NCBI GenBank assembly: GCA_049513715.1
Contig: JBEKVV010000001.1
Span: forward strand, 832,223 to 896,222
From: Candidatus Bathyarchaeia archaeon
GTDB lineage: Archaea; Thermoproteota; Bathyarchaeia; 40CM-2-53-6
Direction of reading: 5' to 3'
Length of the DNA: 64,000 nucleotides
Part shown: in pieces, positions 1-64,000 of the stretch
Position numbering within the stretch: the stretch's first letter is position 1
How the letters are laid out: each line of letters starts with the position of its first letter
The notes under the pieces: generated by a model
Told to the model about the DNA's origin: nothing
Databases searched by the model: none
What the model saw: the letters and a program-made list of their open reading frames with translations, nothing else
Made by a program: the position numbers and the translations under genes

Positions 1-186
1 CAGCCGGTCTAACCGGTGCTGTATCTTCCGGAACTTCCGGGGGGAGATTCGTGATTTTCTCCAACGGGCGAAATCCTTGTCCACCGCCCGTAATGGGATG
101 TAGTTTAGCCACCGCAGGAGCGTGTACTTCAGCCACCACTCTGCGTCTCCCTCGGTCCCGGATTCTGTTGGCGCGTAATTCTCCAT
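1..186 (-). CDS. Hypothetical protein, N-terminal part (runs off the window edge)
   Basis: Own translation MENYAPTESGTEGDAEWWLKYTLLRWLNYIPL..., open to position 1; co-oriented just downstream of the 210..974 gene. Confidence 0.4.
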   Translation of the reverse strand, partial: MENYAPTESGTEGDAEWWLKYTLLRWLNYIPLRAVDKDFARWRKSRISPRKFRKIQHRLDRL

Positions 187-209
187 GTCATCAAGGCTGC
201 TTGTCGACA

Positions 210-974
210 TTATGCATCCTCCATCGGTTTCATGTCGAAGGCCTTCTCCATCGTGAAGCGAATCAGGTACATGATTACGATCACTCCCAAGGCGAAACCG
301 ATTACGAAAAGGTCCCAAAGGGAAAGGAAGTCAAATGAGGCTAGAAACATGAAGCGAAGTATGAACAGAATTAGAAGCTCGCCGCCCATGATTGCTACAA
401 TTGCCGCGAAGGATGCGAGTAGGAATTTGTAAGCAGTGTCCACCCACATGTACGCTTGGTCGCCTCGGTCGACTCGTTGGTCGGTGGATTCCTTTCTTGA
501 CGTTTCCCGGCGAATCCATAAGCCCCCTACTGCAAAGAACTGAACTCCCATCCCAAAGTAGAGCAGTTTCACCCAGAGTGGAAATGCCTCACCGAATTTT
601 CCAACCCACTTGGCGAAGTTCTGGAACGGCGGTTCCGAGGCAACAACAGGTATCGTATCGTTTGGGTGGGGGTTGAAGGTAGCGTTGATGTCGAGTTCGA
701 AGGGGCCGCTTGAAAGATAATACGTGGTGGCGTTCCTGGTTAGACCGCTATCCTTGTTCTTGACGAAGAGATTGACAGTGTAGTCACCTGGAGAATCGAA
801 GAGTACTCGAATCTCGTAGCTAGAGGGCTCGGTGGCTGATACTTCGAACCCGTTGGCTGGATATTGTTGTGGTTTTGTGAGGTTCATGTAGGTGAGGTTT
901 CCGGTTAGGAAGAGTTTCTGGATCGCAGTGTGGTCGCTTTGGACAACGAGCGATTGCCGAATGGTCAGCTGCAT
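210..974 (-). CDS. Membrane protein with extracellular N-terminal domain and 3 C-terminal TM helices; true start probably further upstream (~1097)
   Basis: Hydrophobic segments LWVKLLYFGMGVQFFAVGGLW, FLLASFAAIVAIMGGELLILFIL, LFVIGFALGVIVIMYLI; the frame stays open upstream through a signal-peptide-like WVILIIVLTIAIASARWAYA. Confidence 0.6.
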   Translation of the reverse strand: MQLTIRQSLVVQSDHTAIQKLFLTGNLTYMNLTKPQQYPANGFEVSATEPSSYEIRVLFDSPGDYTVNLFVKNKDSGLTRNATTYYLSSGPFELDINATFNPHPNDTIPVVASEPPFQNFAKWVGKFGEAFPLWVKLLYFGMGVQFFAVGGLWIRRETSRKESTDQRVDRGDQAYMWVDTAYKFLLASFAAIVAIMGGELLILFILRFMFLASFDFLSLWDLFVIGFALGVIVIMYLIRFTMEKAFDMKPMEDA

Positions 975-1173
975 GTTTTGAGTTCGAGCGAGTGTTTGGT
1001 CTGCGTAAGCCCATCGAGCACTTGCTATCGCGATGGTCAGGACTATGATGAGAATTACCCATTGTTTGTGTGGGTGGTGGTTGGTTTTCGTCGCAATCTT
1101 CCGTCCTGGGAGAGTGCAGGTCGCTCTTCCAGGTTGGGGTATATTAATGTTCCTTTATTGGTACATTAACGTA

Positions 1174-1386
1174 TCAACTATTTTTTTGTTTACCAGAATC
1201 CTCTCTATCGAGCTCCAAAACCAACTTGCCAACATAACCACAATCCGTGCAGGCCCAGTCCGGAGGCAGAAGCCACCCACCAAGTGATCCACGCTGTTTA
1301 ATCCTAATACTTCCACATACCGGGCAAGCCAAAGCTCCTGGCCCAGAATGACGCAGATTCTTCACTGTATCGAAAAAGTCACCCAC
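1174..1386 (-). CDS. Small Zn-ribbon protein
   Basis: CPVC...CTDC pair in 70 aa, downstream of aIF1. Confidence 0.65.
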   Translation of the reverse strand: MGDFFDTVKNLRHSGPGALACPVCGSIRIKQRGSLGGWLLPPDWACTDCGYVGKLVLELDREDSGKQKNS

Positions 1387-1412
1387 TCCGACATCCCTTC
1401 AGCTGACGATAT

Positions 1413-1733
1413 TCAGTGTACCTCAATGGAAGTTTCCGGAAAGCCATAGTCAACCAGTAGCTTCTTCACTTTGCCCCGATGGTCGCCCTGAAGCAATATT
1501 AGGCCATCCTTGGATGTGCCACCACAGGCGCAGTAGGTTTTCAGCTTCGCACCCAGGTCACCGAGGTTGATGCTCTTCGTGTTTATTCCTTCGATAATTG
1601 TGGTTGCCTTGCCCCATTTTCGAGTCTCAAGGCGGACTTTAACAAGCTGCTGTTCCATGCTAATAGTTCCGCAGACGCAGAGATCTTTTGGAAGCCCGCA
1701 AGTGGGGCATACATCCGCCATTCTTTCGTTCAA
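1413..1733 (-). CDS. aif1: Translation initiation factor aIF1 (SUI1 family)
   Basis: CPTCGLPKDLCVC N-terminus; LKTYCACGGT; ILLQGDHR. Confidence 0.95.
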   Translation of the reverse strand: MNERMADVCPTCGLPKDLCVCGTISMEQQLVKVRLETRKWGKATTIIEGINTKSINLGDLGAKLKTYCACGGTSKDGLILLQGDHRGKVKKLLVDYGFPETSIEVH

Positions 1734-1854
1734 TTACTCCTCTTAAGTAAAGCCGATTTACGCCTAGATTATTATTTAAGCCTATTTCCTAACGCTAGAT
1801 TTTCCTTGTGCAAATCAACGGTGAGGCAGAATTTACTAATCGGATCGGAATCAA

Positions 1855-2412
1855 TTGACGACGGGTCATATGTCACACCCTGGAAGGCCGAATGTCGAAG
1901 GGCACGGGCATGAAGATCACGAAGTCACTATCGAGACACTGTCGACGCCGCCAGTTCATGTGAAACCTGCCCCGCTTACCAAACGGGTTGCGGCTGGGCT
2001 AGTGGACTCTGCGCTCCTCGCAGCAGCGTGGGTTGTTGTGTTGATTTTGACCGTCAAGGATTTCACCCTGGCAGAAACAACTTCAGTCTACACAGGAGCC
2101 GCCTACCTGGCCGTACTGACTTTCTTCTATTACTTCCTTCTGGAGTGGTTTCTTGCTGCCTCGATCGGGAAGCTGCTGCTCAAGCTTCGGGTCTTTGGAA
2201 CCGATGGTGAACCTTGCTCGATGAGTGCCTCGTTCAAGCGTAACTTGTTGCGATTTGTTGATTAGCTACCATGCCTCTACGCCATTGCAGTCGTGTCAGT
2301 CGTAGCTTCCAGTGACCGGCAGAGGCTTGGTGACAGAGTCGCTTCAACTATAGTCTCGCTGGCGCCCGCGAAGGACATTAATCCGCCGCCTGCACCATTC
2401 CTGTTCCATTGA
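1855..2412 (+). pseudogene. RDD-family membrane protein interrupted by one in-frame TAG at 2263-2265
   Basis: KRVAAGLVD, SIGKLLLKLRV, RNLLRFVD*LP; the same frame continues to the RDD C-terminal motif RQRLGDRVASTIV and ends at TGA 2410-2412. Confidence 0.8.
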
Positions 2413-2437
2413 GGCCCGCTCAGATCTGTGAGAGGCG

Positions 2438-3613
2438 TTGCCCGCAAACTTAACACCCGAAGCCAAAGCAAAATGGCGTGAGGCCGAACTCACCAAGAAT
2501 CCAAGAGAGCAACTTCAAGCTTACCAAGAATTTCTGTCAATTATCCCGAAGCATAAAGGGAATGAGAGGCTCAAGGCTCAAATCAACACCAAAATTGCCA
2601 ATCTCAAAGTAGAACTACTCACCCGTCGCGGCAAACGGGGCGGCGGTCATTCCATTTGGCACGTCGAACGCGAGGGCGCCGCACAAATCATCCTCTTTGG
2701 TCCGACAAAGGCCGGTCGTAGTAGCCTCCTGAGGTTCCTAACGAAAGCACAGGTAGTGGTGGCTGACTACGAGTTTACTACCCAGCGCCCAACCCCTGGA
2801 ATGCTCGCTTTTGAAGATGTTCAACTTCAAATGGTTGAACTCCCCGCTCCACAAATGAACCGGGACGGAGAGTTCGAAATTCAACCAGAAAGCATCGACC
2901 TCATCCGAGCGGCGGACGGCCTCATGCTCATGCTCGATCTCACATCGGAACCACTGAGCCAACTCCAACATTTGATATCAGCCCTCGGAAAAGTCCGTAT
3001 CTCAACCCAAAGAACCGCGTCCAGGGTGGAGATTGTTCCTGAGAAGGGTTCGGGGGAGATTCGCATCGCGACCTCAGGCATCCAAACTTCATGCACGCCT
3101 GTGCAGGTCCGAGAGCTTTTGCACAGCTACGGCTTGAGAAACGCACTGATTAGGATATACGGGGACGTAACCATCGACGACGTTGAAGACGCGATCTTCG
3201 AGAACGTAACCACATACAAGCCTTCACTGATCATCGTGAACAAACTCGATCTCCCCGGTGCCAAACAAACTGCGGATGACTTCACACAGAAAAACGCCAT
3301 ATCTCTGCCGACCTTGTTCACTTCTTGCTTAACGGGACAAGGGTTGAAGGATGTGGGTGGCGTTGCCTTTCGTGCCTTGGGAATAATCAGAGTTTACACT
3401 AGGGAGCCGAACGCAAGCAAGCCATCTGAAAATCCGTTCGTGGTTCGCGCTGGGACAACTGTGCAAGACTTGGCGCGGAGCATCCACACGGATTTAGCTA
3501 ACCGCTATCGGTATTCAAGAATCTGGGGGCCAACTAGCAAGTTCGCTGGCGAGCGCGTAGGCCCCGATCACGTATTGGGCGACCGGGATATTGTGGAAAT
3601 CCACACTGAGTAA
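2438..3613 (+). CDS. DRG/Obg-family GTPase with C-terminal TGS domain (atypical G1/G3 motifs)
   Basis: MPANLTPEAKA start, PKHKG, YEFTT (G2), NKLD (G4), IIRVYTRE...DRDIVEIH TGS end. Confidence 0.9.
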   Translation: MPANLTPEAKAKWREAELTKNPREQLQAYQEFLSIIPKHKGNERLKAQINTKIANLKVELLTRRGKRGGGHSIWHVEREGAAQIILFGPTKAGRSSLLRFLTKAQVVVADYEFTTQRPTPGMLAFEDVQLQMVELPAPQMNRDGEFEIQPESIDLIRAADGLMLMLDLTSEPLSQLQHLISALGKVRISTQRTASRVEIVPEKGSGEIRIATSGIQTSCTPVQVRELLHSYGLRNALIRIYGDVTIDDVEDAIFENVTTYKPSLIIVNKLDLPGAKQTADDFTQKNAISLPTLFTSCLTGQGLKDVGGVAFRALGIIRVYTREPNASKPSENPFVVRAGTTVQDLARSIHTDLANRYRYSRIWGPTSKFAGERVGPDHVLGDRDIVEIHTE

Positions 3614-4061
3614 CCGGGAGCTAATTGCTAATTGGGCTGTGTCGCGTGCACTTAGATTCTGGCACGCCTACGGCGACGGAAGTTCTTGATTCGCCAGAAC
3701 CCGCTTGAGTCGCGGTAATATTCCATGACTTCCATTTCATATGCACCTTATCCCCCCTAGACTGTGCCTTCGTGACTTAGGGCTTTCATGATACCAAAAT
3801 TCATCCCCACGACGATTCAACCCCCAAAACTGGGTAGTGAAGCTGCAATTTCCAATCAAAAAGCAGGTCTCACTATGTCGCAACTTGATAGGTCCAGCCC
3901 TATCTAACGCACACGGTTTCGATTCAAGCAAAATCCCTTGAATCAAACCCGTAAATTCTGACGGCGCTACCTATGCAAAGCAAACATGTTTGTCTTAGAA
4001 AGACCGTGAAACAAGCAATTCCTAGAAACTTAGTTGGAACTGTCAAAAGTTTTCGTGTAAG

Positions 4062-6449
4062 TTAGCGCTTCAGCGCTGCGATGATGCCTCCAACAATCCC
4101 GAGGAGCATTCCGGCGATGAAGCCTCCGCCGATTATGAGGCTGAAGATTGCGAAGGGGAAGACTATGATGTCGGCGAGTGCGCCGTTGCGAAGGACCATG
4201 ATTATCGAACCCATGATCAGAACCAGGCCTATGATAACCCCTAACGCGAACCCGTACAGTGGCCCGATTAAGGGAAGCCAGAAGAATATTCCCGACCAGA
4301 CGCCGAAGAAGCTAGGAGAGAGCAGGGCGGCCGCGTTAAGAATCACAAGAATCCCAGAGACCAATGACAACGCGAACCCGAAGATACCCCTACCGCCCAC
4401 GCGGCCAGTGGGTCGAACTGCCATCGGAATGGGTCGAGCCAGAATGACTTGGGGTCTGCCGCAGAAGGGGCAGTAGACTGCGTGCATGGGCATCATTCTG
4501 CCGCACCACTTACATCGAATCATCGGCAGCGGCAAAACATGCACAACCCTCGGCCTGGGTCTCATTCGAACCGGAGCAGGTACGACAGCCCGAACGGGTC
4601 TGCGACCTTTTCGGAACGCCAAGATACCCAACAACAACGCCAAGCCCAGAGCAAGCAGGATTAGCAATAGAAGGAGCCAAAAGTTCACGTTAGAGGTTGG
4701 CGGCTGGACGATCCTGAAAAGCACGTTCGTGGTGTGGAAGAGCGGTCCACTAGCTCCGCTGATGGTTAGAGTATAATTACCCGGAGTGGCCTGCTGAGCC
4801 ACACAGACTTGAAGGTTCGAAGTCACCGTCACACTGGGGGGCGGGGTGACCGGGTTGGGCTGAATTATGAAGGTGGTCTTTGGTGGAAGACCGGTCGCGT
4901 TCAACGTAATAGGTGAACTGAAGTTCCCCTGTGGCACAATTGATACAGTATAGTTTCCGCACTGCGTTAGATTAAGCGCCAGAAGCGGAGTTGCCGAGAT
5001 AGAGAAGTCATTGGGCGGGACAGTTACGACAAGTTGAACTGTAGTTGTCCGCATGATCGCGGGAAGTAATGATGTCCCCGTAATAGTCAGGGTGTACGTG
5101 CCTATGGGGGTGTTTGTACTTGTGGAAATTGTCAGTTGGGAGTTTGCCGTTCCACCAGCGGGTGGTGTCACGCTGCCTGGGGAGAAGCTTGGTGACGAGA
5201 ACGAAGGAAGCCCAGTAACCTGGAGGTTGACTTGTGAGCTGAACCCTCCTATCGAATTCACGGTGACTGCGTAAGTTGCGGTGCTTCCAGCCTGAACGGT
5301 GACGGTTGGCGGGGTCGCTGAAAGAACAAAGTCAATCTGTGGGCCGTGAACGAATTTGTTTCCGTAAACCTGCTCAACAGCATAGAACCCTGCACTGCCA
5401 ACGGGCAACTGTTCCTGTGGGTGGAATCCAAGGCCCTCGACGATTCCGTTGCCGAACTGGAAATAGAAACCAAGTATAGCATGACGGAATGGCACACCGA
5501 ACTTGGTGCTGTCCATTAGTATTCTGACATCGGATGTGTGAGCCGGGTTCACGCTAGCAACGGCGTAACCACCACCCGCGGTGACCAGCGTGATGTCGTT
5601 GGGGTTCGGGCCAGCATTGTAGTATTGGCTTGGGAATTCCCCTGGGAATGTACCCGACGGAGCGGGGGGGTTGTGCATGACTGAAGCCCAATTTCCGCCC
5701 TGGTTTGGTCCTATGAGTTGGACGTATCCTGGAAACGTCTGTTCGAGGTCTTTCAGGGCAATGTCAGTGTAGATTATTTCATTGCCCGCTTGGATGTGGG
5801 TTCTAAGATTATTGTAGACGGCCTGAACCTGAGCCTGCACAGTCGGCGTGAAAGTTGAGGGATCGCCGAACCATCCTGGACAGTCAAGGACAATGAGCGA
5901 GTACTGATTGACGATTGAGGGATTGGCTAAGACATCGTCGGGGCTGATGAGTGTGTAGTTTATCTTCATTTGGTCGAGGGTGAGGTCGGTTCTTCCCCAG
6001 ATGCCCTTGATCACGAGAATATTAGTTGGTTGGCGAACAAAGAAGACTTGATTGGATGTGAACGGCGCGGTCAGCCGTGTTACGGTTACCTTATTGAAAT
6101 TCACAGAAGACAGAAGCGCATTGACTTGGGCGGAGAACCTGTCCTCGATTAGGAACGGCCCTCCTTGATAGACTGCGCCGCTTGGTGTGAGAGCCGTTTG
6201 CATGCTGACGTCTGGCGGTTCGATGACGCGAGCCATCTGAAGGCCGGGCGCACTACGCAAGAACTCATGGATAAAACCGTACACGCGGATTCTATCGGCT
6301 TGTTTACCGTCCATCGGCACTACGAAAGTTCCGACTGGAAATGTTCCAGCTGCTAGTGGCGGCAGTGCAGCGGAAACCGCGTACAATGCAGGAGATATGA
6401 GAACAATGAATAAAACGAGGCACGCGAGCAGTTTCGTGGGTCTATTCAT
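4062..6449 (-). CDS. Large cell-surface/membrane protein: signal peptide, extracellular domain, two Ig-like repeats, TM, Zn-ribbon, C-terminal TM bundle
   Basis: MNRPTKLLACLVLFIVL signal; DF.LSA.P....V..G....Y.VTV repeats; CKWC..CPFC; three terminal TM helices. Confidence 0.75.
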   Translation of the reverse strand: MNRPTKLLACLVLFIVLISPALYAVSAALPPLAAGTFPVGTFVVPMDGKQADRIRVYGFIHEFLRSAPGLQMARVIEPPDVSMQTALTPSGAVYQGGPFLIEDRFSAQVNALLSSVNFNKVTVTRLTAPFTSNQVFFVRQPTNILVIKGIWGRTDLTLDQMKINYTLISPDDVLANPSIVNQYSLIVLDCPGWFGDPSTFTPTVQAQVQAVYNNLRTHIQAGNEIIYTDIALKDLEQTFPGYVQLIGPNQGGNWASVMHNPPAPSGTFPGEFPSQYYNAGPNPNDITLVTAGGGYAVASVNPAHTSDVRILMDSTKFGVPFRHAILGFYFQFGNGIVEGLGFHPQEQLPVGSAGFYAVEQVYGNKFVHGPQIDFVLSATPPTVTVQAGSTATYAVTVNSIGGFSSQVNLQVTGLPSFSSPSFSPGSVTPPAGGTANSQLTISTSTNTPIGTYTLTITGTSLLPAIMRTTTVQLVVTVPPNDFSISATPLLALNLTQCGNYTVSIVPQGNFSSPITLNATGLPPKTTFIIQPNPVTPPPSVTVTSNLQVCVAQQATPGNYTLTISGASGPLFHTTNVLFRIVQPPTSNVNFWLLLLLILLALGLALLLGILAFRKGRRPVRAVVPAPVRMRPRPRVVHVLPLPMIRCKWCGRMMPMHAVYCPFCGRPQVILARPIPMAVRPTGRVGGRGIFGFALSLVSGILVILNAAALLSPSFFGVWSGIFFWLPLIGPLYGFALGVIIGLVLIMGSIIMVLRNGALADIIVFPFAIFSLIIGGGFIAGMLLGIVGGIIAALKR

Positions 6450-6748
6450 CGATGTGTGCCTCAATTCTGATTCATAATTGAGCTCTTTTCGGCTTTTGGA
6501 GCCAGATGCTAGCTTAGCCACCCGTTGGTTACTTAAGACTTGAGTTCATTGGCTCCACGCTGACTATTTAATACGCCATTTTCTCTTTTGCGGACATGAA
6601 TGAAACAGCCCAACTTGTTTTACGCAATTTCATCCCAATGGGCTGCCGATATTTGTATGAAAGGTGCATTGAACAACAACGCCGGAATCCCTTGGGAGTT
6701 GAAACTGCGGCTTGCTCCCCCTAACTCACGCCGAACCCTTCGACGAGG

Positions 6749-7612
6749 CTAGGCGGTTCTCTTTTTCTGCTGGTATCTGATAAAACCTAACGTGTTGAGC
6801 CTGATCAGCACTCGAAGATACTCCGGAACCTCGCCTACCGAGCGCCCGATTTGCTGGGACGAGCGTTTGGTGAATTCATCAGCAATCCCCTCTGCTGTCC
6901 GCCCTTCTTTGAGCATTCCTTCAACCAACGAATTCCAAGCAAGCAGCTCACGGATGTTCTCACCAAGCCACCCTTCAGGGTGGGAGACAATTCCGAAGTG
7001 TGGCGTGAAGAGTTGGGAAGGAAAAATCCCTTGAATTCGGCTAAGGCTTTTGACGGCCAAGTCCAAGTCGAAGCTGGGGGGAGGAGTAGTTGGCACCAAG
7101 ACTGGAAAGTTGGCATAGTGAACCCCCACTGCGTCGCCAGTAAAAACCACCCCAGACTCTTCGAGCACGTAGCTCAAGTGGTGAGGTGCGTGGCCGGGTG
7201 TCCAAACCGATCGAAGCGTGACGCCGGTGCCCAGGCTAATTGTTTCACCATCGGCAACGGTATGAATTCGCCGTTCGTCAATGGGCTCCGGCAAGCCATA
7301 ATTTCTCATTAGAGCTTCTCCGAACAGTTTACCGGCGCTGGCAATGAGCCGGGCCGGATCGACAAGGTGTGGAGCGCCCAAGGGATGGCAACCGACAGTT
7401 GCGTTGGGAAAAGCTCTCGCAAGCGACCCACATGACCCAGCATGGTCTAGGTGAACATGAGTGGGTAACAAATACTGCAGGCCACCTGGCCCCACGTCCT
7501 TCTCCCTTAATTTTCTAATGACGACTTCTGCGGACGATTGGTAGCCCATGTCAATCAAGGCCCGCTTCTTGCCAGTTACCAGGTACGCCGCTACAACGCC
7601 GTTGTTACCCAA
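6749..7612 (-). CDS. Metallo-beta-lactamase fold hydrolase
   Basis: THVHLDHAG, TPGHAPHH, FTGDA, PHFG motifs. Confidence 0.9.
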   Translation of the reverse strand: MGNNGVVAAYLVTGKKRALIDMGYQSSAEVVIRKLREKDVGPGGLQYLLPTHVHLDHAGSCGSLARAFPNATVGCHPLGAPHLVDPARLIASAGKLFGEALMRNYGLPEPIDERRIHTVADGETISLGTGVTLRSVWTPGHAPHHLSYVLEESGVVFTGDAVGVHYANFPVLVPTTPPPSFDLDLAVKSLSRIQGIFPSQLFTPHFGIVSHPEGWLGENIRELLAWNSLVEGMLKEGRTAEGIADEFTKRSSQQIGRSVGEVPEYLRVLIRLNTLGFIRYQQKKRTA

Positions 7613-7736
7613 TGCTTCGGTATCCGTGACGGAGACAGTCTCGTTAATGTTCCTTGTGAAGCCTCATCACATCTGATGGCTGAATATCCGAAACAAGTAT
7701 ATTCACTCTTAGAAGATTGGCGGTAGGCAGATTCAT

Positions 7737-8090
7737 TTGAGCAGACCGGTTCTCCCTGAGAACCTCGAAGTCTACATTGAATCCATTGACGGCCAAGGTC
7801 GCGTTACTTATGTTTCCGGATACTTTGAATTCAGGAAGGTCAAGCTGAAGTTTGACGCCATTGGAATGGAAGGATACGGAGGGCCAAACATTGGAGCAAC
7901 ACTCTCTGAGGAAACACAATCCGCACTGAGACAGATGGGTTTGGACCATGCTGCAATTGATGAGTTACTCACGGAACTCCAACGCAAAATCATGGAAGGG
8001 CAGGCGCACATCGAGCTTCGTAACCCCGAGAATACACCAAAGCCGGACATCGCGGATGAAAAACCAAAATCAGGAGAGGCTACGAAATAG
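7737..8090 (+). CDS. Hypothetical protein
   Basis: 117-aa ORF filling the intergenic gap, protein-like composition. Confidence 0.55.
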   Translation: MSRPVLPENLEVYIESIDGQGRVTYVSGYFEFRKVKLKFDAIGMEGYGGPNIGATLSEETQSALRQMGLDHAAIDELLTELQRKIMEGQAHIELRNPENTPKPDIADEKPKSGEATK

Positions 8091-8104
8091 CGCTCGCTAA
8101 TGTC

Positions 8105-8386
8105 TTATTCGTCATGTGAGTCACGTTGCGCCAGGCTGCAATTGGGGCATTCCTTGCACTCCAAGGGAATCTGAGTCATGCAATACCAACAGAATTTCAT
8201 CCCCACTTCAGGTTCAACTGGAGACGGCTCAGGTCTCCAGAAACCTACTAGGAACATTATCAGCCCCAAAACCATTATTGGAAGCCCGAAGATCGAAACA
8301 CCCAATGGAACGTACAAATCCGTCAAGACCAAGAACGCTCCGAAAACAGCCAAAATTCCACCTGAAGCCACGAGCCCCCGGTACAT
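8105..8386 (-). CDS. Small 2-TM membrane protein with C-terminal Zn-ribbon
   Basis: MYRGLVASGGILAVFG..., two TM segments, CWYC...CPNC. Confidence 0.65.
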   Translation of the reverse strand: MYRGLVASGGILAVFGAFLVLTDLYVPLGVSIFGLPIMVLGLIMFLVGFWRPEPSPVEPEVGMKFCWYCMTQIPLECKECPNCSLAQRDSHDE

Positions 8387-8451
8387 AACAATCGCACAAA
8401 CCTGAATACAGTGAAGCATATGGCTCTTTTCGCCGAACAACGTCTTAACAA

Positions 8452-9324
8452 ATGATTACAAAAGTCTCCAAATCCACATCGGAGGCGCTTGACCAAGTTT
8501 CCAGCTTTGTAATCGAAGACCAAGAGTACATGAAAGAGAATTTTCCTCAGTGCAAGAGCAAAGATGAGATTACGGAAGCATTGAGAAAGGCTGGTAACAA
8601 TTGGAACATTCTTGTCGTTGACCATCCTGTCGCGCTCTTCTCTTTACAATCCACTGGTCTTGAAGTTACTCTTGAACGACTTTGTCCCGAAGAACCAGGC
8701 GCGCTGCAAATGTTGATCTCTGCTCTCCAATCGGATTTTAGGAACATGAATGTCGCCTCAAGCATTGTCATTCTGCCAGAGGGATATGAGCGAGCGTTCT
8801 CAGATGGAGGTTACAAAAAAACAAACGCGATGGCGACCTTCTCCAAGACCGTCTCGGAAACCCAGCTAATGCCCATCTTGCCGATGATGAACCCGAGCGA
8901 AAAGAACATTCCAGCCATCGCCAAATTGATGCTCGAATCTTACGCAAATGGAACTGAGAAGTTCCAAAAAGAGAAATCGGCCGAGGCTTACCTGCGGAGC
9001 ATAATGAAAGGGACGTGTGGAACCTTTCTTTCTGACGCCTCATTCATCAGCGGGGCGCAAGGAAATCTTGTCAGCGCCTGCTTCGTAGCAAGTGATATGC
9101 CAAAGGTCGCCCGTGTGGTCCAGCTCTTCACGCATCCACTCTATCGAGCTCGCGGCCTAGCGACTACGGAACTAGTGACAGGCATGAACCGACTACGCAA
9201 ACTCGGTGTCCTCACGTTAACGGCTTTGATTCCTCAAAGCAATGAAGTGGCGGTAAGGCTGTTTACAAAACTCGAGTTCGACAGAGGGAAAGCGGTTGTG
9301 GAGATGGTTAAGCCCCTTGGTTAG
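8452..9324 (+). CDS. GNAT-family N-acetyltransferase (C-terminal GNAT domain)
   Basis: LFTHPLYRARGLAT acetyl-CoA motif A; NEVAVRLFTKLEF. Confidence 0.8.
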   Translation: MITKVSKSTSEALDQVSSFVIEDQEYMKENFPQCKSKDEITEALRKAGNNWNILVVDHPVALFSLQSTGLEVTLERLCPEEPGALQMLISALQSDFRNMNVASSIVILPEGYERAFSDGGYKKTNAMATFSKTVSETQLMPILPMMNPSEKNIPAIAKLMLESYANGTEKFQKEKSAEAYLRSIMKGTCGTFLSDASFISGAQGNLVSACFVASDMPKVARVVQLFTHPLYRARGLATTELVTGMNRLRKLGVLTLTALIPQSNEVAVRLFTKLEFDRGKAVVEMVKPLG

Positions 9325-9359
9325 AAATAGGGTACCTCATTCTCGCTTTCCGGGCTCCA

Positions 9360-9920
9360 TCAGGCTTTGAACCATCTGAAGACCAAGTAGTCTACTTTCT
9401 TTCCTTTTCGTTTCGGCACCGCAATTGTAAACTGCTTCCGTACTGTTGTTGCAAGTCTTCCCGCCAGGACCACCTCAAACGGACCCATCGTTTCCTCTTC
9501 CTTTTTCACCGTTACAATGAACGGGGCGTGGTCTATGCCAGGGCCATGCTCGTAAATTGCGAAATCAGATCCGAACCTTATCCCGGGAGTTACAATGAGA
9601 CCTTTTTCACGCAAGTTTTCGTAAGCGCTATACCCAAGGTCAAATTTCTTGTATGTTTTATTGGCGATTTTCAGAAGCTTGACACGATTTACTGCCTTAG
9701 AAGTCTTTGCGTCAACCACTTTGATGAACCGTCTATCGAGGAGGTACAAACCCTCCATTAGGTCCAGCATCAGAGGGGCCTTGAAGTCTTGCTCGGGTTT
9801 GGGTTTTGGGATACCCACTGGTTTGCCATAGAACCCAAGTCTATAGAGGCTCATTCCGTCCTTGTAGTTCCATACAATCAGCCTATTTCCAATTAGCTCG
9901 GTGGTGATGGGCTGAGGCAT
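9360..9920 (-). CDS. endA: tRNA-intron endonuclease, catalytic subunit
   Basis: GFYGKP, LDLMEGLYL, GIRFGSDFAIY..GPGIDHAPF, GRLATTVRK (Tyr/His/Lys triad). Confidence 0.93.
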   Translation of the reverse strand: MPQPITTELIGNRLIVWNYKDGMSLYRLGFYGKPVGIPKPKPEQDFKAPLMLDLMEGLYLLDRRFIKVVDAKTSKAVNRVKLLKIANKTYKKFDLGYSAYENLREKGLIVTPGIRFGSDFAIYEHGPGIDHAPFIVTVKKEEETMGPFEVVLAGRLATTVRKQFTIAVPKRKGKKVDYLVFRWFKA

Positions 9921-9931
9921 CGAACATGCAC

Positions 9932-10591
9932 CTAGGCAGTGAGAGCCAACACGCGAATGTGGTCCACGACGTCTACGCCGATGTCCGCAATCTTTTCTGC
10001 TCTGTCAACCAGATCCCGCAGAAATAACAATGTCTGAAGAGGCATCTTGCTCGAGATCAATTCGAGGTCCAGTTTCCTCGATTCGGCATCGATAGCGCGC
10101 TCCAGTTCTTCCACTGCTTTTGCGGTCTCTATCGCCTTTTCGGCGTCGAAGGAGAGAGAATGAAGTGTTTCTCTCACCTTTGAAATCTCTTTCAGAACTG
10201 ACCCCATCAAATTCGAAATGGCTTCCAGCTTGTTTGTATCGAGCTTCCACTTCAAGTCGACAACGCCCATCAGCCTGAACCCCATTGCTTCGCAATACTC
10301 AGCAACTTCGCTCAGTCTAAACAATAGGCGTAGAAAGTCCTCTCGGTTAATCAGCAGGGTTCCCACGGACGCCACTTCACTAAGGAACGTGGCTTTGTTT
10401 TTCTCGTTATCCTCGATTGTCTTGAGAATGTTCTGGTAGTTTTCTTTGGCGAGTTTCGGCTTCTTGGCAGCCACATTGTCTAAGAGAACAACGAGCTGTC
10501 TGGTGATTTCTACGACGTTTCTCGCGTGAGTTTGGCAGAGGTCAAGGATTCTGCGACGAATATTAGCTTCAGTTTCAACAGGGAAGGTCAG
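9932..10591 (-). CDS. DUF47/PhoU-like phosphate transport regulator; apparent CTG start at 10591
   Basis: REDFLRL, LERAIDAESRKL, DRAEKIAD motifs; frame extends upstream of the ORF-track start to (C)TFPVETEANIRRRILDLCQ. Confidence 0.8.
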   Translation of the reverse strand: MTFPVETEANIRRRILDLCQTHARNVVEITRQLVVLLDNVAAKKPKLAKENYQNILKTIEDNEKNKATFLSEVASVGTLLINREDFLRLLFRLSEVAEYCEAMGFRLMGVVDLKWKLDTNKLEAISNLMGSVLKEISKVRETLHSLSFDAEKAIETAKAVEELERAIDAESRKLDLELISSKMPLQTLLFLRDLVDRAEKIADIGVDVVDHIRVLALTA

Positions 10592-10676
10592 GATCCATGC
10601 CTCCAGCTCTGAAACAGTACTAGGCCGCGTCAGAACTTAAACCATAGCCTGCCGGAAGGCTAAAATTTGGTTTAGC

Positions 10677-12446
10677 TCACTCGTAAGCTACATGGACAGG
10701 TGTACCGAGCTCAGCGAACCTAAGCTTTGATTGAAGGAACTTCCGCATCAGGTCAGGAAGTGTTTTCCAACCGTTCCGCACCTGCTCCCAACTATCCCTG
10801 TCTCGAAGCGTAACAGTTGCGTCCTTCTTCGTTTGGTAGTCTACCGCCATGGAAAGTGGAATCCCTACTTCATCTGCACGGGCGTAGCGTCTCCCGATGG
10901 TTCCAGATTCATCATACTCGACAGCAAACCCATCGCTCGTTAGGTAGTTTGTAATCTCGGATGCGATTTCAGAAAGACCATCCTTCGCCATTAGTGGAAA
11001 AACCGCGACCTGCAACGGTACCAGGTGTACTGGAAGCTTGAGGACAATTCTGTCTTTCACCCTAGCGTACGCGTATTCCAAAGCTGAGTATACTACTCTC
11101 TCAGCTCCGTAACTGGGCTCGACTACGTGCGGAATCACCCGTCGACCGGTCTCTCGCATGTTGCGTTCCTCAAACCGGACGTGTGAAGGAAGAACCCTGA
11201 AACCCTGTACCTCGAAATATCCGGTAGTATCGAACGCTTCCTTTACCTCCATCGCGTTGCTTGCGGTCAACGTTTCGACCACGCTTCGAGCCTTCTCTCG
11301 CAAAAGCGGCCCAAGCACGGCACCGAGAGGCACAACGGCCAATGCCTTTTTCTCAAGTGGTTGCGGGTAGGGTTTGAAAATAGACAAGTCCACTCCTGTC
11401 GCCTTGGAATGTGCAGAGAGATCGTAGTCTGTCCGATAGGCGTGTCCCGCAATCTCGGTCCACCCCCACCTGTCAAGCCAGATTTGATGGTCAAAGGTTT
11501 GGGCAGAATAATGTGACCTTTCGGCAGGTAGCTTCTCCTCAAACCTTTGTTTGTCGAAGGGAATGCCAAGCGAACCTGCGAATTTGACTGAAAGAGCCAT
11601 GAAATAGGTCGACCATTCGGACTGAACAAGCCCACGCTTCGCCGCTTCAGGGGCAGAAACACGGGTCAGATCAGAACTCCCTCTTTCGCGATCTTTGGCA
11701 AGGAGAAGCGGCAGTTCGATGTCCGCCACACGGTTCAAGTACTTGCATTCTGGCTGGTTTGGGTCGAAGAACATCTCCATCTCCATGATCGTAAATTCGC
11801 GAAGCCTTATCGGGCCTTGGCGCGGGGAAATCTCATTTCTCATCACTGTGCCGATTTGTGCAATGCCCAGTGGGAATCGCTCTCGATTGGTTTCGAAGAC
11901 ACGTTTGAAATCAACGAATATGCCTTGGGCAGCCTCAGGTCGACCGTAACCTGTCACGTCCCCGTAAGGCCCAACATTCGTTTTGAACATGGTTGAGAAA
12001 TATTCTGCGTTTGTTAGAGTGCCGCCGCATTCGGGACAACGAATTTGGTTTTCAGTGACGAATAAGTCGATTTCCGCGGCCGTCATTGCTTCTGTTGCTA
12101 TGTCGGCGCGCCCTGGCATTGCTTCGGCGATAACTTGATCGGCTCTGAAATGCCTGCGGCAGTTGTTGCAGCTCACCATTAGGTCTTTGAAGTGGTCTAC
12201 ATGGCCTGAGGCGATGAAGACTCTCTCAGGTGTGATCACTGGTGTGGAGATTGCGGCAAAACTGTGCTGGTAAACGAATAGGTTCAACCATTCCTCTTCT
12301 ATGCGGCGCTTGAGCCTTGTTCCGAGCGGCCCCAGATCGAGGTAGCCACTTACACCGCCGTAGATTTCGAAGGAGGGCCAAAAGTAACCTCTCCTCTTGG
12401 CTAGGTCGGAGAGAAGTTCGTATTTGTCTATGCCTGACATCTTCAA
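10677..12446 (-). CDS. glyS: Glycine--tRNA ligase (archaeal/eukaryotic alpha2 type)
   Basis: RRGYFWPSFEIYGG, RPEAAQG, RNEISPRQGPIRLREF, PHVVEPSYG, IGRRYARADEVG. Confidence 0.97.
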   Translation of the reverse strand: MKMSGIDKYELLSDLAKRRGYFWPSFEIYGGVSGYLDLGPLGTRLKRRIEEEWLNLFVYQHSFAAISTPVITPERVFIASGHVDHFKDLMVSCNNCRRHFRADQVIAEAMPGRADIATEAMTAAEIDLFVTENQIRCPECGGTLTNAEYFSTMFKTNVGPYGDVTGYGRPEAAQGIFVDFKRVFETNRERFPLGIAQIGTVMRNEISPRQGPIRLREFTIMEMEMFFDPNQPECKYLNRVADIELPLLLAKDRERGSSDLTRVSAPEAAKRGLVQSEWSTYFMALSVKFAGSLGIPFDKQRFEEKLPAERSHYSAQTFDHQIWLDRWGWTEIAGHAYRTDYDLSAHSKATGVDLSIFKPYPQPLEKKALAVVPLGAVLGPLLREKARSVVETLTASNAMEVKEAFDTTGYFEVQGFRVLPSHVRFEERNMRETGRRVIPHVVEPSYGAERVVYSALEYAYARVKDRIVLKLPVHLVPLQVAVFPLMAKDGLSEIASEITNYLTSDGFAVEYDESGTIGRRYARADEVGIPLSMAVDYQTKKDATVTLRDRDSWEQVRNGWKTLPDLMRKFLQSKLRFAELGTPVHVAYE

Positions 12447-12694
12447 TCCTTCACTTGGTTTTGGCCGATCTAAATGCTAACGTTGTAGGAGTGTGAATAA
12501 GGTTGCCGCTGCGATGGGCCCAGCCTGTGGTACTTGCTTGATGAGGAGCGATGGAGCCCACTTTGCCACAAGGACATTCGGCTTTGAGTGACTGACCGCA
12601 TCATGATTCAGCAGGTCCGTCGGCTTCACTTTCGGAGCGGTCTCATCATCTTTTCCATCTCTACCTTAAAGATGCTCAACCTCAGAGCGTTCAC

Positions 12695-12949
12695 ATGGAG
12701 AATTTTGTCATTTCACCCGACGGGCGAATTTTGCGCTGGACCTGCACGGCATGCCAGCGCGATAACATCTTCATAGCAAATTCTTCGCTGTACCCTGAGA
12801 GAGTGAAGTGGCGCTGTTCAGGATGCCATGCCATAGTGGTAGTCTATAGGCCGGATAAATGGGTCGACAAAGCAATGTCAGAGTATCTGAAAATTCATCG
12901 CGAAGGACAACAAGCCAAGTGGCCAAAGCAAAATTCCAGAGTAACCTAG
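12695..12949 (+). CDS. Small Zn-finger protein
   Basis: CTAC...CSGC pair. Confidence 0.55.
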   Translation: MENFVISPDGRILRWTCTACQRDNIFIANSSLYPERVKWRCSGCHAIVVVYRPDKWVDKAMSEYLKIHREGQQAKWPKQNSRVT

Positions 12950-13122
12950 TCGCTGGGGACGACGTCGACGTACGTACCGCAGTTTTCGCAGAATGGCCAC
13001 ACCTCTCCTGCTGATGACATGTCGTTTATGAAAACTTGGATCTTGCTGCCGCACGTAGCACATTTCACCTTCATGTCAAGCAGCTTGTTCTCCTTTCGCA
13101 AGAAGACTGAATCAATGCCCAT
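12946..13122 (-). CDS. Small Zn-ribbon protein directly downstream of sdhB (not in ORF track)
   Basis: Own translation MGIDSVFLRKENKLLDMKVKCATCGSKIQVFINDMSSAGEVWPFCENCGTYVDVVPSD*. Confidence 0.6.
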   Translation of the reverse strand: MGIDSVFLRKENKLLDMKVKCATCGSKIQVFINDMSSAGEVWPFCENCGTYVDVVPSD

Positions 13123-13128
13123 AGAGTA

Positions 13129-13914
13129 TCACGTTTGGGCTTCGTGCTTAGCGAGAAGCGGTGATCCGCTTCTCTTTGTGATATTCTTGGAAAAGACGAG
13201 TCTCCTCAGCCTCTGGATAGCCAGTGCTGGGTCCACGCCTTTGGGGCATACAAAGCTGCATGCTCCCGCAAAGTGGCATCTCCAAATGCCGTGATTATTG
13301 TCAATGGCCTTGATTCTTGCTTCGGCACCTTCGTCGCGTGAATCAGCGGTGTATCTGTACGCCTGTCCTAGAGCTTGTGGTCCGATGAAACCCGGGTCCG
13401 TTCGCACCGTCGGGCATGCGGCGTTGCAAAGGCCGCACTTGATGCAGTAGGAGAATTGCAGGAAGTCTTCTAGCTCAGCTGGACTTTGGTCATATTCAGA
13501 ATTGGGGGTTTCCTGTTCTTCCTCGTTCCGTCTGACCGTGAATGGCTTAATTGATGCGTGCTTGGAGAAGAACCCGTCAAAGTCAGTCACCAAGTCTCTA
13601 ACAAGTGGATATGTGTCTAATGGCTCCACAATCACAGCTTTTCCACTGAAGTCAGCGACCTGTGTGTAACATGCGAGCCGCGGGATACCGTTAATTTTCA
13701 TACCACACGAACCGCAAGACGCCATTCTGCACGAAAACCGAATGGCAATAGAATGATCCATTCTCTCCTTCGCGGCCAGCAAAGCACTCAACACCGTCAT
13801 CCCGGGTTCCAATGGAACCTGAAAGGTCTGATAGTGCCGCTTCAATCCAACTGCAGGGTTTGCGCGCAGAACGCGAAGCGTCACCGTTTTCTCAGACTGT
13901 TGACTGCTCACCAT
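13129..13914 (-). CDS. sdhB: Succinate dehydrogenase/fumarate reductase Fe-S subunit
   Basis: SCRMASCGSC..LAC [2Fe-2S]; CIKCGLCNAACP; CHFAGACSFVCPKG. Confidence 0.95.
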   Translation of the reverse strand: MVSSQQSEKTVTLRVLRANPAVGLKRHYQTFQVPLEPGMTVLSALLAAKERMDHSIAIRFSCRMASCGSCGMKINGIPRLACYTQVADFSGKAVIVEPLDTYPLVRDLVTDFDGFFSKHASIKPFTVRRNEEEQETPNSEYDQSPAELEDFLQFSYCIKCGLCNAACPTVRTDPGFIGPQALGQAYRYTADSRDEGAEARIKAIDNNHGIWRCHFAGACSFVCPKGVDPALAIQRLRRLVFSKNITKRSGSPLLAKHEAQT

Positions 13915-13925
13915 CTGTGCCGGCC

Positions 13926-15641
13926 TCAGTAATGTCGTTCCGTAGGCGTGTACCTGGTAATCGTAACTGGAGCGTATTCAAGGTGAGGCCCTTCAGATGT
14001 GTAATAGGCCAACGTATGCTTGAGCCAATTGGGGTCATCCCTCTTCGGGTAGTCTGTTCGAGAATGGGCTCCTCTGGACTCGGTCCTGGCGAGTCCGCCA
14101 GCGAGAACAACTTCTGCAATCTCAAACATGGACTCAAGTTCGAGCACGTTCGTGAGATTTGTGTTGTATTCCTTGGCTTGATCGTCAACGTGCCTGTATG
14201 CTCTTTTGTGTAATGCTCGAAGTTCTCGTAGTCCAGTTTCAAGTCCTTCGCCGGTTCTATACACGTAGGCGTACGTGTCCATAAGAGTCTGAATCTCGTT
14301 ATGGATCTCGTACGGATTCTCGGAACCCGACCCGTGAAGGATTTCGTCAAACAGCCTCTTCTCCTCTGCCGCCACAGCGCTCTGATCAATCGGGTCAGAT
14401 GGTCGGGACATCGCATAGTTGGCTACTCCCGCTCCGGCCTGGGTGCCAAAAACCATGCATTCAGCGGTCGAGTTTGCGCCGAGCCTGTTTGCCCCGTTGA
14501 TGCTGACGCAGGCTGCCTCTCCCGCAGCCCACAGCCCCGTGATTGCGGTCTCAGCTTGGGAATTCGTGCGTATCCCACCCATTGTGTAATGGCAAACAGG
14601 GCGCACCGGCAAGGGTTCGTCTATTGGGTCGATGCCATTGAATTTGATCGCAATTTCCCTGATTCCTGACAGGCGTTCTTTGATCTTCTCGGCTCCTAGG
14701 TGTCTTAGGTCGAGAAGTAAGTGCTCCATTCCGGTCGCGGGGTCCTTGAGCCCTCTGCCTTCTTGAATTTCAGTAATCATCGCCCGTGAAACAACGTCGC
14801 GAGAAGCCAGGTCGACTTTCTCAGGTGCATATTTCTTCATGAAACGTTCGCCGCTGCTGTTTATCAAAATCGCTCCATCACCACGCGCGCCTTCGGTAAT
14901 CAAAACCCCAGATGGGATTAGTCCAGTCGGGTGAAATTGAACGAATTCCATATCCATTATGGGAACCCCGGCTCTGTAGGCAAGTGAAAGGCCGTCTGGT
15001 GTTGAGGAGTACCCATACGTGGCGAAGCGGTACAACCGCCCGGCTCCTCCAGTTGCGATCACTCCGGCTTTCGCGGTGAATGCGCAAAACCGCCCGGTCT
15101 TCAGTTCGATGGCAGTTACTCCTTTGAATGCACTGTGATCGGTTAACAGGGAAGTGACGTAATACTCTTGGAAGAATTCGATATTGTCGAATTTGCGTGT
15201 TGTGTCGTAGAGGGTTTGCATCTCGAAGAAACCTACTCGGTCGGCGGCGAATGTTGCCCTGGGGTAGCTGTAACCGCCAAAGTTACGTTGGGCGATGCGA
15301 CCGTCCTCATTCCTCGACCAAGGCATCCCCCAATGTTCAAGTTGGTAGATTTCTGCGGGCATTGCGTGCACAAAGAACTCTACAGCATCTTGGTCGGCTA
15401 GAAAGTCGCTACCCTTTATCGTATCGTAGATGTGTGATTCAAACGAATCTCCTTTATCCGGGTAAAGGACCGCGGCCGTCCCGCCTTCTGCGGAGGCGGA
15501 GTGTGACCGCATCGCTTGCACTTTTGTTATGACAGCAATTCTGCACTTGCCTTTCGATACACGTGCTGCCTCAATCGCTGCGCGCAGGCCAGCGATCCCT
15601 GAACCAACAATAACAATATCGTATGATAGTACCTCCGTCAT
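13926..15641 (-). CDS. sdhA: Succinate dehydrogenase/fumarate reductase flavoprotein subunit
   Basis: [16 protein letters not shown] (covalent FAD His), [27 protein letters not shown]. Confidence 0.96.
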
Positions 15642-15775
15642 TCAGTTGTGCCTCACAGGTACCGTTTAGATTGGAAAGCGGGCTACTCGAGCAATATAAG
15701 ATATAGTTGATTCCCGCCAGTTCAGCTTATATCGAGCGCCCAACAACCGACTTGTGTGAAAAATCGTTGGCTCTA

Positions 15776-16045
15776 ATGGGATATGAATGGATAGTGGTCA
15801 TCGCCGTGTTGGTCATCATTTTTCTTTGGGGGCCGCAGAAACTCCCCGAGTTGGCGAGATCAATAGGGCTCGCTAAGAAAGAATTCGACAAGGCAGCGAA
15901 GGAAGCAACGAATCCATTATCTTCGACCGCTGAAACCTCAACTGACCCGTTGATAACTGCAGCCAGAAGCCTGGGAATAGACACAGCTGGCAAAACAAAA
16001 GAGGAAATTGCGAAGGCAATCGCGGAGAAGACCTCTGCCAAGTAA
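15776..16045 (+). CDS. tatA: Twin-arginine translocase TatA
   Basis: TM followed by WGPQKLPELARSIG..KKEFDKA amphipathic helix. Confidence 0.92.
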   Translation: MGYEWIVVIAVLVIIFLWGPQKLPELARSIGLAKKEFDKAAKEATNPLSSTAETSTDPLITAARSLGIDTAGKTKEEIAKAIAEKTSAK

Positions 16046-16222
16046 TCGTTGGGCGAGAATAGGACACTTGCCTAGAGCCGCTTCCCAAAGAATTGCTCCC
16101 GCCAGTATCGTTGCTAAAGTGGCTTCCGCGCACTGTAACGGACGTAGGGTAGGAGCGTGAGTTTCTCACCGCCTCGGCACTAGGATACTTCGAACCTGAG
16201 AATTTCAAAAAAGGCCAGACAC

Positions 16223-17119
16223 TTGAACACTAACGAAAGCAAGCAGAAAGCAGGCTCGGTTTTCGAACACATAGGCGAATTGGCCGCTCGTGTGAAGATC
16301 ATATTCTATTCGCTCATAGCAACCACCATATTCTTCATGGTATTCCCGGCCAACAGCTCCTTCTTGCGTGACCCCTTCGCGTTCTACGACCCACTTATTG
16401 CAGTTGTCTTGCAACAAGTGTTAAGAGATGTCTTACCGCCCAAGGTCCAACTGATCGCCGGCGAGTTTACCGCGCCACTGGAAATCTATTTCATAGCATC
16501 GGTGCTTTTGGGCATCGCCTCCAGTGCTCCGGTAATTGCCTATGAGGTTTACAGGTATGTTGACCCCGCGCTCTATCCAGAGGAGCGCAAAGCCGTCTAT
16601 CCTTTCGTAACATCATTTACAGTGCTATTCCTGATTGGCTCGCTCTTCGGGTACAAAGTGCTCGCGCCTTTCATGATATGGGCGATGATCCCCTTCTTCT
16701 CGTTGGCTGGTGCGGTGCCATTCATCTACGTGATGGACTTCTACAGCATGGTCTTCATGACCACATTGGCGTGCGGTTTCACGTTCACGATGCCAGTTTT
16801 TTTCGTTCTGCTCGTTAGGTTTGGGATAATCAAAACAAGCTATATCACGACTCGGCGAAGATACATCTACGCAGCGTTATACATCATTACCGCAGTAATC
16901 ACCCCCGACGGAGGCCCTCTAGGAGACATAGCGCTGTTCGTGCCCATGGCGATTTTGCTCGAACTGGCTGTTCTCTTCGGGAAGAGGTACGAGAAGAGAG
17001 GCGAGATTATGCGCCGACCTCTATTCGCGAAACCCGTCGGCATCAAGTGCAGATATTGTGGAGCCCTGATGAGTAACCAGTCAGGGTTCTGTCCTTCCTG
17101 CGGCAAAGCCCAACTGTAG
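16223..17119 (+). CDS. tatC: Twin-arginine translocase TatC with C-terminal Zn-ribbon
   Basis: EHIGEL..R, PALYPEERK, AVITPDG; tail CRYC...CPSC. Confidence 0.92.
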   Translation: MNTNESKQKAGSVFEHIGELAARVKIIFYSLIATTIFFMVFPANSSFLRDPFAFYDPLIAVVLQQVLRDVLPPKVQLIAGEFTAPLEIYFIASVLLGIASSAPVIAYEVYRYVDPALYPEERKAVYPFVTSFTVLFLIGSLFGYKVLAPFMIWAMIPFFSLAGAVPFIYVMDFYSMVFMTTLACGFTFTMPVFFVLLVRFGIIKTSYITTRRRYIYAALYIITAVITPDGGPLGDIALFVPMAILLELAVLFGKRYEKRGEIMRRPLFAKPVGIKCRYCGALMSNQSGFCPSCGKAQL

Positions 17120-17216
17120 ATATCAGTCGGGCAATCACAGCTGATTGGTATGGGAATGAACCGAGCCGCTTTTATGCTACGCACACGCCAAATTCCCCAG
17201 AGCTGGCCAACAATTC

Positions 17217-17990
17217 ATGCCAATCCCTCTCTTAGAACGTTCATCGAAAGAGATTTCGCAAATCATCAAATCCTCTATCGAAGACCTCCCGGATGTTAGG
17301 GGAGTTCGACACGTAAGTGTCCGGCTGACTGGCAAAAGGTTGGATATCACAGCCCACGTTTTTCTTGATAACAGTCTGCGATTCGAGGACATTCATCGAA
17401 TCGTTTCGGGAATCGAGCGGCAGATAAGAAGCAAAGTCCAGAGAATCGCCCGCATCACTGTGCAAACGGAGCCAGCAGGCCATGCGCGAACAGGCCTCGC
17501 AACATTGGTATCAGAAATAGCTGAAAACGTCCCAGGTTCACGAGGTGTTCATAATGTCTACATCCAAAAAGTCAATGGCAAGGTGTGCGTCGACTTACGT
17601 CTCGAGGTAAGCGCGAACACCACTGTGAAACAAGCCCATGAAATATCAAAAGAGGTGGAGAAGCGTTTGAAGGGAGCCAACCCTCACGTATCAGAAGTCA
17701 CTATTCATTTGGAATCCGCATCAGACTTGGTATCTCGGGAATTGGAGGGACACGGAACTGAGCTTCGATGGTACATTGAACACACTGCGAAAAAGTTCCC
17801 AGAAATAAAAGCCGTTCACGGCGTGAAAATCCGCAGGAGCGGCAACACTCTACGAGCCGTGCTCAGATGCCGCTTCGATCCGAGTATGAGCATAAAGCAG
17901 GCCCATGATATTTCGCTCAAACTTGAGAAGACCGTGAAAAGCGCATACCCAGTCCTTGACGACTTAGAAGTGCTCCAAGAACCAGCGTAA
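17217..17990 (+). CDS. Soluble protein made of three tandem cation-diffusion-facilitator C-terminal (ZT_dimer-like) domains
   Basis: Three repeats of V.G.H.V.....G....V.......S...AH.IS..E......I(H/Q).EPA; no TM segment. Confidence 0.75.
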   Translation: MPIPLLERSSKEISQIIKSSIEDLPDVRGVRHVSVRLTGKRLDITAHVFLDNSLRFEDIHRIVSGIERQIRSKVQRIARITVQTEPAGHARTGLATLVSEIAENVPGSRGVHNVYIQKVNGKVCVDLRLEVSANTTVKQAHEISKEVEKRLKGANPHVSEVTIHLESASDLVSRELEGHGTELRWYIEHTAKKFPEIKAVHGVKIRRSGNTLRAVLRCRFDPSMSIKQAHDISLKLEKTVKSAYPVLDDLEVLQEPA

Positions 17991-18057
17991 CGACTAGCGG
18001 CCGAGCCCGGATGGAAGGGTAGCGTAATTCCTAAATTCTGCGCGTTTTGCCTCATGA

Positions 18058-20658
18058 ATCGCTGGGGCGGATGAGACGTCGGAAAATAAGCGTCGAACGA
18101 CGGCTATCCGCAAGGACTACTGGTCCAAACCTGTAACAGATGTCTTCAGGAACCTTGAGACCAGTGAGCAGGGGTTATCCGAACAGGAAGCGCAAAACCG
18201 CCTTAGAACCTATGGTTACAACGAGATACCAACGCATGCATTTAGCTCGATAAAGATTCTCGTCAGGCAATTCAAGAATCCATTGTTTTTCATACTCCTC
18301 ATCGCTGCAATCGTAGCTGGGTTCTTCGACACTCGACAGTCAGCTGTCATAATCGCGATGATCGCGTTGAGCGTTGTTTTGGGATTCTATAACGAATACA
18401 GAGCGGAAAAAATCATCGAAGACCTCAGGCAAAAAGTATCTCTAAGGGCATTGGTAATAAGGAATGGAAAACCTGTCCAAATCGACTCCAAGTTCCTTAC
18501 TCCAGGAGACGTGGTTTCTCTTTACGTAGGAGACATTGTCCCCTCCGATATGCGAATAATCGATTGCAAGGACCTCGAGGTGAACGAAGCTGTTCTGACA
18601 GGCGAGTCATTTCCGACGGAAAAGACCTCCGCGATCTTGCAGGTTGAAAATCCCATTCCGCAGCAGTTGACGAATTACACGTTCATGGGAACGGTTATCG
18701 TTCATGGAACCGGGCGCGGCGTAGTGGTGGCTACCGGGAAACAAACGGAGTTTGGCTCTATTTCTAGAAGCCTAGCCCGTACTCGTCCTGCAACAGAATT
18801 CCAACGGGGAGTACGCAAGTACGGTAACATGCTAATCACGTTGACTCTGGCGCTTGTAGTAGGAATCTTCGCGTTTAACGCGCTCCTTGGGCACCCGATC
18901 ATTGAATCTCTTCTTTTCTCTCTTGCGGTCGCCGTTGGGCTCGTTCCAGAACTCATGCCAGCAATCGTGACCATCAGCCTGTCACAAGCAGCACGAAATA
19001 TGGCTAAGAGCAGAGTTGTCGTAAAACGTCAGGTCTCGATCGAAGACTTCGGAAACATGGATGTTCTCTGCACTGACAAAACGGGTACGCTCACGAGCGG
19101 AAAAATAGGAGTTAAGGACTACTGGGCACCGAACGGAACCGGCGACCAGAGGATTCTCCAGTATTCTATGGTATGTAACAGTGCGGCCGTTGGAACCGAA
19201 GAAATCACTGGCAATCCAATGGACGTTGCCATTTTGGAATATGCGACAAAAGGCGGCATTCAAAAGGACGCGAAATTAGCCACAGTCATTGACGAGATAC
19301 CATTTGATTATCAGAGACGAATGATGTCAACGGCTATCAAGAACGGGCCGAGAACGCTGCTAATTACAAAGGGAGCCCCGGAATCTGTTCTCTCCAAGTG
19401 TGAGGATGCCGAAACTACCGATGGAATCAAACCTATGGAATCCGTTCGTCAATTAGTTGAAGCTAAGCTCGTTGAACAGTCCAGCGCAGGATACCGTACT
19501 ATCGCGGTTGCTTACCGGAGCGTGGAGCCTAAGCCGTCTTATTCAGTCGATGACGAATCCAAACTAACCCTTCTTGGTTTTCTTACCTTCACGGATCCGC
19601 CCAAACAAGATGCTCGTCAAGCGCTCGACAAGCTGAAGGCCATGGGAGTTGACGTGAAGATCCTTACCGGGGACAACGAATTAGTCGCTGTGAAAATCTG
19701 TGAAGAGTTAGGCGTCCCGGTTTACCATGTGGTGCGCGGTTCAGAATTAACTCAAATGACCTCAACCGAAATCAGAACTGCCGTCGAGGAAGCTACGATT
19801 TTCGCACGCATAACACCAGAGCAAAAGCTCGACATCATAAAGGCCCTAAAAATGAACAAACACGTCGTTGGCTTCATGGGCGACGGAGTGAATGACGCGC
19901 CCGCTTTATTCGAAGCAGACGTAGGACTATCTGTTGATTCCGGAGTCGATGTTGCCAAGGATGCAGCGGACATCGTTCTACTCGACAAGGACCTCCTTGT
20001 CTTGGCTAACGGCATCGAAGAGGGCCGAAAAGTCTTCGGCAATGTGACAAAGTACATCCTGATGGGTACGAGCTCCAACTTCGGGAACATGTTCAGCGCG
20101 GCAGCCGCTTCACTATTCCTCCCAGGTTTTCTCCCAATGTTGCCCATGCAGATCCTGTTCATGAACTTGCTCTATGACGTTGCCAACATGACGCTTCCCA
20201 CCGACATAATTGACGTCGAATTCAAGGAATTGCCAAAGCGTTGGGACATAGATTTCGTTCGGAAGTTCACACTGTTCTTTGGCCCGTTCAGCTCTCTCTA
20301 CGACTTCCTAACTTTCGGAATCATGCTTTTCATATTTGGAGCGACATCGGCGGCATCGGCACCACTCTTCCAGACCGGATGGTTTGTTGAATCATTTTGG
20401 ACAGAGGTCCTTGTTATCTTTGTGATACGAACGAGGAGAATACCATTCATCAAGAGTCGCCCAGGAAAATGGCTCACTATACTGACATTATCAGCAGTGG
20501 CCTTTGGAACAATACTGCCATTCACATTCCTAGGTCGTTTTCTAGGGTTTGTATCCCTTCCCGCCGAATATTGGGTCCTCTTGGTTCTTATGGTGGCAAC
20601 GTATCTTCTGCTCGTGGACGCCGGGAAGGTGTTCTTCTACAAAGTATGCAAGTTCTGA
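18058..20658 (+). CDS. mgtA: Mg2+-importing P-type ATPase (P3B); frame opens ~75 codons before the first TTG at 18283
   Basis: TGES, PELMP, DKTGT, KGAPE, TGDN, GDGVND, SSNFGNMFS, FQTGWFVES; upstream GLSEQEAQNRLRTYGYNE is the Cation_ATPase_N motif. Confidence 0.93.
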   Translation: MAGADETSENKRRTTAIRKDYWSKPVTDVFRNLETSEQGLSEQEAQNRLRTYGYNEIPTHAFSSIKILVRQFKNPLFFILLIAAIVAGFFDTRQSAVIIAMIALSVVLGFYNEYRAEKIIEDLRQKVSLRALVIRNGKPVQIDSKFLTPGDVVSLYVGDIVPSDMRIIDCKDLEVNEAVLTGESFPTEKTSAILQVENPIPQQLTNYTFMGTVIVHGTGRGVVVATGKQTEFGSISRSLARTRPATEFQRGVRKYGNMLITLTLALVVGIFAFNALLGHPIIESLLFSLAVAVGLVPELMPAIVTISLSQAARNMAKSRVVVKRQVSIEDFGNMDVLCTDKTGTLTSGKIGVKDYWAPNGTGDQRILQYSMVCNSAAVGTEEITGNPMDVAILEYATKGGIQKDAKLATVIDEIPFDYQRRMMSTAIKNGPRTLLITKGAPESVLSKCEDAETTDGIKPMESVRQLVEAKLVEQSSAGYRTIAVAYRSVEPKPSYSVDDESKLTLLGFLTFTDPPKQDARQALDKLKAMGVDVKILTGDNELVAVKICEELGVPVYHVVRGSELTQMTSTEIRTAVEEATIFARITPEQKLDIIKALKMNKHVVGFMGDGVNDAPALFEADVGLSVDSGVDVAKDAADIVLLDKDLLVLANGIEEGRKVFGNVTKYILMGTSSNFGNMFSAAAASLFLPGFLPMLPMQILFMNLLYDVANMTLPTDIIDVEFKELPKRWDIDFVRKFTLFFGPFSSLYDFLTFGIMLFIFGATSAASAPLFQTGWFVESFWTEVLVIFVIRTRRIPFIKSRPGKWLTILTLSAVAFGTILPFTFLGRFLGFVSLPAEYWVLLVLMVATYLLLVDAGKVFFYKVCKF

Positions 20659-20668
20659 GAGATGACCA

Positions 20669-20959
20669 ATGCAGTCCTCTAACCTACTCTTCCTATGGGC
20701 ACTTAGCATCAGCTGGAGCGCGGTTTTCCTGATAGCGGTGAGCGTCTACCTCTATGCCAGAAGAAAGCATCGAACCCCTGACAAAGCGTCAAGCCATGTG
20801 AGAGTCAATGATTTCGTTTTCGTCATCGTGTTGGCGGCACTGCTGGGCCTCTACATCGTCTCAATCTACAGGACCTCATCCCTCATCTTTGCAGCGGGCA
20901 ATATCATCGTCGAAGTAATCTTGGTAGCTTACACGGTCAAGAACAAGAGCGGGACTTAG
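20669..20959 (+). CDS. Small 3-TM membrane protein
   Basis: Three hydrophobic helices; starts 10 nt after mgtA. Confidence 0.65.
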   Translation: MQSSNLLFLWALSISWSAVFLIAVSVYLYARRKHRTPDKASSHVRVNDFVFVIVLAALLGLYIVSIYRTSSLIFAAGNIIVEVILVAYTVKNKSGT

Positions 20960-21004
20960 CCTCACGACAATCTCTGCAGAGCAGCGTCTACAGCGAGCGT
21001 GCCA

Positions 21005-21181
21005 CTACCGTGCCTTGATGTGTTTCACGATTGGTGGTCGCGATTTTCGAAGGACGCGGTATCCGCAGAAAGGGCATTTGATTTCAGGGGTCATGGACAG
21101 CTGCTCCGCGGTCAAGTGTTGGCCACAACTGATGCATTCATACATTATTCCCGCGGGACGCTGTTCTGGACTTTCAGACAT
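21005..21181 (-). CDS. rpoP: DNA-directed RNA polymerase subunit P (Rpo12)
   Basis: YECISCG...IKCPFCGYRVLRKSRPPIVKHIKAR. Confidence 0.93.
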   Translation of the reverse strand: MSESPEQRPAGIMYECISCGQHLTAEQLSMTPEIKCPFCGYRVLRKSRPPIVKHIKAR

Positions 21182-21235
21182 CTGCGTAACCTGTATGGCC
21201 AATGTTTGCGATTCCAATTAAACCTTTGGCGTCTC

Positions 21236-22441
21236 TTAGCTATGCTTTTTCATGAATTGTTCGATTGCGTCAAATGCTTCTCCCAACATCTTCTCGTCGG
21301 GGAGAAAGACAGCCCTGAAGTGGTCTTTGCCGTAGATAGGGTCAAACCCTGAACCGTGAACCACCAGTACCCCTGTCTCCTTGAGCAACTCGTTCACAAA
21401 CTGTTCGTCGCTCTTCCATTTCCCGCCAAGGGCAACTTTCGGAAAGATATAGAACGCGCCGACCGGTTTTGCCGCACTCAGCCCAGGTATCTCGTTGACT
21501 CGCTTCCAAGAAAAGTCGCGACGCTGTCTCAATTTGGAGACCATGTCCTTGATGTGGCCTTGCGGCCCACGCAGCGCCTCAACTGCTGCAAATTGCACAG
21601 GAGTACTAGCGCATAATCGGACACGAGATAGTCTTTGGATTCCGTCCCAGACGTTGGCTAGTCTGCCATCAACGTCCTGCACATAGATGTATCCCATTCG
21701 CCAACCAGTCATCAAGTATGCTTTCGAGAACCCGTTCAGGCCAATCAAAGGGACATCTTTGGCTAGAGACGATACGCTGGTGAATGCCCCGTCGTAGATG
21801 ATGCGGTCGTAGATCTCGTCGGCGGCGACAATGAGATTGTGGGAGGAAGCCAGCTCAAGCATCTCAGCAATTTCGCTCTTCGAATAGACGGACCCACACG
21901 GATTATTTGGGTTGACAATCACGAGAAGACGTGTTCGCTTGGTTATCTTAGATTTCAAGTCAGCAATGTCCGGCGCCCAGCCCTTCTCCTCTACGGTCCT
22001 GTAGGTCACAGCTTTTCCATCAAAGAATTTCGCATACGCCATGTAAGGCGAATAGCAAGGTCCAGGCATCAGCACCTCGTCGCCGGGGTTAACTATCGAT
22101 GCCATTAAGAACGTGATTGCCTCGGATATTCCAGTCGTGACAATGACATTGTCGGCGCCAATGTGCGCCCCGTTCACTTTGTTTTCTTTCTCAGCGACCG
22201 CTTCTCTGAGTTCCTTCAAACCTTCCGAAGATGAGTAGTAGTTTTGGCCTCCTTCAATCGCCTTTTCGAGCGCGCGTTTGATGTGTGTGGGTGTGTCGAA
22301 CCCATATTTCACCGGATCTCCAATGTTCAGGTAAAGTATCTTCTTCCCGCTCTTTCGGACTTCTTCCGCTTTGACCATGACGTCGCGAATTGCGTATTCT
22401 ACTCCTTGGGCGCGTTTTGATGCTTCAAAATTGCGCGGCAT
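21236..22441 (-). CDS. Class I/II PLP aminotransferase (alanine aminotransferase-like)
   Basis: EYAIRD, LNIGDP, NPNNPCG, DEIYD, NGFSKAYLMTGWRMGY. Confidence 0.9.
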   Translation of the reverse strand: MPRNFEASKRAQGVEYAIRDVMVKAEEVRKSGKKILYLNIGDPVKYGFDTPTHIKRALEKAIEGGQNYYSSSEGLKELREAVAEKENKVNGAHIGADNVIVTTGISEAITFLMASIVNPGDEVLMPGPCYSPYMAYAKFFDGKAVTYRTVEEKGWAPDIADLKSKITKRTRLLVIVNPNNPCGSVYSKSEIAEMLELASSHNLIVAADEIYDRIIYDGAFTSVSSLAKDVPLIGLNGFSKAYLMTGWRMGYIYVQDVDGRLANVWDGIQRLSRVRLCASTPVQFAAVEALRGPQGHIKDMVSKLRQRRDFSWKRVNEIPGLSAAKPVGAFYIFPKVALGGKWKSDEQFVNELLKETGVLVVHGSGFDPIYGKDHFRAVFLPDEKMLGEAFDAIEQFMKKHS

Positions 22442-22616
22442 CGTTTGGACCCGCGGCCGGTATCGGCGGCCGTATTTAATAGGGTTCTTTCGTGTTTTCG
22501 AAACAGAGCTTTAGCGCGGCACTCACTCGACATCGCCTATGCCAATCAGAGTTGCAGCCGTTCAGTTCGATGAGGACAGCATTCATACGTTTGTGTAGTA
22601 GAGCGGGTCCCAACTC

Positions 22617-22709
22617 TTAGGGATAGAGTGCGAGGAGTAAGAGTGGGGCTACTGCAAGCGTTATTGTGTTGAGCAGTTTGACCACAACGTGAAGTGACGG
22701 TCCCGCTGT
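22617..22709 (-). pseudogene. 3'-terminal remnant of a second, different membrane H+-pyrophosphatase gene
   Basis: Own translation TAGPSLHVVVKLLNTITLAVAPLLLLALYP*, the last TM motif of mPPases (compare DTAGPALNPMIKVVNLISLIIAP in the adjacent gene). Confidence 0.7.
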
Positions 22710-22797
22710 GCTTGTGATCGCGAACTTCGCGTTGGGTCACGCATTACTTTAAGGGAAACGAGAACCGGCGCGGGCGCCGGGGAATTGGATGGTCGTG

Positions 22798-25104
22798 TCA
22801 CTTGATTTGTTCGAGAACGTCCGGGCGTCCCTTTCGCGCGGCTTCCTCAGGTGCAACTTCGTGTTTGCTTCGGCGCAAAGCCCATCCTGCAAGCCCCAGG
22901 AGTATTACTGCGACGATGGATGCGTACCAGCTGCCTCGAACGGCTACTATGATTGGGGCAATGATGAGTGAGATCAGGTTCACGACTTTGATCATGGGGT
23001 TCAGTGCTGGACCTGCTGTGTCTTTCAGTGGGTCGCCTACGGTGTCTCCTACGACGCTTGCTTTGTGGCGCTCGCTGCCTTTGCCTGTGTTTGCGGCTAG
23101 GTCGCGGGGTTCGTCTTCGATGGTTTTCTTGGCGTTGTCCCATGCACCGCCTGCGTTGGCCATGAAGACCGCTAGGAGTTGGCCGGACACGATTATACCA
23201 GCCAAGAAGCCGCCTAAGGCTTCAACTTGGAGTAGAAGGCCCACTATTATTGGGATTGTCATGGCTATGATGGCGAGAGGGACGAGTTCTTTCTGCGCGG
23301 CCGCTGTCGAAATTCCAACGACGTTTCGGTAGTCCGGTTGAACCGTACCTTCCATGACGCCGGGTATTCGGAATTGGCGTCGGACTTCTTCCACGATCAG
23401 TTTAGCGGCCCTTGAGACGGCTCGGATCGATAAGGAGCTGAAGAGCCAAGGCAGTGCACCTCCCAGTAGCAATCCGATGAACACTGGTAGGCTGGATATA
23501 CTGATGGCTTGGAGCCTTGTGGCGGTGATGTAGGATGCGAAGAGTGAGACCGCCGCGATCACTGCCGATGCTATGGCGACGCCTTTCGTTATGGCTTTGG
23601 TTGTGTTACCTACTGCGTCCAGGTCGGCCATGATTTGTCGGCCGCGTTTGGTTTCTTCGTCGTCCATGTCGTGCCATGCCATCTCTCCGATTCCGTTGGC
23701 GTTGTCGCTGATGGGTCCGTAGGAGTCCATGGCCACGTTGTTACCCGTCTGGCTTAGCATGCCGATTCCAATCATTGCGATGGCGTATAGTGTGTAGATG
23801 CTGCCGTTCTCAACCGGGAAGAGGAGTAGAGCGAGAACGAAACTGATGACGATGAGTAGGAGCGCCCAGACTGATGATTCGTAGCCGCTTGCTAGACCGG
23901 AGAGGATTGTGGTGGCTGGACCTGCGCGGGTGGATTTCACAATATCGTTGACGGGGGCCTTGTTGGTGGCGGTGAAGTATGATGTGAGCGGGTTAAAGCT
24001 GACAGCGAGCCCGACGCCGATGGTGATCAGCGCGGCCAACCGCCAGTCGTTAGCGTACCAAAGCGCCACAACGAATGACCAGAAGATTGTGTTGATGCTT
24101 GAGATCTCGTAGGAACGGAACATTGCATCCTCTGCGTTTTGTGCTCTTAGGAATTTGATGGGAAAGCGCGACCATATGGGAACTGAAAAGGTGCCTATGA
24201 TTGAGGATATGACGCCTATTCCTCTAATGATGAGTGGGAAGAGGATCCACATGATCCTGTGGAGTGGATCAATAGCCATTATTGCAACGCCAAGAATCAA
24301 CGCGGATACGATTGTGACCTCGTAGGATTCGAAAATGTCGGCGGCCATGCCTGCGCAGTCGCCCACGTTATCACCCACCAAGTCCGCGACGACCGCTGCG
24401 TTCCTTGGGTCATCTTCCGGAATGTCTTTCTCAACTTTACCGACCAGGTCGGCGCCTACGTCTGCGGCTTTGGTGTAGATCCCGCCGCCAACTCGCATGA
24501 ATAGTGCCAGAAGTGTGCCGCCGAATCCGAAGCCTAGTAGCGCGTCTGGTGCGGCGCGGCCAAAGATGATGAAGATTGTTGTTCCGCCCAGTAGGCCGAG
24601 CCCGTCGGTTAGCATACCGGTTATTGTTCCGGCCTGATAGGCGATTGTGAGTGATTCGTTTAAGCTTCTTCGGGATGCGGAGGCTACTCGGACGTTTGCC
24701 TGCACAGCCATCCTCATGCCGTATTGGCCGACAGTTAAGCTGAAGATTGCGCCGAGCACGAATGCGAGCATTCTGCCAACAGCGATTATGATCTTCGCGT
24801 TGTTGCCGAAGACCTGTATTGCTTCTGTTGTGGGTGAGACAACGTAGACGCTGAAGAAGAGCACTACCGCGAGAACTCCGATCAGCGGAAGGATTGTGCG
24901 GAGTTGGCGGTTCAGGTATGCGTCGGCTCCGACTCGGATCGCGTTCCAGACCTCTTGCATCTTGGCGGTGCCCTTATCTTTTCTGAGCACATTCCCGCGC
25001 AGCCACAAAGCATAGAGTAGGCTGAGTATGGCGATGCCGACGATTGCCCAAGGGGCTATTGTTTCGAAAGTTGCCAGGTTCATTCCGAGCACGGTGAAGC
25101 CCAC
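22798..25104 (-). CDS. hppA: Membrane-bound H+-translocating pyrophosphatase, K+-independent type
   Basis: DVGADLVGKVE, DNVGD, GNTTKA (Lys signature of K+-independent enzymes), GGAWDNAKK, GDTVGDPLKD. Confidence 0.96.
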   Translation of the reverse strand: MGFTVLGMNLATFETIAPWAIVGIAILSLLYALWLRGNVLRKDKGTAKMQEVWNAIRVGADAYLNRQLRTILPLIGVLAVVLFFSVYVVSPTTEAIQVFGNNAKIIIAVGRMLAFVLGAIFSLTVGQYGMRMAVQANVRVASASRRSLNESLTIAYQAGTITGMLTDGLGLLGGTTIFIIFGRAAPDALLGFGFGGTLLALFMRVGGGIYTKAADVGADLVGKVEKDIPEDDPRNAAVVADLVGDNVGDCAGMAADIFESYEVTIVSALILGVAIMAIDPLHRIMWILFPLIIRGIGVISSIIGTFSVPIWSRFPIKFLRAQNAEDAMFRSYEISSINTIFWSFVVALWYANDWRLAALITIGVGLAVSFNPLTSYFTATNKAPVNDIVKSTRAGPATTILSGLASGYESSVWALLLIVISFVLALLLFPVENGSIYTLYAIAMIGIGMLSQTGNNVAMDSYGPISDNANGIGEMAWHDMDDEETKRGRQIMADLDAVGNTTKAITKGVAIASAVIAAVSLFASYITATRLQAISISSLPVFIGLLLGGALPWLFSSLSIRAVSRAAKLIVEEVRRQFRIPGVMEGTVQPDYRNVVGISTAAAQKELVPLAIIAMTIPIIVGLLLQVEALGGFLAGIIVSGQLLAVFMANAGGAWDNAKKTIEDEPRDLAANTGKGSERHKASVVGDTVGDPLKDTAGPALNPMIKVVNLISLIIAPIIVAVRGSWYASIVAVILLGLAGWALRRSKHEVAPEEAARKGRPDVLEQIK

Positions 25105-25168
25105 AATCTCCTTGATATTTCAGATTTCGATTCGTGCCAAGGAGTATTACGTTATTTAACTATCGCGC

Positions 25169-25987
25169 TTGGAAGTAACCGAACGGAAAGAGTTGTTTTG
25201 GTGCGGAAAATTGGCTCGAACAATTAGTGTAATCGGGTTGGAGAATATTGGTTTGGTGAAGGCGGGCGATGATGTTGCTAAACTGATTCTTGACGCTGCT
25301 GCAGCTGAGGGTGTGGGTTTGATGGATGGGGACGTTGTGGTGGTTTCGCAGAAGATCATTTCCAAAGCTGATGGGTTGCTTGTGGATATTGGAACAGTCA
25401 AGCCCAGCGCGAGAGCGAAGGCGATCGCCAAAAGAACGAAGAAGGATCCGCGTTTGGTTGAGCTGGTGTTGAAGGATAGTGGCAAGGTTTTGCGGGCGGA
25501 TAGGGATGCGTTGGTGGTGGCTAGGCGGAATGGTTTCATTTGCATAAACGCGGGTGTGGATAAGTCGAATGTGGGCGGCCGGTTTGTGTATGCGCGGTTG
25601 CCGTTGGACTCGGATAAGTCGGCGTGTGAGTTGAGAGCGGGTTTGGAACGGTTGAGTGGAAGGCGGTTGGCGGTGATTGTTGGGGATACGTATAGCCGTC
25701 CGCTTCGGGTTGGGCAGGTTGAGTTTGCGATTGGGTTGTCTGGAATCGAGCCGATCGTTGATTACCGGGGGCGAAAGGATTTGTTCGGTTACGAGTTGCG
25801 GTTCAAGTACGTGGGGTTGGCGGATGAGGTGGCTGCGGCTGCGGAGTTGGTGATGGGACAGGGAACGGAGGGGATTCCGGTGGCTATTGTTCGTGGTTTG
25901 ACTCGAACGGCTAGGAGCGAGTCGGGGGGGTTGTCGAGGAGGCTTTTGCTTGGGCGGCGGATGGATTTGTTTAGGAGCATGCTGTAG
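25169..25987 (+). CDS. cofE: Coenzyme F420-0:L-glutamate ligase
   Basis: SQKIISKADG, NAGVDKSN, DTYSRPLRVG, ADEVAAAAELVMGQ..EGIPVAIVRG. Confidence 0.92.
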   Translation: MEVTERKELFWCGKLARTISVIGLENIGLVKAGDDVAKLILDAAAAEGVGLMDGDVVVVSQKIISKADGLLVDIGTVKPSARAKAIAKRTKKDPRLVELVLKDSGKVLRADRDALVVARRNGFICINAGVDKSNVGGRFVYARLPLDSDKSACELRAGLERLSGRRLAVIVGDTYSRPLRVGQVEFAIGLSGIEPIVDYRGRKDLFGYELRFKYVGLADEVAAAAELVMGQGTEGIPVAIVRGLTRTARSESGGLSRRLLLGRRMDLFRSML

Positions 25988-26073
25988 GGGGTTGGGTGCG
26001 ATTATTGTTTGGCTTTGTATTTGTTCGAAAGGCCTTTATTGAGTTGGATGAAGCCTTTTCTTAGGTTTGAGCC

Positions 26074-26373
26074 ATGAGCGATAACTCTTCGGCCCCGCAG
26101 GCGTCGGAGCCTGTGCACATGAGTGAGGACGACAAGTTTCTGGTGGATATTTTCTTGCCGCCGAAGACGATTCCGTCGCCTAAGGAGTCGTTGGAGGCGG
26201 TTAAGGGGTCGGTTAAGGGCAAGATGCTTGCCAAAATGAAGAAGGAGGCTGTTGATTGCCCCGTCAAATTGAAGAAAGTGTCGTTCTTGGAATGTTTCAC
26301 GTGCCCTAATTTCAACCGGCGAGTTCGCGGCAAGGTTGGATGCAAAGGCCTGCCGCTTCCCGCACCAGAGTAG
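26074..26373 (+). CDS. Conserved-looking small Cys-containing archaeal protein
   Basis: AVDCPV...FLECFTCPNF.RRVRGKVGCKG. Confidence 0.65.
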   Translation: MSDNSSAPQASEPVHMSEDDKFLVDIFLPPKTIPSPKESLEAVKGSVKGKMLAKMKKEAVDCPVKLKKVSFLECFTCPNFNRRVRGKVGCKGLPLPAPE

Positions 26374-26567
26374 CCGATGACGGGCTCCTTTCGGGGAGCC
26401 TCAGTCCCATGCCCCGTTCTTTGTGGTGGAGTCCTTTCCGCGCACACGACGCTCGTCTATCGGTGATTCAATCTCGTGTGAAGCATTGCATCATCTTCGT
26501 TGGGAATATCGGCAAAACCTCTTATTGGTGACGGAGGGTAGAGGGCTTACGTGCGGGATGCGATAGA

Positions 26568-27054
26568 ATGATTCGAGCACGGCTCGCGAGACTCCTTGCA
26601 GCCGTGTTGGTTGTCACCGTGATCTTATGGTTAGCGCCGAGCGCTCATTCAATCCCCCCCATTCACAATCACGCTGACGCCTAACATAGGCGCAGCCGGG
26701 ACGGCAGTCACAATTGCAGGTTCTCGGCCCAGTCCCGGTGCTCCCAGTCTGGATCATTCCTGCCAAGTATCTTCTGTTTCTGGCGGCCTAATCTCAAGCC
26801 CGACTTGCACCGTGACTCAAACGGCGGGCAATTTTGTCGTGGCCGGGTCTTTCACAGTTGCGAGTGGCGCGAGTCTCGGGCCGTACACCGTCACCGTCAC
26901 TGTCACTGCCTCCCTAACTCCTTATGCCTCCGCTTCAGCCTCCTTCACAACCGTTAGTGAGTGTGCTGGATTGAGTGCGCATGCATGCTTGATCCTAATT
27001 CAAGGCGGCTACCGCGACAGCTCAAGAGCAACGCTTGCGGACTTAACGGACTAA
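26568..27054 (+). pseudogene. Secreted Ig-like (IPT/TIG-like) protein frameshifted in a C7 tract
   Basis: Signal peptide MIRARLARLLAAVLVVTVILWLAPSAHS; removing one C from C7 (26654-26660) joins it to FTITLTPNIGAAGTAVTIAG...GSFTV..GPYTVTVT. Confidence 0.65.
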
Positions 27055-27274
27055 ACGGCCACGGCTAACCTGGACCCGTCAACCGAAAAGTAACAGTTCA
27101 AATCTAATCCTCCATCAACCCCCCAAAGTTAGCACCGTGAAAGACCCGAATGAACCATCCAATAAGTTAGCAGAACCGGAGGGGTGATTTTTCGGCCCAC
27201 GTGGAGGGTCGTGAAGAGCCCGAGGACGTGAAGTCACCGATGGCGCAGAGCCAGCAGGCCCTTACACTTCCTTG

Positions 27275-28834
27275 CTAGCCACCAACCACGACAAACTTGG
27301 CCACTAGAATCAGCAACCTCTCGAAGCGTCTGGGGGCAATGCTCCGGACGAACTCCACATCATCCTTCGTCAATATGTGGAACGCGCGCAAGGAACCAGT
27401 GTAGATTGCGGCCCCAACCACCACCATAATGGGCAGCATCAGGAGTTTTATCAAGAACGTGTGGAAGAACGCAAGGACCACGAACACGACGACCCCCATC
27501 AATGTCGAAGCGCCCGCTGCGCCGAGGAAGGCTTTGAGGTCGATTTCCAGAAATCCGCTCCTTTGAACCGCAATTGCGTAGATTAGGGCGGCGAGAATCA
27601 TCAAGCTCGCCCGCCCAAAAGCGGGGCCACTTAAGCCAAGAATCGGTGTAAGAACGTACGACACTATTAGAAGACTGATGAGGCCGAGCACGTTAGCGCC
27701 CGCGTACCATTTGAGCTCGCCAAGAGCCAGAAGCACACCAGCATAGACTGCCCCAACCGCCGCCAACCCCGTCACAATGGAAACGATCATGGAGGGCGCC
27801 AGGCCTGCAACATAATCGAGTCCGAAGATTCGCAGAGCAACTTGAGTGATCGCGGCAAAACCGAAGGCAATGGGCAAGACGACGATGGAAACGTACCGGG
27901 TATACGTGCGTACCATATGACGCATCTCCCGCTTCTTGTTTGAAGCATGCAGGGCGGAGAGGGCTGGGAGAAGCACGGTGACCAAGGCGTATGGTGCGAA
28001 GCCTGCGAAACTGGCCGCGACGATTGCCACGTTATAGATTGCCAGCTCCTGCAAACCCCGCTGGGCCAAAGTGAAAATCTTGTCCGCCTGATTGATTGCG
28101 AAACCAATCAAAGCGCTGAACAGGGTATAGAGCGAATACTTGGTTAGGTCGGAAACAGAGAACCCCGTGGCCTTGTCACTCCCGCCATGAATTCTTCTCA
28201 GGGATCTTTGAAGGGCGATTGTTAGCAGAATGGCGTCGCCAATAATCCAACCAACCAGCACACCGACTATGACGTATGGAACCAGGAGGAGAGAGGCCAG
28301 AGTATACCGAGCCACACTCCACAGAATGAGGTAGATCGTGGCGCTCCTCATCTCCCCGAGAGCGATGAGTGAGCCAATGCACACTTGTGCTACTCCGAGT
28401 ACTAGAACATCCACGGCCGAGAGTTGAATGTAGATTGGCAGGATTACTTGGCCACCAATGAACGGTGCCACAGCGCCTGGAACCAGCGTCAAGACCACTG
28501 CGATTATCCCACCAAGAATCACGGCCGAAGCCAGACTGATCCTGAAAACCCTCGCGACGCTCTTTTGCGACCCTTTCGCCACGAATTCAGGCAGAAACTT
28601 GAGAACCGCTTGCGGCGCGGGGATGGGAGATTGAACGGTCACGGGTTGCGCAAGTATACAGATCGTAACCAAAAGCCAGATCGTAATGTTCAGTGCCGTA
28701 ACGATTCCAACTTGCGTCGTTGAGCGCAGAATGTTTGTCAAAACCAAGAAGTAGAGCGTGTTCGCCAACAGTACAACGACATTGGCCACATAGAGTGAAG
28801 TAGCGCCTCTCGCTACGGAAGCTTGACTTTCCAA
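27275..28834 (-). CDS. Oligosaccharide/polysaccharide flippase (MOP/Wzx-like)
   Basis: ~14 TM segments, SVARGATSLY start, ADKIF...LAIYNVA, VLLPALS. Confidence 0.85.
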   Translation of the reverse strand: MESQASVARGATSLYVANVVVLLANTLYFLVLTNILRSTTQVGIVTALNITIWLLVTICILAQPVTVQSPIPAPQAVLKFLPEFVAKGSQKSVARVFRISLASAVILGGIIAVVLTLVPGAVAPFIGGQVILPIYIQLSAVDVLVLGVAQVCIGSLIALGEMRSATIYLILWSVARYTLASLLLVPYVIVGVLVGWIIGDAILLTIALQRSLRRIHGGSDKATGFSVSDLTKYSLYTLFSALIGFAINQADKIFTLAQRGLQELAIYNVAIVAASFAGFAPYALVTVLLPALSALHASNKKREMRHMVRTYTRYVSIVVLPIAFGFAAITQVALRIFGLDYVAGLAPSMIVSIVTGLAAVGAVYAGVLLALGELKWYAGANVLGLISLLIVSYVLTPILGLSGPAFGRASLMILAALIYAIAVQRSGFLEIDLKAFLGAAGASTLMGVVVFVVLAFFHTFLIKLLMLPIMVVVGAAIYTGSLRAFHILTKDDVEFVRSIAPRRFERLLILVAKFVVVGG

Positions 28835-28904
28835 GAATGGTGATTCTCCGGTTTGTGGGAGGCACTCTCCAGTGTGCTATAAGTAATTTCAGTACACGCA
28901 AATC

Positions 28905-29678
28905 ATGGTGCTCATCGAAGGTTTATTACCAATCGTCACGGAGCCTCACGCGATAAGGCAGGAATTTCCCGTGAAGGCGGCGATTCTCGCTGGGGGCGCA
29001 GGTACACGACTCTACCCCATCACGACCTATGTCCCAAAGGCCTTGCTTCCAATTGGCGGACGATTTGTCATCGAATACATCATCGACTACCTAAAACACC
29101 ACGGAATCACAGAACTCGTCCTGTTACTCTCCGAAAGCGAGTTTGAGCTCGTCAGAAACCATCTCGGCGACGGAGAACGGTTCGGCGCGAAGATCGAGTA
29201 TTCTGTGGCCGATAGGATCGGAACCGCAGGAGCGGTCGGCGCTGCAGCCAACATACTCGGCGACCGATTCGTCATCTACTACGGCGACGTCTTGACCGAC
29301 ATGAACTTACGGGAGATGATAGAGTTCCACGAGAAGAAGAAAGCCGTCTGCACACTGGCATTGAGCACGGCTGTGCCAATTGAGTATGGCGTTGGGCAGG
29401 TTGCTTCAGATGGACGGGTCACGTATTTCCAGGAGAAACCAATCATCAAGGAATACCCAGTAAGCATGGGCATACACGTTGCGGAGAAGGAAGTTCTCTC
29501 ATACTGTGCCCCTCACACGGACATAGCTCAAAACGTGATCCCACAGCTCCTACGAGAGAGCAAACCAGTTTACGCCTATCTCACAAACGAACGCCACTAT
29601 GACATTGGAACATTCAAAAGCCTAGAGGAAGTTCGAGAACTCCTCGAGAAGAAGAAGACGCTCTTCAAAAGTTCATAG
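28905..29678 (+). CDS. NDP-sugar pyrophosphorylase/nucleotidyltransferase (start may be GTG 28971)
   Basis: AAILAGGAGTRLYPIT..PKALLP, GTAGA, YGD, EKP, DIGT. Confidence 0.92.
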   Translation: MVLIEGLLPIVTEPHAIRQEFPVKAAILAGGAGTRLYPITTYVPKALLPIGGRFVIEYIIDYLKHHGITELVLLLSESEFELVRNHLGDGERFGAKIEYSVADRIGTAGAVGAAANILGDRFVIYYGDVLTDMNLREMIEFHEKKKAVCTLALSTAVPIEYGVGQVASDGRVTYFQEKPIIKEYPVSMGIHVAEKEVLSYCAPHTDIAQNVIPQLLRESKPVYAYLTNERHYDIGTFKSLEEVRELLEKKKTLFKSS

Positions 29679-29688
29679 GCCTGAGCGA

Positions 29689-29853
29689 ATGGAAGGGTCG
29701 GTTGGCTTCAGCGTGTCCACATCTGACCTCGCCCAGCTAATCGCCAGGTCGGGCGTGAATTTGGACGACGTGTCGGTTGACGAAGCAATCCGGTATTACG
29801 CAAGAATGAGGGAGTTGGAGTTACGGAGAACCTCTACGATTCAAACTGATTGA
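29689..29853 (+). CDS. Small hypothetical protein (54 aa)
   Basis: Own translation MEGSVGFSVSTSDLAQLIARSGVNLDDVSVDEAIRYYARMRELELRR...; starts 10 nt after the previous stop. Confidence 0.4.
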   Translation: MEGSVGFSVSTSDLAQLIARSGVNLDDVSVDEAIRYYARMRELELRRTSTIQTD

Positions 29854-29908
29854 ATTACGCAAAGAGTTTTTTGAAGAGAAGAAAACTTTGTTTGGTCTTT
29901 TGCGTGAG

Positions 29909-31564
29909 TTATCGCCCGTTCTTTTTTCTTGCCGCAAATAGGGCAGCGAATACTAACAACCCCACTGACACCTGTATTAGCAAAGTAGTCCTGAACTCTG
30001 GCACGCTGTTTTGGCCACCAATGAGAATCTCGGTGGCACTGTTGGTGTATGTGAAGAAGACGTAATAGTTGTTCGCGTCGGTGAAGGTTGAAGGGCTGAA
30101 AGTGTCCGAGCCCGATATTACTACGGGCTCTCCGTTCAACAAAGTCTTTGGAATCACCATGTCCATTACACCAATCGGGTTTGATTGATCAGTTGTCGAT
30201 ATTCTAAGAAGCATTGAGGTTGAATTGTAGACGACGTTGCTAACCTGATTATTGCTTGTGATTTGGACGGTAGTCGGTACTTGGGGCAGGTTCAATGGCA
30301 CGGTCGCGAGGTTGCCGACGTGGCCGGTTTTGAGGAATGCAACTATGTCTTGTCGAATGAGGGGCTCGGTTGATGTTCCAAGCCATGTGTGAGAGTACGG
30401 TAGAGGGTCGAGTCTGGTCAGACCGGGTTGAGCGTTCTTGAACCATTGTCCTGCAGTTTGAACGCTGATCGTTCCGGAGTCATCTTTGCCCCATACTAGT
30501 ATGTGTGGGATGGACACTTCGTTTGAGATTGATGCGGTCGTGAAAACCGATGGATCCGTGTGGGTTCCTGTTTCCGTTGGTCCAGTCAGCTCGGCATCCA
30601 TTATCACTGCCAGGTCGAGGATTCTTTGGAAGTCGTGTGTTAGGGCCCAAGCTGAGGCCACGCCGCCCGCGCTCCAACCAATCAGGTAGACTTGGCTCAT
30701 GAGGAAACCGTGCTTCAGAAGAGCTCCAAGCACGAGCGGGAACGATGGAACGTTGGGCACATACCACCCAACGGGTGCGATGACGTTGAACCCTGCAGCT
30801 GCGAGGTAGTTGAGGAAGCCTGTTGTGGCGTCATCCAGTTGGCTAACTCCATGCAGCGAGTCGAGTTCGTAGCCGCCCCCAACGAAGATGACGGCGGGCA
30901 GCGTGGGTGAAGTTAGCTGAATGTATGACCCGCGCCCGCCTAACCCTTGCGAGTAATAGAGCACGGGGACGTTTCCGGAGGCGGAGGCGGTGTTCGTGGA
31001 GTAGGAGCCGTTGGATGTTGCGGCCCAGTTTGTTGTTGGGTCATTCATTTCGAGGGAGTAGTATGCGATGCTTGAGCTGGGGAATTGAGGGACCGTGAAG
31101 CTGAAGCGGAAAACTCCGTTGGAGTCCGAGGTGGCGTGCAGGTTGTTCGTCGGGTCATTATACTGCACCTGTACACCGGCTTCGGCTTTGCCGTACTGGT
31201 CACCAATGAACCCTGTGATCTGGACTACTTCGCCTGGATGAGCTTCGATGTTGCTTAGGATGAAGGCGTATTGACAGCAGTTGACGGCAGATGATGTTTG
31301 TGTTGACGGTCCACTGGTCGTAGTGGTGGTTTGAGTGCTGAGCTGAGTGGTGGTTGTCGAGTTGGTGGCTCCGTTTGTTGTGCTGTTTGTGAAAGTGGTA
31401 TTTGCAGTTGTGATGAATGAGGTTGTTCCGGAACCAGACGATGTGTTTGTGAATGTTACCGACCCAGCAGAAACAGGGGTCAAGATGTGAGCGGACAGTA
31501 AGATTCCAACAACTAGGAATATGATGATTGCGAGTCTGCGCTTACGCGCCAGCAGGGTCATCAT
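29909..31564 (-). CDS. Secreted alpha/beta-hydrolase-like surface protein with Thr-rich linker and PEF-CTERM-like sorting signal
   Basis: Signal peptide; T/S-rich tract; GWSAG nucleophile elbow; VPEF-TM-RKK tail. Confidence 0.75.
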   Translation of the reverse strand: MMTLLARKRRLAIIIFLVVGILLSAHILTPVSAGSVTFTNTSSGSGTTSFITTANTTFTNSTTNGATNSTTTTQLSTQTTTTTSGPSTQTSSAVNCCQYAFILSNIEAHPGEVVQITGFIGDQYGKAEAGVQVQYNDPTNNLHATSDSNGVFRFSFTVPQFPSSSIAYYSLEMNDPTTNWAATSNGSYSTNTASASGNVPVLYYSQGLGGRGSYIQLTSPTLPAVIFVGGGYELDSLHGVSQLDDATTGFLNYLAAAGFNVIAPVGWYVPNVPSFPLVLGALLKHGFLMSQVYLIGWSAGGVASAWALTHDFQRILDLAVIMDAELTGPTETGTHTDPSVFTTASISNEVSIPHILVWGKDDSGTISVQTAGQWFKNAQPGLTRLDPLPYSHTWLGTSTEPLIRQDIVAFLKTGHVGNLATVPLNLPQVPTTVQITSNNQVSNVVYNSTSMLLRISTTDQSNPIGVMDMVIPKTLLNGEPVVISGSDTFSPSTFTDANNYYVFFTYTNSATEILIGGQNSVPEFRTTLLIQVSVGLLVFAALFAARKKNGR

Positions 31565-32091
31565 CTTGAGAATTCTTCCTGTGGATCTGCTCGCATGGAG
31601 AGCCCTATTTCAGGTTTCAACCATCCCGAAGATTGATGCATCTAATTCGGTTTGGATGAGGTGGCACTTATGATGCATGGGCCGAAGGAATATGAACGCA
31701 TCCATGGGAGCGAGCACGGTAGGATATGGCACGTTGGAATGGGCAGACGCCTCCAGCTTCGAGCTGGGTCCGCGCCGGGGGCACCGAAAGTAATAAGTTG
31801 AATTCTAAGTTCCTGACCGATTCAATCTAATTCTTTCGATTTCGCGGCTTTGCGCCCAACTAATCATCGCTATCAGCAATACTGCTGCGCCGGCTGAGAG
31901 ATGCAAACGGTTTCTGGGTAGAGTTCCACCACGTGAAGACGCCCGATGATAGCCCACTATTAGTCTAATTCTTCGAACGCGCCCTAAACATCCGTCGAGA
32001 ACCAACTTACTGATGAGTTGATGTTTGCCGGCTGATGTTTGTGGAGGTTCGGTAGCTTAACTCGCTCGCTTGCGTATGCAACTGCGCCTGC

Positions 32092-32979
32092 TCAATGTTT
32101 CCGTTTGGATCTGCGTGCGATGACGAGCGTCGTCCCCAGAATCGTCACAACCAGCAGAGCGAGGTCGGTGGGGAATTCGGGGATTAGGTTGTAGCCGCCG
32201 ATAGTTATTTGGTGCGTGCTGTGGGGGTAAGTGAAGGTCAGCGTGAAGTGGGTTGAGTTGCTAGTCAGCGAAAGGGCTAGGTACGGAGTCTGCCCGTTGT
32301 CGATTAGAACTATGGGCACTGGACCGTTGATGAGAGTCTTTGCGAATATGACGCTAGCGAACCCGACTGTTCCGCTCGGCCCGCTCGCTGTGAAGTTAAT
32401 CAACTGCCTCCCAGAATCGAAGACCAGGTTTGTGATTGTGGAGTTGCTTTGGATTTGAAGGAAGGTCGATAGAGGTACCTGACCCGACGTGGTTGACGTT
32501 GAGATTTCCAGGCTTGCGGTTGTTGCCGCTGTGACGATGAGTGTCGTGGTCTGGCTGAAACTTACTTGACCGCCAAAGAGCAGGTAGAGCTGGAGGACGC
32601 CGCCGTTGGCTGTGTTGTCGAAGTTTGCCGTTTGCGACGATGTTAACCCATTGAGAAGGAAGTTGATTTGCTCATGGCTGGATTGTGTTTGGTCGCCGTC
32701 AACAGCATCGACCTGGAGCGTGTATTGGCCGCCGGAGGTTGTGGTGCTTCCCGCAGTTTTCCCACTAATCATAGCGGTCAGCGTTAGCCCGTCCGGTGCA
32801 GGGCTTCCGTTGAGCGTGATATTCCCTGTAATCAGCATCGGCCTTATTGGCACTTGAGCGAATGAGTACGAGGACGTAGCGAACGACACTAGAAAAACAG
32901 TGAGTAGACATAACGAAAGAAGTCGTGAGAACCTCCAATCAGTCAACGCGTTCACCTCATCTAGCCTATGGCCATTCAT
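32092..32979 (-). CDS. Secreted surface protein with PEF-CTERM-like sorting signal
   Basis: Signal peptide; GNITLNGSPAPDG domain; SNSTITNLVFD...YPHSTH domain; IPEF-TM-RRSKRKH. Confidence 0.75.
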   Translation of the reverse strand: MNGHRLDEVNALTDWRFSRLLSLCLLTVFLVSFATSSYSFAQVPIRPMLITGNITLNGSPAPDGLTLTAMISGKTAGSTTTSGGQYTLQVDAVDGDQTQSSHEQINFLLNGLTSSQTANFDNTANGGVLQLYLLFGGQVSFSQTTTLIVTAATTASLEISTSTTSGQVPLSTFLQIQSNSTITNLVFDSGRQLINFTASGPSGTVGFASVIFAKTLINGPVPIVLIDNGQTPYLALSLTSNSTHFTLTFTYPHSTHQITIGGYNLIPEFPTDLALLVVTILGTTLVIARRSKRKH

Positions 32980-33142
32980 ACTTACAATTTGTGGTCTCAG
33001 AGCGGCCTATGTGTCGGCAACGGATTGAGCGCCCTCTCCCATCGCCCCATCATGAAAGGACGAAGGGGACGTCAAGCGATACTTTGACTAAGTGTTGGGT
33101 GCAACCAAGCACGTAGGGGTACGCCACCCAAACGAGACAGCT

Positions 33143-33193
33143 CTCTAGGGCTGTGGCACAGGATAGGGTCCTCCACGTCTGCAGTGGAACATT
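33143..33193 (+). repeat. 51-bp dispersed repeat, copy 1
   Basis: ctctagggctgtggcacaggatagggtcctccacgtctgcagtggaacatt; 46/51 identical to 42464-42514. Confidence 0.85.
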
Positions 33194-33229
33194 TTCCAAG
33201 CCTCCTGGCATTGTCTTTCAGGCAATCTC

Positions 33230-33285
33230 ATTGACTCGTTTACGAGTCAATCCCGCTTCTCCTCTCTCTCTCTCTCTCTCTCTCT
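33230..33285. repeat. Perfect 10-bp inverted repeat followed by a (CT)12 microsatellite
   Basis: attgactcgt-tt-acgagtcaat at 33230-33251; (CT)12 at 33262-33285. Confidence 0.9.
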
Positions 33286-33370
33286 TCACCCCTTCCTCAT
33301 ATGGAAAGGGGGCAGCGCCCTTGCCTAATGCACTTAAGTGTGGATGTGCAGGGGTTAAGATGACCCAAAA

Positions 33371-34426
33371 ATGAAACGAATTCTCGTAACACTCCTCGTA
33401 CTACTCTCAATAATAGCCCTAATCCAATTCTCACCCACCGTGAAGATCCCCCAAGTTTATGCACCCGGCCCAGGTCCATTGACATCGGTCACACTTTCTC
33501 TGAGCTCCGGGCCGACCGCGGAGGCGAACAACGGAGTTGCAGCAGGATCATACCAAACCCTACTCGTTAAAGTCGTAACTGCGCCGACATCTTTGGAGAA
33601 AGACGCGCAGCTTAACATAACCGTTAACGGCAATTTTATCTTCTGTCCAAACACCCTGAACGGCCCCTTCACTATTAACGCAACGAGCGCGGGAATGTAC
33701 TCTTGCCACTTCCCAATAGAATCCCTCACGAACTCTACCTTCCCTTACCCGAACGCGGCTTCAACTTACACTTTCCAGGCAACCGCCATAGTAACCGCGA
33801 ATAATTCCGGGAGCTTGATGTCCGCAGTCTTTAGTCTAACCGTCGGCCCTAATGTCGTACAAATACCCCTAGTTGCAGGATGGAACCTGATCTCCCTACC
33901 AATCGTCCCAGCAAACAACGGCATCGCAACAGTTCTTGCTTCGCAGGCTTATGGTGCAAACCTGACAAGCGTCTTGTCGTACCAAGGTGGCGCTTGGAAA
34001 TCCGCGATACTCACCGCCGCGCATACGTTTTCGGGCTCCCTTACCACAATGCAGGACGGACTTGGATACTGGATTTACATGACGAGAGCGGACAACCTCT
34101 TTGTGGTTGGGACCGTATTCGCACTACCACCAGCGCTGCCCCCTAGTTACCCACTACCGGCTGGCTGGAACCTGATCGGGTTCAAACCAGAACCTAACGT
34201 CGACATTCCACCCGGACCCTCGTGCCCTGCGTTAGCTACCTGCGCTACGTCAACTGAGACTGTGGCCACATACCTGCAAAGCATCAACACTTTCTACGAC
34301 ACTAACAACGTATGGATATACAGCAGCTCGACAGGAACATGGAGTAGAGCAACGGGTGCAATTCTTCTATATCCAGGAACCGGTCTATGGATATACCTTA
34401 GCGCAGCGAAAACGCTGTATCCATAA
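33371..34426 (+). CDS. Secreted protein: small Ig-like N-domain + GWNL C-terminal domain (copy 1)
   Basis: Signal peptide MKRILVTLLVLLSIIAL; C-terminal domain from ~33860 LVAGWNLISLP...GWNLIGFKPEP...KTLYP. Confidence 0.85.
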   Translation: MKRILVTLLVLLSIIALIQFSPTVKIPQVYAPGPGPLTSVTLSLSSGPTAEANNGVAAGSYQTLLVKVVTAPTSLEKDAQLNITVNGNFIFCPNTLNGPFTINATSAGMYSCHFPIESLTNSTFPYPNAASTYTFQATAIVTANNSGSLMSAVFSLTVGPNVVQIPLVAGWNLISLPIVPANNGIATVLASQAYGANLTSVLSYQGGAWKSAILTAAHTFSGSLTTMQDGLGYWIYMTRADNLFVVGTVFALPPALPPSYPLPAGWNLIGFKPEPNVDIPPGPSCPALATCATSTETVATYLQSINTFYDTNNVWIYSSSTGTWSRATGAILLYPGTGLWIYLSAAKTLYP

Positions 34427-34514
34427 GCTTACCTTTTTCCTTCAAACAAATTTCCGCTAGAATTACCTTACTCGACTAGAGCAAACTAGCTTGACCTGCA
34501 CAAGGATTGCCTAG

Positions 34515-35384
34515 ATGCCACGGCGAAGCTTAAGCAGAGCAAATGGATTACTATACCGAGAACGCATGACGAGTAGAGTTTCGTTGAAGGCAAGTGTCAA
34601 CAGGGTTGAGGTTGACTTTGTTGATGTTGGCGTTCCAGACACGTTGCCCGTCGTCTTGATTCACGGCTTTCCTTTCAGCCGTGAAATGTGGGACCCTCAA
34701 ATTGAGGTGCTACAGAAACGATTTCGGGTTGTCGCTTACGACCTTCGTGGGCATGGTAAGAGCGGCGTTGGCGATGGGCAGTATACGCTTGAATTCTTTG
34801 TAGACGACCTTCTCGGGCTGCTTGACCACCTGAAGATTGAGAGAGCAGTGCTTTGCGGTTTATCGATGGGCGGATACATTGCGCTAAGGACCGTTGAGAG
34901 AAACCCTGAGAGGGTTCGGGGTCTGATTCTTGCTGACACGCAAGCGAAGGCGGATTCTAACGAAACCAAGTTAAAGCGTGCGGCCGCAATCAAGTCGGTC
35001 AAAGCCAATGGCGTTAATGTTTACGCGGAAGGCTTCGTGAAGTCTGTGTTCGCCCCACAGACCCTTGCCAACAACAAGGCCGCGGTTGAGAAAATTAGGA
35101 GAATAATTCAGTCGAATTCTTCCCTCGGCATATGCGGAGCATTATTGGCTTTAGCGAGTAGGACAGATACAACTGAAGCGCTGTCAGGCATTAAAGCCCC
35201 AACGCTCATTCTTGTGGGCGAACATGACGCGCTTACTCCCCCCACAGCTTCGCAAGAAATGCACAACAAAATTCCAAACTCTGAAATTCATGTGATCCCC
35301 AACGCTGCACACATGAGCAACTTGGAGAATTCCGAGGAATTCAACAAACGCTTATTGGATTTTCTTGGTAGATTGCAAATATAG
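34515..35384 (+). CDS. Alpha/beta hydrolase (3-oxoadipate enol-lactonase-like); start possibly 34566
   Basis: HGFP, YDLRGHG, GLSMGG, GEHD, AAHMSN. Confidence 0.88.
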   Translation: MPRRSLSRANGLLYRERMTSRVSLKASVNRVEVDFVDVGVPDTLPVVLIHGFPFSREMWDPQIEVLQKRFRVVAYDLRGHGKSGVGDGQYTLEFFVDDLLGLLDHLKIERAVLCGLSMGGYIALRTVERNPERVRGLILADTQAKADSNETKLKRAAAIKSVKANGVNVYAEGFVKSVFAPQTLANNKAAVEKIRRIIQSNSSLGICGALLALASRTDTTEALSGIKAPTLILVGEHDALTPPTASQEMHNKIPNSEIHVIPNAAHMSNLENSEEFNKRLLDFLGRLQI

Positions 35385-35854
35385 TTTAGGATAGGGAAGG
35401 TGGCTCTGTCCCAGGTAACACTAGTTTGCCTCCGGCTTGTTTCGCTATCATTCTACTGACGTTACTGGAGCAGCCGGCATTAGCTTCTCAGAAATCTTCT
35501 GTAGGAGGTTGGGTAGATTAGCTCTTGTTTTCGAACTCATTTCCAGTATTTCATCCTTCTCGAGTATCTTGCGTCCTTCCGCGAGTACATTGTCCAAATC
35601 CAAGTTAGGGTTCCAAGTCGACTATCGGGGCTCAGCTGCGCTTTCCAACTTCTTCAATGACGAGTTTGTCTCTTCCCAATGGATGGATCGTAACTTCAAG
35701 CCCGTGCCTGAGGCCCAAGAAACGTGGTCTGCTGTTGAACTGTGATTTGAGGTAATGCCGAATAATTCACGATCTTGTTAGCTAGAACCTTCGAGTTAGG
35801 ACCATGGACCAGCTCTTTCTCGATTGTTCTGAGTGCGATCCGCGTTTGATTACT

Positions 35855-36250
35855 CTAGGACGAGAAACTTGTTACGCCTGCTTTTTCCTTGAACGCCACT
35901 TCGAATCTAGGGAAGACATCCATTCTCCCCAGCAACAACGGAACATCTTCCACCTGACTCCAAGCCACTCTCGCCCGAAAATGAATTGGCCCCAGCCGCA
36001 TCGAAAGTCGCTTTACTAGAATCGGGATTGAGGATTGGCCCACACCGAAAATTCGCCGAAGCCTATCTCTCTTGGTACGGCGCAGCCCGACCAATTTCCC
36101 AACTGATAGAGGAATGAGAGTGATGTCAGCGCCCGAGTCAACGTACATCCACTGGGTGATCCTATCTTGGAGAGTGACCCTTGCAACTGGACGGGTAATA
36201 ACGCCGAAGCGTGCAGACCTCTCCCTAACGTATGGGAAGTCTACCCGCAT
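35855..36250 (-). CDS. Retropepsin-like (clan AA) aspartyl protease
   Basis: YVDSGADITLIP catalytic DSG; LLGRMD flap motif. Confidence 0.85.
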   Translation of the reverse strand: MRVDFPYVRERSARFGVITRPVARVTLQDRITQWMYVDSGADITLIPLSVGKLVGLRRTKRDRLRRIFGVGQSSIPILVKRLSMRLGPIHFRARVAWSQVEDVPLLLGRMDVFPRFEVAFKEKAGVTSFSS

Positions 36251-36444
36251 ATGATCAGCACAAGCGTTTCGCCCTTTGAGACTTTTAGAAGTTCGGGATC
36301 CGCGTCGGGGTGCTTCTTCTTGGCTTCCAACCAGACCTTTTCCGCATCCTTTCCGCTTGCGACAATTCTTCTACGAACTATGGCGACATATCTGCCCTTG
36401 TACCTCGAAAAGTCGATCGCGACAAAGAGCCGCCGCCTCTTCAA
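36241..36444 (-). CDS. DUF5678-like small protein, partner of the aspartyl protease
   Basis: YKGRYVAIVRRRIVASGKDAEKVWLEAKKKHP; overlaps the protease start. Confidence 0.75.
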   Translation of the reverse strand: MKRRRLFVAIDFSRYKGRYVAIVRRRIVASGKDAEKVWLEAKKKHPDADPELLKVSKGETLVLIICG

Positions 36445-36528
36445 GCAGGTCACCCAATAACTATAGCTCTCCAAGCGCCTGCTAAAAAGCAGAGCCTTCA
36501 CCTTCTCGAGAAGGTCCGCGCCGTCCTG

Positions 36529-36840
36529 TTAGGCTTTCGCGATTGCTGCGATTACAATTCCGGTTTCTTCCCAGGCTGCTTGGACCTCGTCCCTGAGTTT
36601 GGCTGCTCCAGGTTCGTTCCGCTCGCAGAATATCACCTTGGCCTCTAGGGCAAGCTTGGTGACCGTCCAATATCCCAGCTGCTCCCGCGTCGACTTCAAC
36701 TGATCCTTAAAGCGAATCGCGTCTGGAGCATTGCCGGCAGCGATCGCTTCATCCCTCTTCCGCGTTAGATTTGCAAGTTCCGAGTTAGCGTGCTTGATCT
36801 TCAGCTTGGTATCGTCCAGACGCGGGTGGGCTACACCCTT
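36529..36840 (-). CDS. Hypothetical coiled-coil protein or gene remnant
   Basis: Helical LDDTKLKIKHANSELANL...; the N-terminus of the called ORF runs through a repeat and is doubtful. Confidence 0.35.
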   Translation of the reverse strand, partial: KGVAHPRLDDTKLKIKHANSELANLTRKRDEAIAAGNAPDAIRFKDQLKSTREQLGYWTVTKLALEAKVIFCERNEPGAAKLRDEVQAAWEETGIVIAAIAKA

Positions 36841-36900
36841 CAATGCGGTAGAATGCCGGTTTCCTGCGCGCACCCCCCCCTGGAGGGGGGCTGGTAACCA

Positions 36901-36970
36901 CCAAAACATTAGGTGGTAACCACCTTGAAGCCCTCGTGTTTCCTGCAGGGTGTAATCACCCAATCAATGG
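36901..36970 (+). repeat. ~70-bp direct repeat, copy 1 (palindromic core)
   Basis: aaacattaggtggtaaccaccttgaagccctcgtgtttcctgcagggtgt, 49/50 identical to 38008-38057. Confidence 0.9.
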
Positions 36971-37484
36971 GTGAAACCACCATCAAGAGACGGGGGCGCC
37001 TAATTCTGTTTGACGCTAGACTTTCGGTGTCCGACAAAACTCATTGCACCCGACCGTGTAGGTGGTCCCCGGCGACTAACTACATGGTCAGGAGACGTGA
37101 CGGCTAGCTAATGCGAATGTAGTACCAGGGCACTACGTTCAAGTTTGAGGTGCTAGCTGGCTTTCAGCTTGCTTGGTCACTCGTTGAATAGCTTGGAGCA
37201 AGGCGTTCTCCGCCGTCACATACGCGGTCAGACCAATGGTCAGCAACGTTTCGCAGGCGTCACTCTTCGATGTCCGCTTTGTCGCCGAAGTGATTCTCAC
37301 AATCTACCAAGATAATCCACCCCTCTTGCGAGGTAGATTTGCGCTGAATAGACTGCTGGATTCCCGGCGGCTCCTATGTCGTTCTCGTTCAAAGCTTATC
37401 GCCAAAAAGATGTTTGGACTATGTTATACTCCGACAGGAGGAGGAAGTATACCCCAATCACAATGGTCGGTGATGGGTAACATT

Positions 37485-37709
37485 CTATTTGAGCAGTCTA
37501 AGAAATTCCTCACGTGTAACTTTAGCTTCCGCCAGTATCCAGCTAAGAAGATTAACGGGTACAACCTTGTATACGGGAATCGTCAAGCGGCGTCCGTCAG
37601 GGTGGCGGAGGAAAACGTGGCTGCTGCGTTGCCTAACTACTTCAAAACCTAGCTTCAGGAAGACCCGCAACAAATCCTTCCCAGAAACTTTTCTGGGAAG
37701 TTTCGCCAC
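37485..37709 (-). CDS. hicA: HicA-family toxin
   Basis: LKLGFEVVRQRSSHVFLRHPDGRRLTIP...LLSWILAEA. Confidence 0.88.
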   Translation of the reverse strand: MAKLPRKVSGKDLLRVFLKLGFEVVRQRSSHVFLRHPDGRRLTIPVYKVVPVNLLSWILAEAKVTREEFLRLLK

Positions 37710-37912
37710 TAGAGTTCAACTTCTACGAGTTTCTTTCCTTTGAGCTCATCTTCGAGCGTATCAAGATGGAGGGAAATCGCGCCCCTGATATTCCTTAGGG
37801 CCTCTTCCTCGGTTCTCCCTTGACTAAATACACTCATCTCCAGGCATCTCGCGGCAAAAAGTCCGGACTGTTCATCCTGCTCGATGTAAACGTGGAAACG
37901 CCTGTTCGACAT
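37709..37912 (-). CDS. hicB: HicB-family antitoxin
   Basis: FHVYIEQDE..LFAARCLEM.VFSQGRTEEEALRNIRGAI. Confidence 0.88.
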   Translation of the reverse strand: MSNRRFHVYIEQDEQSGLFAARCLEMSVFSQGRTEEEALRNIRGAISLHLDTLEDELKGKKLVEVEL

Positions 37913-38003
37913 GTAGTCTATTAACGCACTTCCTCTAGAAAGGGATTACCATAATTTCTGTTAATTTATGCTTCATCTATTGCGCTCCTTCATCATATGT
38001 CGG

Positions 38004-38075
38004 CCAGAAACATTAGGTGGTTACCACCTTGAAGCCCTCGTGTTTCCTGCAGGGTGTTGAACACCCAATCATTGG
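38004..38075 (+). repeat. ~70-bp direct repeat, copy 2
   Basis: See 36901-36970. Confidence 0.9.
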
Positions 38076-38211
38076 AGAACCCTGTTTCCTCTCTTGCGAG
38101 ATTATTGCGAATCAGACGGAAGGGTCGGGAGTATTAGCTCTGCCACTACGTATCGAGTTCCGGGGGTTACGGGATTATGGTAGCGTTACAGTAACTCCGG
38201 ACCGGAGGACT

Positions 38212-39777
38212 TTAGGGTCTGAGGGTGGCGGGGGTCGTCATGTAGACCCAGAGCGCTTCCCCAACAGGAATCGAAGTTGAACCAGTAGCTCGAACCCATG
38301 TGCTGGTTGGGTTATCGTAAATCCAAACGTTGTTCGTATTGTAATCGCCGGTTATGCTTGTAAGGTAGACTGAGACAGTTTCAGGCGCCGTAGGGTCAGG
38401 TTGAGGTTTGAAGCCTAGCAGATTCCACCCGGCGGAAAGAGTGTAACTGGGCGGAGTCGACGGCGGGGGAGCAAACACGTACCCCAACTCGGTCAACGTG
38501 CTGGGATTGGTCACGTGAATCCAGTAACCAAACCCATCCTGCATAGTCGTCAACGGGCCCGTGCTTGGAGGCGTGAACGACTTCCATACGCCCCCCTGGT
38601 AAGACCAGACTATTGTGAAGTTGTGGCCTGAGATGAGCCCCCCAAGAAGACTACCAATCCCCTTGTACAACGGCACGAGGGGCAGCGAAATCAAATTCCA
38701 ACCCGTGACCAAAGAAATCGACGCTGAGGTCAGGTCACTAAACAGCTCAATACGGTAATTCTGAACGTCGACTACGTATACGTTCCCGGCTGAATCAGCA
38801 GCAATACCATGAGGTTCGTTGAGTTCGCCGGGAGTTGAACTGCCAGGACAGCCGGTTCCAGCGGTGGCGCAACCCCAAGCGGTAACATAAGTCCCCGTGC
38901 TCGTGAACTTCTCAACACGATTACCGCCATAGTCGGCTGCGTACACGTTCCCGGCTGAATCAACAGCAACGCTCTGCGGATAGTTGAATTCGCCGGGACC
39001 AGAACCACCCGGACAACCGTCTCCAGCGTCGGTGCAACCCCACGCCGTAAGGTAAGCACCCGTGCTAGTAAGCTTCTCGATACGATTATTCCCATCGTCG
39101 GCTACGTACACGTTCCCGCCTGAATCAACAGCAACACCAACCGGACCGTCGACATTGCCGGGACCAGAACCGGACGAAGCGATAGTCGCAATGAATGTGC
39201 CTGTACTCGTGAACTTCTCAACACGACTATTGCTGAAGTCGGCTACGTACACGTTCCCAGAGGAATCAACGGCAAGACCATACGGCTCGTTGAGTTCGCC
39301 GGGAGTTGAACTGCCAGGACAGCCGGTTCCAGCGGTGGCGCAACCCCAGGCGGTAATGTAGTGCCCTGTGCTCGTAAACTTCTCAACACGATTATTGGTA
39401 TAATCAGTTACGTATACGTTCCCTGAGGAATCAACGGCAATACCAAGCGGTCTGTGGAATTCGCCTGGACCAGAACCGGACGAACAGCCGCTTGCAGCGG
39501 TGGTGCAACCCCACGCCGTAACGTAAGCACCCGTGCTCGTAAACTTCTCAACACGATCATTGTTTTGGTCGGTTACGTACACGTTCCCGGCTGAATCAAC
39601 AGCAACACCCCACGGGCTGTCGAATTGGCCGGGATTGGAACCGTTGGTGCCCCAGGTGAGTAGGAAGTTGCAGCCGTTACAGGCTTGGACGGGAGGAGGC
39701 GGGGTGATTGAAAGACTACCGCTGACTACGGCCAGCAACAGGAGCGTACAGACGAGAACGGTTCGAAGATGGACCAA
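38212..39777 (-). CDS. Secreted NHL-repeat beta-propeller + GWNL C-terminal domain (copy 2)
   Basis: Signal peptide; six P.G.AVDS.GNVYV.D..N.RVEKF repeats; C-terminal domain 38212-~38720 ending ATLRP. Confidence 0.9.
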   Translation of the reverse strand: MVHLRTVLVCTLLLLAVVSGSLSITPPPPVQACNGCNFLLTWGTNGSNPGQFDSPWGVAVDSAGNVYVTDQNNDRVEKFTSTGAYVTAWGCTTAASGCSSGSGPGEFHRPLGIAVDSSGNVYVTDYTNNRVEKFTSTGHYITAWGCATAGTGCPGSSTPGELNEPYGLAVDSSGNVYVADFSNSRVEKFTSTGTFIATIASSGSGPGNVDGPVGVAVDSGGNVYVADDGNNRIEKLTSTGAYLTAWGCTDAGDGCPGGSGPGEFNYPQSVAVDSAGNVYAADYGGNRVEKFTSTGTYVTAWGCATAGTGCPGSSTPGELNEPHGIAADSAGNVYVVDVQNYRIELFSDLTSASISLVTGWNLISLPLVPLYKGIGSLLGGLISGHNFTIVWSYQGGVWKSFTPPSTGPLTTMQDGFGYWIHVTNPSTLTELGYVFAPPPSTPPSYTLSAGWNLLGFKPQPDPTAPETVSVYLTSITGDYNTNNVWIYDNPTSTWVRATGSTSIPVGEALWVYMTTPATLRP

Positions 39778-40101
39778 AGAAATAACTTCTCACCGGTAAC
39801 GGTAATGTTTGCAGTATTAATCCTATCCAGTGCGAGGGCTCGCAACTTTGCTAAGCCTGCGTCGGCGGCTGGAATAATGAACGGCTCCGCGGCCATTTTA
39901 CGCGCACCTTCCCGTTCATCCCTTTCTTGCTCACTACGCATCACTCGGTTTCAGGTTTGAACGACACCTAGAACGCGCTAGCAGGTCCCCTATGTCTAGG
40001 AGCACGAAACTTCTTCGTACCGTCACGCGTAACGACGACAAGCATTTGTTGGCTGTGTTCAGGCACAAGCCATCGTCACTGTGTATGCGTGTGTACGTGT
40101 G

Positions 40102-40465
40102 GGTTCTGTTAACTCTTCGGCTCATGGTTATTCGCCTTTGGAGTTAACTCGTCTGCATCGACTGAGGGATTACCGTCAGTCACGAATTCCCATACCATCG
40201 CTTCACTTGCAGACGCGACGGGGCTGAACCTCAGCCCTCTCGCCCAGCATTCACTGAGCCAGCTAGACCATTCGCCTAGTCAGGGTTTTACGCCGGTCAA
40301 GCAACGCCTTACCCAACATCGGACAACTCAGCTTTCAGGTACAGAGCCCACATATCGCCTAATGAGTTGCCTTCATCGGCTGATGACTAGCCTTCCTATG
40401 GAACAGATGTTACTGTTAGGTATGAGAGGTCAGTGTAAGCAATCAGCCAACAAGTTAACAGAACC
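40102..40465. mobile_element. 364-bp non-autonomous MITE with IS6-like ends
   Basis: Perfect 13-bp terminal inverted repeats GGTTCTGTTAACT / AGTTAACAGAACC, flanked by 8-bp direct repeat TACGTGTG (40094-40101, 40466-40473); no transposase ORF. Confidence 0.8.
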
Positions 40466-40528
40466 TACGTGTGTATGCGGAGAGCGTGTGGGAAGGCTTA
40501 TAGGGCTATAGCTATAGTTCTATAGCAA

Positions 40529-40726
40529 ATGACAACGACGGTTCAGGTGCGGGATGAGACTCGCCGCCTCCTAGAGAGACTCAAAAAGCAAATGGAGGTA
40601 CCGAGCTACGACGAAGTTATCAGAAGACTGGCTAGGTCAAAAGCGGGCGTCCCGGACTCTCTCTTTGGTGCTTGCCGTGGTTCCCATCGATTTGTGAGGG
40701 AGAAAGGGGACGACCACCGCTTCTAA
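40529..40726 (+). CDS. vapB: VapB-type antitoxin
   Basis: MTTTVQVRDETRRLLERLK....SYDEVIRRL; directly upstream of a PIN toxin; CTATAG repeats/palindrome upstream. Confidence 0.85.
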   Translation: MTTTVQVRDETRRLLERLKKQMEVPSYDEVIRRLARSKAGVPDSLFGACRGSHRFVREKGDDHRF

Positions 40727-40730
40727 CTTT

Positions 40731-41123
40731 GTGATTGACACTTACGCTTGGGTAGAGTATCTGCTCGGATCCAAGCAGGGTTCCAAGGCTAAAACGTACA
40801 TTGAAGGGGGCCGCGGTCTTACCCCTTCAATCGTGCTCAGTGAACTGCGTAGATGGTACCTCAGAGAAATCGAGGCGGGGCGCAAGTCTCAAAGAGATAT
40901 GCAAGAGCACTTCACTTACGTTGAGTCTGTAACTGAGATTGTGCCTCTCAATGCTCCCCTTGCCCTGCAAGCTGGGGAGACCGACTTTATCATGAAGAAG
41001 AGAATCAAGGATTGGCCGCTAGCGGATTCGATAATCTATGCAGCAGCGAAGTCGCGCGCTGCCAAGGTAGTGAGCGGAGATCCACACTTCAGATCGGTCG
41101 AAGACGTGATTTTCATAGGTTAG
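40731..41123 (+). CDS. vapC: VapC PIN-domain toxin
   Basis: IDTYAWVEY, SIVLSEL, LADSIIYA, SGDPHF. Confidence 0.9.
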   Translation: MIDTYAWVEYLLGSKQGSKAKTYIEGGRGLTPSIVLSELRRWYLREIEAGRKSQRDMQEHFTYVESVTEIVPLNAPLALQAGETDFIMKKRIKDWPLADSIIYAAAKSRAAKVVSGDPHFRSVEDVIFIG

Positions 41124-41155
41124 ATTAATCGCTATAGGTTGAGGTAGAAGTCGAG

Positions 41156-41330
41156 TTGTTGGATAGGTCGTTCCACGTAAACATACGAAGAGATGGGGCA
41201 GGGTACTATGTGGCTCATTGCTTAGAACTTCCGGCAGCCATGACCCAAGCAAGAAGTGAAGAAGAAGTTATTCGCAGAATCAAAGAAGCTATTCATTTAA
41301 TTCTTGAAGCGACACACGAAGGAGAGACAC
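41156..41330 (+). pseudogene. Orphan HicB-like antitoxin, 3' end fused to a truncated vapC on the opposite strand
   Basis: FHVNIRRDGAGYYVAHCLELPAAMTQARSEEEVIRRIKEAI; no hicA partner; ORF reads on into antisense vapC. Confidence 0.7.
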
Positions 41331-41424
41331 CTTTCGAGACTAGCTCAAGGAGTCTCTCGCACTCGGCAGCTCGTTTTTGGTCCAGCAGAAGCTCCAAGAA
41401 GATGCTTGTATCTAGAAGAATCAA
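41331..41424 (-). pseudogene. 5' fragment of a VapC PIN toxin
   Basis: Own translation MILLDTSIFLELLLDQKRAAECERLLELVSKG, then truncated; TTGA overlap with the upstream antitoxin stop. Confidence 0.75.
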
Positions 41425-41654
41425 TCAACGCGCGACCAAATCTTGTGTTGTAGTTGAACCGAGTTTGTTCGTACGTTCCTTAGCGCCCCTCTTACCAAAT
41501 GCCAATCAGCACTTCCAGGCGTAGAGAATCTCTTAATTGTCGCCTCAAGTGCCGTCTTCATGGCGCCCTTCTTGTAGCCGTACAGTTCCATCGCTCTCTT
41601 TCTGAACCTCTTTGCCAAAGCCTCGTCCACTTCTACTTTGATGATTTCGGTCAT
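41421..41654 (-). CDS. RHH-type antitoxin
   Basis: MTEIIKVEVDEALAKRFRKRAMELYGYKKGAMKTALE...SVQLQHKIW. Confidence 0.75.
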   Translation of the reverse strand: MTEIIKVEVDEALAKRFRKRAMELYGYKKGAMKTALEATIKRFSTPGSADWHLVRGALRNVRTNSVQLQHKIWSRVD

Positions 41655-41869
41655 AAGGTCGATAGGTACTTTTGTACCATATAATCCCACCCCAGAAAGC
41701 ATGCAGTCGAGAACGAAATGGAATTTAGTAATGGTGGGCCGAGGGAACTCACGGTCAAATGACGCGACAGCTGTTCGCAGCGGGGAGGGTGGATCCACCC
41801 ATCAGGGGGTGGTGCCAAACGGTGCCAAGCGAAGGTAACCCCAGGCCAATTGCCGCGACCTCAGAGGCT

Positions 41870-42102
41870 CTATCTGGCCTCAATCTTTTCCTCGAGTTCC
41901 TCTATCGAAACCCTACGGCGATATTGTCTCTTGCCTATGAGATGTTTCAGGGGTTGGCGGATCTTTTTGTATCGTTGTACCAATTGACTATCAATATCAC
42001 GTCTTAAGACCATGACTTTCTCACCAGGTCTCAGGTCCATTCCCCGTCTCACTTCCTTCGGTATCGTTATCTGTATTTTTCTGTTACGGTCGTTTCAGGC
42101 AG
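41870..42102 (-). pseudogene. AbrB/MazE-type antitoxin with a 1-nt deletion near the start; cognate toxin missing
   Basis: (L)PETTVTEKY / QITIPKEVRRGMDLRPGEKV are in different frames. Confidence 0.7.
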
Positions 42103-42463
42103 GGTTCGTCACCTGCTTTGGTGACGTATCCCGTAAGAAGTATCGGGTATACCGCATACGGCCCTAAGAGTATCGTCGCTCAAGCTCATGCTCACTCCGA
42201 CTGCCTTCAGCTCTTCCCCTCCGAAGCCCTTTCCTAACGTTTTGGGCGCGCACAGCGACCGGAGCGCAGGCATGTTCGAGAAGCTTCGCGTTTTTTCGAT
42301 GTCTGCCTATCAGGTACCGGATAACATCCTCATAGTCGACCTTCCTACCTACTTTTATTGGAAGCTCGGCTGCGAGCCCTACGAGTTCGCCGCGTAGACG
42401 CTCCGATACGGCTATTGTGGCACTCCCATAGCTCCCATCGGGTTAATTGTTTCAATCAAAGCG

Positions 42464-42514
42464 CTCTAGGGCTGTGACACAAATTAGGGTCATCCACGTC
42501 TGCAGTGGAACATT
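42464..42514 (+). repeat. 51-bp dispersed repeat, copy 2
   Basis: See 33143-33193. Confidence 0.85.
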
Positions 42515-42659
42515 ATGTGAGTGCTTATGAGCAAGCAACTCTGATTGTTGTTTTGCTTGGCGCATGTCTCGATGCTCTCCCTCGCTTGCGCTCTCTCAAT
42601 ATTGAGCCTTCTCAACGGGGTCCTTGGTCGTGTAGTCTGCCGTTAAGGAGCCTAGCGTA

Positions 42660-44981
42660 ATGAAATCCCTCTACTCCACTTTGGCTCTCTTGTTTCTGAT
42701 TCTGACGGTTGCAGGACCGCAACAGCCAGCAACAAGGGCATCGAGTAACGCGGCGGTATCTCCCTGCCTTTCTCCTACTCCAAGCGATTCCTCGAGACAG
42801 CAGATCAATCTCGGGGTGGAAAGGGGAGCAGTTTCGGGAAGCGTTGCCCCAGTAGTCATGAAGCACCAGGCGGCGTACAAGGGCGACTTCGCTTCGAATA
42901 CAATCCTAAACTTGGAGTTTGTGTTCAAGATCAGGAATCGTGACGCCTTCGAGGCCTGCCTCGGGTCGGTTGAGAACCCTGCATCGCCTGAGTTTCGTAA
43001 CTTCCTGAACGCCGCCACCTTGCAACCTTACATGCCCACGCCAGGCGCCAGGGATTCCGTTAAAGCGTTCTTCCAGAACTATGGGTTCACTGTAACCGAT
43101 GCGGCGTCACCCTTGGTGCTGAGGTTGACTGGGTCGGCGCAGCAAGCGGCGAACGTATTTAATGTGAACTTTGGGGTATTTTCTCAAGATAAGAACGGAA
43201 CTTTCTACTCAGCAACATCAGACCCGACTCTACCACAGAACCTTGCTGGCTTAGCCTTAGCTGTACTCGGCCTCGACAATTACACGACACCACGCCCAGC
43301 CGAGACACCTTGCGGACCGTCTGGATCTTTCAATCATCCCCTGTGCCCTCAGGCGGTTCAGGTAGGGTACTCTTTGACCGGCTTGTATTCTTCATTGTTC
43401 ATGGGGCAAGGCGTGAATGTGGCCATAGTCGATTTCCCCGGTGACCCGGGTATACAATCAGCGATAGACACGTACGACCTGCAGTATGGCCTCCCATCTG
43501 TATCAATCAACCTCGTTTACCCTGATGGGCCAATCCCCCCATCTTCCTACCTCACTAATTGGGCGGCTGAAGCGGCCATGGATGTTGAAGCCGTGCACAC
43601 TACGGCGCCGAAGGCTGGGATCGTACTTCTCTATGATACTGTGGATTTGATGAATGCTGTTGACTACGTTGCGGCGCACAATCTTGCGAGCATCGTTTCG
43701 AACAGTTGGACCTACGCCTGCAACTCCGGTTCCTTCTTCTTCTCCTGCAGTGATACTCAGTTTCCGGTTGCTTTTGTGCAATCGGTTGATGCACGATTGC
43801 AGGTTGACGCTGCACTAGGGTTGACAGTTCTTTTTGCGTCTAGCGATCAGGGCTCAAGGCCGGACGGCGGGCATATCGGGACAGAATTCCCATCCTCTGA
43901 CCCCAACGTTTTGGCAGTTGGAGCAACGAACCTTGTTATGACAGGATGCACGGTAAACAGCTGCACTAGTTATGGAGGAGAAACGGGAGCCTCGTTCAGT
44001 GGCGGAGGATACAGCGGATTCTTCGCAGAGCCCTCCTGGCAAATTTCCTACCTCGGCGCGAAGCCCGGTCGCGCTGTCCCTGATGTCTCCATGATCGGTG
44101 GGACCCCAGCTTTCTGGGTTTATTCATCGTTCGCGAGCAGTTGTGGTGGCGGAATTGGTGGAGGATGGTTCCCCTGCTTTGGCACAAGTCTTTCCACTCC
44201 GCTTTGGGCTGGGTTCTTGGCGATCGCGATTCAATTGAACGGTGGCGCGTTGGGAAACGTTGCGCCGTTGATCTATCAGCTGGGAGCCAGTGCCTTGTAT
44301 TCATCACTCTTCCACGATGTGGTTTCGGGCTCAAATGGGGATTACTCCGCAACCGCGGGGTGGGACCCAGTAACGGGCTGGGGAACCCCCCTTGCTAGCA
44401 ATTTGGCTCCGGCAATTGCGAATCTTGTTTCGTTGACTTTCAGTTATTCAATTCTCAGCGGAGGCTCTCCCCTCGCGCCAGTCCTTCACTACGTTCACGG
44501 CGGTTCTTCCCAGACCTTCACGTTGACGATTACCCCCACGTTTGTTCTGGTGGATCCGGGAACTTTCTGGTCCGTGGACCCGAACCCCCTAGGAGGTTCC
44601 ACGGGGAACGAGCGATGGTTCACAAGCCAAGTGATAAGTGGAACCGTTGCAGGCCCGCTAACGGCCAACCTCGCTTATCAGCATCAGTATAGCTTGACGC
44701 TAGAGGTTTTCCCTTCCGGTGCCGGGACTACTTCCCCCGCCTCCAGCATAACTCAATGGGAGAATGCGGGCACGTTGGTCACAATCCAAGCAACTCCGGG
44801 GGCAAGATATCAGTTCAGGAAATGGGTTGGGATTGGCATTTCATCCTACACTGGGACCAATAATGCTGTCACAATCATCATGAATGGCCCGGTGAAAGAG
44901 ACAGCCCACTTCGAAGGCACCTTTGCTCGAGGCGATTACCGCGAGGCCCCTCGGGCCACAATCATAGACACAAGATTGTAG
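42660..44981 (+). CDS. Secreted sedolisin (S53) serine-carboxyl peptidase with pro-domain and C-terminal beta-repeat
   Basis: Signal peptide; pro-kumamolisin-like region; EAAMD, SSDQG, PDVS, GTSLSTP, GWDPVTGWG. Confidence 0.88.
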   Translation: MKSLYSTLALLFLILTVAGPQQPATRASSNAAVSPCLSPTPSDSSRQQINLGVERGAVSGSVAPVVMKHQAAYKGDFASNTILNLEFVFKIRNRDAFEACLGSVENPASPEFRNFLNAATLQPYMPTPGARDSVKAFFQNYGFTVTDAASPLVLRLTGSAQQAANVFNVNFGVFSQDKNGTFYSATSDPTLPQNLAGLALAVLGLDNYTTPRPAETPCGPSGSFNHPLCPQAVQVGYSLTGLYSSLFMGQGVNVAIVDFPGDPGIQSAIDTYDLQYGLPSVSINLVYPDGPIPPSSYLTNWAAEAAMDVEAVHTTAPKAGIVLLYDTVDLMNAVDYVAAHNLASIVSNSWTYACNSGSFFFSCSDTQFPVAFVQSVDARLQVDAALGLTVLFASSDQGSRPDGGHIGTEFPSSDPNVLAVGATNLVMTGCTVNSCTSYGGETGASFSGGGYSGFFAEPSWQISYLGAKPGRAVPDVSMIGGTPAFWVYSSFASSCGGGIGGGWFPCFGTSLSTPLWAGFLAIAIQLNGGALGNVAPLIYQLGASALYSSLFHDVVSGSNGDYSATAGWDPVTGWGTPLASNLAPAIANLVSLTFSYSILSGGSPLAPVLHYVHGGSSQTFTLTITPTFVLVDPGTFWSVDPNPLGGSTGNERWFTSQVISGTVAGPLTANLAYQHQYSLTLEVFPSGAGTTSPASSITQWENAGTLVTIQATPGARYQFRKWVGIGISSYTGTNNAVTIIMNGPVKETAHFEGTFARGDYREAPRATIIDTRL

Positions 44982-45118
44982 ACTTAGGACGGGAGCTCGT
45001 AAGCCGATTCAGCCTTAACGCTTCGGAGGTTGCTGTGGTTTGAGTTGGTCGATGGTGCAGTGGCTACATAGCGTAGCGTATGCTCAGAAAAATGAGAGAA
45101 AAAAAGGAAGGGAGTACT

Positions 45119-47347
45119 CTATGGGTAGAGTACTGCGGCCGTGGTCATGTAGACCCACATGCCTTGTCCGATTAGAACGGTAACGCCATCCGTTCTGGTC
45201 CAAGTGCCTGCACTGCTGTTGTAGATCCAGACATTGTTCGTGCTATACTTTGTGGCAATGCTCGCTAGGTAGGAGCTTGCTGTTTCGGGGGCTACTGTGG
45301 GTTGTGGTTTGAAGCCGATCAAGTTCCAGCCTAATGAAAGCGCGTAGTTTGGTGGGCTCATTGCGGGCGGAATTACCCAACCCGTCGAGGGAACTGAGTA
45401 TGCCAGTGTGTCAGCTTTGGTCATGAAGATCCAGTAGCCAACTCCGTCTTGGATGGTCGTAAGGGTGCCCGTGACGTGGCCTGAAAAGGTTCCGCCTCCG
45501 GTTAACAGGGCAGATTTCCAGCTGCCGCCTTGGTAGGCAAAGATGCTTGTGAAAGAGTTGTCCACGATCAGATTTGCGAGAACGGTGTTGATTGCTGTGG
45601 TTACTGGAACTAGTGGAATGCTGATCAGGTTCCAACCAGGAACCAAGCTAATCGACCCTTGGGTGATAGTCATGAAGTCCGTTAGGAAGTTCAAAACATC
45701 AGGACTGCCCCAACCAGTTGTCAGGTCGAAGCCAGCTGCCGCTGGATATCCTTTGAAGCTTAGCGTTGGCGGTAGGACATTGGTGTTGTTGCCGACGGTT
45801 ATGTCATGGAAGGAGTGACTGTAGAGCGGGCTCATGGCGAGGCTGTAGATTGTTGGGTTGATGAAACCTACTGGGCCTGCGTTCACTTGGTTGAGTAGGG
45901 CGATGATTGCAGCCCACGAAGGTGAGCTTGCGCTCGTTCCACCAAAAACTGCCCAACGGTGAAGACTTGGAGCGATTCCTAGATAGGCTAGTACGCCGCC
46001 GACGACTGCTGCATTGAATGAAACGTCTGGGCCTAATCTACCCGATGCTGCCATAGTTCCGCTTGGTAGGGTTGCGAATGTTGCAGGTAGAGATGTCTGA
46101 TAGAGTGGTTTCGTGTATAGTGTGCTCACTCCACCGCCGGTCGAACTGCTAGATCCGAGGTCATTGTACTCATTCCAAGCACCCTCGCCCCCGTAACCAG
46201 TGGGGGTACAGCCTGTTGGTTCGCCTGGTCTCGCAGCTGTCGTGCATCCGTTGGCGCCGCCGGTCATCACTACGAGGCCTGTGTTGCAGGTTGCTCCCGC
46301 AGCGCAAGTCTTAGTGCCTCCAGGGCCTGGTGGGTAGTATTGGCCGTTTGTGCCTGTATAGGGTTGGCCTTGTGTGCCTCCGATGGCCAAGACGTAGGGG
46401 CTAGTTGATGGAGATGATGGTATCAACGCGTTTGCCTTTGGCGGAGAGAAGTATCGGTAGCCCTCGTTCGCTCCATCATCACCTGATGAGGCGAGAACGG
46501 TCCAATGGTTGGTTGCGGCGATTCTGTAGACGTTGTCTTGTGTAGCCTTAATGGAAGGGTCAAACAGTGTGCATGTTGGGAAATTGATGCATCCGACAAC
46601 GGAGTCGGGTTCCCCGAAGCTTTGCGACATTATGCTACCCATAAGGCTGGGTTGCGTGACCACCGCCATCTCAGCTGCGTTCAGGTCACTGTCGAAGTCG
46701 GAGTTCGAGACTACTAGCACTATGTTTGCGCCTGGTGCGAGTGCATGAGATGCGGTCACATCAAGCGTGATTTCCTCGGCCCATCCTACTTGGTTAGTGT
46801 TGGTGCTATTGAAGGTTGGACATGTGTCACCTACCCCGGTCCAAGTTGGCCCACATCGAATCACGAAGCTGGGTGGTGCTGGTAGGCTGAAGTTGCCGTC
46901 GTAGTTGCTCAAGTCGTTGAGTATGGTTGGGCTGCCGAAGGCGTCTACGATGACGATTGTTTGACCGGTTCCGTTGACTCCATCCATCGCCGGGACCATG
47001 CTGTATGCTGGGTTATCGGTGACATTTTCCCACACGCTCGTTCCTGTTGTAAGGGTTGGGAAGTCGTAAGCTTTCCTGATGAAGTCAGGTGGGTAGCAAA
47101 GGATAGTTCCCAAGCCACCACTCGTGCAGAATGGGGCTCCGCCAATAGGCGCAGCTGGGTTGAACACGGTTTTTGGATTGAAGGAGGGGTCGAGTAGGAT
47201 GTTGGGTGGCCGGCCGATCATGCCTCCATCCCAAGTCCATGGTGTTGGGGCTTGAGCTTTCACGAAGTTTGTTGAAGTAATTGAGATACTAGTGGTGCTG
47301 ATTAAGACAAGTAACGTTATTGCTAACAATTTCAGAAACATTTTCAT
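45119..47347 (-). CDS. Secreted sedolisin (S53) lacking a pro-domain + GWNL C-terminal domain (copy 3)
   Basis: EITLD, SSGDDG, PDVS, GGTSASSP, GFDLTTGWG; C-terminal domain 45119-~45655 ending AVLYP. Confidence 0.9.
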   Translation of the reverse strand: MKMFLKLLAITLLVLISTTSISITSTNFVKAQAPTPWTWDGGMIGRPPNILLDPSFNPKTVFNPAAPIGGAPFCTSGGLGTILCYPPDFIRKAYDFPTLTTGTSVWENVTDNPAYSMVPAMDGVNGTGQTIVIVDAFGSPTILNDLSNYDGNFSLPAPPSFVIRCGPTWTGVGDTCPTFNSTNTNQVGWAEEITLDVTASHALAPGANIVLVVSNSDFDSDLNAAEMAVVTQPSLMGSIMSQSFGEPDSVVGCINFPTCTLFDPSIKATQDNVYRIAATNHWTVLASSGDDGANEGYRYFSPPKANALIPSSPSTSPYVLAIGGTQGQPYTGTNGQYYPPGPGGTKTCAAGATCNTGLVVMTGGANGCTTAARPGEPTGCTPTGYGGEGAWNEYNDLGSSSSTGGGVSTLYTKPLYQTSLPATFATLPSGTMAASGRLGPDVSFNAAVVGGVLAYLGIAPSLHRWAVFGGTSASSPSWAAIIALLNQVNAGPVGFINPTIYSLAMSPLYSHSFHDITVGNNTNVLPPTLSFKGYPAAAGFDLTTGWGSPDVLNFLTDFMTITQGSISLVPGWNLISIPLVPVTTAINTVLANLIVDNSFTSIFAYQGGSWKSALLTGGGTFSGHVTGTLTTIQDGVGYWIFMTKADTLAYSVPSTGWVIPPAMSPPNYALSLGWNLIGFKPQPTVAPETASSYLASIATKYSTNNVWIYNSSAGTWTRTDGVTVLIGQGMWVYMTTAAVLYP

Positions 47348-47469
47348 TTGAGTTTAACACTCAATCAATCTGTCAAACTCTCAACATACTTAACACTTGT
47401 GACAAAAACTGAGAACCCACGTTTGCGGTCCAATATCAGCCGATATAAACCCTCCCTTTCTCGCGGGTT

Positions 47470-48078
47470 ATGTCTGGTGCTGTTCGAAAACCTAGACTTA
47501 ACCATCCTCAATACCAACTAGTACTCGGGGTTCGCGATTTGAGATATGGCACGTCACACGCCAGCCGTTATGGAGCTGTTTGGTTACTGGTTTTGTTGGT
47601 CCTGGTGGCCCCAGGGGTTTACGGATCTGTTTCAGTCAACGACCACCCCTGTAGCTCCCTGGCCGTGCAATCCGACAAAGACACTTACAGAATCGGGGAA
47701 TCTGTGAACGTCACGGTGAGCTACGCTCCAGTCCTTCCAGGCTGCGTCGAGTTCATGATCGCTCACGATTACGTGATAACGATCCAGATACTGAACGGTT
47801 CGAACTCTGTGGAGTATTCGTCCAACCACACAACGACCGGAGCTCTAACAATCCATGACCAATGGACGCCGCTTGCAACAGGCGACTTTACGATTAACGC
47901 AACCTCTTGGTTCAGGTTGCTTGGAGGCGACTCGATGATGAAACAGATGGAAGCATCCAAACTGATTCATGTCCAAGCCCCCCCATTGACCCCAATACCT
48001 ACAGTGGGGTTGGCGGCGGCTCTGGTTGTCATTGGCGGCGCCGCGTTGGCTGTGTACCTTAATCAACGAAGAAAGTAG
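47470..48078 (+). CDS. Small secreted Ig-like protein with C-terminal TM anchor (start probably ~47539)
   Basis: VWLLVLLVLVAPG signal; SDKDTYRIGESVNVTV; PIP-TM-RRK tail. Confidence 0.7.
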   Translation: MSGAVRKPRLNHPQYQLVLGVRDLRYGTSHASRYGAVWLLVLLVLVAPGVYGSVSVNDHPCSSLAVQSDKDTYRIGESVNVTVSYAPVLPGCVEFMIAHDYVITIQILNGSNSVEYSSNHTTTGALTIHDQWTPLATGDFTINATSWFRLLGGDSMMKQMEASKLIHVQAPPLTPIPTVGLAAALVVIGGAALAVYLNQRRK

Positions 48079-48161
48079 TAGTCAAAACTACGCGCCAATG
48101 GGTTCTACCTGCAACGGCTAGGGAGCAGTTGCGCGATTTCTCTCGCGCGACACCACGAAGT

Positions 48162-48356
48162 CTAGGGCCTTAGTGTGGCGGTGAGGTCATTAGGATCCAC
48201 ATGGCCTCTCCGGGCACCAGCCAAGTGGACACTGTTGCTCTGGTCCACGTGCCTTGGGCGTTGTCGTAGGTCCAAACATTGTTGACATCCTACGCTCCAG
48301 CAAAGCTTGAGACATAGGATCCGACTGGTTCATTGCTCACGGTTGAAGGCATGGGC
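48162..48356 (-). pseudogene. Orphan decayed GWNL C-terminal domain (second half)
   Basis: Own translation NEPVGSYVSSFAGA*DVNNVWTYDNAQGTWTRATVSTWLVPGEAMWILMTS/ATLRP* with one nonsense codon and one frameshift. Confidence 0.85.
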
Positions 48357-48490
48357 GCCTGAAATCAGTTCTTCCAAGAGCAACCGGTAATTCCAAACGT
48401 TGTTCACCCATTGTCAGCGAAGAGCAAGCCATAGGAATATTCCGTACGGCATGAGAAGCGCTAATTACTCGTAAACGCGGAATACCAATT

Positions 48491-50929
48491 GTGAGAATGT
48501 CTTCAGTGATGATTATGCAAAGGCTAAGATCAGTTTTCTGCGCGGTAATGTTCCTCGCGCTTTCCTTCTACTTGAGTTCTGCGGGTGTAATTCCACCCAT
48601 TCTCGTACCAGTTCACGCAGCACCATTGTTCTCGACTACGCTGATCGTTCCGACCAATAATCCGGTGAGGGTCGAATACGCGAAGAAGATAACTAGAAAC
48701 ATGGTTGCCCTCGGAATTGATGCTAAACTAGTCCAACTCAGCTTCAGCGATCTTGCCAATAGGTTGTTCTTCTCCGGGGTTCCCCAGGGTGCCACTTACG
48801 CTGCTGGTGGCTACGATATTGGATTCATAGGCTGGGGCTACACCAATCCGATTCCTGACTTCGCAAGCAACCTGTACGGCTCCTCAGGTTCGTGGGCTCC
48901 CAATGGTAACAACTACGCGCTTTACAGCAATCCACAAGTGAACTCTCTATTTGATCAATTCTACGGAACAACCGACACAAACCAGCAAATCAGCACGTTG
49001 AACCAGATACAAGAAAAAGTCTTTCATGACAAACCATACAACTACATTTACGAAGCGGCAGCGCTGCTCCCGAGGGAGCAAAAGTGGCTCTCCTGGGGAA
49101 AACAGAATGTTTCCACCGTCGTGACTTTTCCTGACATTCAGCAATGGTCGGGAGGAACGGAGTTAACCCTTGCCGAGCAGAACAGGGCGCTTCCCGATAG
49201 CGGGTTAAATCCAGCCATCACGAACAAGGCCAACACATTTGCTGCTTTCTATATTTACAATCCGATAATGTTTTCCGGCGCGGGCCTTCAAGACACGGAT
49301 GGCAGGGATCAAACATTCTATCCGGCGCTCGCGACGAGTATCAGCTCAACTCCTGATCAGTTGATTTGGACGATTAACATAAGACACGGTGCAACTTTCC
49401 AGAGCGGAGTTGAGATCACAGCCGATGATTTCGTCTGGACCCGTTGGGCAATGCTGAACCCTGCCACTGCATCCGTAAACCATCAAACTGACGTGAGCGC
49501 ACTGGGTAACGTTGTTGACTTCACATTTCTTAACGGGACCACTGTTACACTTGACAATCGTGCCTCAACCAGCGATCCCATCAGGCACGGCTTGTGGAAG
49601 GCGACTGGCGAATACCAGTTCCAGTTTCATTTACCTAGCGTGAATGCCTTTACAAGGCAGACGTACGCTGCTTTTGCTCCACTGCCAAAACACATCCTCG
49701 AAAAATTCCCGTCGAATACTTGGGATACGATACCGTTCAGCACAGCCATCTCACCATACCTCTACACCTGGGACACGGGGAAATATGGTGGATCCGGATC
49801 ATATACGGCGGTTGGACCAGTTGGAGCAGGTCCATATTATCTTCAAACCTACGATTTCACAAATAACATTGCAACACTGAAGAAGTACGCCGGGTACTGG
49901 AACGCTACTGGCCTGGGAGCACTTGGCCGTTTCACCGTCGACACCTACAAAGTTCAGTGGATTAGTGACAAGGCATCAGCAATCTCTGCGCTGGAAAACG
50001 GACAAGTGAATGTTCTAGAATACAACTACCAGTTCAACGGCAATGACGCGACGTCTCTTCAGAACATGGGATTCAACGTGAACAGATCGCCCTCATTAGG
50101 TTGGCAAGAGCAAGCATTCAACTTGAAACACCCAGTATTCGGAACAGGAGTCGCCACCCCACTTGGGCAAAACGATCCTTCGCAAGCAGCGGAAGCAGCG
50201 AGGCACGTGAGAACAGCAATAAGTCATCTGATCCCAAGGAACCAAATCACGAACGATCTGCTTGGAGGACTAGGATACCCGCTAGCTAGCTGGGTCGGAC
50301 CCGGCTGGGAACAATACTATGATTCTGCGTTGGTCCCGGACAGCTATGATTTGAACGCTGCCGCGGCTGAATTGCGAGCGGCTGGATATCAGGTTGCTTC
50401 ATTCGTCGCTGAGGTTCCTCTCGTCGTCGGTTGGAACCTGATCTCTTTCCCTGTGGTTCCTGCGGCCAGCTCGATCACGGCGGTGCTTGCTCAACTTCCG
50501 CAAGGTGAGGTCACGGTTGTGTGGAGTTACACAGGTACCGGTTCCTCAAGGAGTTGGATGCTTTACAAGCCTGGAACAGGAGGAACGCTAACCACGATGG
50601 TGGATGGGAATGGATATTGGATCTTCATGTCGAGCGCGGATACCTTGTACATTTTGGGCGACATCATCGTCCCAGGTTCTCTTCCACCTGCCTACTCTCT
50701 CGTGCCAGGATGGAATCTCGTCGGGTTCAAGCCGCAACCATCGATCGCAAATGAGACAGTCCACGACTACCTCAGCAGCATTTCAGGCAAATACGATCCG
50801 AACAACGTGTGGGTTTACAACAATACGAGCACCAATTGGACTCGAGCTCAGGGTTCGACCTGGCTTGTTCCAAATCAGGCATTGTGGGTACTAGTGAACT
50901 CGACCATTACTGTGACACTGAGACCGTAG
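48491..50929 (+). CDS. Family-5 (Opp/Dpp-like) ABC substrate-binding protein, circularly permuted, + GWNL C-terminal domain (copy 4)
   Basis: PALATS..W...IRHGATFQSG.EITADD, VGAGPY, VRTAISHLIPR motifs; C-terminal domain from ~50411 ending VTLRP. Confidence 0.85.
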   Translation: MRMSSVMIMQRLRSVFCAVMFLALSFYLSSAGVIPPILVPVHAAPLFSTTLIVPTNNPVRVEYAKKITRNMVALGIDAKLVQLSFSDLANRLFFSGVPQGATYAAGGYDIGFIGWGYTNPIPDFASNLYGSSGSWAPNGNNYALYSNPQVNSLFDQFYGTTDTNQQISTLNQIQEKVFHDKPYNYIYEAAALLPREQKWLSWGKQNVSTVVTFPDIQQWSGGTELTLAEQNRALPDSGLNPAITNKANTFAAFYIYNPIMFSGAGLQDTDGRDQTFYPALATSISSTPDQLIWTINIRHGATFQSGVEITADDFVWTRWAMLNPATASVNHQTDVSALGNVVDFTFLNGTTVTLDNRASTSDPIRHGLWKATGEYQFQFHLPSVNAFTRQTYAAFAPLPKHILEKFPSNTWDTIPFSTAISPYLYTWDTGKYGGSGSYTAVGPVGAGPYYLQTYDFTNNIATLKKYAGYWNATGLGALGRFTVDTYKVQWISDKASAISALENGQVNVLEYNYQFNGNDATSLQNMGFNVNRSPSLGWQEQAFNLKHPVFGTGVATPLGQNDPSQAAEAARHVRTAISHLIPRNQITNDLLGGLGYPLASWVGPGWEQYYDSALVPDSYDLNAAAAELRAAGYQVASFVAEVPLVVGWNLISFPVVPAASSITAVLAQLPQGEVTVVWSYTGTGSSRSWMLYKPGTGGTLTTMVDGNGYWIFMSSADTLYILGDIIVPGSLPPAYSLVPGWNLVGFKPQPSIANETVHDYLSSISGKYDPNNVWVYNNTSTNWTRAQGSTWLVPNQALWVLVNSTITVTLRP

Positions 50930-51130
50930 AGAACGAGCAAAGCTCACTGCTTCCAGCGCACACGCGAAGTGGAGCTTTTCAGCAATCCTCCCAAACGCTC
51001 TACGAGAAATTACTATTTCGCATCTTCTTTCCGATAAATCGAATGAAGCATGTAGTACGCCGCGGCTCTCCACCGACAACGGCCTACACGCCAAAAGGAT
51101 TCAATGCGCTAAACGCATAAAAGCTGAGCC

Positions 51131-52309
51131 GTGAATGTGGATTTCATGTCTAGTTCTGATGGAAAGAGTCAGGATTCTCCTGCAGTGACGAGACGGAGGT
51201 TTCTCAGAAAAGTCGCCATGGCAGGCACGCTAGGAGGGGCGGGTATCGCTCTAGGTTCACCTGAAGGTGCGTTCGGTTCGATAAGCCCCAAAGCTGGGGA
51301 AAGAGTCTCTTTCGATGTGGAGGGGTCTAGCTACATCGTCTACATTGACGCGGGCGTTGTGAAGGCTCGTAACGGAAGTACGGGCGTGATCGACTACGCC
51401 GGCCCGGATGCACAGACCGTATTGCAGCAGACGATAAATGCTCTCGGGACTGGGGGGCTAATCATTCTGAGGCGAGGCACCTACAACCTCGCGAGAACTC
51501 TCACACTCAAACCGGGTGTATCACTACTTGGAGAAGGAAGCGACTCCTCATTTCAGGAGATAGTCACAATCCCTGTGACGAGACTCCTGTGGACCGGACT
51601 TGTGGGTGGAACAATTGTTCAGACGGATGCCGGCTCACCTTGGACAGGGTCAATCAGAGACTTAGTCATCGACGGCAATTGGACAGCATTGCGCTGTCTG
51701 ATTCTGACCGCTCCTAACGGCGGCTATTTTGAAAACATAAACATCTATCGTGCCAATGATCTCTCGAACGGAACTAAGGCGCAAGGCTTACTCGTCACAA
51801 CGTCGCAGACGATTAACGGTAATGCAGTTCTAAACACCTTCAATCGGGTTTTCGTAGGCTGGACACGAGGCATCGGCGTGGAACTCTCCGGCACACCTCC
51901 TTTGGGCTCGCAAGCTGAAAAACCCGTGACGCTAAATCTTTTCCAGAACTGCCGATTCGCGGGAGCATCAGTTTCACTCAGGATAACGCAGTGGGCAGAC
52001 ACGAACACCATCGTCGGTGGGAGAATAGAGATAAATGAACCAAACGGCATTGGGGTGCTGCTGGGTGACCCGTCTCTAACCTCTGATTCTGGAGTGGGCC
52101 AAAATTTCTTCTACGGCACTCCAATTGATTCATCGGGAACCAGCACGACAGGTATCCAAGCCAACTTCAATCGTCAATACAACTACTTCTACCATTGTCC
52201 TTTCGGAGGTAGCTGGGGAAGCAACAAGGTTGTTTGGACCAATGATTCCAAACTCAAACTCGTTGACTGTCCTAGTTTTGTAGATAATGGTTCGTGGTCA
52301 TTTCCCTGA
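51131..52309 (+). CDS. Tat-exported right-handed beta-helix (pectate-lyase-3-like) protein
   Basis: TRRRFLRK twin-arginine signal; LQQTINALGTGGLIILRRGTY...GVSLLGEG; IRDLVIDGN. Confidence 0.8.
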   Translation: MNVDFMSSSDGKSQDSPAVTRRRFLRKVAMAGTLGGAGIALGSPEGAFGSISPKAGERVSFDVEGSSYIVYIDAGVVKARNGSTGVIDYAGPDAQTVLQQTINALGTGGLIILRRGTYNLARTLTLKPGVSLLGEGSDSSFQEIVTIPVTRLLWTGLVGGTIVQTDAGSPWTGSIRDLVIDGNWTALRCLILTAPNGGYFENINIYRANDLSNGTKAQGLLVTTSQTINGNAVLNTFNRVFVGWTRGIGVELSGTPPLGSQAEKPVTLNLFQNCRFAGASVSLRITQWADTNTIVGGRIEINEPNGIGVLLGDPSLTSDSGVGQNFFYGTPIDSSGTSTTGIQANFNRQYNYFYHCPFGGSWGSNKVVWTNDSKLKLVDCPSFVDNGSWSFP

Positions 52310-52344
52310 AACTCCTTCCACACTCCAGTTGTGAGATTTGATTC

Positions 52345-54339
52345 ATGGTATGCAGCAAGTTCCTCTCATTTCTGGTAATTTTGTTGGCGTTCTCGATGTT
52401 CCCTCAATCGATTTCCGATTTGAGGGCAGCACCAACTAGGCAGAACCACTCACCTGCGCCATCCGGAGACAAAAGCTTTGGAATTGCATGGAAATCAAAA
52501 GCTCCTACCGAGCATGCTCGGCAATTCGAACTGAACATAACCTCTCTCGCCACACCACTAGCCCAGAATGACCCCAGCGTCGCCGATAACCCGCTGGACT
52601 CTGGCAACATCATAATCGCCGATATTGAGCATATCGACACTAATTCCGGACCGACAAGCCACATCAAGATTCACTCCTCACTTGACAAGGGAGCAACTTG
52701 GCTCACCCGGGAAGCGCCCAACAGTACCACAGGCTACCCATCATACTACTTCGCTTCAGCTTCGTTTGACGGAGGAGGAAATGCGTACATTGCGTACCTG
52801 GATTCATGGGGCGAAGTCACGGTTACGAAATCCTCTGACAAAGGTCTGACTTGGTCTAATCCAGCGATCGTAGTGCAACCGTTAGGAAACAATGAAACAG
52901 ACGACTACCCGAAGATCACTGTCGACAGATGGTCTTCAAGCCCGCAAGTCGGTGCGATATATGTCACATTTACTCGCCTCAACTACACCGCCAATACGCG
53001 GTCTATCCTGTTTTCTCGTTCGACAGATACGAGCATGACATGGTCAAAGCCAGTGACAATAAGTTCGCTGCCCGGTGCCGATTGTCCGAACTCACCTACC
53101 ATCTGCCGAAAGGAACAGGGGCCAATGCCGGCTGTAGGTCCCGACGGCACAATTTACGTAGCGTTCTACGATTCGACATCGGACGGCATACCAGGGCTAA
53201 ACGGGGTCCCAATTGAAACAGGGGTATTCCAGATAATTCTCAGACAATCAACAGACGGAGGTACAACCTGGTCAGCGCCATCAATTGCTGCAACACTCCC
53301 TGAAATCGGACTCTTTCTGCCGCCGAACAATCTATGGGTATGGCCAAGCCAATTTCCAATCATTACGACGGGACCGAACGGCTATGTCTATATTGTGACG
53401 ACAGCTCGCCCATCAACTACTGGAACATCACGAATCTGTATCTTGAGATCATTCGACCACGGAAAGAGTTGGACCCCATGCGTTACAGTCAATGATGACT
53501 CTTCAGGAAGAGGACATTTCTTCCCTTGGATTACGGTTCGAAGAGACAATAGCATTCACGTAATCTTCGGAGATAGGCGCGACGATCCATCCGACCTTAA
53601 GTACAATATCTATTACACGTACTCGAATGATTTCGGCACCAGTTACACGACAAATCGTAGACTCACGACGATTGAGTCTGACCCGACCTGGAACTTCGGC
53701 GACTATGTCGGTGATTACTTCGGGCTCTCGTCGACAGATCAATTCGTCAACGCTGTTTGGACAGACACAAGAAACGCAGCGATTTCCGGACAGGATATTT
53801 TCGCCACATTTGTTGATGCGCCTCTATACTCGATAAGACTGCTTTCAGGGTGGAACCTGATCTCGCTACCGCTTATTCCCGACAATCCGTCTATTACGAT
53901 CTTGCTTAGTACGCAGATTCAAACAAAGAACGTGGTTGTCGTATGGACATTTTCATCCACCTCAAGATCCTGGTTGGTGTTCATCCCAGACAAGGCTAGC
54001 ACGTTTACAACCATGAAGGACGGAGCTGGGTATTGGGTCTACATGCAGACTGCTGACACATTGTATCTTGACGGCACCGTTATCGCGCCTGTATCTACCC
54101 CGCCATCATATTCTCTAATTCAGGGCTGGAACTTGGTGGGCTTCAAACCGCAACCATCTATTCAGAGTGAGAGTGTCGGTCAGTATTTGTCCAGCATTAC
54201 AGGCAACTATGACCCAAACAACGTCTGGGCATACGATAACACCTCAGGGGGTTGGATACGAGCGCACGCAGGCTACATGCTAGAACCCGGGCAGGCATTG
54301 TGGATCCTAATGACTGCCCCCGCTACGCTTCGACCATGA
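52345..54339 (+). CDS. Secreted BNR/Asp-box (sialidase-like) beta-propeller + GWNL C-terminal domain (copy 5)
   Basis: S.D.G.TW Asp-boxes (SLDKGATW, SSDKGLTW, STDGGTTW, SFDHGKSW, SNDFGTSY); GDYFGL; C-terminal domain from ~53830. Confidence 0.88.
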   Translation: MVCSKFLSFLVILLAFSMFPQSISDLRAAPTRQNHSPAPSGDKSFGIAWKSKAPTEHARQFELNITSLATPLAQNDPSVADNPLDSGNIIIADIEHIDTNSGPTSHIKIHSSLDKGATWLTREAPNSTTGYPSYYFASASFDGGGNAYIAYLDSWGEVTVTKSSDKGLTWSNPAIVVQPLGNNETDDYPKITVDRWSSSPQVGAIYVTFTRLNYTANTRSILFSRSTDTSMTWSKPVTISSLPGADCPNSPTICRKEQGPMPAVGPDGTIYVAFYDSTSDGIPGLNGVPIETGVFQIILRQSTDGGTTWSAPSIAATLPEIGLFLPPNNLWVWPSQFPIITTGPNGYVYIVTTARPSTTGTSRICILRSFDHGKSWTPCVTVNDDSSGRGHFFPWITVRRDNSIHVIFGDRRDDPSDLKYNIYYTYSNDFGTSYTTNRRLTTIESDPTWNFGDYVGDYFGLSSTDQFVNAVWTDTRNAAISGQDIFATFVDAPLYSIRLLSGWNLISLPLIPDNPSITILLSTQIQTKNVVVVWTFSSTSRSWLVFIPDKASTFTTMKDGAGYWVYMQTADTLYLDGTVIAPVSTPPSYSLIQGWNLVGFKPQPSIQSESVGQYLSSITGNYDPNNVWAYDNTSGGWIRAHAGYMLEPGQALWILMTAPATLRP

Positions 54340-54410
54340 TTCGGCCAGAACAATACCGAGAAAATCGCTTTTGCGTTCGAGAAGTGGCATAATCGATATT
54401 GGACCCACCG

Positions 54411-56102
54411 TTAAGGTCGGAGTGTCGCGCCGCTTGGCGATGTGACTAGGATCCACATTGCCTGGCCCGGCACTACCCAAGTCGATGATGTCGCGCGAAT
54501 CCATGCGCCACCTGCGTTATCGTATATCCACACATTGTTCTGATCGTAACTTCCAGAAATGCTCATCAGATATTGTCCAATTGTCTCGTTTTGGATTGTG
54601 GGCTCAGGTTTGAAGCCGGCCAGATTCCAGCCCGCAGCCAAGGAGTAGCTAGGCGGAGTTGAGGCAGGCGGTATGACATACCCCACAACCGTCATGTTCA
54701 CCGCGTCATTCACGTACACCCAGTAACCCTTCCCGTCAACCATCGTCTTCAGCGCTCCCGAACTGGGTGGTGTGAAGAAAGACCAAGCAGGCGAAGGCGT
54801 AGGAGAATAACACCAAACAATCTTCAGCTCATGCAATTGAATCAACGGATTGAGAAGCTTGTCAATTGAGGTCTGTGCAGGCGCGATGGGGAGGGAGACA
54901 AGGTTCCAACCGGCCTGGAATTGCAGCAGGAACCCAGTTAAACCTGAAGAAGCCTGATACATCAAGACACGATTATCATGAACGTCGCTAATCCACAAAT
55001 CCCCGACTCCATCAAACCCCACGCCAATCGGTAGACTCAGTCCAGTCTGTGTTGTCGCCGCTGCGTTTCCGGTGAAGTCAGCTTGACCAATGACCACGTT
55101 CGCCGCCATACCCGTCGCTAAGGCAGGCCCAAACTTCAACACACGAGCATTAGCGCAATCAGCAACCCACATGTTACCGGACGCATCAAACCCTAATCCC
55201 CTGGGGTGGTGGAGCCGGTCCGAAGCTGTGCCGGGTACACTGGTAACGAAGTCCGGGTGCCCGATGACCAGAGTCGCCGCCATGCCAGTAGCGAAGGGAG
55301 GCTTGAACATCAAAATACGATTATTCACTTCATCAGCGACGCAAAGGTTTCCAGCCGAATCAAAGCCTAAGTCATAAGGCCAATTGAAACCGGTTTGATT
55401 CAGGGCACCCCCGCCCCAGCTGAAGCTCTTGTGGCCGATGACGAGACTGGCAGCCATCCCATTGGCAAAAGGAGGCTTGAACATCAAAACACGATTGTTT
55501 TCTTGATCGGAGACCCATAGATTGCCAGCCGAGTCGAAAGTTAGAGCAGACGGATTGTCGAACCCGGTCTGTGTTGTTGCCTGACCATTGTGTGTGAAAT
55601 CGGATTGTCCGATTACTGTATTCGCTGCCATGCCATTGCTGAACGGGGGTTTGAACATCAACACACGATTGTTCAGTGTGTCCGCGACCCACAAGTTTCC
55701 GGACGGGTCGAAGGTAATACCATACGGATGATCAAGCCCGGTCTGACTTGTCACTGCACTGGAGTGAGTGAAATCTGTTTGACCTATGACGAAACTGGCC
55801 GCCATCCCATTGGCAAAAGGAGGCTTAAACATCAACACACGACTATTTTGAGCGTCCGCGACCCACAAGTTTCCTAGAAAATCAAAACCCAAACGAACCG
55901 GATTATACAAACCTGTTTGAGTCGTACTGAAACCGGAACTTACAAAATCCGTCTGGCCGATCACCAAGCTTGCTGGCATGCCTGTTGTAAAGGCGTACGC
56001 ATGGATCAGTAGACTCAACAAGATTGATGTTGAAATGAAGGCGCAGAGTACATGCTTCCTAACCCGCAAGCCGCCCCTAAGATTCCCTTCAACCATACGC
56101 AC
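54411..56102 (-). CDS. Secreted NHL-like repeat protein (VIGQ.DF type) + GWNL C-terminal domain (copy 6)
   Basis: Six GM.A..VIGQ.DF.......TGL..P..L.FD..GNLWV.D..N.RVLMF repeats; C-terminal domain 54411-~54930. Confidence 0.88.
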   Translation of the reverse strand: MRMVEGNLRGGLRVRKHVLCAFISTSILLSLLIHAYAFTTGMPASLVIGQTDFVSSGFSTTQTGLYNPVRLGFDFLGNLWVADAQNSRVLMFKPPFANGMAASFVIGQTDFTHSSAVTSQTGLDHPYGITFDPSGNLWVADTLNNRVLMFKPPFSNGMAANTVIGQSDFTHNGQATTQTGFDNPSALTFDSAGNLWVSDQENNRVLMFKPPFANGMAASLVIGHKSFSWGGGALNQTGFNWPYDLGFDSAGNLCVADEVNNRILMFKPPFATGMAATLVIGHPDFVTSVPGTASDRLHHPRGLGFDASGNMWVADCANARVLKFGPALATGMAANVVIGQADFTGNAAATTQTGLSLPIGVGFDGVGDLWISDVHDNRVLMYQASSGLTGFLLQFQAGWNLVSLPIAPAQTSIDKLLNPLIQLHELKIVWCYSPTPSPAWSFFTPPSSGALKTMVDGKGYWVYVNDAVNMTVVGYVIPPASTPPSYSLAAGWNLAGFKPEPTIQNETIGQYLMSISGSYDQNNVWIYDNAGGAWIRATSSTWVVPGQAMWILVTSPSGATLRP

Positions 56103-56497
56103 AATTCCCTCTTTGGATACAGCCTCAGCTAAGCTGACGGAATATGCAGGCCCCCAGAACTTGTAAATTGTGCACGCGAAGAATATACTGTCGCAAATAG
56201 TAAATACTCTAGGTACTCCGTCACCTCAATCCAATGCTTGGCTCATGCTTGCCGCCTGGAACCGCCTCTCTACGCGGAAGCAAGTCCTGTACAAGTTGCC
56301 TCCGAGTCATCTATCGACCGTAATTATCGGCAATGGGACGCGCGCCCCGCGAGAGTGCTGCTGACATACGATGTCGAAGGTTCGAATCCCCCAGCGTCGC
56401 CCCCACAATTGAATTCTGGGTTGTTACCAAACGGTCTTTTTGGCAGTGACAGAATACGTATGACCATGTTTCCATGTTTCCATGTAGGCGTGATTCC

Positions 56498-56659
56498 ATG
56501 GAAGTTGTTGGTAAGTCTACTATTACGGGAAAATATCAATTGACGCTCCCGAAATTTGTAAGAGAATTCCTCAGAGCTGACAACGGCGACCTAATAGTGT
56601 TCATCAAGGACCACGATACGATTCTGGTAAAACGAGGCACCGTGAAGATCGAGGAATAA
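56498..56659 (+). CDS. Stand-alone AbrB/MazE-type DNA-binding protein
   Basis: MEVVGKSTITGKYQLTLPKFVREFL....GDLIVF; tandem CCATGTTT repeats upstream (56464-56485). Confidence 0.8.
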   Translation: MEVVGKSTITGKYQLTLPKFVREFLRADNGDLIVFIKDHDTILVKRGTVKIEE

Positions 56660-56674
56660 ACCTCTCAGGCGCTG

Positions 56675-57070
56675 ATGCATGGAGGCCTTCAGGATCCGCT
56701 GATTGAATTGCGACAACCACAACTCGGCAGAGAGTTCAACGATGCCTTGGTCGAATCCATAGACGAGACCATAACTGATCTGCTTAGCCAAGCCGTGGTT
56801 GATGCGCTATACGCTCATCTACAAACATTTCACTATATTTCGAGGGATGAGATCCCTCACAGACTTGACACTCTACTCACTACTCTGGAGAAGATTTTTG
56901 GCGTTCGCAGTTCGCAGACCATAACAAAGGCCATCGCCAGAAGATTCTACCTCAAATTGGGGCTCGAGTTCACAGACAATCCGAGTCGCACTCTGCTCGA
57001 ATATGTTGACGAGGCGAAGATGAAGCTGCAGAACTCATCATCCAAGTGGCTGGGTACATGTGTTGATTGA
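56675..57070 (+). CDS. DUF3227/NitrOD5-like signalling-associated protein
   Basis: LVESIDETITDLL....ALY.HL......RDEIP.....L...LEKIFG; overlaps the kinase start. Confidence 0.65.
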   Translation: MHGGLQDPLIELRQPQLGREFNDALVESIDETITDLLSQAVVDALYAHLQTFHYISRDEIPHRLDTLLTTLEKIFGVRSSQTITKAIARRFYLKLGLEFTDNPSRTLLEYVDEAKMKLQNSSSKWLGTCVD

Positions 57071-59489
57071 GAAAACGACGAGAAAAATGACGAAAAGAAA
57101 CCTAACCAAGGGCAGGTCGATTAAGTCGCGACCGCTGCTGTTGAATTCTGAACGGAAATACAAGTATCTTTGTGAAGACGGCTCAGCGGTCATGCTGATG
57201 CTTGGTCGAGACGGAAAGATAATAGATGCAAACAACGCGCTTCTCGAAATGTCGGGCGCCTCAAGGGATGAAATCCTCGGCAAGAATGTTCTGGACTTCG
57301 TTGTCTCTGAGCACAGGAAAAAAGCAGCTGCGCAAATACGGGCCGCATTGATTGACGGAGCAGCCCCACAGCTTGAGGTGGCGTTCCGAAGCAAAGAAGG
57401 TTCGACCCGCACCCTATTGCTTCCACCAAAACAACTTGTACTCGAAGAAGGTGGACAACGGAGTATTCTTGTCATGGGGATCGATATCACCGAACGCACA
57501 CATATGGAGAAAGCACTCCAGGAGAGTGAGGAGAAGTTTCGGGCGATGGTTGAGAATTCGCCCAACATGATCGGTATTTTCCAGGATGGAGTGCTAAAGT
57601 ACGTCAACAGTACTGGAATCCTCAAGTTAGGTTGGACTTACAAAGAGCTCGCATCGCCTTCTTTTGACCCAATAGAGAACGTCGTGATGCAGAAATCTAG
57701 GAGTTTGCTAAAGGAAAACGTTGGTAAGAGGCTGCGTGGCGAAGTCGTCGCTCCTTATGAGATAAGCCTGACCAAGAAGGACGGTTCAGAAGTCCCAGTC
57801 TTGGTTAGAGGAGCGAAAATCATCTACAATCAGAAACCAGCGATAGAGTTCGTTTTCGACGATATTACTGAACGCAGGAGGGCCGAGGAGAAACTTCGTC
57901 AATCGGTAGAACGCTACCAGTCTCTCTTCGATCGGATGCTGGATGGAACATACCGCAGCACGCACGAGGGCCGATTTGTCGACATCAATCCTGCTTTTGT
58001 AAAGATGTTCAGGTATTCGAGCAAGCAGGAAGTCTTGGACATTACGGACATCAAGAAGCAACTGTATTTCTCACCCGAAGAACGCGGAAGCCACATTCTG
58101 GACACAGGCCAAGAAGAAGTGGAAGTATACAGGATGCGTCGAAAGGATGGGTCCGAGGTCTGGGTAGAAGACCATGGTCGTTACGTTCACGGCGAACAGG
58201 GACACATCATTTACCATGAAGGAATACTCCGCGACGTCACCGAACGTAAACGGTTGCAAGAGGAATTGAGGCAGCATTCGCTGCACTTGGAGGAGTTGGT
58301 GGGTGAGAGAACCAAGGAACTACAGGAAAGCGAGGAGAAGTATCGTGAACTGTTTGAAGCCTGCCCAGTATCACTCTGGGAGGAAGACTTCTCCGCCGTG
58401 AAAAAATTCCTAGATGAATTGCGACAAAAGGGGGTTTCAGATTTTGGCGCCTACTTCGCCAACCACCCCACAGACATTGCCAAATGCGCTGCACTGGTGA
58501 AAATTCTCAACGTGAACGAAGCCACCTTAGATCTCTACAACGCGAAGTCAAAGGTTGAGATTATCGGAGGTTTAAGCGGCGTCTTAACAGAACACTCGAA
58601 TCGCGCGTTTGTGGGTGAACTCGTTGCGTTGGCTCAAGGCAAGAAGTACTATGAAGCAGAAATCGAAAACACAACTCTGCGCGGCGAAACGAAGCAATGC
58701 AACGTGATATGCGCTGTAGTTCCTGGCAACGAGCAATCACTCGCAAAGGTTCTGATCTGCATAGTCGATTTGACTCCCCAGAAAAAGTTGGAGGCACAGC
58801 TTGTCAAATCGCAGCGACTCGCCGCGATTGGAGAAACTGCTGCGATGGTGGGCCATGACCTACGTAACCCTCTGCAAGGAATAACCGGAGCCGCCTACAA
58901 CATACGAAGAAATCTCCGAAACGCACCCGACCCCTCCACGAAAGAGATGCTGGCAGTCATAGACAACGGAGTTCAACACGCAAATGGAATCATCAACGAC
59001 CTGTTAGAGTTTTCAAGAGAAATGCAGCTCCAACTCGTGCCTACCACACCAAAATCGATCGTAAGACAGACGCTTACGGATGTTAAGATTCCAAACAACA
59101 TCACAATAGAGGATACGACAGCTGATGCACCAGAAATTCTCGCAGATGAACCCAAGATCAAACGTGTACTTACCAACCTTATTCAGAACGCTATCGACGC
59201 AATGCCGGAAGGCGGAAAATTGTCGATCCTGAGTATGAATACGCAGCAAGAGGTGTCGATATCCGTCCGCGACACAGGGTTCGGAATTACCCAAGACATG
59301 ATGAAGAAAATTTGGACACCACTATACACAACCAAGGCGAAGGGAATTGGGCTGGGACTGCCAATCTGCAGACGCATTATAGAAGCCCATGGTGGCACTA
59401 TATCCATTGAAAGCACCGTTGGAAAGGGAACAACCTTCACGCTGAAACTCCCAATCCAACACGTCCAGACGGGAGGTGAACCATTATGA
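57060..59489 (+). CDS. Cytoplasmic multi-PAS sensor histidine kinase
   Basis: Four PAS/PAC units (DITER), H-box GHDLRNPL, N-box NLIQNA, DTG, GIGLGL. Confidence 0.95.
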   Translation: MLIEKTTRKMTKRNLTKGRSIKSRPLLLNSERKYKYLCEDGSAVMLMLGRDGKIIDANNALLEMSGASRDEILGKNVLDFVVSEHRKKAAAQIRAALIDGAAPQLEVAFRSKEGSTRTLLLPPKQLVLEEGGQRSILVMGIDITERTHMEKALQESEEKFRAMVENSPNMIGIFQDGVLKYVNSTGILKLGWTYKELASPSFDPIENVVMQKSRSLLKENVGKRLRGEVVAPYEISLTKKDGSEVPVLVRGAKIIYNQKPAIEFVFDDITERRRAEEKLRQSVERYQSLFDRMLDGTYRSTHEGRFVDINPAFVKMFRYSSKQEVLDITDIKKQLYFSPEERGSHILDTGQEEVEVYRMRRKDGSEVWVEDHGRYVHGEQGHIIYHEGILRDVTERKRLQEELRQHSLHLEELVGERTKELQESEEKYRELFEACPVSLWEEDFSAVKKFLDELRQKGVSDFGAYFANHPTDIAKCAALVKILNVNEATLDLYNAKSKVEIIGGLSGVLTEHSNRAFVGELVALAQGKKYYEAEIENTTLRGETKQCNVICAVVPGNEQSLAKVLICIVDLTPQKKLEAQLVKSQRLAAIGETAAMVGHDLRNPLQGITGAAYNIRRNLRNAPDPSTKEMLAVIDNGVQHANGIINDLLEFSREMQLQLVPTTPKSIVRQTLTDVKIPNNITIEDTTADAPEILADEPKIKRVLTNLIQNAIDAMPEGGKLSILSMNTQQEVSISVRDTGFGITQDMMKKIWTPLYTTKAKGIGLGLPICRRIIEAHGGTISIESTVGKGTTFTLKLPIQHVQTGGEPL

Positions 59490-59971
59490 GTGAAGACGAA
59501 AAAGGCAGAATACTCGTCATAGACGACGATGAAGGAACACGCAAAGTCGTCGCTGAAGCGTTAAAGAGCGAAGGCTACGTAGTAGACACAGCGAGCAATG
59601 GCAAGGAAGCCATTGAGAAATCCCAAACCAACTTCTACAACCTCGCGCTCGTAGACATTCGCTTACCAGACATGGAAGGCACAAAACTTCTCACCGCCAT
59701 GAAGGAAACAACCCCAGAGATGATCAAGATCATTCTCACAGGATACCCTGCATTACAGAATACCATAGACGCAGTAAACAAGGGCGCCCACGGCTATTTG
59801 GTCAAACCAATCAACATGGACGAACTCCTTCGAACAATCAAACAGCACATGAAAAAACAAAGCGAAATGGAGGAATATGGCCAGCAAAGGGTAGCTCAAT
59901 TCGTGGAAACACGTATCAAAGAACTACAAACAGAAGAACTCGACACCCCAAAGGCGACGAAGAAAGACTAA
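59486..59971 (+). CDS. Response regulator (receiver domain + short helical tail)
   Basis: ILVIDDD, LVDIRLPD, LTG, KP; ATGA overlap with the kinase. Confidence 0.95.
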   Translation: MSEDEKGRILVIDDDEGTRKVVAEALKSEGYVVDTASNGKEAIEKSQTNFYNLALVDIRLPDMEGTKLLTAMKETTPEMIKIILTGYPALQNTIDAVNKGAHGYLVKPINMDELLRTIKQHMKKQSEMEEYGQQRVAQFVETRIKELQTEELDTPKATKKD

Positions 59972-60038
59972 CTCCAACGATAATGCTGCGACAGAACGTG
60001 CCAGAACGGTTGGGCACTCCAACGATTGAAGTTCACTT

Positions 60039-60184
60039 CGAAGGGTTCGAATCCCTTCGGGCTCCTAAAATGGTCATTAGTCCCACGAATCGTGGGTTCA
60101 AATCCCACCAGCCCCACGACTTCGCGTATATGTACGGGTAATTGGGGTCAAAATCCCATCCCCGCACCAAAATCCCACTCCGCA
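60039..60184 (+). other. Stack of tRNA 3'-end (T-arm + acceptor strand) fragments, probable integration scars
   Basis: aaggg-TTCGAAT-ccctt-cgggctc; gtggg-TTCAAAT-cccac-cagcccca; tgggg-tcaaaat-cccat-ccccgcACCA; no 5' tRNA halves. Confidence 0.7.
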
Positions 60185-60243
60185 TGTTCCGGACCACAAA
60201 TCTGATTAAGTGGGATTCCCCGAAATGTATCAGGCATGTTCGC

Positions 60244-60498
60244 ATGATAACAGTTGAGATCGACTCCAAGGGGAGAGTCGTCATTCCCAAGGGTGTCAGA
60301 GAACAGAGCGGAATCTCGGCCCCTGGGGAATTGCTCGTAACCGTTGAAGGCGTTGGGAAGATTACTTTGGAGTCTGCTGAGGCCAGTTTGCAGAAGGCGC
60401 AGCGTGTGGGGAGGAAGAAGCTTCGGTCTTGGAGTGAAAGTAGGCACGAGGAAGACAGATTGGCTCGTGAACTTGTCCGCGAGGAAGACTCGCAGTGA
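60244..60498 (+). CDS. vapB: AbrB/MazE-type antitoxin
   Basis: MITVEIDSKGRVVIPKGVRE; GTGA overlap with the PIN toxin. Confidence 0.88.
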   Translation: MITVEIDSKGRVVIPKGVREQSGISAPGELLVTVEGVGKITLESAEASLQKAQRVGRKKLRSWSESRHEEDRLARELVREEDSQ

Positions 60499-60887
60499 AA
60501 CTGCTTGATACAATGGTTCTCGTAAGCGCGATGAATCCGAGCAGCAGATATCACAAGACTGGAATGGCATATCTAGGAGCGCTTCGGGCCTCAGAAGCAA
60601 CTCGCGTCCCAACATCGACCCTGATCGAATTCGACCTCGTAATGCGAAATAACAAGTACACTGAGGCCGAGATTGCGGACACTTGGGCCGCACTTGTGCC
60701 TTTCGTGGAAGGGAAGTTTGTGGCTACCGCCCCCTCCGCCCACTTGATAGCTGCCGGAATGAGGGTGAAGGGGCTGACGTATTTCGACTCGTTGATAACC
60801 GCGCTTGCCAAGGAAATGAACGCCATTGTGATAACACGAGACGATGCGATATCGCAGTACGTTGGCACCGAATGGGAGGCAAGTTAG
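60495..60887 (+). CDS. vapC: VapC PIN-domain toxin
   Basis: LLDTMVL, STLIEFD, LTYFDSLITA, ITRD. Confidence 0.9.
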   Translation: MKLLDTMVLVSAMNPSSRYHKTGMAYLGALRASEATRVPTSTLIEFDLVMRNNKYTEAEIADTWAALVPFVEGKFVATAPSAHLIAAGMRVKGLTYFDSLITALAKEMNAIVITRDDAISQYVGTEWEAS

Positions 60888-60995
60888 CAGCTTGGGTAGT
60901 CACGAATTTACCAGCAGATTGGAGTCAAAATCCCCTGAGCCATCTCTGAGATATGGTGGTAGGGTCGCTGTTCTACGAGACGAAACGGTTGTAGG

Positions 60996-61229
60996 CTAAG
61001 GTCTTAGTGTTGCGCCTGAAGGTGATGTTGCAAGGATCCACATGGCTTCTCCTGGCATACGCATCGTTGTGCTTGTCGCCCGAATCCATGCTCCACTTGT
61101 ATTATCGTAGATTCACACGTTGTTCTGGTCGTAGCTTCCTGCAATGCTGATCAGGTATTGCGAAACGGTCTCGTTCTGGATTGTGGGTTGAGGTTTGAAA
61201 CCAACCAGGTTCCATCCTGCGACGAGAGA
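60996..61229 (-). pseudogene. Orphan GWNL C-terminal domain (second half) with one nonsense codon
   Basis: Own translation SLVAGWNLVGFKPQPTIQNETVSQYLISIAGSYDQNNV*IYDNTSGAWIRATSTTMRMPGEAMWILATSPSGATLRP*. Confidence 0.88.
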
Positions 61230-61382
61230 ATTGAAAGCGATATGCGTTCGTTCTAATGGCCTACGGAACACAGCTCAGCAGAACAGTAAATCAACAGTGG
61301 GAACATTTCAACGGATATCTGTTCTTGTCGCAGTTTCACATGTCGCCCGCGAGGCGCTATACTCGAGGCTTGGTCGAGTGGG

Positions 61383-61598
61383 CTATTCTTTGCGGGCTGC
61401 ATTTGTTGCGAGTTGGAAGTCTGTGGCCCATTTGATGAGTTGGGTCATGTGGTTTTCTGCGTTGAATTTGTAGGCTTGGGCGTTGCCCAGTTTTCTTGTG
61501 GTCGACACCCATCGGAGTTCTTGTAGGTGCTTGAGGCAGTTCTTAGCGGTTTTGAATGTCAGTCCGGTGCCTTCTGCTATGATGGAGACCGTGAACTC
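61383..61598 (-). pseudogene. 5'-truncated winged-helix transcription regulator
   Basis: Own translation EFTVSIIAEGTGLTFKTAKNCLKHLQELRWVSTTRKLGNAQAYKFNAEN...; no start codon. Confidence 0.7.
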
Positions 61599-62051
61599 CG
61601 CTGGCTGATTGACGTTTCTGTGATTCAGGCATTCGAATCAGGTGTTTTGAGTCTATCAGACTTCTACTTTACCGGGGACGATTACCGATACCGTTTCGAG
61701 ATCGAAGCGAAGCAGCGTTTCATCGACCTCATTCGTGAACGGTTCAACGCGGGCGTAGCATGCAAAGGCCGAGTTCTGAAATGGGATACTGTTATCGAGC
61801 AGAAGGCCAACGAGATGGGCCGATTTCTATTGGGGAAATCACTGACGCTTGATTTTGCAGAACCCGCTCCGAGGCTAGTGAGGAATGATGACCGAGAAAT
61901 GCGAGCTAAGATTCTAGCGTTGACATCGTCGCAGGCTAAGAGCCTTGGCCTCGAAAAGAGTACGCTACACTATTTGCGTCTCCACGCGAAGAGACAACGG
62001 TTTGAAATTTACGGGAAGACTCACGAAAGACTCGAAGCACACTTACCCTAA
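61599..62051 (+). pseudogene. cas1: C-terminal fragment of a casposase-type (solo) Cas1 with C-terminal HTH
   Basis: RWLIDVSVIQAFESG....DFYFTGDDYRY...AKQRFI...FN.G..KG...WDTVIEQK..E..RFL.GK...LDF.EP.P; HTH AKSLGLEKSTLHYLR; N-terminal two-thirds absent. Confidence 0.75.
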
Positions 62052-62265
62052 GTGATTTCTCCATCGAAGCAATTGTGGTAAGGGAAGCTAAAGAAAGAGA
62101 CCTCGGCCGTGAGAAAAAGAGGTCTGAAAATTGGTCTCGAAGGATATCAGGGAGCTTTACGGTCTGAGTACTTACTATGCATACTTACAGTACGTATGGT
62201 CTGGAAGCCTCGTAATTGTTAATACTGCAAACGTGAGTAACTTCTGCCGCTGAGAAGCTGTTTTC

Positions 62266-63735
62266 TTGGCTCATCGTGATCTTCGAACGGTTCTCGTCTG
62301 TATGCTTGTATTACTGGTCGTAGTCAGCGGCACTCTTTCAGCCACCCCGCTTCCTCTCGTGCATGCCTGTAGCATCTGCAACTTCCTCCTAACCTGGGGT
62401 TCACTTGGTACTGGTAACGGCCAATTCCACTATACGCGAGGTGTTGCTGTAGATCGTTCCGGGAACGTGTACGTAACCGACCAGGGCAATAGTCGTGTTG
62501 AGAAGTTCACTAGCACGGGCATATACATAACCCAGTTGAGTGGGTCTAGTCCCAACCAGCTCAGCTATCCGAGTGGTGTTGCTGTGGACGCTTCCGGGAA
62601 CGTGTACGTAACCGACACAGGCAATAACCGTGTTGAAAAGTTCACGAGCACAGGCACATTCATAACCAATTGGGGCTCATCCGGTTCGGGTAACAGCGAA
62701 TTCGCGTCTCCGGGGCCTTATGGGGTTGCTGTTGACAATTCCGGTAACGTCTACGTGGTCGACCGTGGCAATAATCGTATCGAGAAATTCAGTAGCACAG
62801 GCACATTCACCACCACTTGGGGTCACTCTGGGAACCAGAATGGTAACTTCACCAATCCGTATGGTGTTGCTGTTGACAGTTCCGGGAACGTGTACGTAAC
62901 CGACACAGGCAATAACCGTGTTGAAAAGTTCACGAGCACAGGTGCATTCATACTCGCTTGGGGTTCTACTGGTTCTGGCAACGGTGAATTCGACGTTCCA
63001 GTCTACGTTGCTTCTGACCCATACGGGAACGTGTACGTAGCTGACTATAGCAATGGTCGGGTTCAGAAGTTCACTGGCACAGGCACCTACCTATCCCAGT
63101 GGGGTTCACCTGGTTCTGGTAACGGCGAGTTCAACGGTCCGTATGGTGTTGCTGCGGATAGCTTCGGCAACGTGTACGTAACTGACCAAGACAATGATCG
63201 TGTTGAGTTATTTGGCGACACAACCCTCGCGTCTATACCGCTGGTTGAGGGTTGGAATTTGATTTCGCTTCCAATCGTCCCAGTAAGCACGGCAATAGCG
63301 AAGGTTCTTAACGATTTGATTGTCGGCAACAATTTCACAATCGTCTGGTCCTATCAGAGTGGCAAGTGGAGTTCAGCTAGTTTTAGTAACGGCAAGGTTT
63401 CCGGCTCGTTAACAACAATGCAGGACGGGTTTGGGTACTGGATATACATGACCCAGCCGAGTAACTTGAAGGTTCTCGGGTACGTGGTTCCGCCCGTTTC
63501 CTCGCCGCCGACTTATTCGTTATCGGCGGGATGGAATCTGATCGGATACAAGCCGGAACCCGACCCTACGGCGACTGAAACCGTCTCGACGTACCTTACT
63601 AGCATCACGGGAAGTTATGACTCGAATAATGTCTGGGTTTACACTAGCGGTTCATGGGCAAGGAATCCAACAAGCCTCACGCCGGGTGAAGGCATGTGGA
63701 TTCTGGTAACTTCCTCCGCAACTCTCAGGCCGTAA
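62266..63735 (+). CDS. Secreted NHL-repeat beta-propeller + GWNL C-terminal domain (copy 7); paralog of 38212..39777
   Basis: Signal peptide; six NHL repeats; C-terminal domain from ~63232 ending ATLRP. Confidence 0.9.
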   Translation: MAHRDLRTVLVCMLVLLVVVSGTLSATPLPLVHACSICNFLLTWGSLGTGNGQFHYTRGVAVDRSGNVYVTDQGNSRVEKFTSTGIYITQLSGSSPNQLSYPSGVAVDASGNVYVTDTGNNRVEKFTSTGTFITNWGSSGSGNSEFASPGPYGVAVDNSGNVYVVDRGNNRIEKFSSTGTFTTTWGHSGNQNGNFTNPYGVAVDSSGNVYVTDTGNNRVEKFTSTGAFILAWGSTGSGNGEFDVPVYVASDPYGNVYVADYSNGRVQKFTGTGTYLSQWGSPGSGNGEFNGPYGVAADSFGNVYVTDQDNDRVELFGDTTLASIPLVEGWNLISLPIVPVSTAIAKVLNDLIVGNNFTIVWSYQSGKWSSASFSNGKVSGSLTTMQDGFGYWIYMTQPSNLKVLGYVVPPVSSPPTYSLSAGWNLIGYKPEPDPTATETVSTYLTSITGSYDSNNVWVYTSGSWARNPTSLTPGEGMWILVTSSATLRP

Positions 63736-63827
63736 TTCCGCAAAGCCCTATCCACTTTGCCCCAGAGCTTCAGTGTGTGTGGGTCTAGTGGTGCGCACAC
63801 ACACAGAAAACAATAACGACTGAATGA

Positions 63828-64000
63828 CTACTGGTCTAGTGTGACTTCGAAGTTGTCCCCTATCTTCAGTTCGTGCCATTCTCGGTCAAAGTGTACGTTT
63901 CGCATGCTCCTGATCCGCATCAAGTCTCTCGTGCGTTTGCCTTCTTCTTCAAGCTTGAAATCTATGATACCGTCAACTGCGGCTTCCATAGACTTGTAGA
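63828..64000 (-). CDS. C-terminal end of a KaiC/RAD55-like ATPase-fold protein (runs off the window)
   Basis: Own translation YKSMEAAVDGIIDFKLEEEGKRTRDLMRIRSMRNVHFDREWHELKIGDNFEVTLDQ*. Confidence 0.65.
   Translation of the reverse strand, partial: YKSMEAAVDGIIDFKLEEEGKRTRDLMRIRSMRNVHFDREWHELKIGDNFEVTLDQ

Follow-up and report, generated by a model that had tools for sequence, protein, structure and literature searches.

The window analysed here is a stretch of 64,000 nucleotides from the genome of a Bathyarchaeia archaeon (G000), and the features of interest lie in its second half (Table 1). A sequence-only reading of this DNA had placed seven open reading frames here, each ending in the same domain, which we call GWNL after its motif, and all seven were found as placed. 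The "9 copies" of that reading correspond to the seven domains and two remnants of the second half of the domain, both with in-frame stops. The remaining parts of the proteins had been described as unrelated; they are indeed diverse, but they are of five kinds rather than seven, with three NHL propellers, and cargo 2 and cargo 7 are paralogues with 65% identity across 1.5 kb of DNA. Cargo 3 appears to contain S53 motifs and is described here as sedolisin-like. The sedolisin without a GWNL domain is 50–56% identical to homologues that carry one (P0189, P0041 and P0073), and judging from these its tag was probably lost or swapped. The partner gene lies 392 nt outside the region originally described, is present in a single copy in the genome and is transcribed divergently from cargo 1. 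ARAGORN with default settings found no tRNA within the window, relaxed settings giving only noise, and Rfam gave no match across positions 30000–64000. An upstream element common to all cargo genes was considered and rejected, the 55-bp element in question being present only twice.

Table 1. Positions of the cargo genes, GWNL remnants and putative receptor gene, numbered from the first nucleotide of the window
Feature	Position	Strand	Remarks
Partner (putative receptor): signal peptide, APDG domain, linker and stalk, PEF-CTERM tail	32092..32979	-	
Partner PEF-CTERM motif, TM helix and basic tail	32104..32184	-	TIGR03024 above cut-off
APDG domain of partner, 95 aa, opening with P-x-x-P	32572..32856	-	predicted prealbumin-like beta-sandwich
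Cargo 1: small beta domain without family, GWNL	33371..34426	+	GWNL 33857-34423
Cargo 2: NHL propeller, GWNL	38212..39777	-	GWNL 38215-38724
Secreted sedolisin with pro-domain, without GWNL	42660..44981	+	
Cargo 3: sedolisin-like protease, GWNL	45119..47347	-	weak Peptidase_S8 match; GWNL 45122-45658
GWNL half-2 remnant	48179..48358	-	in-frame TAG
Cargo 4: family 5 solute-binding protein, GWNL	48491..50929	+	GWNL 50408-50926
Cargo 5: BNR/Asp-box propeller, GWNL	52345..54339	+	GWNL 53827-54336; copy used for modelling
Cargo 6: NHL propeller, GWNL	54411..56102	-	GWNL 54414-54929
GWNL half-2 remnant	60999..61229	-	in-frame TGA
Cargo 7: NHL propeller, GWNL	62266..63735	+	GWNL 63229-63732; paralogue of cargo 2

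In the seven carriers the GWNL domain is 169–190 aa long, counted from eight residues before the first GWNL, and the copies are 38–60% identical in pairs, with E values down to 1e-57. Its two halves match each other by profile (hhalign probability 99.4%, E 6.5e-22), which bears out the proposed internal duplication. The whole genome holds 13 copies and 4 remnants. The family is very large, with 11,074 matching representatives at 50% identity, and is not the archaeal system it was first taken for: it is common in Dehalococcoidia, where about half of the genomes sampled are positive, and is present in Anaerolineae (like Dehalococcoidia, among the Chloroflexota), Patescibacteria and others. Within the genus of the source organism it is patchy, occurring in only 6 of 22 genomes.

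The domain had been said to belong to no characterised family, and searches of Pfam, NCBIfam and PHROGs likewise gave no match; the best PDB sequence had an E value of 0.3, which we do not count as a relative, and matches in the Atlas were to unnamed clusters only. The profiles Dockerin_1, WxL and SLH did not match the seven carriers at E<=0.1, and neither did TIGR04183, the model for the T9SS type A C-terminal domain (CTD), which does fire on a true T9SS tail in a distant Bacteroidota relative. Folded alone, the copy of cargo 5 is predicted to consist mostly of beta strands with a pLDDT of 97.5. Foldseek returned no match to this model at E<=0.001, and the best match in the fold search, where RCK_C or beta-grasp-like folds were considered, had a Z of 3.7 (rmsd 3.1, 74 aligned). 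The predicted fold is possibly new, a missing clear match being no demonstration of novelty. We found no description of the domain in the literature, where it may stand under another name, subscription papers and bioRxiv supplements being mostly unsearchable.

In 144 of the 150 best representatives no more than 10 residues follow the domain. It was expected always to be C-terminal, which is too strict, as there are internal copies (P0009, P0067, P0146, L081 and L083) and the Bacteroidota relative carries a GWNL-like domain 226 aa upstream of its C-terminus together with its separate T9SS tail. The final proline, thought to be invariant, is so in this genome (13 of 13 copies), yet just 102 of those 150 representatives end in it; it also lies outside the predicted interface described below, and we reject it as a signal. 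All seven carriers have a hydrophobic N-terminal segment, and a hydropathy test found no TM-like stretch past residue 50. The same test found none in any of the 13 carriers of the genome and a marginal one in 1 of the best 150, while the CTERM sorting motif (tripeptide, TM helix and basic tail) had no match in the seven cargo proteins; the absence of a TM helix, basic tail or PGF/PEF-CTERM on the cargo had been read correctly. A paralogue of the cargo 4 solute-binding protein elsewhere in the genome (56% identical) ends in a TM helix instead, and two paralogues of the propeller at C2:423543 have PEF-CTERM. There is support for reading the GWNL domain as an uncatalogued module at the C-terminus that attaches the protein in place of a membrane anchor.

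In the partner the APDG domain starts directly after the signal peptide, and among 60 partner ORFs from a cross-phylum set 59 have a hydrophobic segment immediately before the P-x-x-P motif. The tail scores 24.7 and 28.2 bits against TIGR03024 (cut-off 23). No exosortase or archaeosortase of PF09721 was found in the genome, which is 99.4% complete (1 of 14 control genomes has a match), so the tail may serve simply as a membrane helix. Elsewhere one partner bears PGF-CTERM, and of the 53 complete partner ORFs from loci outside Bathyarchaeia 25 end in a plain TM tail, the rest in a CFI-box, a dockerin-like, an unnamed or a GWNL domain. Profile matches in Pfam and NCBIfam gave the partner no catalytic domain. 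DUF916 and DUF3324 did not match it, Pfam Cohesin matched neither the whole protein nor any of 12 partner domains, and only one of the 12 had a weak match, to He_PIG. No PDB sequence relative was found (best E 0.066), PHROGs gave nothing and the Atlas only unnamed Chloroflexota clusters. A fold search with the APDG model has prealbumin-like sandwiches in its top rows (best Z 8.2, rmsd 2.8, 85 aligned). In Foldseek, the rows from cohesin-dockerin entries are chains of about 156 aa, which we take to be the X-dockerin chains.

Co-distribution with a partner gene, proposed earlier as a check, was found both by linkage and by co-occurrence. In other families of Bathyarchaeia the next gene encodes an APDG domain in all nine single-copy carriers fetched. 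Outside Bathyarchaeia, 50 of 64 loci have an APDG domain that starts less than 700 nt downstream of the GWNL gene and on its strand, counted from the GWNL side with a profile built from Bathyarchaeia alone; reversed sequences gave no matches. In the genus, with the source genome left out, APDG is found in 4 of 6 GWNL-positive and 0 of 16 GWNL-negative genomes, in the class in 15 of 23 and 5 of 278 (11 of the 15 supplied sequences to the profile), in Dehalococcoidia, the class of G311, in 80 of 93 and 16 of 108, and in the class of G316 in 30 of 55 and 5 of 96; related genomes are not independent, so that Fisher P values on these counts are overstated. In each of the five genomes of the own class with APDG only, a divergent GWNL unit directly precedes the APDG gene, recognised by profile in three and by eye in two. 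No partner was detected in 13 of the 93 positive Dehalococcoidia or in 25 of the 55 positive genomes of the G316 class, 11 of the latter with at least 10 GWNL matches, with a profile derived from Bathyarchaeia that divergent partners may escape. Seven distant carriers of the own class lacked a partner at E 0.001, a wider profile adding one marginal match. G014, which is 100% complete, speaks for the pairing: it lacks the partner, and its GWNL copies are all either partial or signal-less. Some Dehalococcoidia have a surplus of APDG over GWNL (14 against 2 in G364, 13 against 2 in G416), and the APDG domain may therefore have further uses.

The complex was modelled for one pair, using the GWNL domain of cargo 5 and alignments made for this analysis, and scored 0.84 (runs of 0.85, 0.84 and 0.82), with 0.02 for the best of three controls; in calibration 116 of the 157 solved pairs came up to the mark, compared with 2 of the 215 mismatched ones. 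The runs share at least 90% of contacts and the partner has a pLDDT of at least 86. Recall of a solved pair by the prediction is unlikely because both domains lack a PDB sequence relative. In the predicted interface conserved tryptophans of both GWNL halves grip the prolines of APDG. Among 61 natural gene pairs the APDG residues P3 and P6 are conserved in 58 and 52, and on the GWNL side W10 in 56, Y43 in 52, W50 in 56, W71 in 54, W102 in 60 and W160 in 56, though the tryptophans could also serve the fold. The first proline is missing from several partners of the G316 class. Across the 25 listed contacts, covariation between the domains (61 pairs, effective 51) averaged a z of 0.71, more than almost any random set reached, but the contact columns are nearly invariant and none of the contacts is among the top 25 pairs.

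We favour, with a probability of roughly 0.72, a two-part non-covalent surface tether, in which GWNL is the plug on the cargo and APDG the receptor on a membrane-anchored partner, their binding being predicted. The cargo (proteases, propellers and a solute-binding protein) would be exported via its own N-terminal signal peptides with the GWNL domain as C-terminal plug, and the partner would likewise be exported and kept in the membrane through the helix at its C-terminus. Cleavage of the signal peptide, at the site we presume, would put P-x-x-P at the mature N-terminus ahead of the beta-sandwich, and the two GWNL halves would shape one aromatic groove that holds both prolines, with further contacts to the sandwich. 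A single anchor gene would serve 13 cargo genes that are interchangeable, and further genes would enter the set by exchanging an anchor of their own for the GWNL tag; we infer, rather than observe, the export route, the stoichiometry, the surface location and binding in the cell.

The domain might alternatively bind directly to the S-layer or to a glycan of the envelope, in the manner of a carbohydrate-binding module or SLH domain, the APDG gene being merely a co-inherited surface-protein neighbour. Sugar binders typically have exposed aromatic residues in number, and both the GWNL-rich genomes without a detected partner and the distant relative inside a Bacteroidota T9SS cargo protein would suit such binding. 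It is nevertheless unlikely, since the next-gene linkage is fixed over Chloroflexota, Patescibacteria and several groups of archaea, whose envelopes differ greatly, the modelled aromatics sit on the conserved prolines of the partner, and no carbohydrate-binding fold is prominent among the fold matches. Slightly less likely still is head-to-tail polymerisation, in which APDG...GWNL proteins would form chains, fibres or a lattice on an anchored base with GWNL-only cargo at the end, as in WxL pili. Such fusions without a TM tail do exist (P0082, P0117, L072, L086, L114, L151 and L152), and in L072 and L086 the gene order is cargo-GWNL, fusion and another APDG gene, but fusions make up only 3 of the 60 partner ORFs of the cross-phylum set, the model shows a proline peptide lying in a groove, and the source genome has one APDG, on an anchored protein, and no fusion, so that no such polymer is possible there. 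Least probable is an export or processing signal resembling a T9SS CTD, which a membrane factor would recognise before it is cut off or passed on, the APDG protein being a transient chaperone or receptor. This would fit the C-terminal position and the one partner common to many cargoes but not the ordinary N-terminal signal peptides (by hydropathy), the internal copies, a partner with stalk and anchor and no catalytic domain, the patchy distribution within the genus or the loci read, in which we noticed, unsystematically, no conserved peptidase or channel gene. The original proposal of an attachment or export module thus stands for attachment, while export or sorting is doubtful given the internal copies, the separate T9SS tail in Bacteroidota and the 6 of 22 genomes.

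To our knowledge, how uncultured archaea and Dehalococcoidia retain exported enzymes at their surface is largely unknown, and the pair points to an undescribed form of such retention in many archaea and bacteria. Both halves of a candidate mechanism can now be named for a very large unannotated family, and the question is narrowed to a binding assay of two proteins with residue-level predictions. We give somewhat better than even odds to the wider claim that GWNL and APDG form a general, undescribed docking code across archaea, Chloroflexota and Patescibacteria, in which a tryptophan-lined twin repeat reads a proline motif exposed by cleavage, whole exoproteomes are displayed from one anchor and fusions may build chains or envelope layers. 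If the tether is true, the GWNL tag would flag surface-retained exported proteins in thousands of genomes and the two domains would be of use as a small, orthogonal docking tool with no obvious calcium motifs; APDG...GWNL chains or layers would concern lineages of unknown surface architecture.

In SH3, WW and EVH1 domains stacked aromatics grip a P-x-x-P peptide, and the predicted GWNL interface is similar, but the GWNL domain is extracellular, larger and of another fold, with its groove between two repeats, and no fold of this type was found among its matches. Like the T9SS type A CTD it is a folded beta domain in which exported proteins of many kinds end, but in the Bacteroidota relative the two are separate domains. 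The partners share PEF-CTERM or PGF-CTERM with the systems of those names, while the cargo lacks a TM tail and no PF09721 match was found in the genome. WxL is described in bioRxiv 10.64898/2026.10.17.759780 (see also PMC10599100) as a tryptophan-marked C-terminal module with variable payloads and a clustered membrane-anchored partner, and is reported as confined to Bacillota and assembled by donor-strand exchange with a chaperone. GWNL is likewise a tryptophan-marked attachment module of similar size with a clustered membrane partner, but has no WxL, DUF916 or DUF3324 match and is predicted to be complete alone. The dockerin analogy drawn earlier is an apt one: cohesin-dockerin pairs, whose mix-and-match logic and non-cellulosomal occurrence in archaea are covered in PMC13487519 and PMC5244752, also place a duplicated tag on unrelated exported enzymes and a receptor domain on a cell-anchored protein, the binding here being predicted. 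The dockerin is, however, a small calcium-binding helical repeat, whereas GWNL is a mostly beta domain of 170 aa; the receptor is a predicted prealbumin-like sandwich of 95 aa with an N-terminal P-x-x-P peptide as predicted epitope; and there is one receptor domain per anchor rather than a multi-site scaffoldin. We therefore rate the system as new in its parts and in its predicted mode of recognition, with a plug-and-socket logic that is known from cohesin-dockerin and WxL.

The GWNL domain is a real feature and most likely belongs to a docking pair not described before, its counterpart being the APDG domain of an anchor protein encoded nearby. All seven window ORFs that the sequence-only reading had grouped by a common final domain are genuine and C-terminally tagged, with domains of 169–190 aa that share 38–60% pairwise identity. 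The proposed internal tandem duplication also stands, the two halves being homologous (hhalign 99.4%). The cargo had been taken as seven unrelated proteins, of which five distinct kinds are left because NHL propellers account for three; the others are a sedolisin-like protease, a family 5 solute-binding protein, a BNR propeller and an unnamed beta domain. The genome carrying the window, G000 (estimated completeness 99.4%, contamination 8.8%), contains 13 full copies, every one C-terminal, and 4 remnants. Three of these copies come from a pair of small contigs. Two of the three (C9:19950-20792 and C11:3-1175) open with an identical sequence and are cut by the contig ends; they are possible strain variants or the product of an assembly break, and the total of 13 may therefore include strain material. 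A hydrophobic N-terminal segment is present in 10/13 carriers, two of the other three being truncated by contig ends, and a TM-like stretch beyond residue 50 in 0/13.

Features of the window around the GWNL carriers
Feature	Position	Strand	Remarks
Exported hydrolase-like protein	29909-31564	-	PEF-type tail; adjoins partner gene
Partner ORF	32092-32979	-	APDG domain; divergent from first GWNL gene; ends in PEF-CTERM
51-55 bp element	33143-33193		upstream of 33371
51-55 bp element	42464-42514		upstream of 42660
68-bp repeat	36904-36970		small hairpins
68-bp repeat	38008-38075		small hairpins
Untagged sedolisin	42660-44981	+	no GWNL tag
GWNL half-2 remnant	48179-48358		contains stop
392-aa protein	51131-52309	+	twin-arginine signal; matches no known family; flanked on both sides by GWNL genes
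GWNL half-2 remnant	60999-61229		contains stop
tRNA T-arm-like fragments	56379, 60044, 60095		no whole tRNA genes
PIN and MazE-type toxin-antitoxin genes	40731, 60142-60887		near T-arm-like fragments

No covering match to the GWNL domain was found in Pfam, NCBIfam, PHROGs or PDB sequences. An AlphaFold2 model confidently predicts a two-repeat, mostly beta fold (pLDDT 97.5, pTM 0.91), for which no structural relative stood out in fold searches (best Z 3.7). With 11,074 representatives at E<=0.001, this is a very large family. In 144 of the best 150 the domain ends at most 10 residues from the C-terminus; internal copies occur in three carriers (P0009, P0067, P0146) and two fetched loci (L081, L083). 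One of the best 150 has a marginal TM-like stretch, and a hydrophobic N-terminus is found in 51 of their 89 longer Met-start proteins, many others being fragment-like. Many database entries of 105–113 aa lack the first third of the domain, which suggests that relatives often carry broken copies. The domain is not restricted to archaea: the 78 GTDB loci examined, drawn from the best 80 of 347 confirmed stretches, include Dehalococcoidia, Anaerolineae and Patescibacteria along with Archaeoglobus, Hadarchaeum, Methanosarcinales and more, and in a Bacteroidota relative a GWNL-like domain is internal, ahead of a T9SS tail. Near home the distribution is patchy, with GWNL in 6/22 same-genus genomes, 0/18 other relatives and 23/301 genomes of the Bathyarchaeia. 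Five loci of one family, f22 (L044, L045, L046, L047 and L048), have a divergent single-unit form that terminates ~1000-aa proteins encoded immediately upstream of partner genes.

The partner was recognised in the neighbourhoods of nine single-copy GWNL carriers from other families of the Bathyarchaeia. In 9/9 the gene that comes next encodes an exported protein with a conserved ~95-aa domain at its mature N-terminus, named APDG after a motif within it. The window partner gene falls just outside the region assigned to the original finding and so was not covered by it; its APDG domain is the sole copy in G000. Searches gave no family match for APDG, and its predicted fold is a prealbumin-like sandwich (pLDDT 85). 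A hydrophobic segment lies immediately N-terminal to the P-x-x-P motif in 59/60 partner ORFs. Some relatives have a minimal architecture of signal peptide, APDG domain, Thr-rich linker and membrane tail. A plain TM tail is present in 25/53 complete partners from non-Bathyarchaeia loci, the remainder carrying C-terminal CFI-box, dockerin-like, unnamed or GWNL domains. No archaeosortase was found in G000, so the PEF tail of the window partner may serve as a plain helix. By eye, the domain before the tail of the adjoining hydrolase-like protein looks like that of the partner.

A partner gene co-distributed with GWNL had been anticipated, and is seen both as a linked APDG gene and as co-occurrence in several groups. 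With a search profile built from Bathyarchaeia only, APDG was detected in 57/78 GWNL loci (reversed-sequence control, 0 hits); some genomes contribute more than one locus. A GWNL/APDG pair is also present in the cultured Methanohalophilus profundi (L084). Leaving out 14 Bathyarchaeia loci, a same-strand APDG start lies at most 700 nt downstream of the GWNL gene in 50/64; three of the 14 loci without one stop at most 200 nt past the GWNL gene, and genome-wide searches for ten located the partner elsewhere in four. Co-occurrence statistics between genomes are inflated by kinship. In the genus, G000 excluded, APDG is present in 4/6 GWNL-positive vs 0/16 negative genomes, the two exceptions being a genome of 75% completeness and G014, in which each of the five GWNL matches is either partial or without a signal peptide. 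For the Bathyarchaeia the values are 15/23 vs 5/278, a partly circular comparison since 11 of these 15 contributed to the profile; in each of the five partner-only genomes a single, divergent GWNL unit lies immediately upstream of the partner, and no partner was detected in 7 distant GWNL carriers. Two classes are independent of the profile's source group: the Dehalococcoidia (80/93 vs 16/108, no partner being detected in 13/93 positives) and the class of G316 (30/55 vs 5/96, none detected in 25/55, 11 of them GWNL-rich). In G316 itself 31 GWNL matches were counted and a single partner was detected, adjoining a GWNL gene; in some genomes APDG matches far outnumber GWNL matches.

The predicted complex between the GWNL domain of 52345 and the window APDG domain scored 0.84 (three runs, 0.82–0.85), the best of three controls scoring 0.02. 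In the window these two domains span 53824-54336 and, on the minus strand, 32572-32856. In a benchmark the score mark was met by 116/157 solved and 2/215 mismatched pairs, counts that apply only roughly because our own alignments fed the complex model. Agreement of contacts between the runs was at least 90% and partner pLDDT at least 86. The modelled interface involves W10, W41, F43, W50 and W71 of half 1, W102, W135, W144 and W160 of half 2, and APDG residues 2–8, with further contacts at 46–50 and 83–87. Across 61 natural gene pairs P3 of APDG is conserved in 58 (3 gaps) and P6 in 52, while GWNL W10, Y43, W50, W71, W102 and W160 are each conserved in 52–60. Direct binding of GWNL to a glycan or the S-layer seems unlikely beside this modelled contact. 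Seven proteins combine an N-terminal APDG with a C-terminal GWNL domain and have no membrane tail (L072, L086, L114, L151, L152, P0082, P0117); these are candidate adaptors or polymer subunits, and a head-to-tail polymer, likelier in lineages having such fusions, is quite unlikely here.

We favour, with a probability of roughly 0.7, a membrane-anchored docking pair. Cargo and partner would each be exported via their own signal peptide, and it is highly improbable that the GWNL domain is itself the export signal. The partner would remain membrane-held, its exposed P-x-x-P start docking in an aromatic groove where the two GWNL halves meet, so that a single anchor could display many cargoes. What the data show is the anatomy of the parts, their linkage, their co-occurrence and their conservation; the folds and the complex are predictions, and binding in vivo, location and stoichiometry are inferred. 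Counting against the reading are the GWNL-positive genomes in which no partner was detected, the partners whose C-terminus is not a plain TM tail, the genomes in which APDG far outnumbers GWNL, and the internal domain of the Bacteroidota relative. The conclusion is firm for the GWNL subfamily found in the window, less so for the superfamily at large.

The tag has been gained, swapped and lost, as tail differences between homologues and the remnants show. Over 591 aa the window solute-binding protein shares 56% identity with a paralogue whose C-terminus has a TM helix and a basic tail, a GWNL-tagged propeller on contig C2 has two paralogues with PEF-CTERM instead, and homologues of the untagged sedolisin at 50–56% identity are tagged. 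This sedolisin and another exported, untagged cargo homologue (C5:96174-97355(-)) have short tails that resemble each other, in which Y-R-x-x-P-R-A-T stands exactly 14 residues before the stop. It is possibly a second C-terminal tag; the other proteins and loci searched showed no C-terminal counterpart.

Other elements were seen in the same region. The two copies of the 51-55 bp element are 90% identical, the only two in the genome, and without an Rfam match. The 68-bp repeat has two more partial copies, on C2 and C9. The three T-arm-like fragments and the toxin-antitoxin genes suggest that this region is variable and carries old integration sites.

Among known systems, GWNL cargo fails profile tests for SLH and the T9SS CTD, and also for CTERM sorting, whereas the partner ends in PEF-CTERM. 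The pair would function in the manner of cohesin-dockerin (PMC13487519, PMC5244752) and of WxL and the membrane protein that binds it (bioRxiv 10.64898/2026.10.17.759780; PMC10599100); profile tests for both were negative. No description of the GWNL/APDG pair was found in the openly searchable literature. The docking logic has known precedents; none is known for the parts or their predicted mode of recognition.
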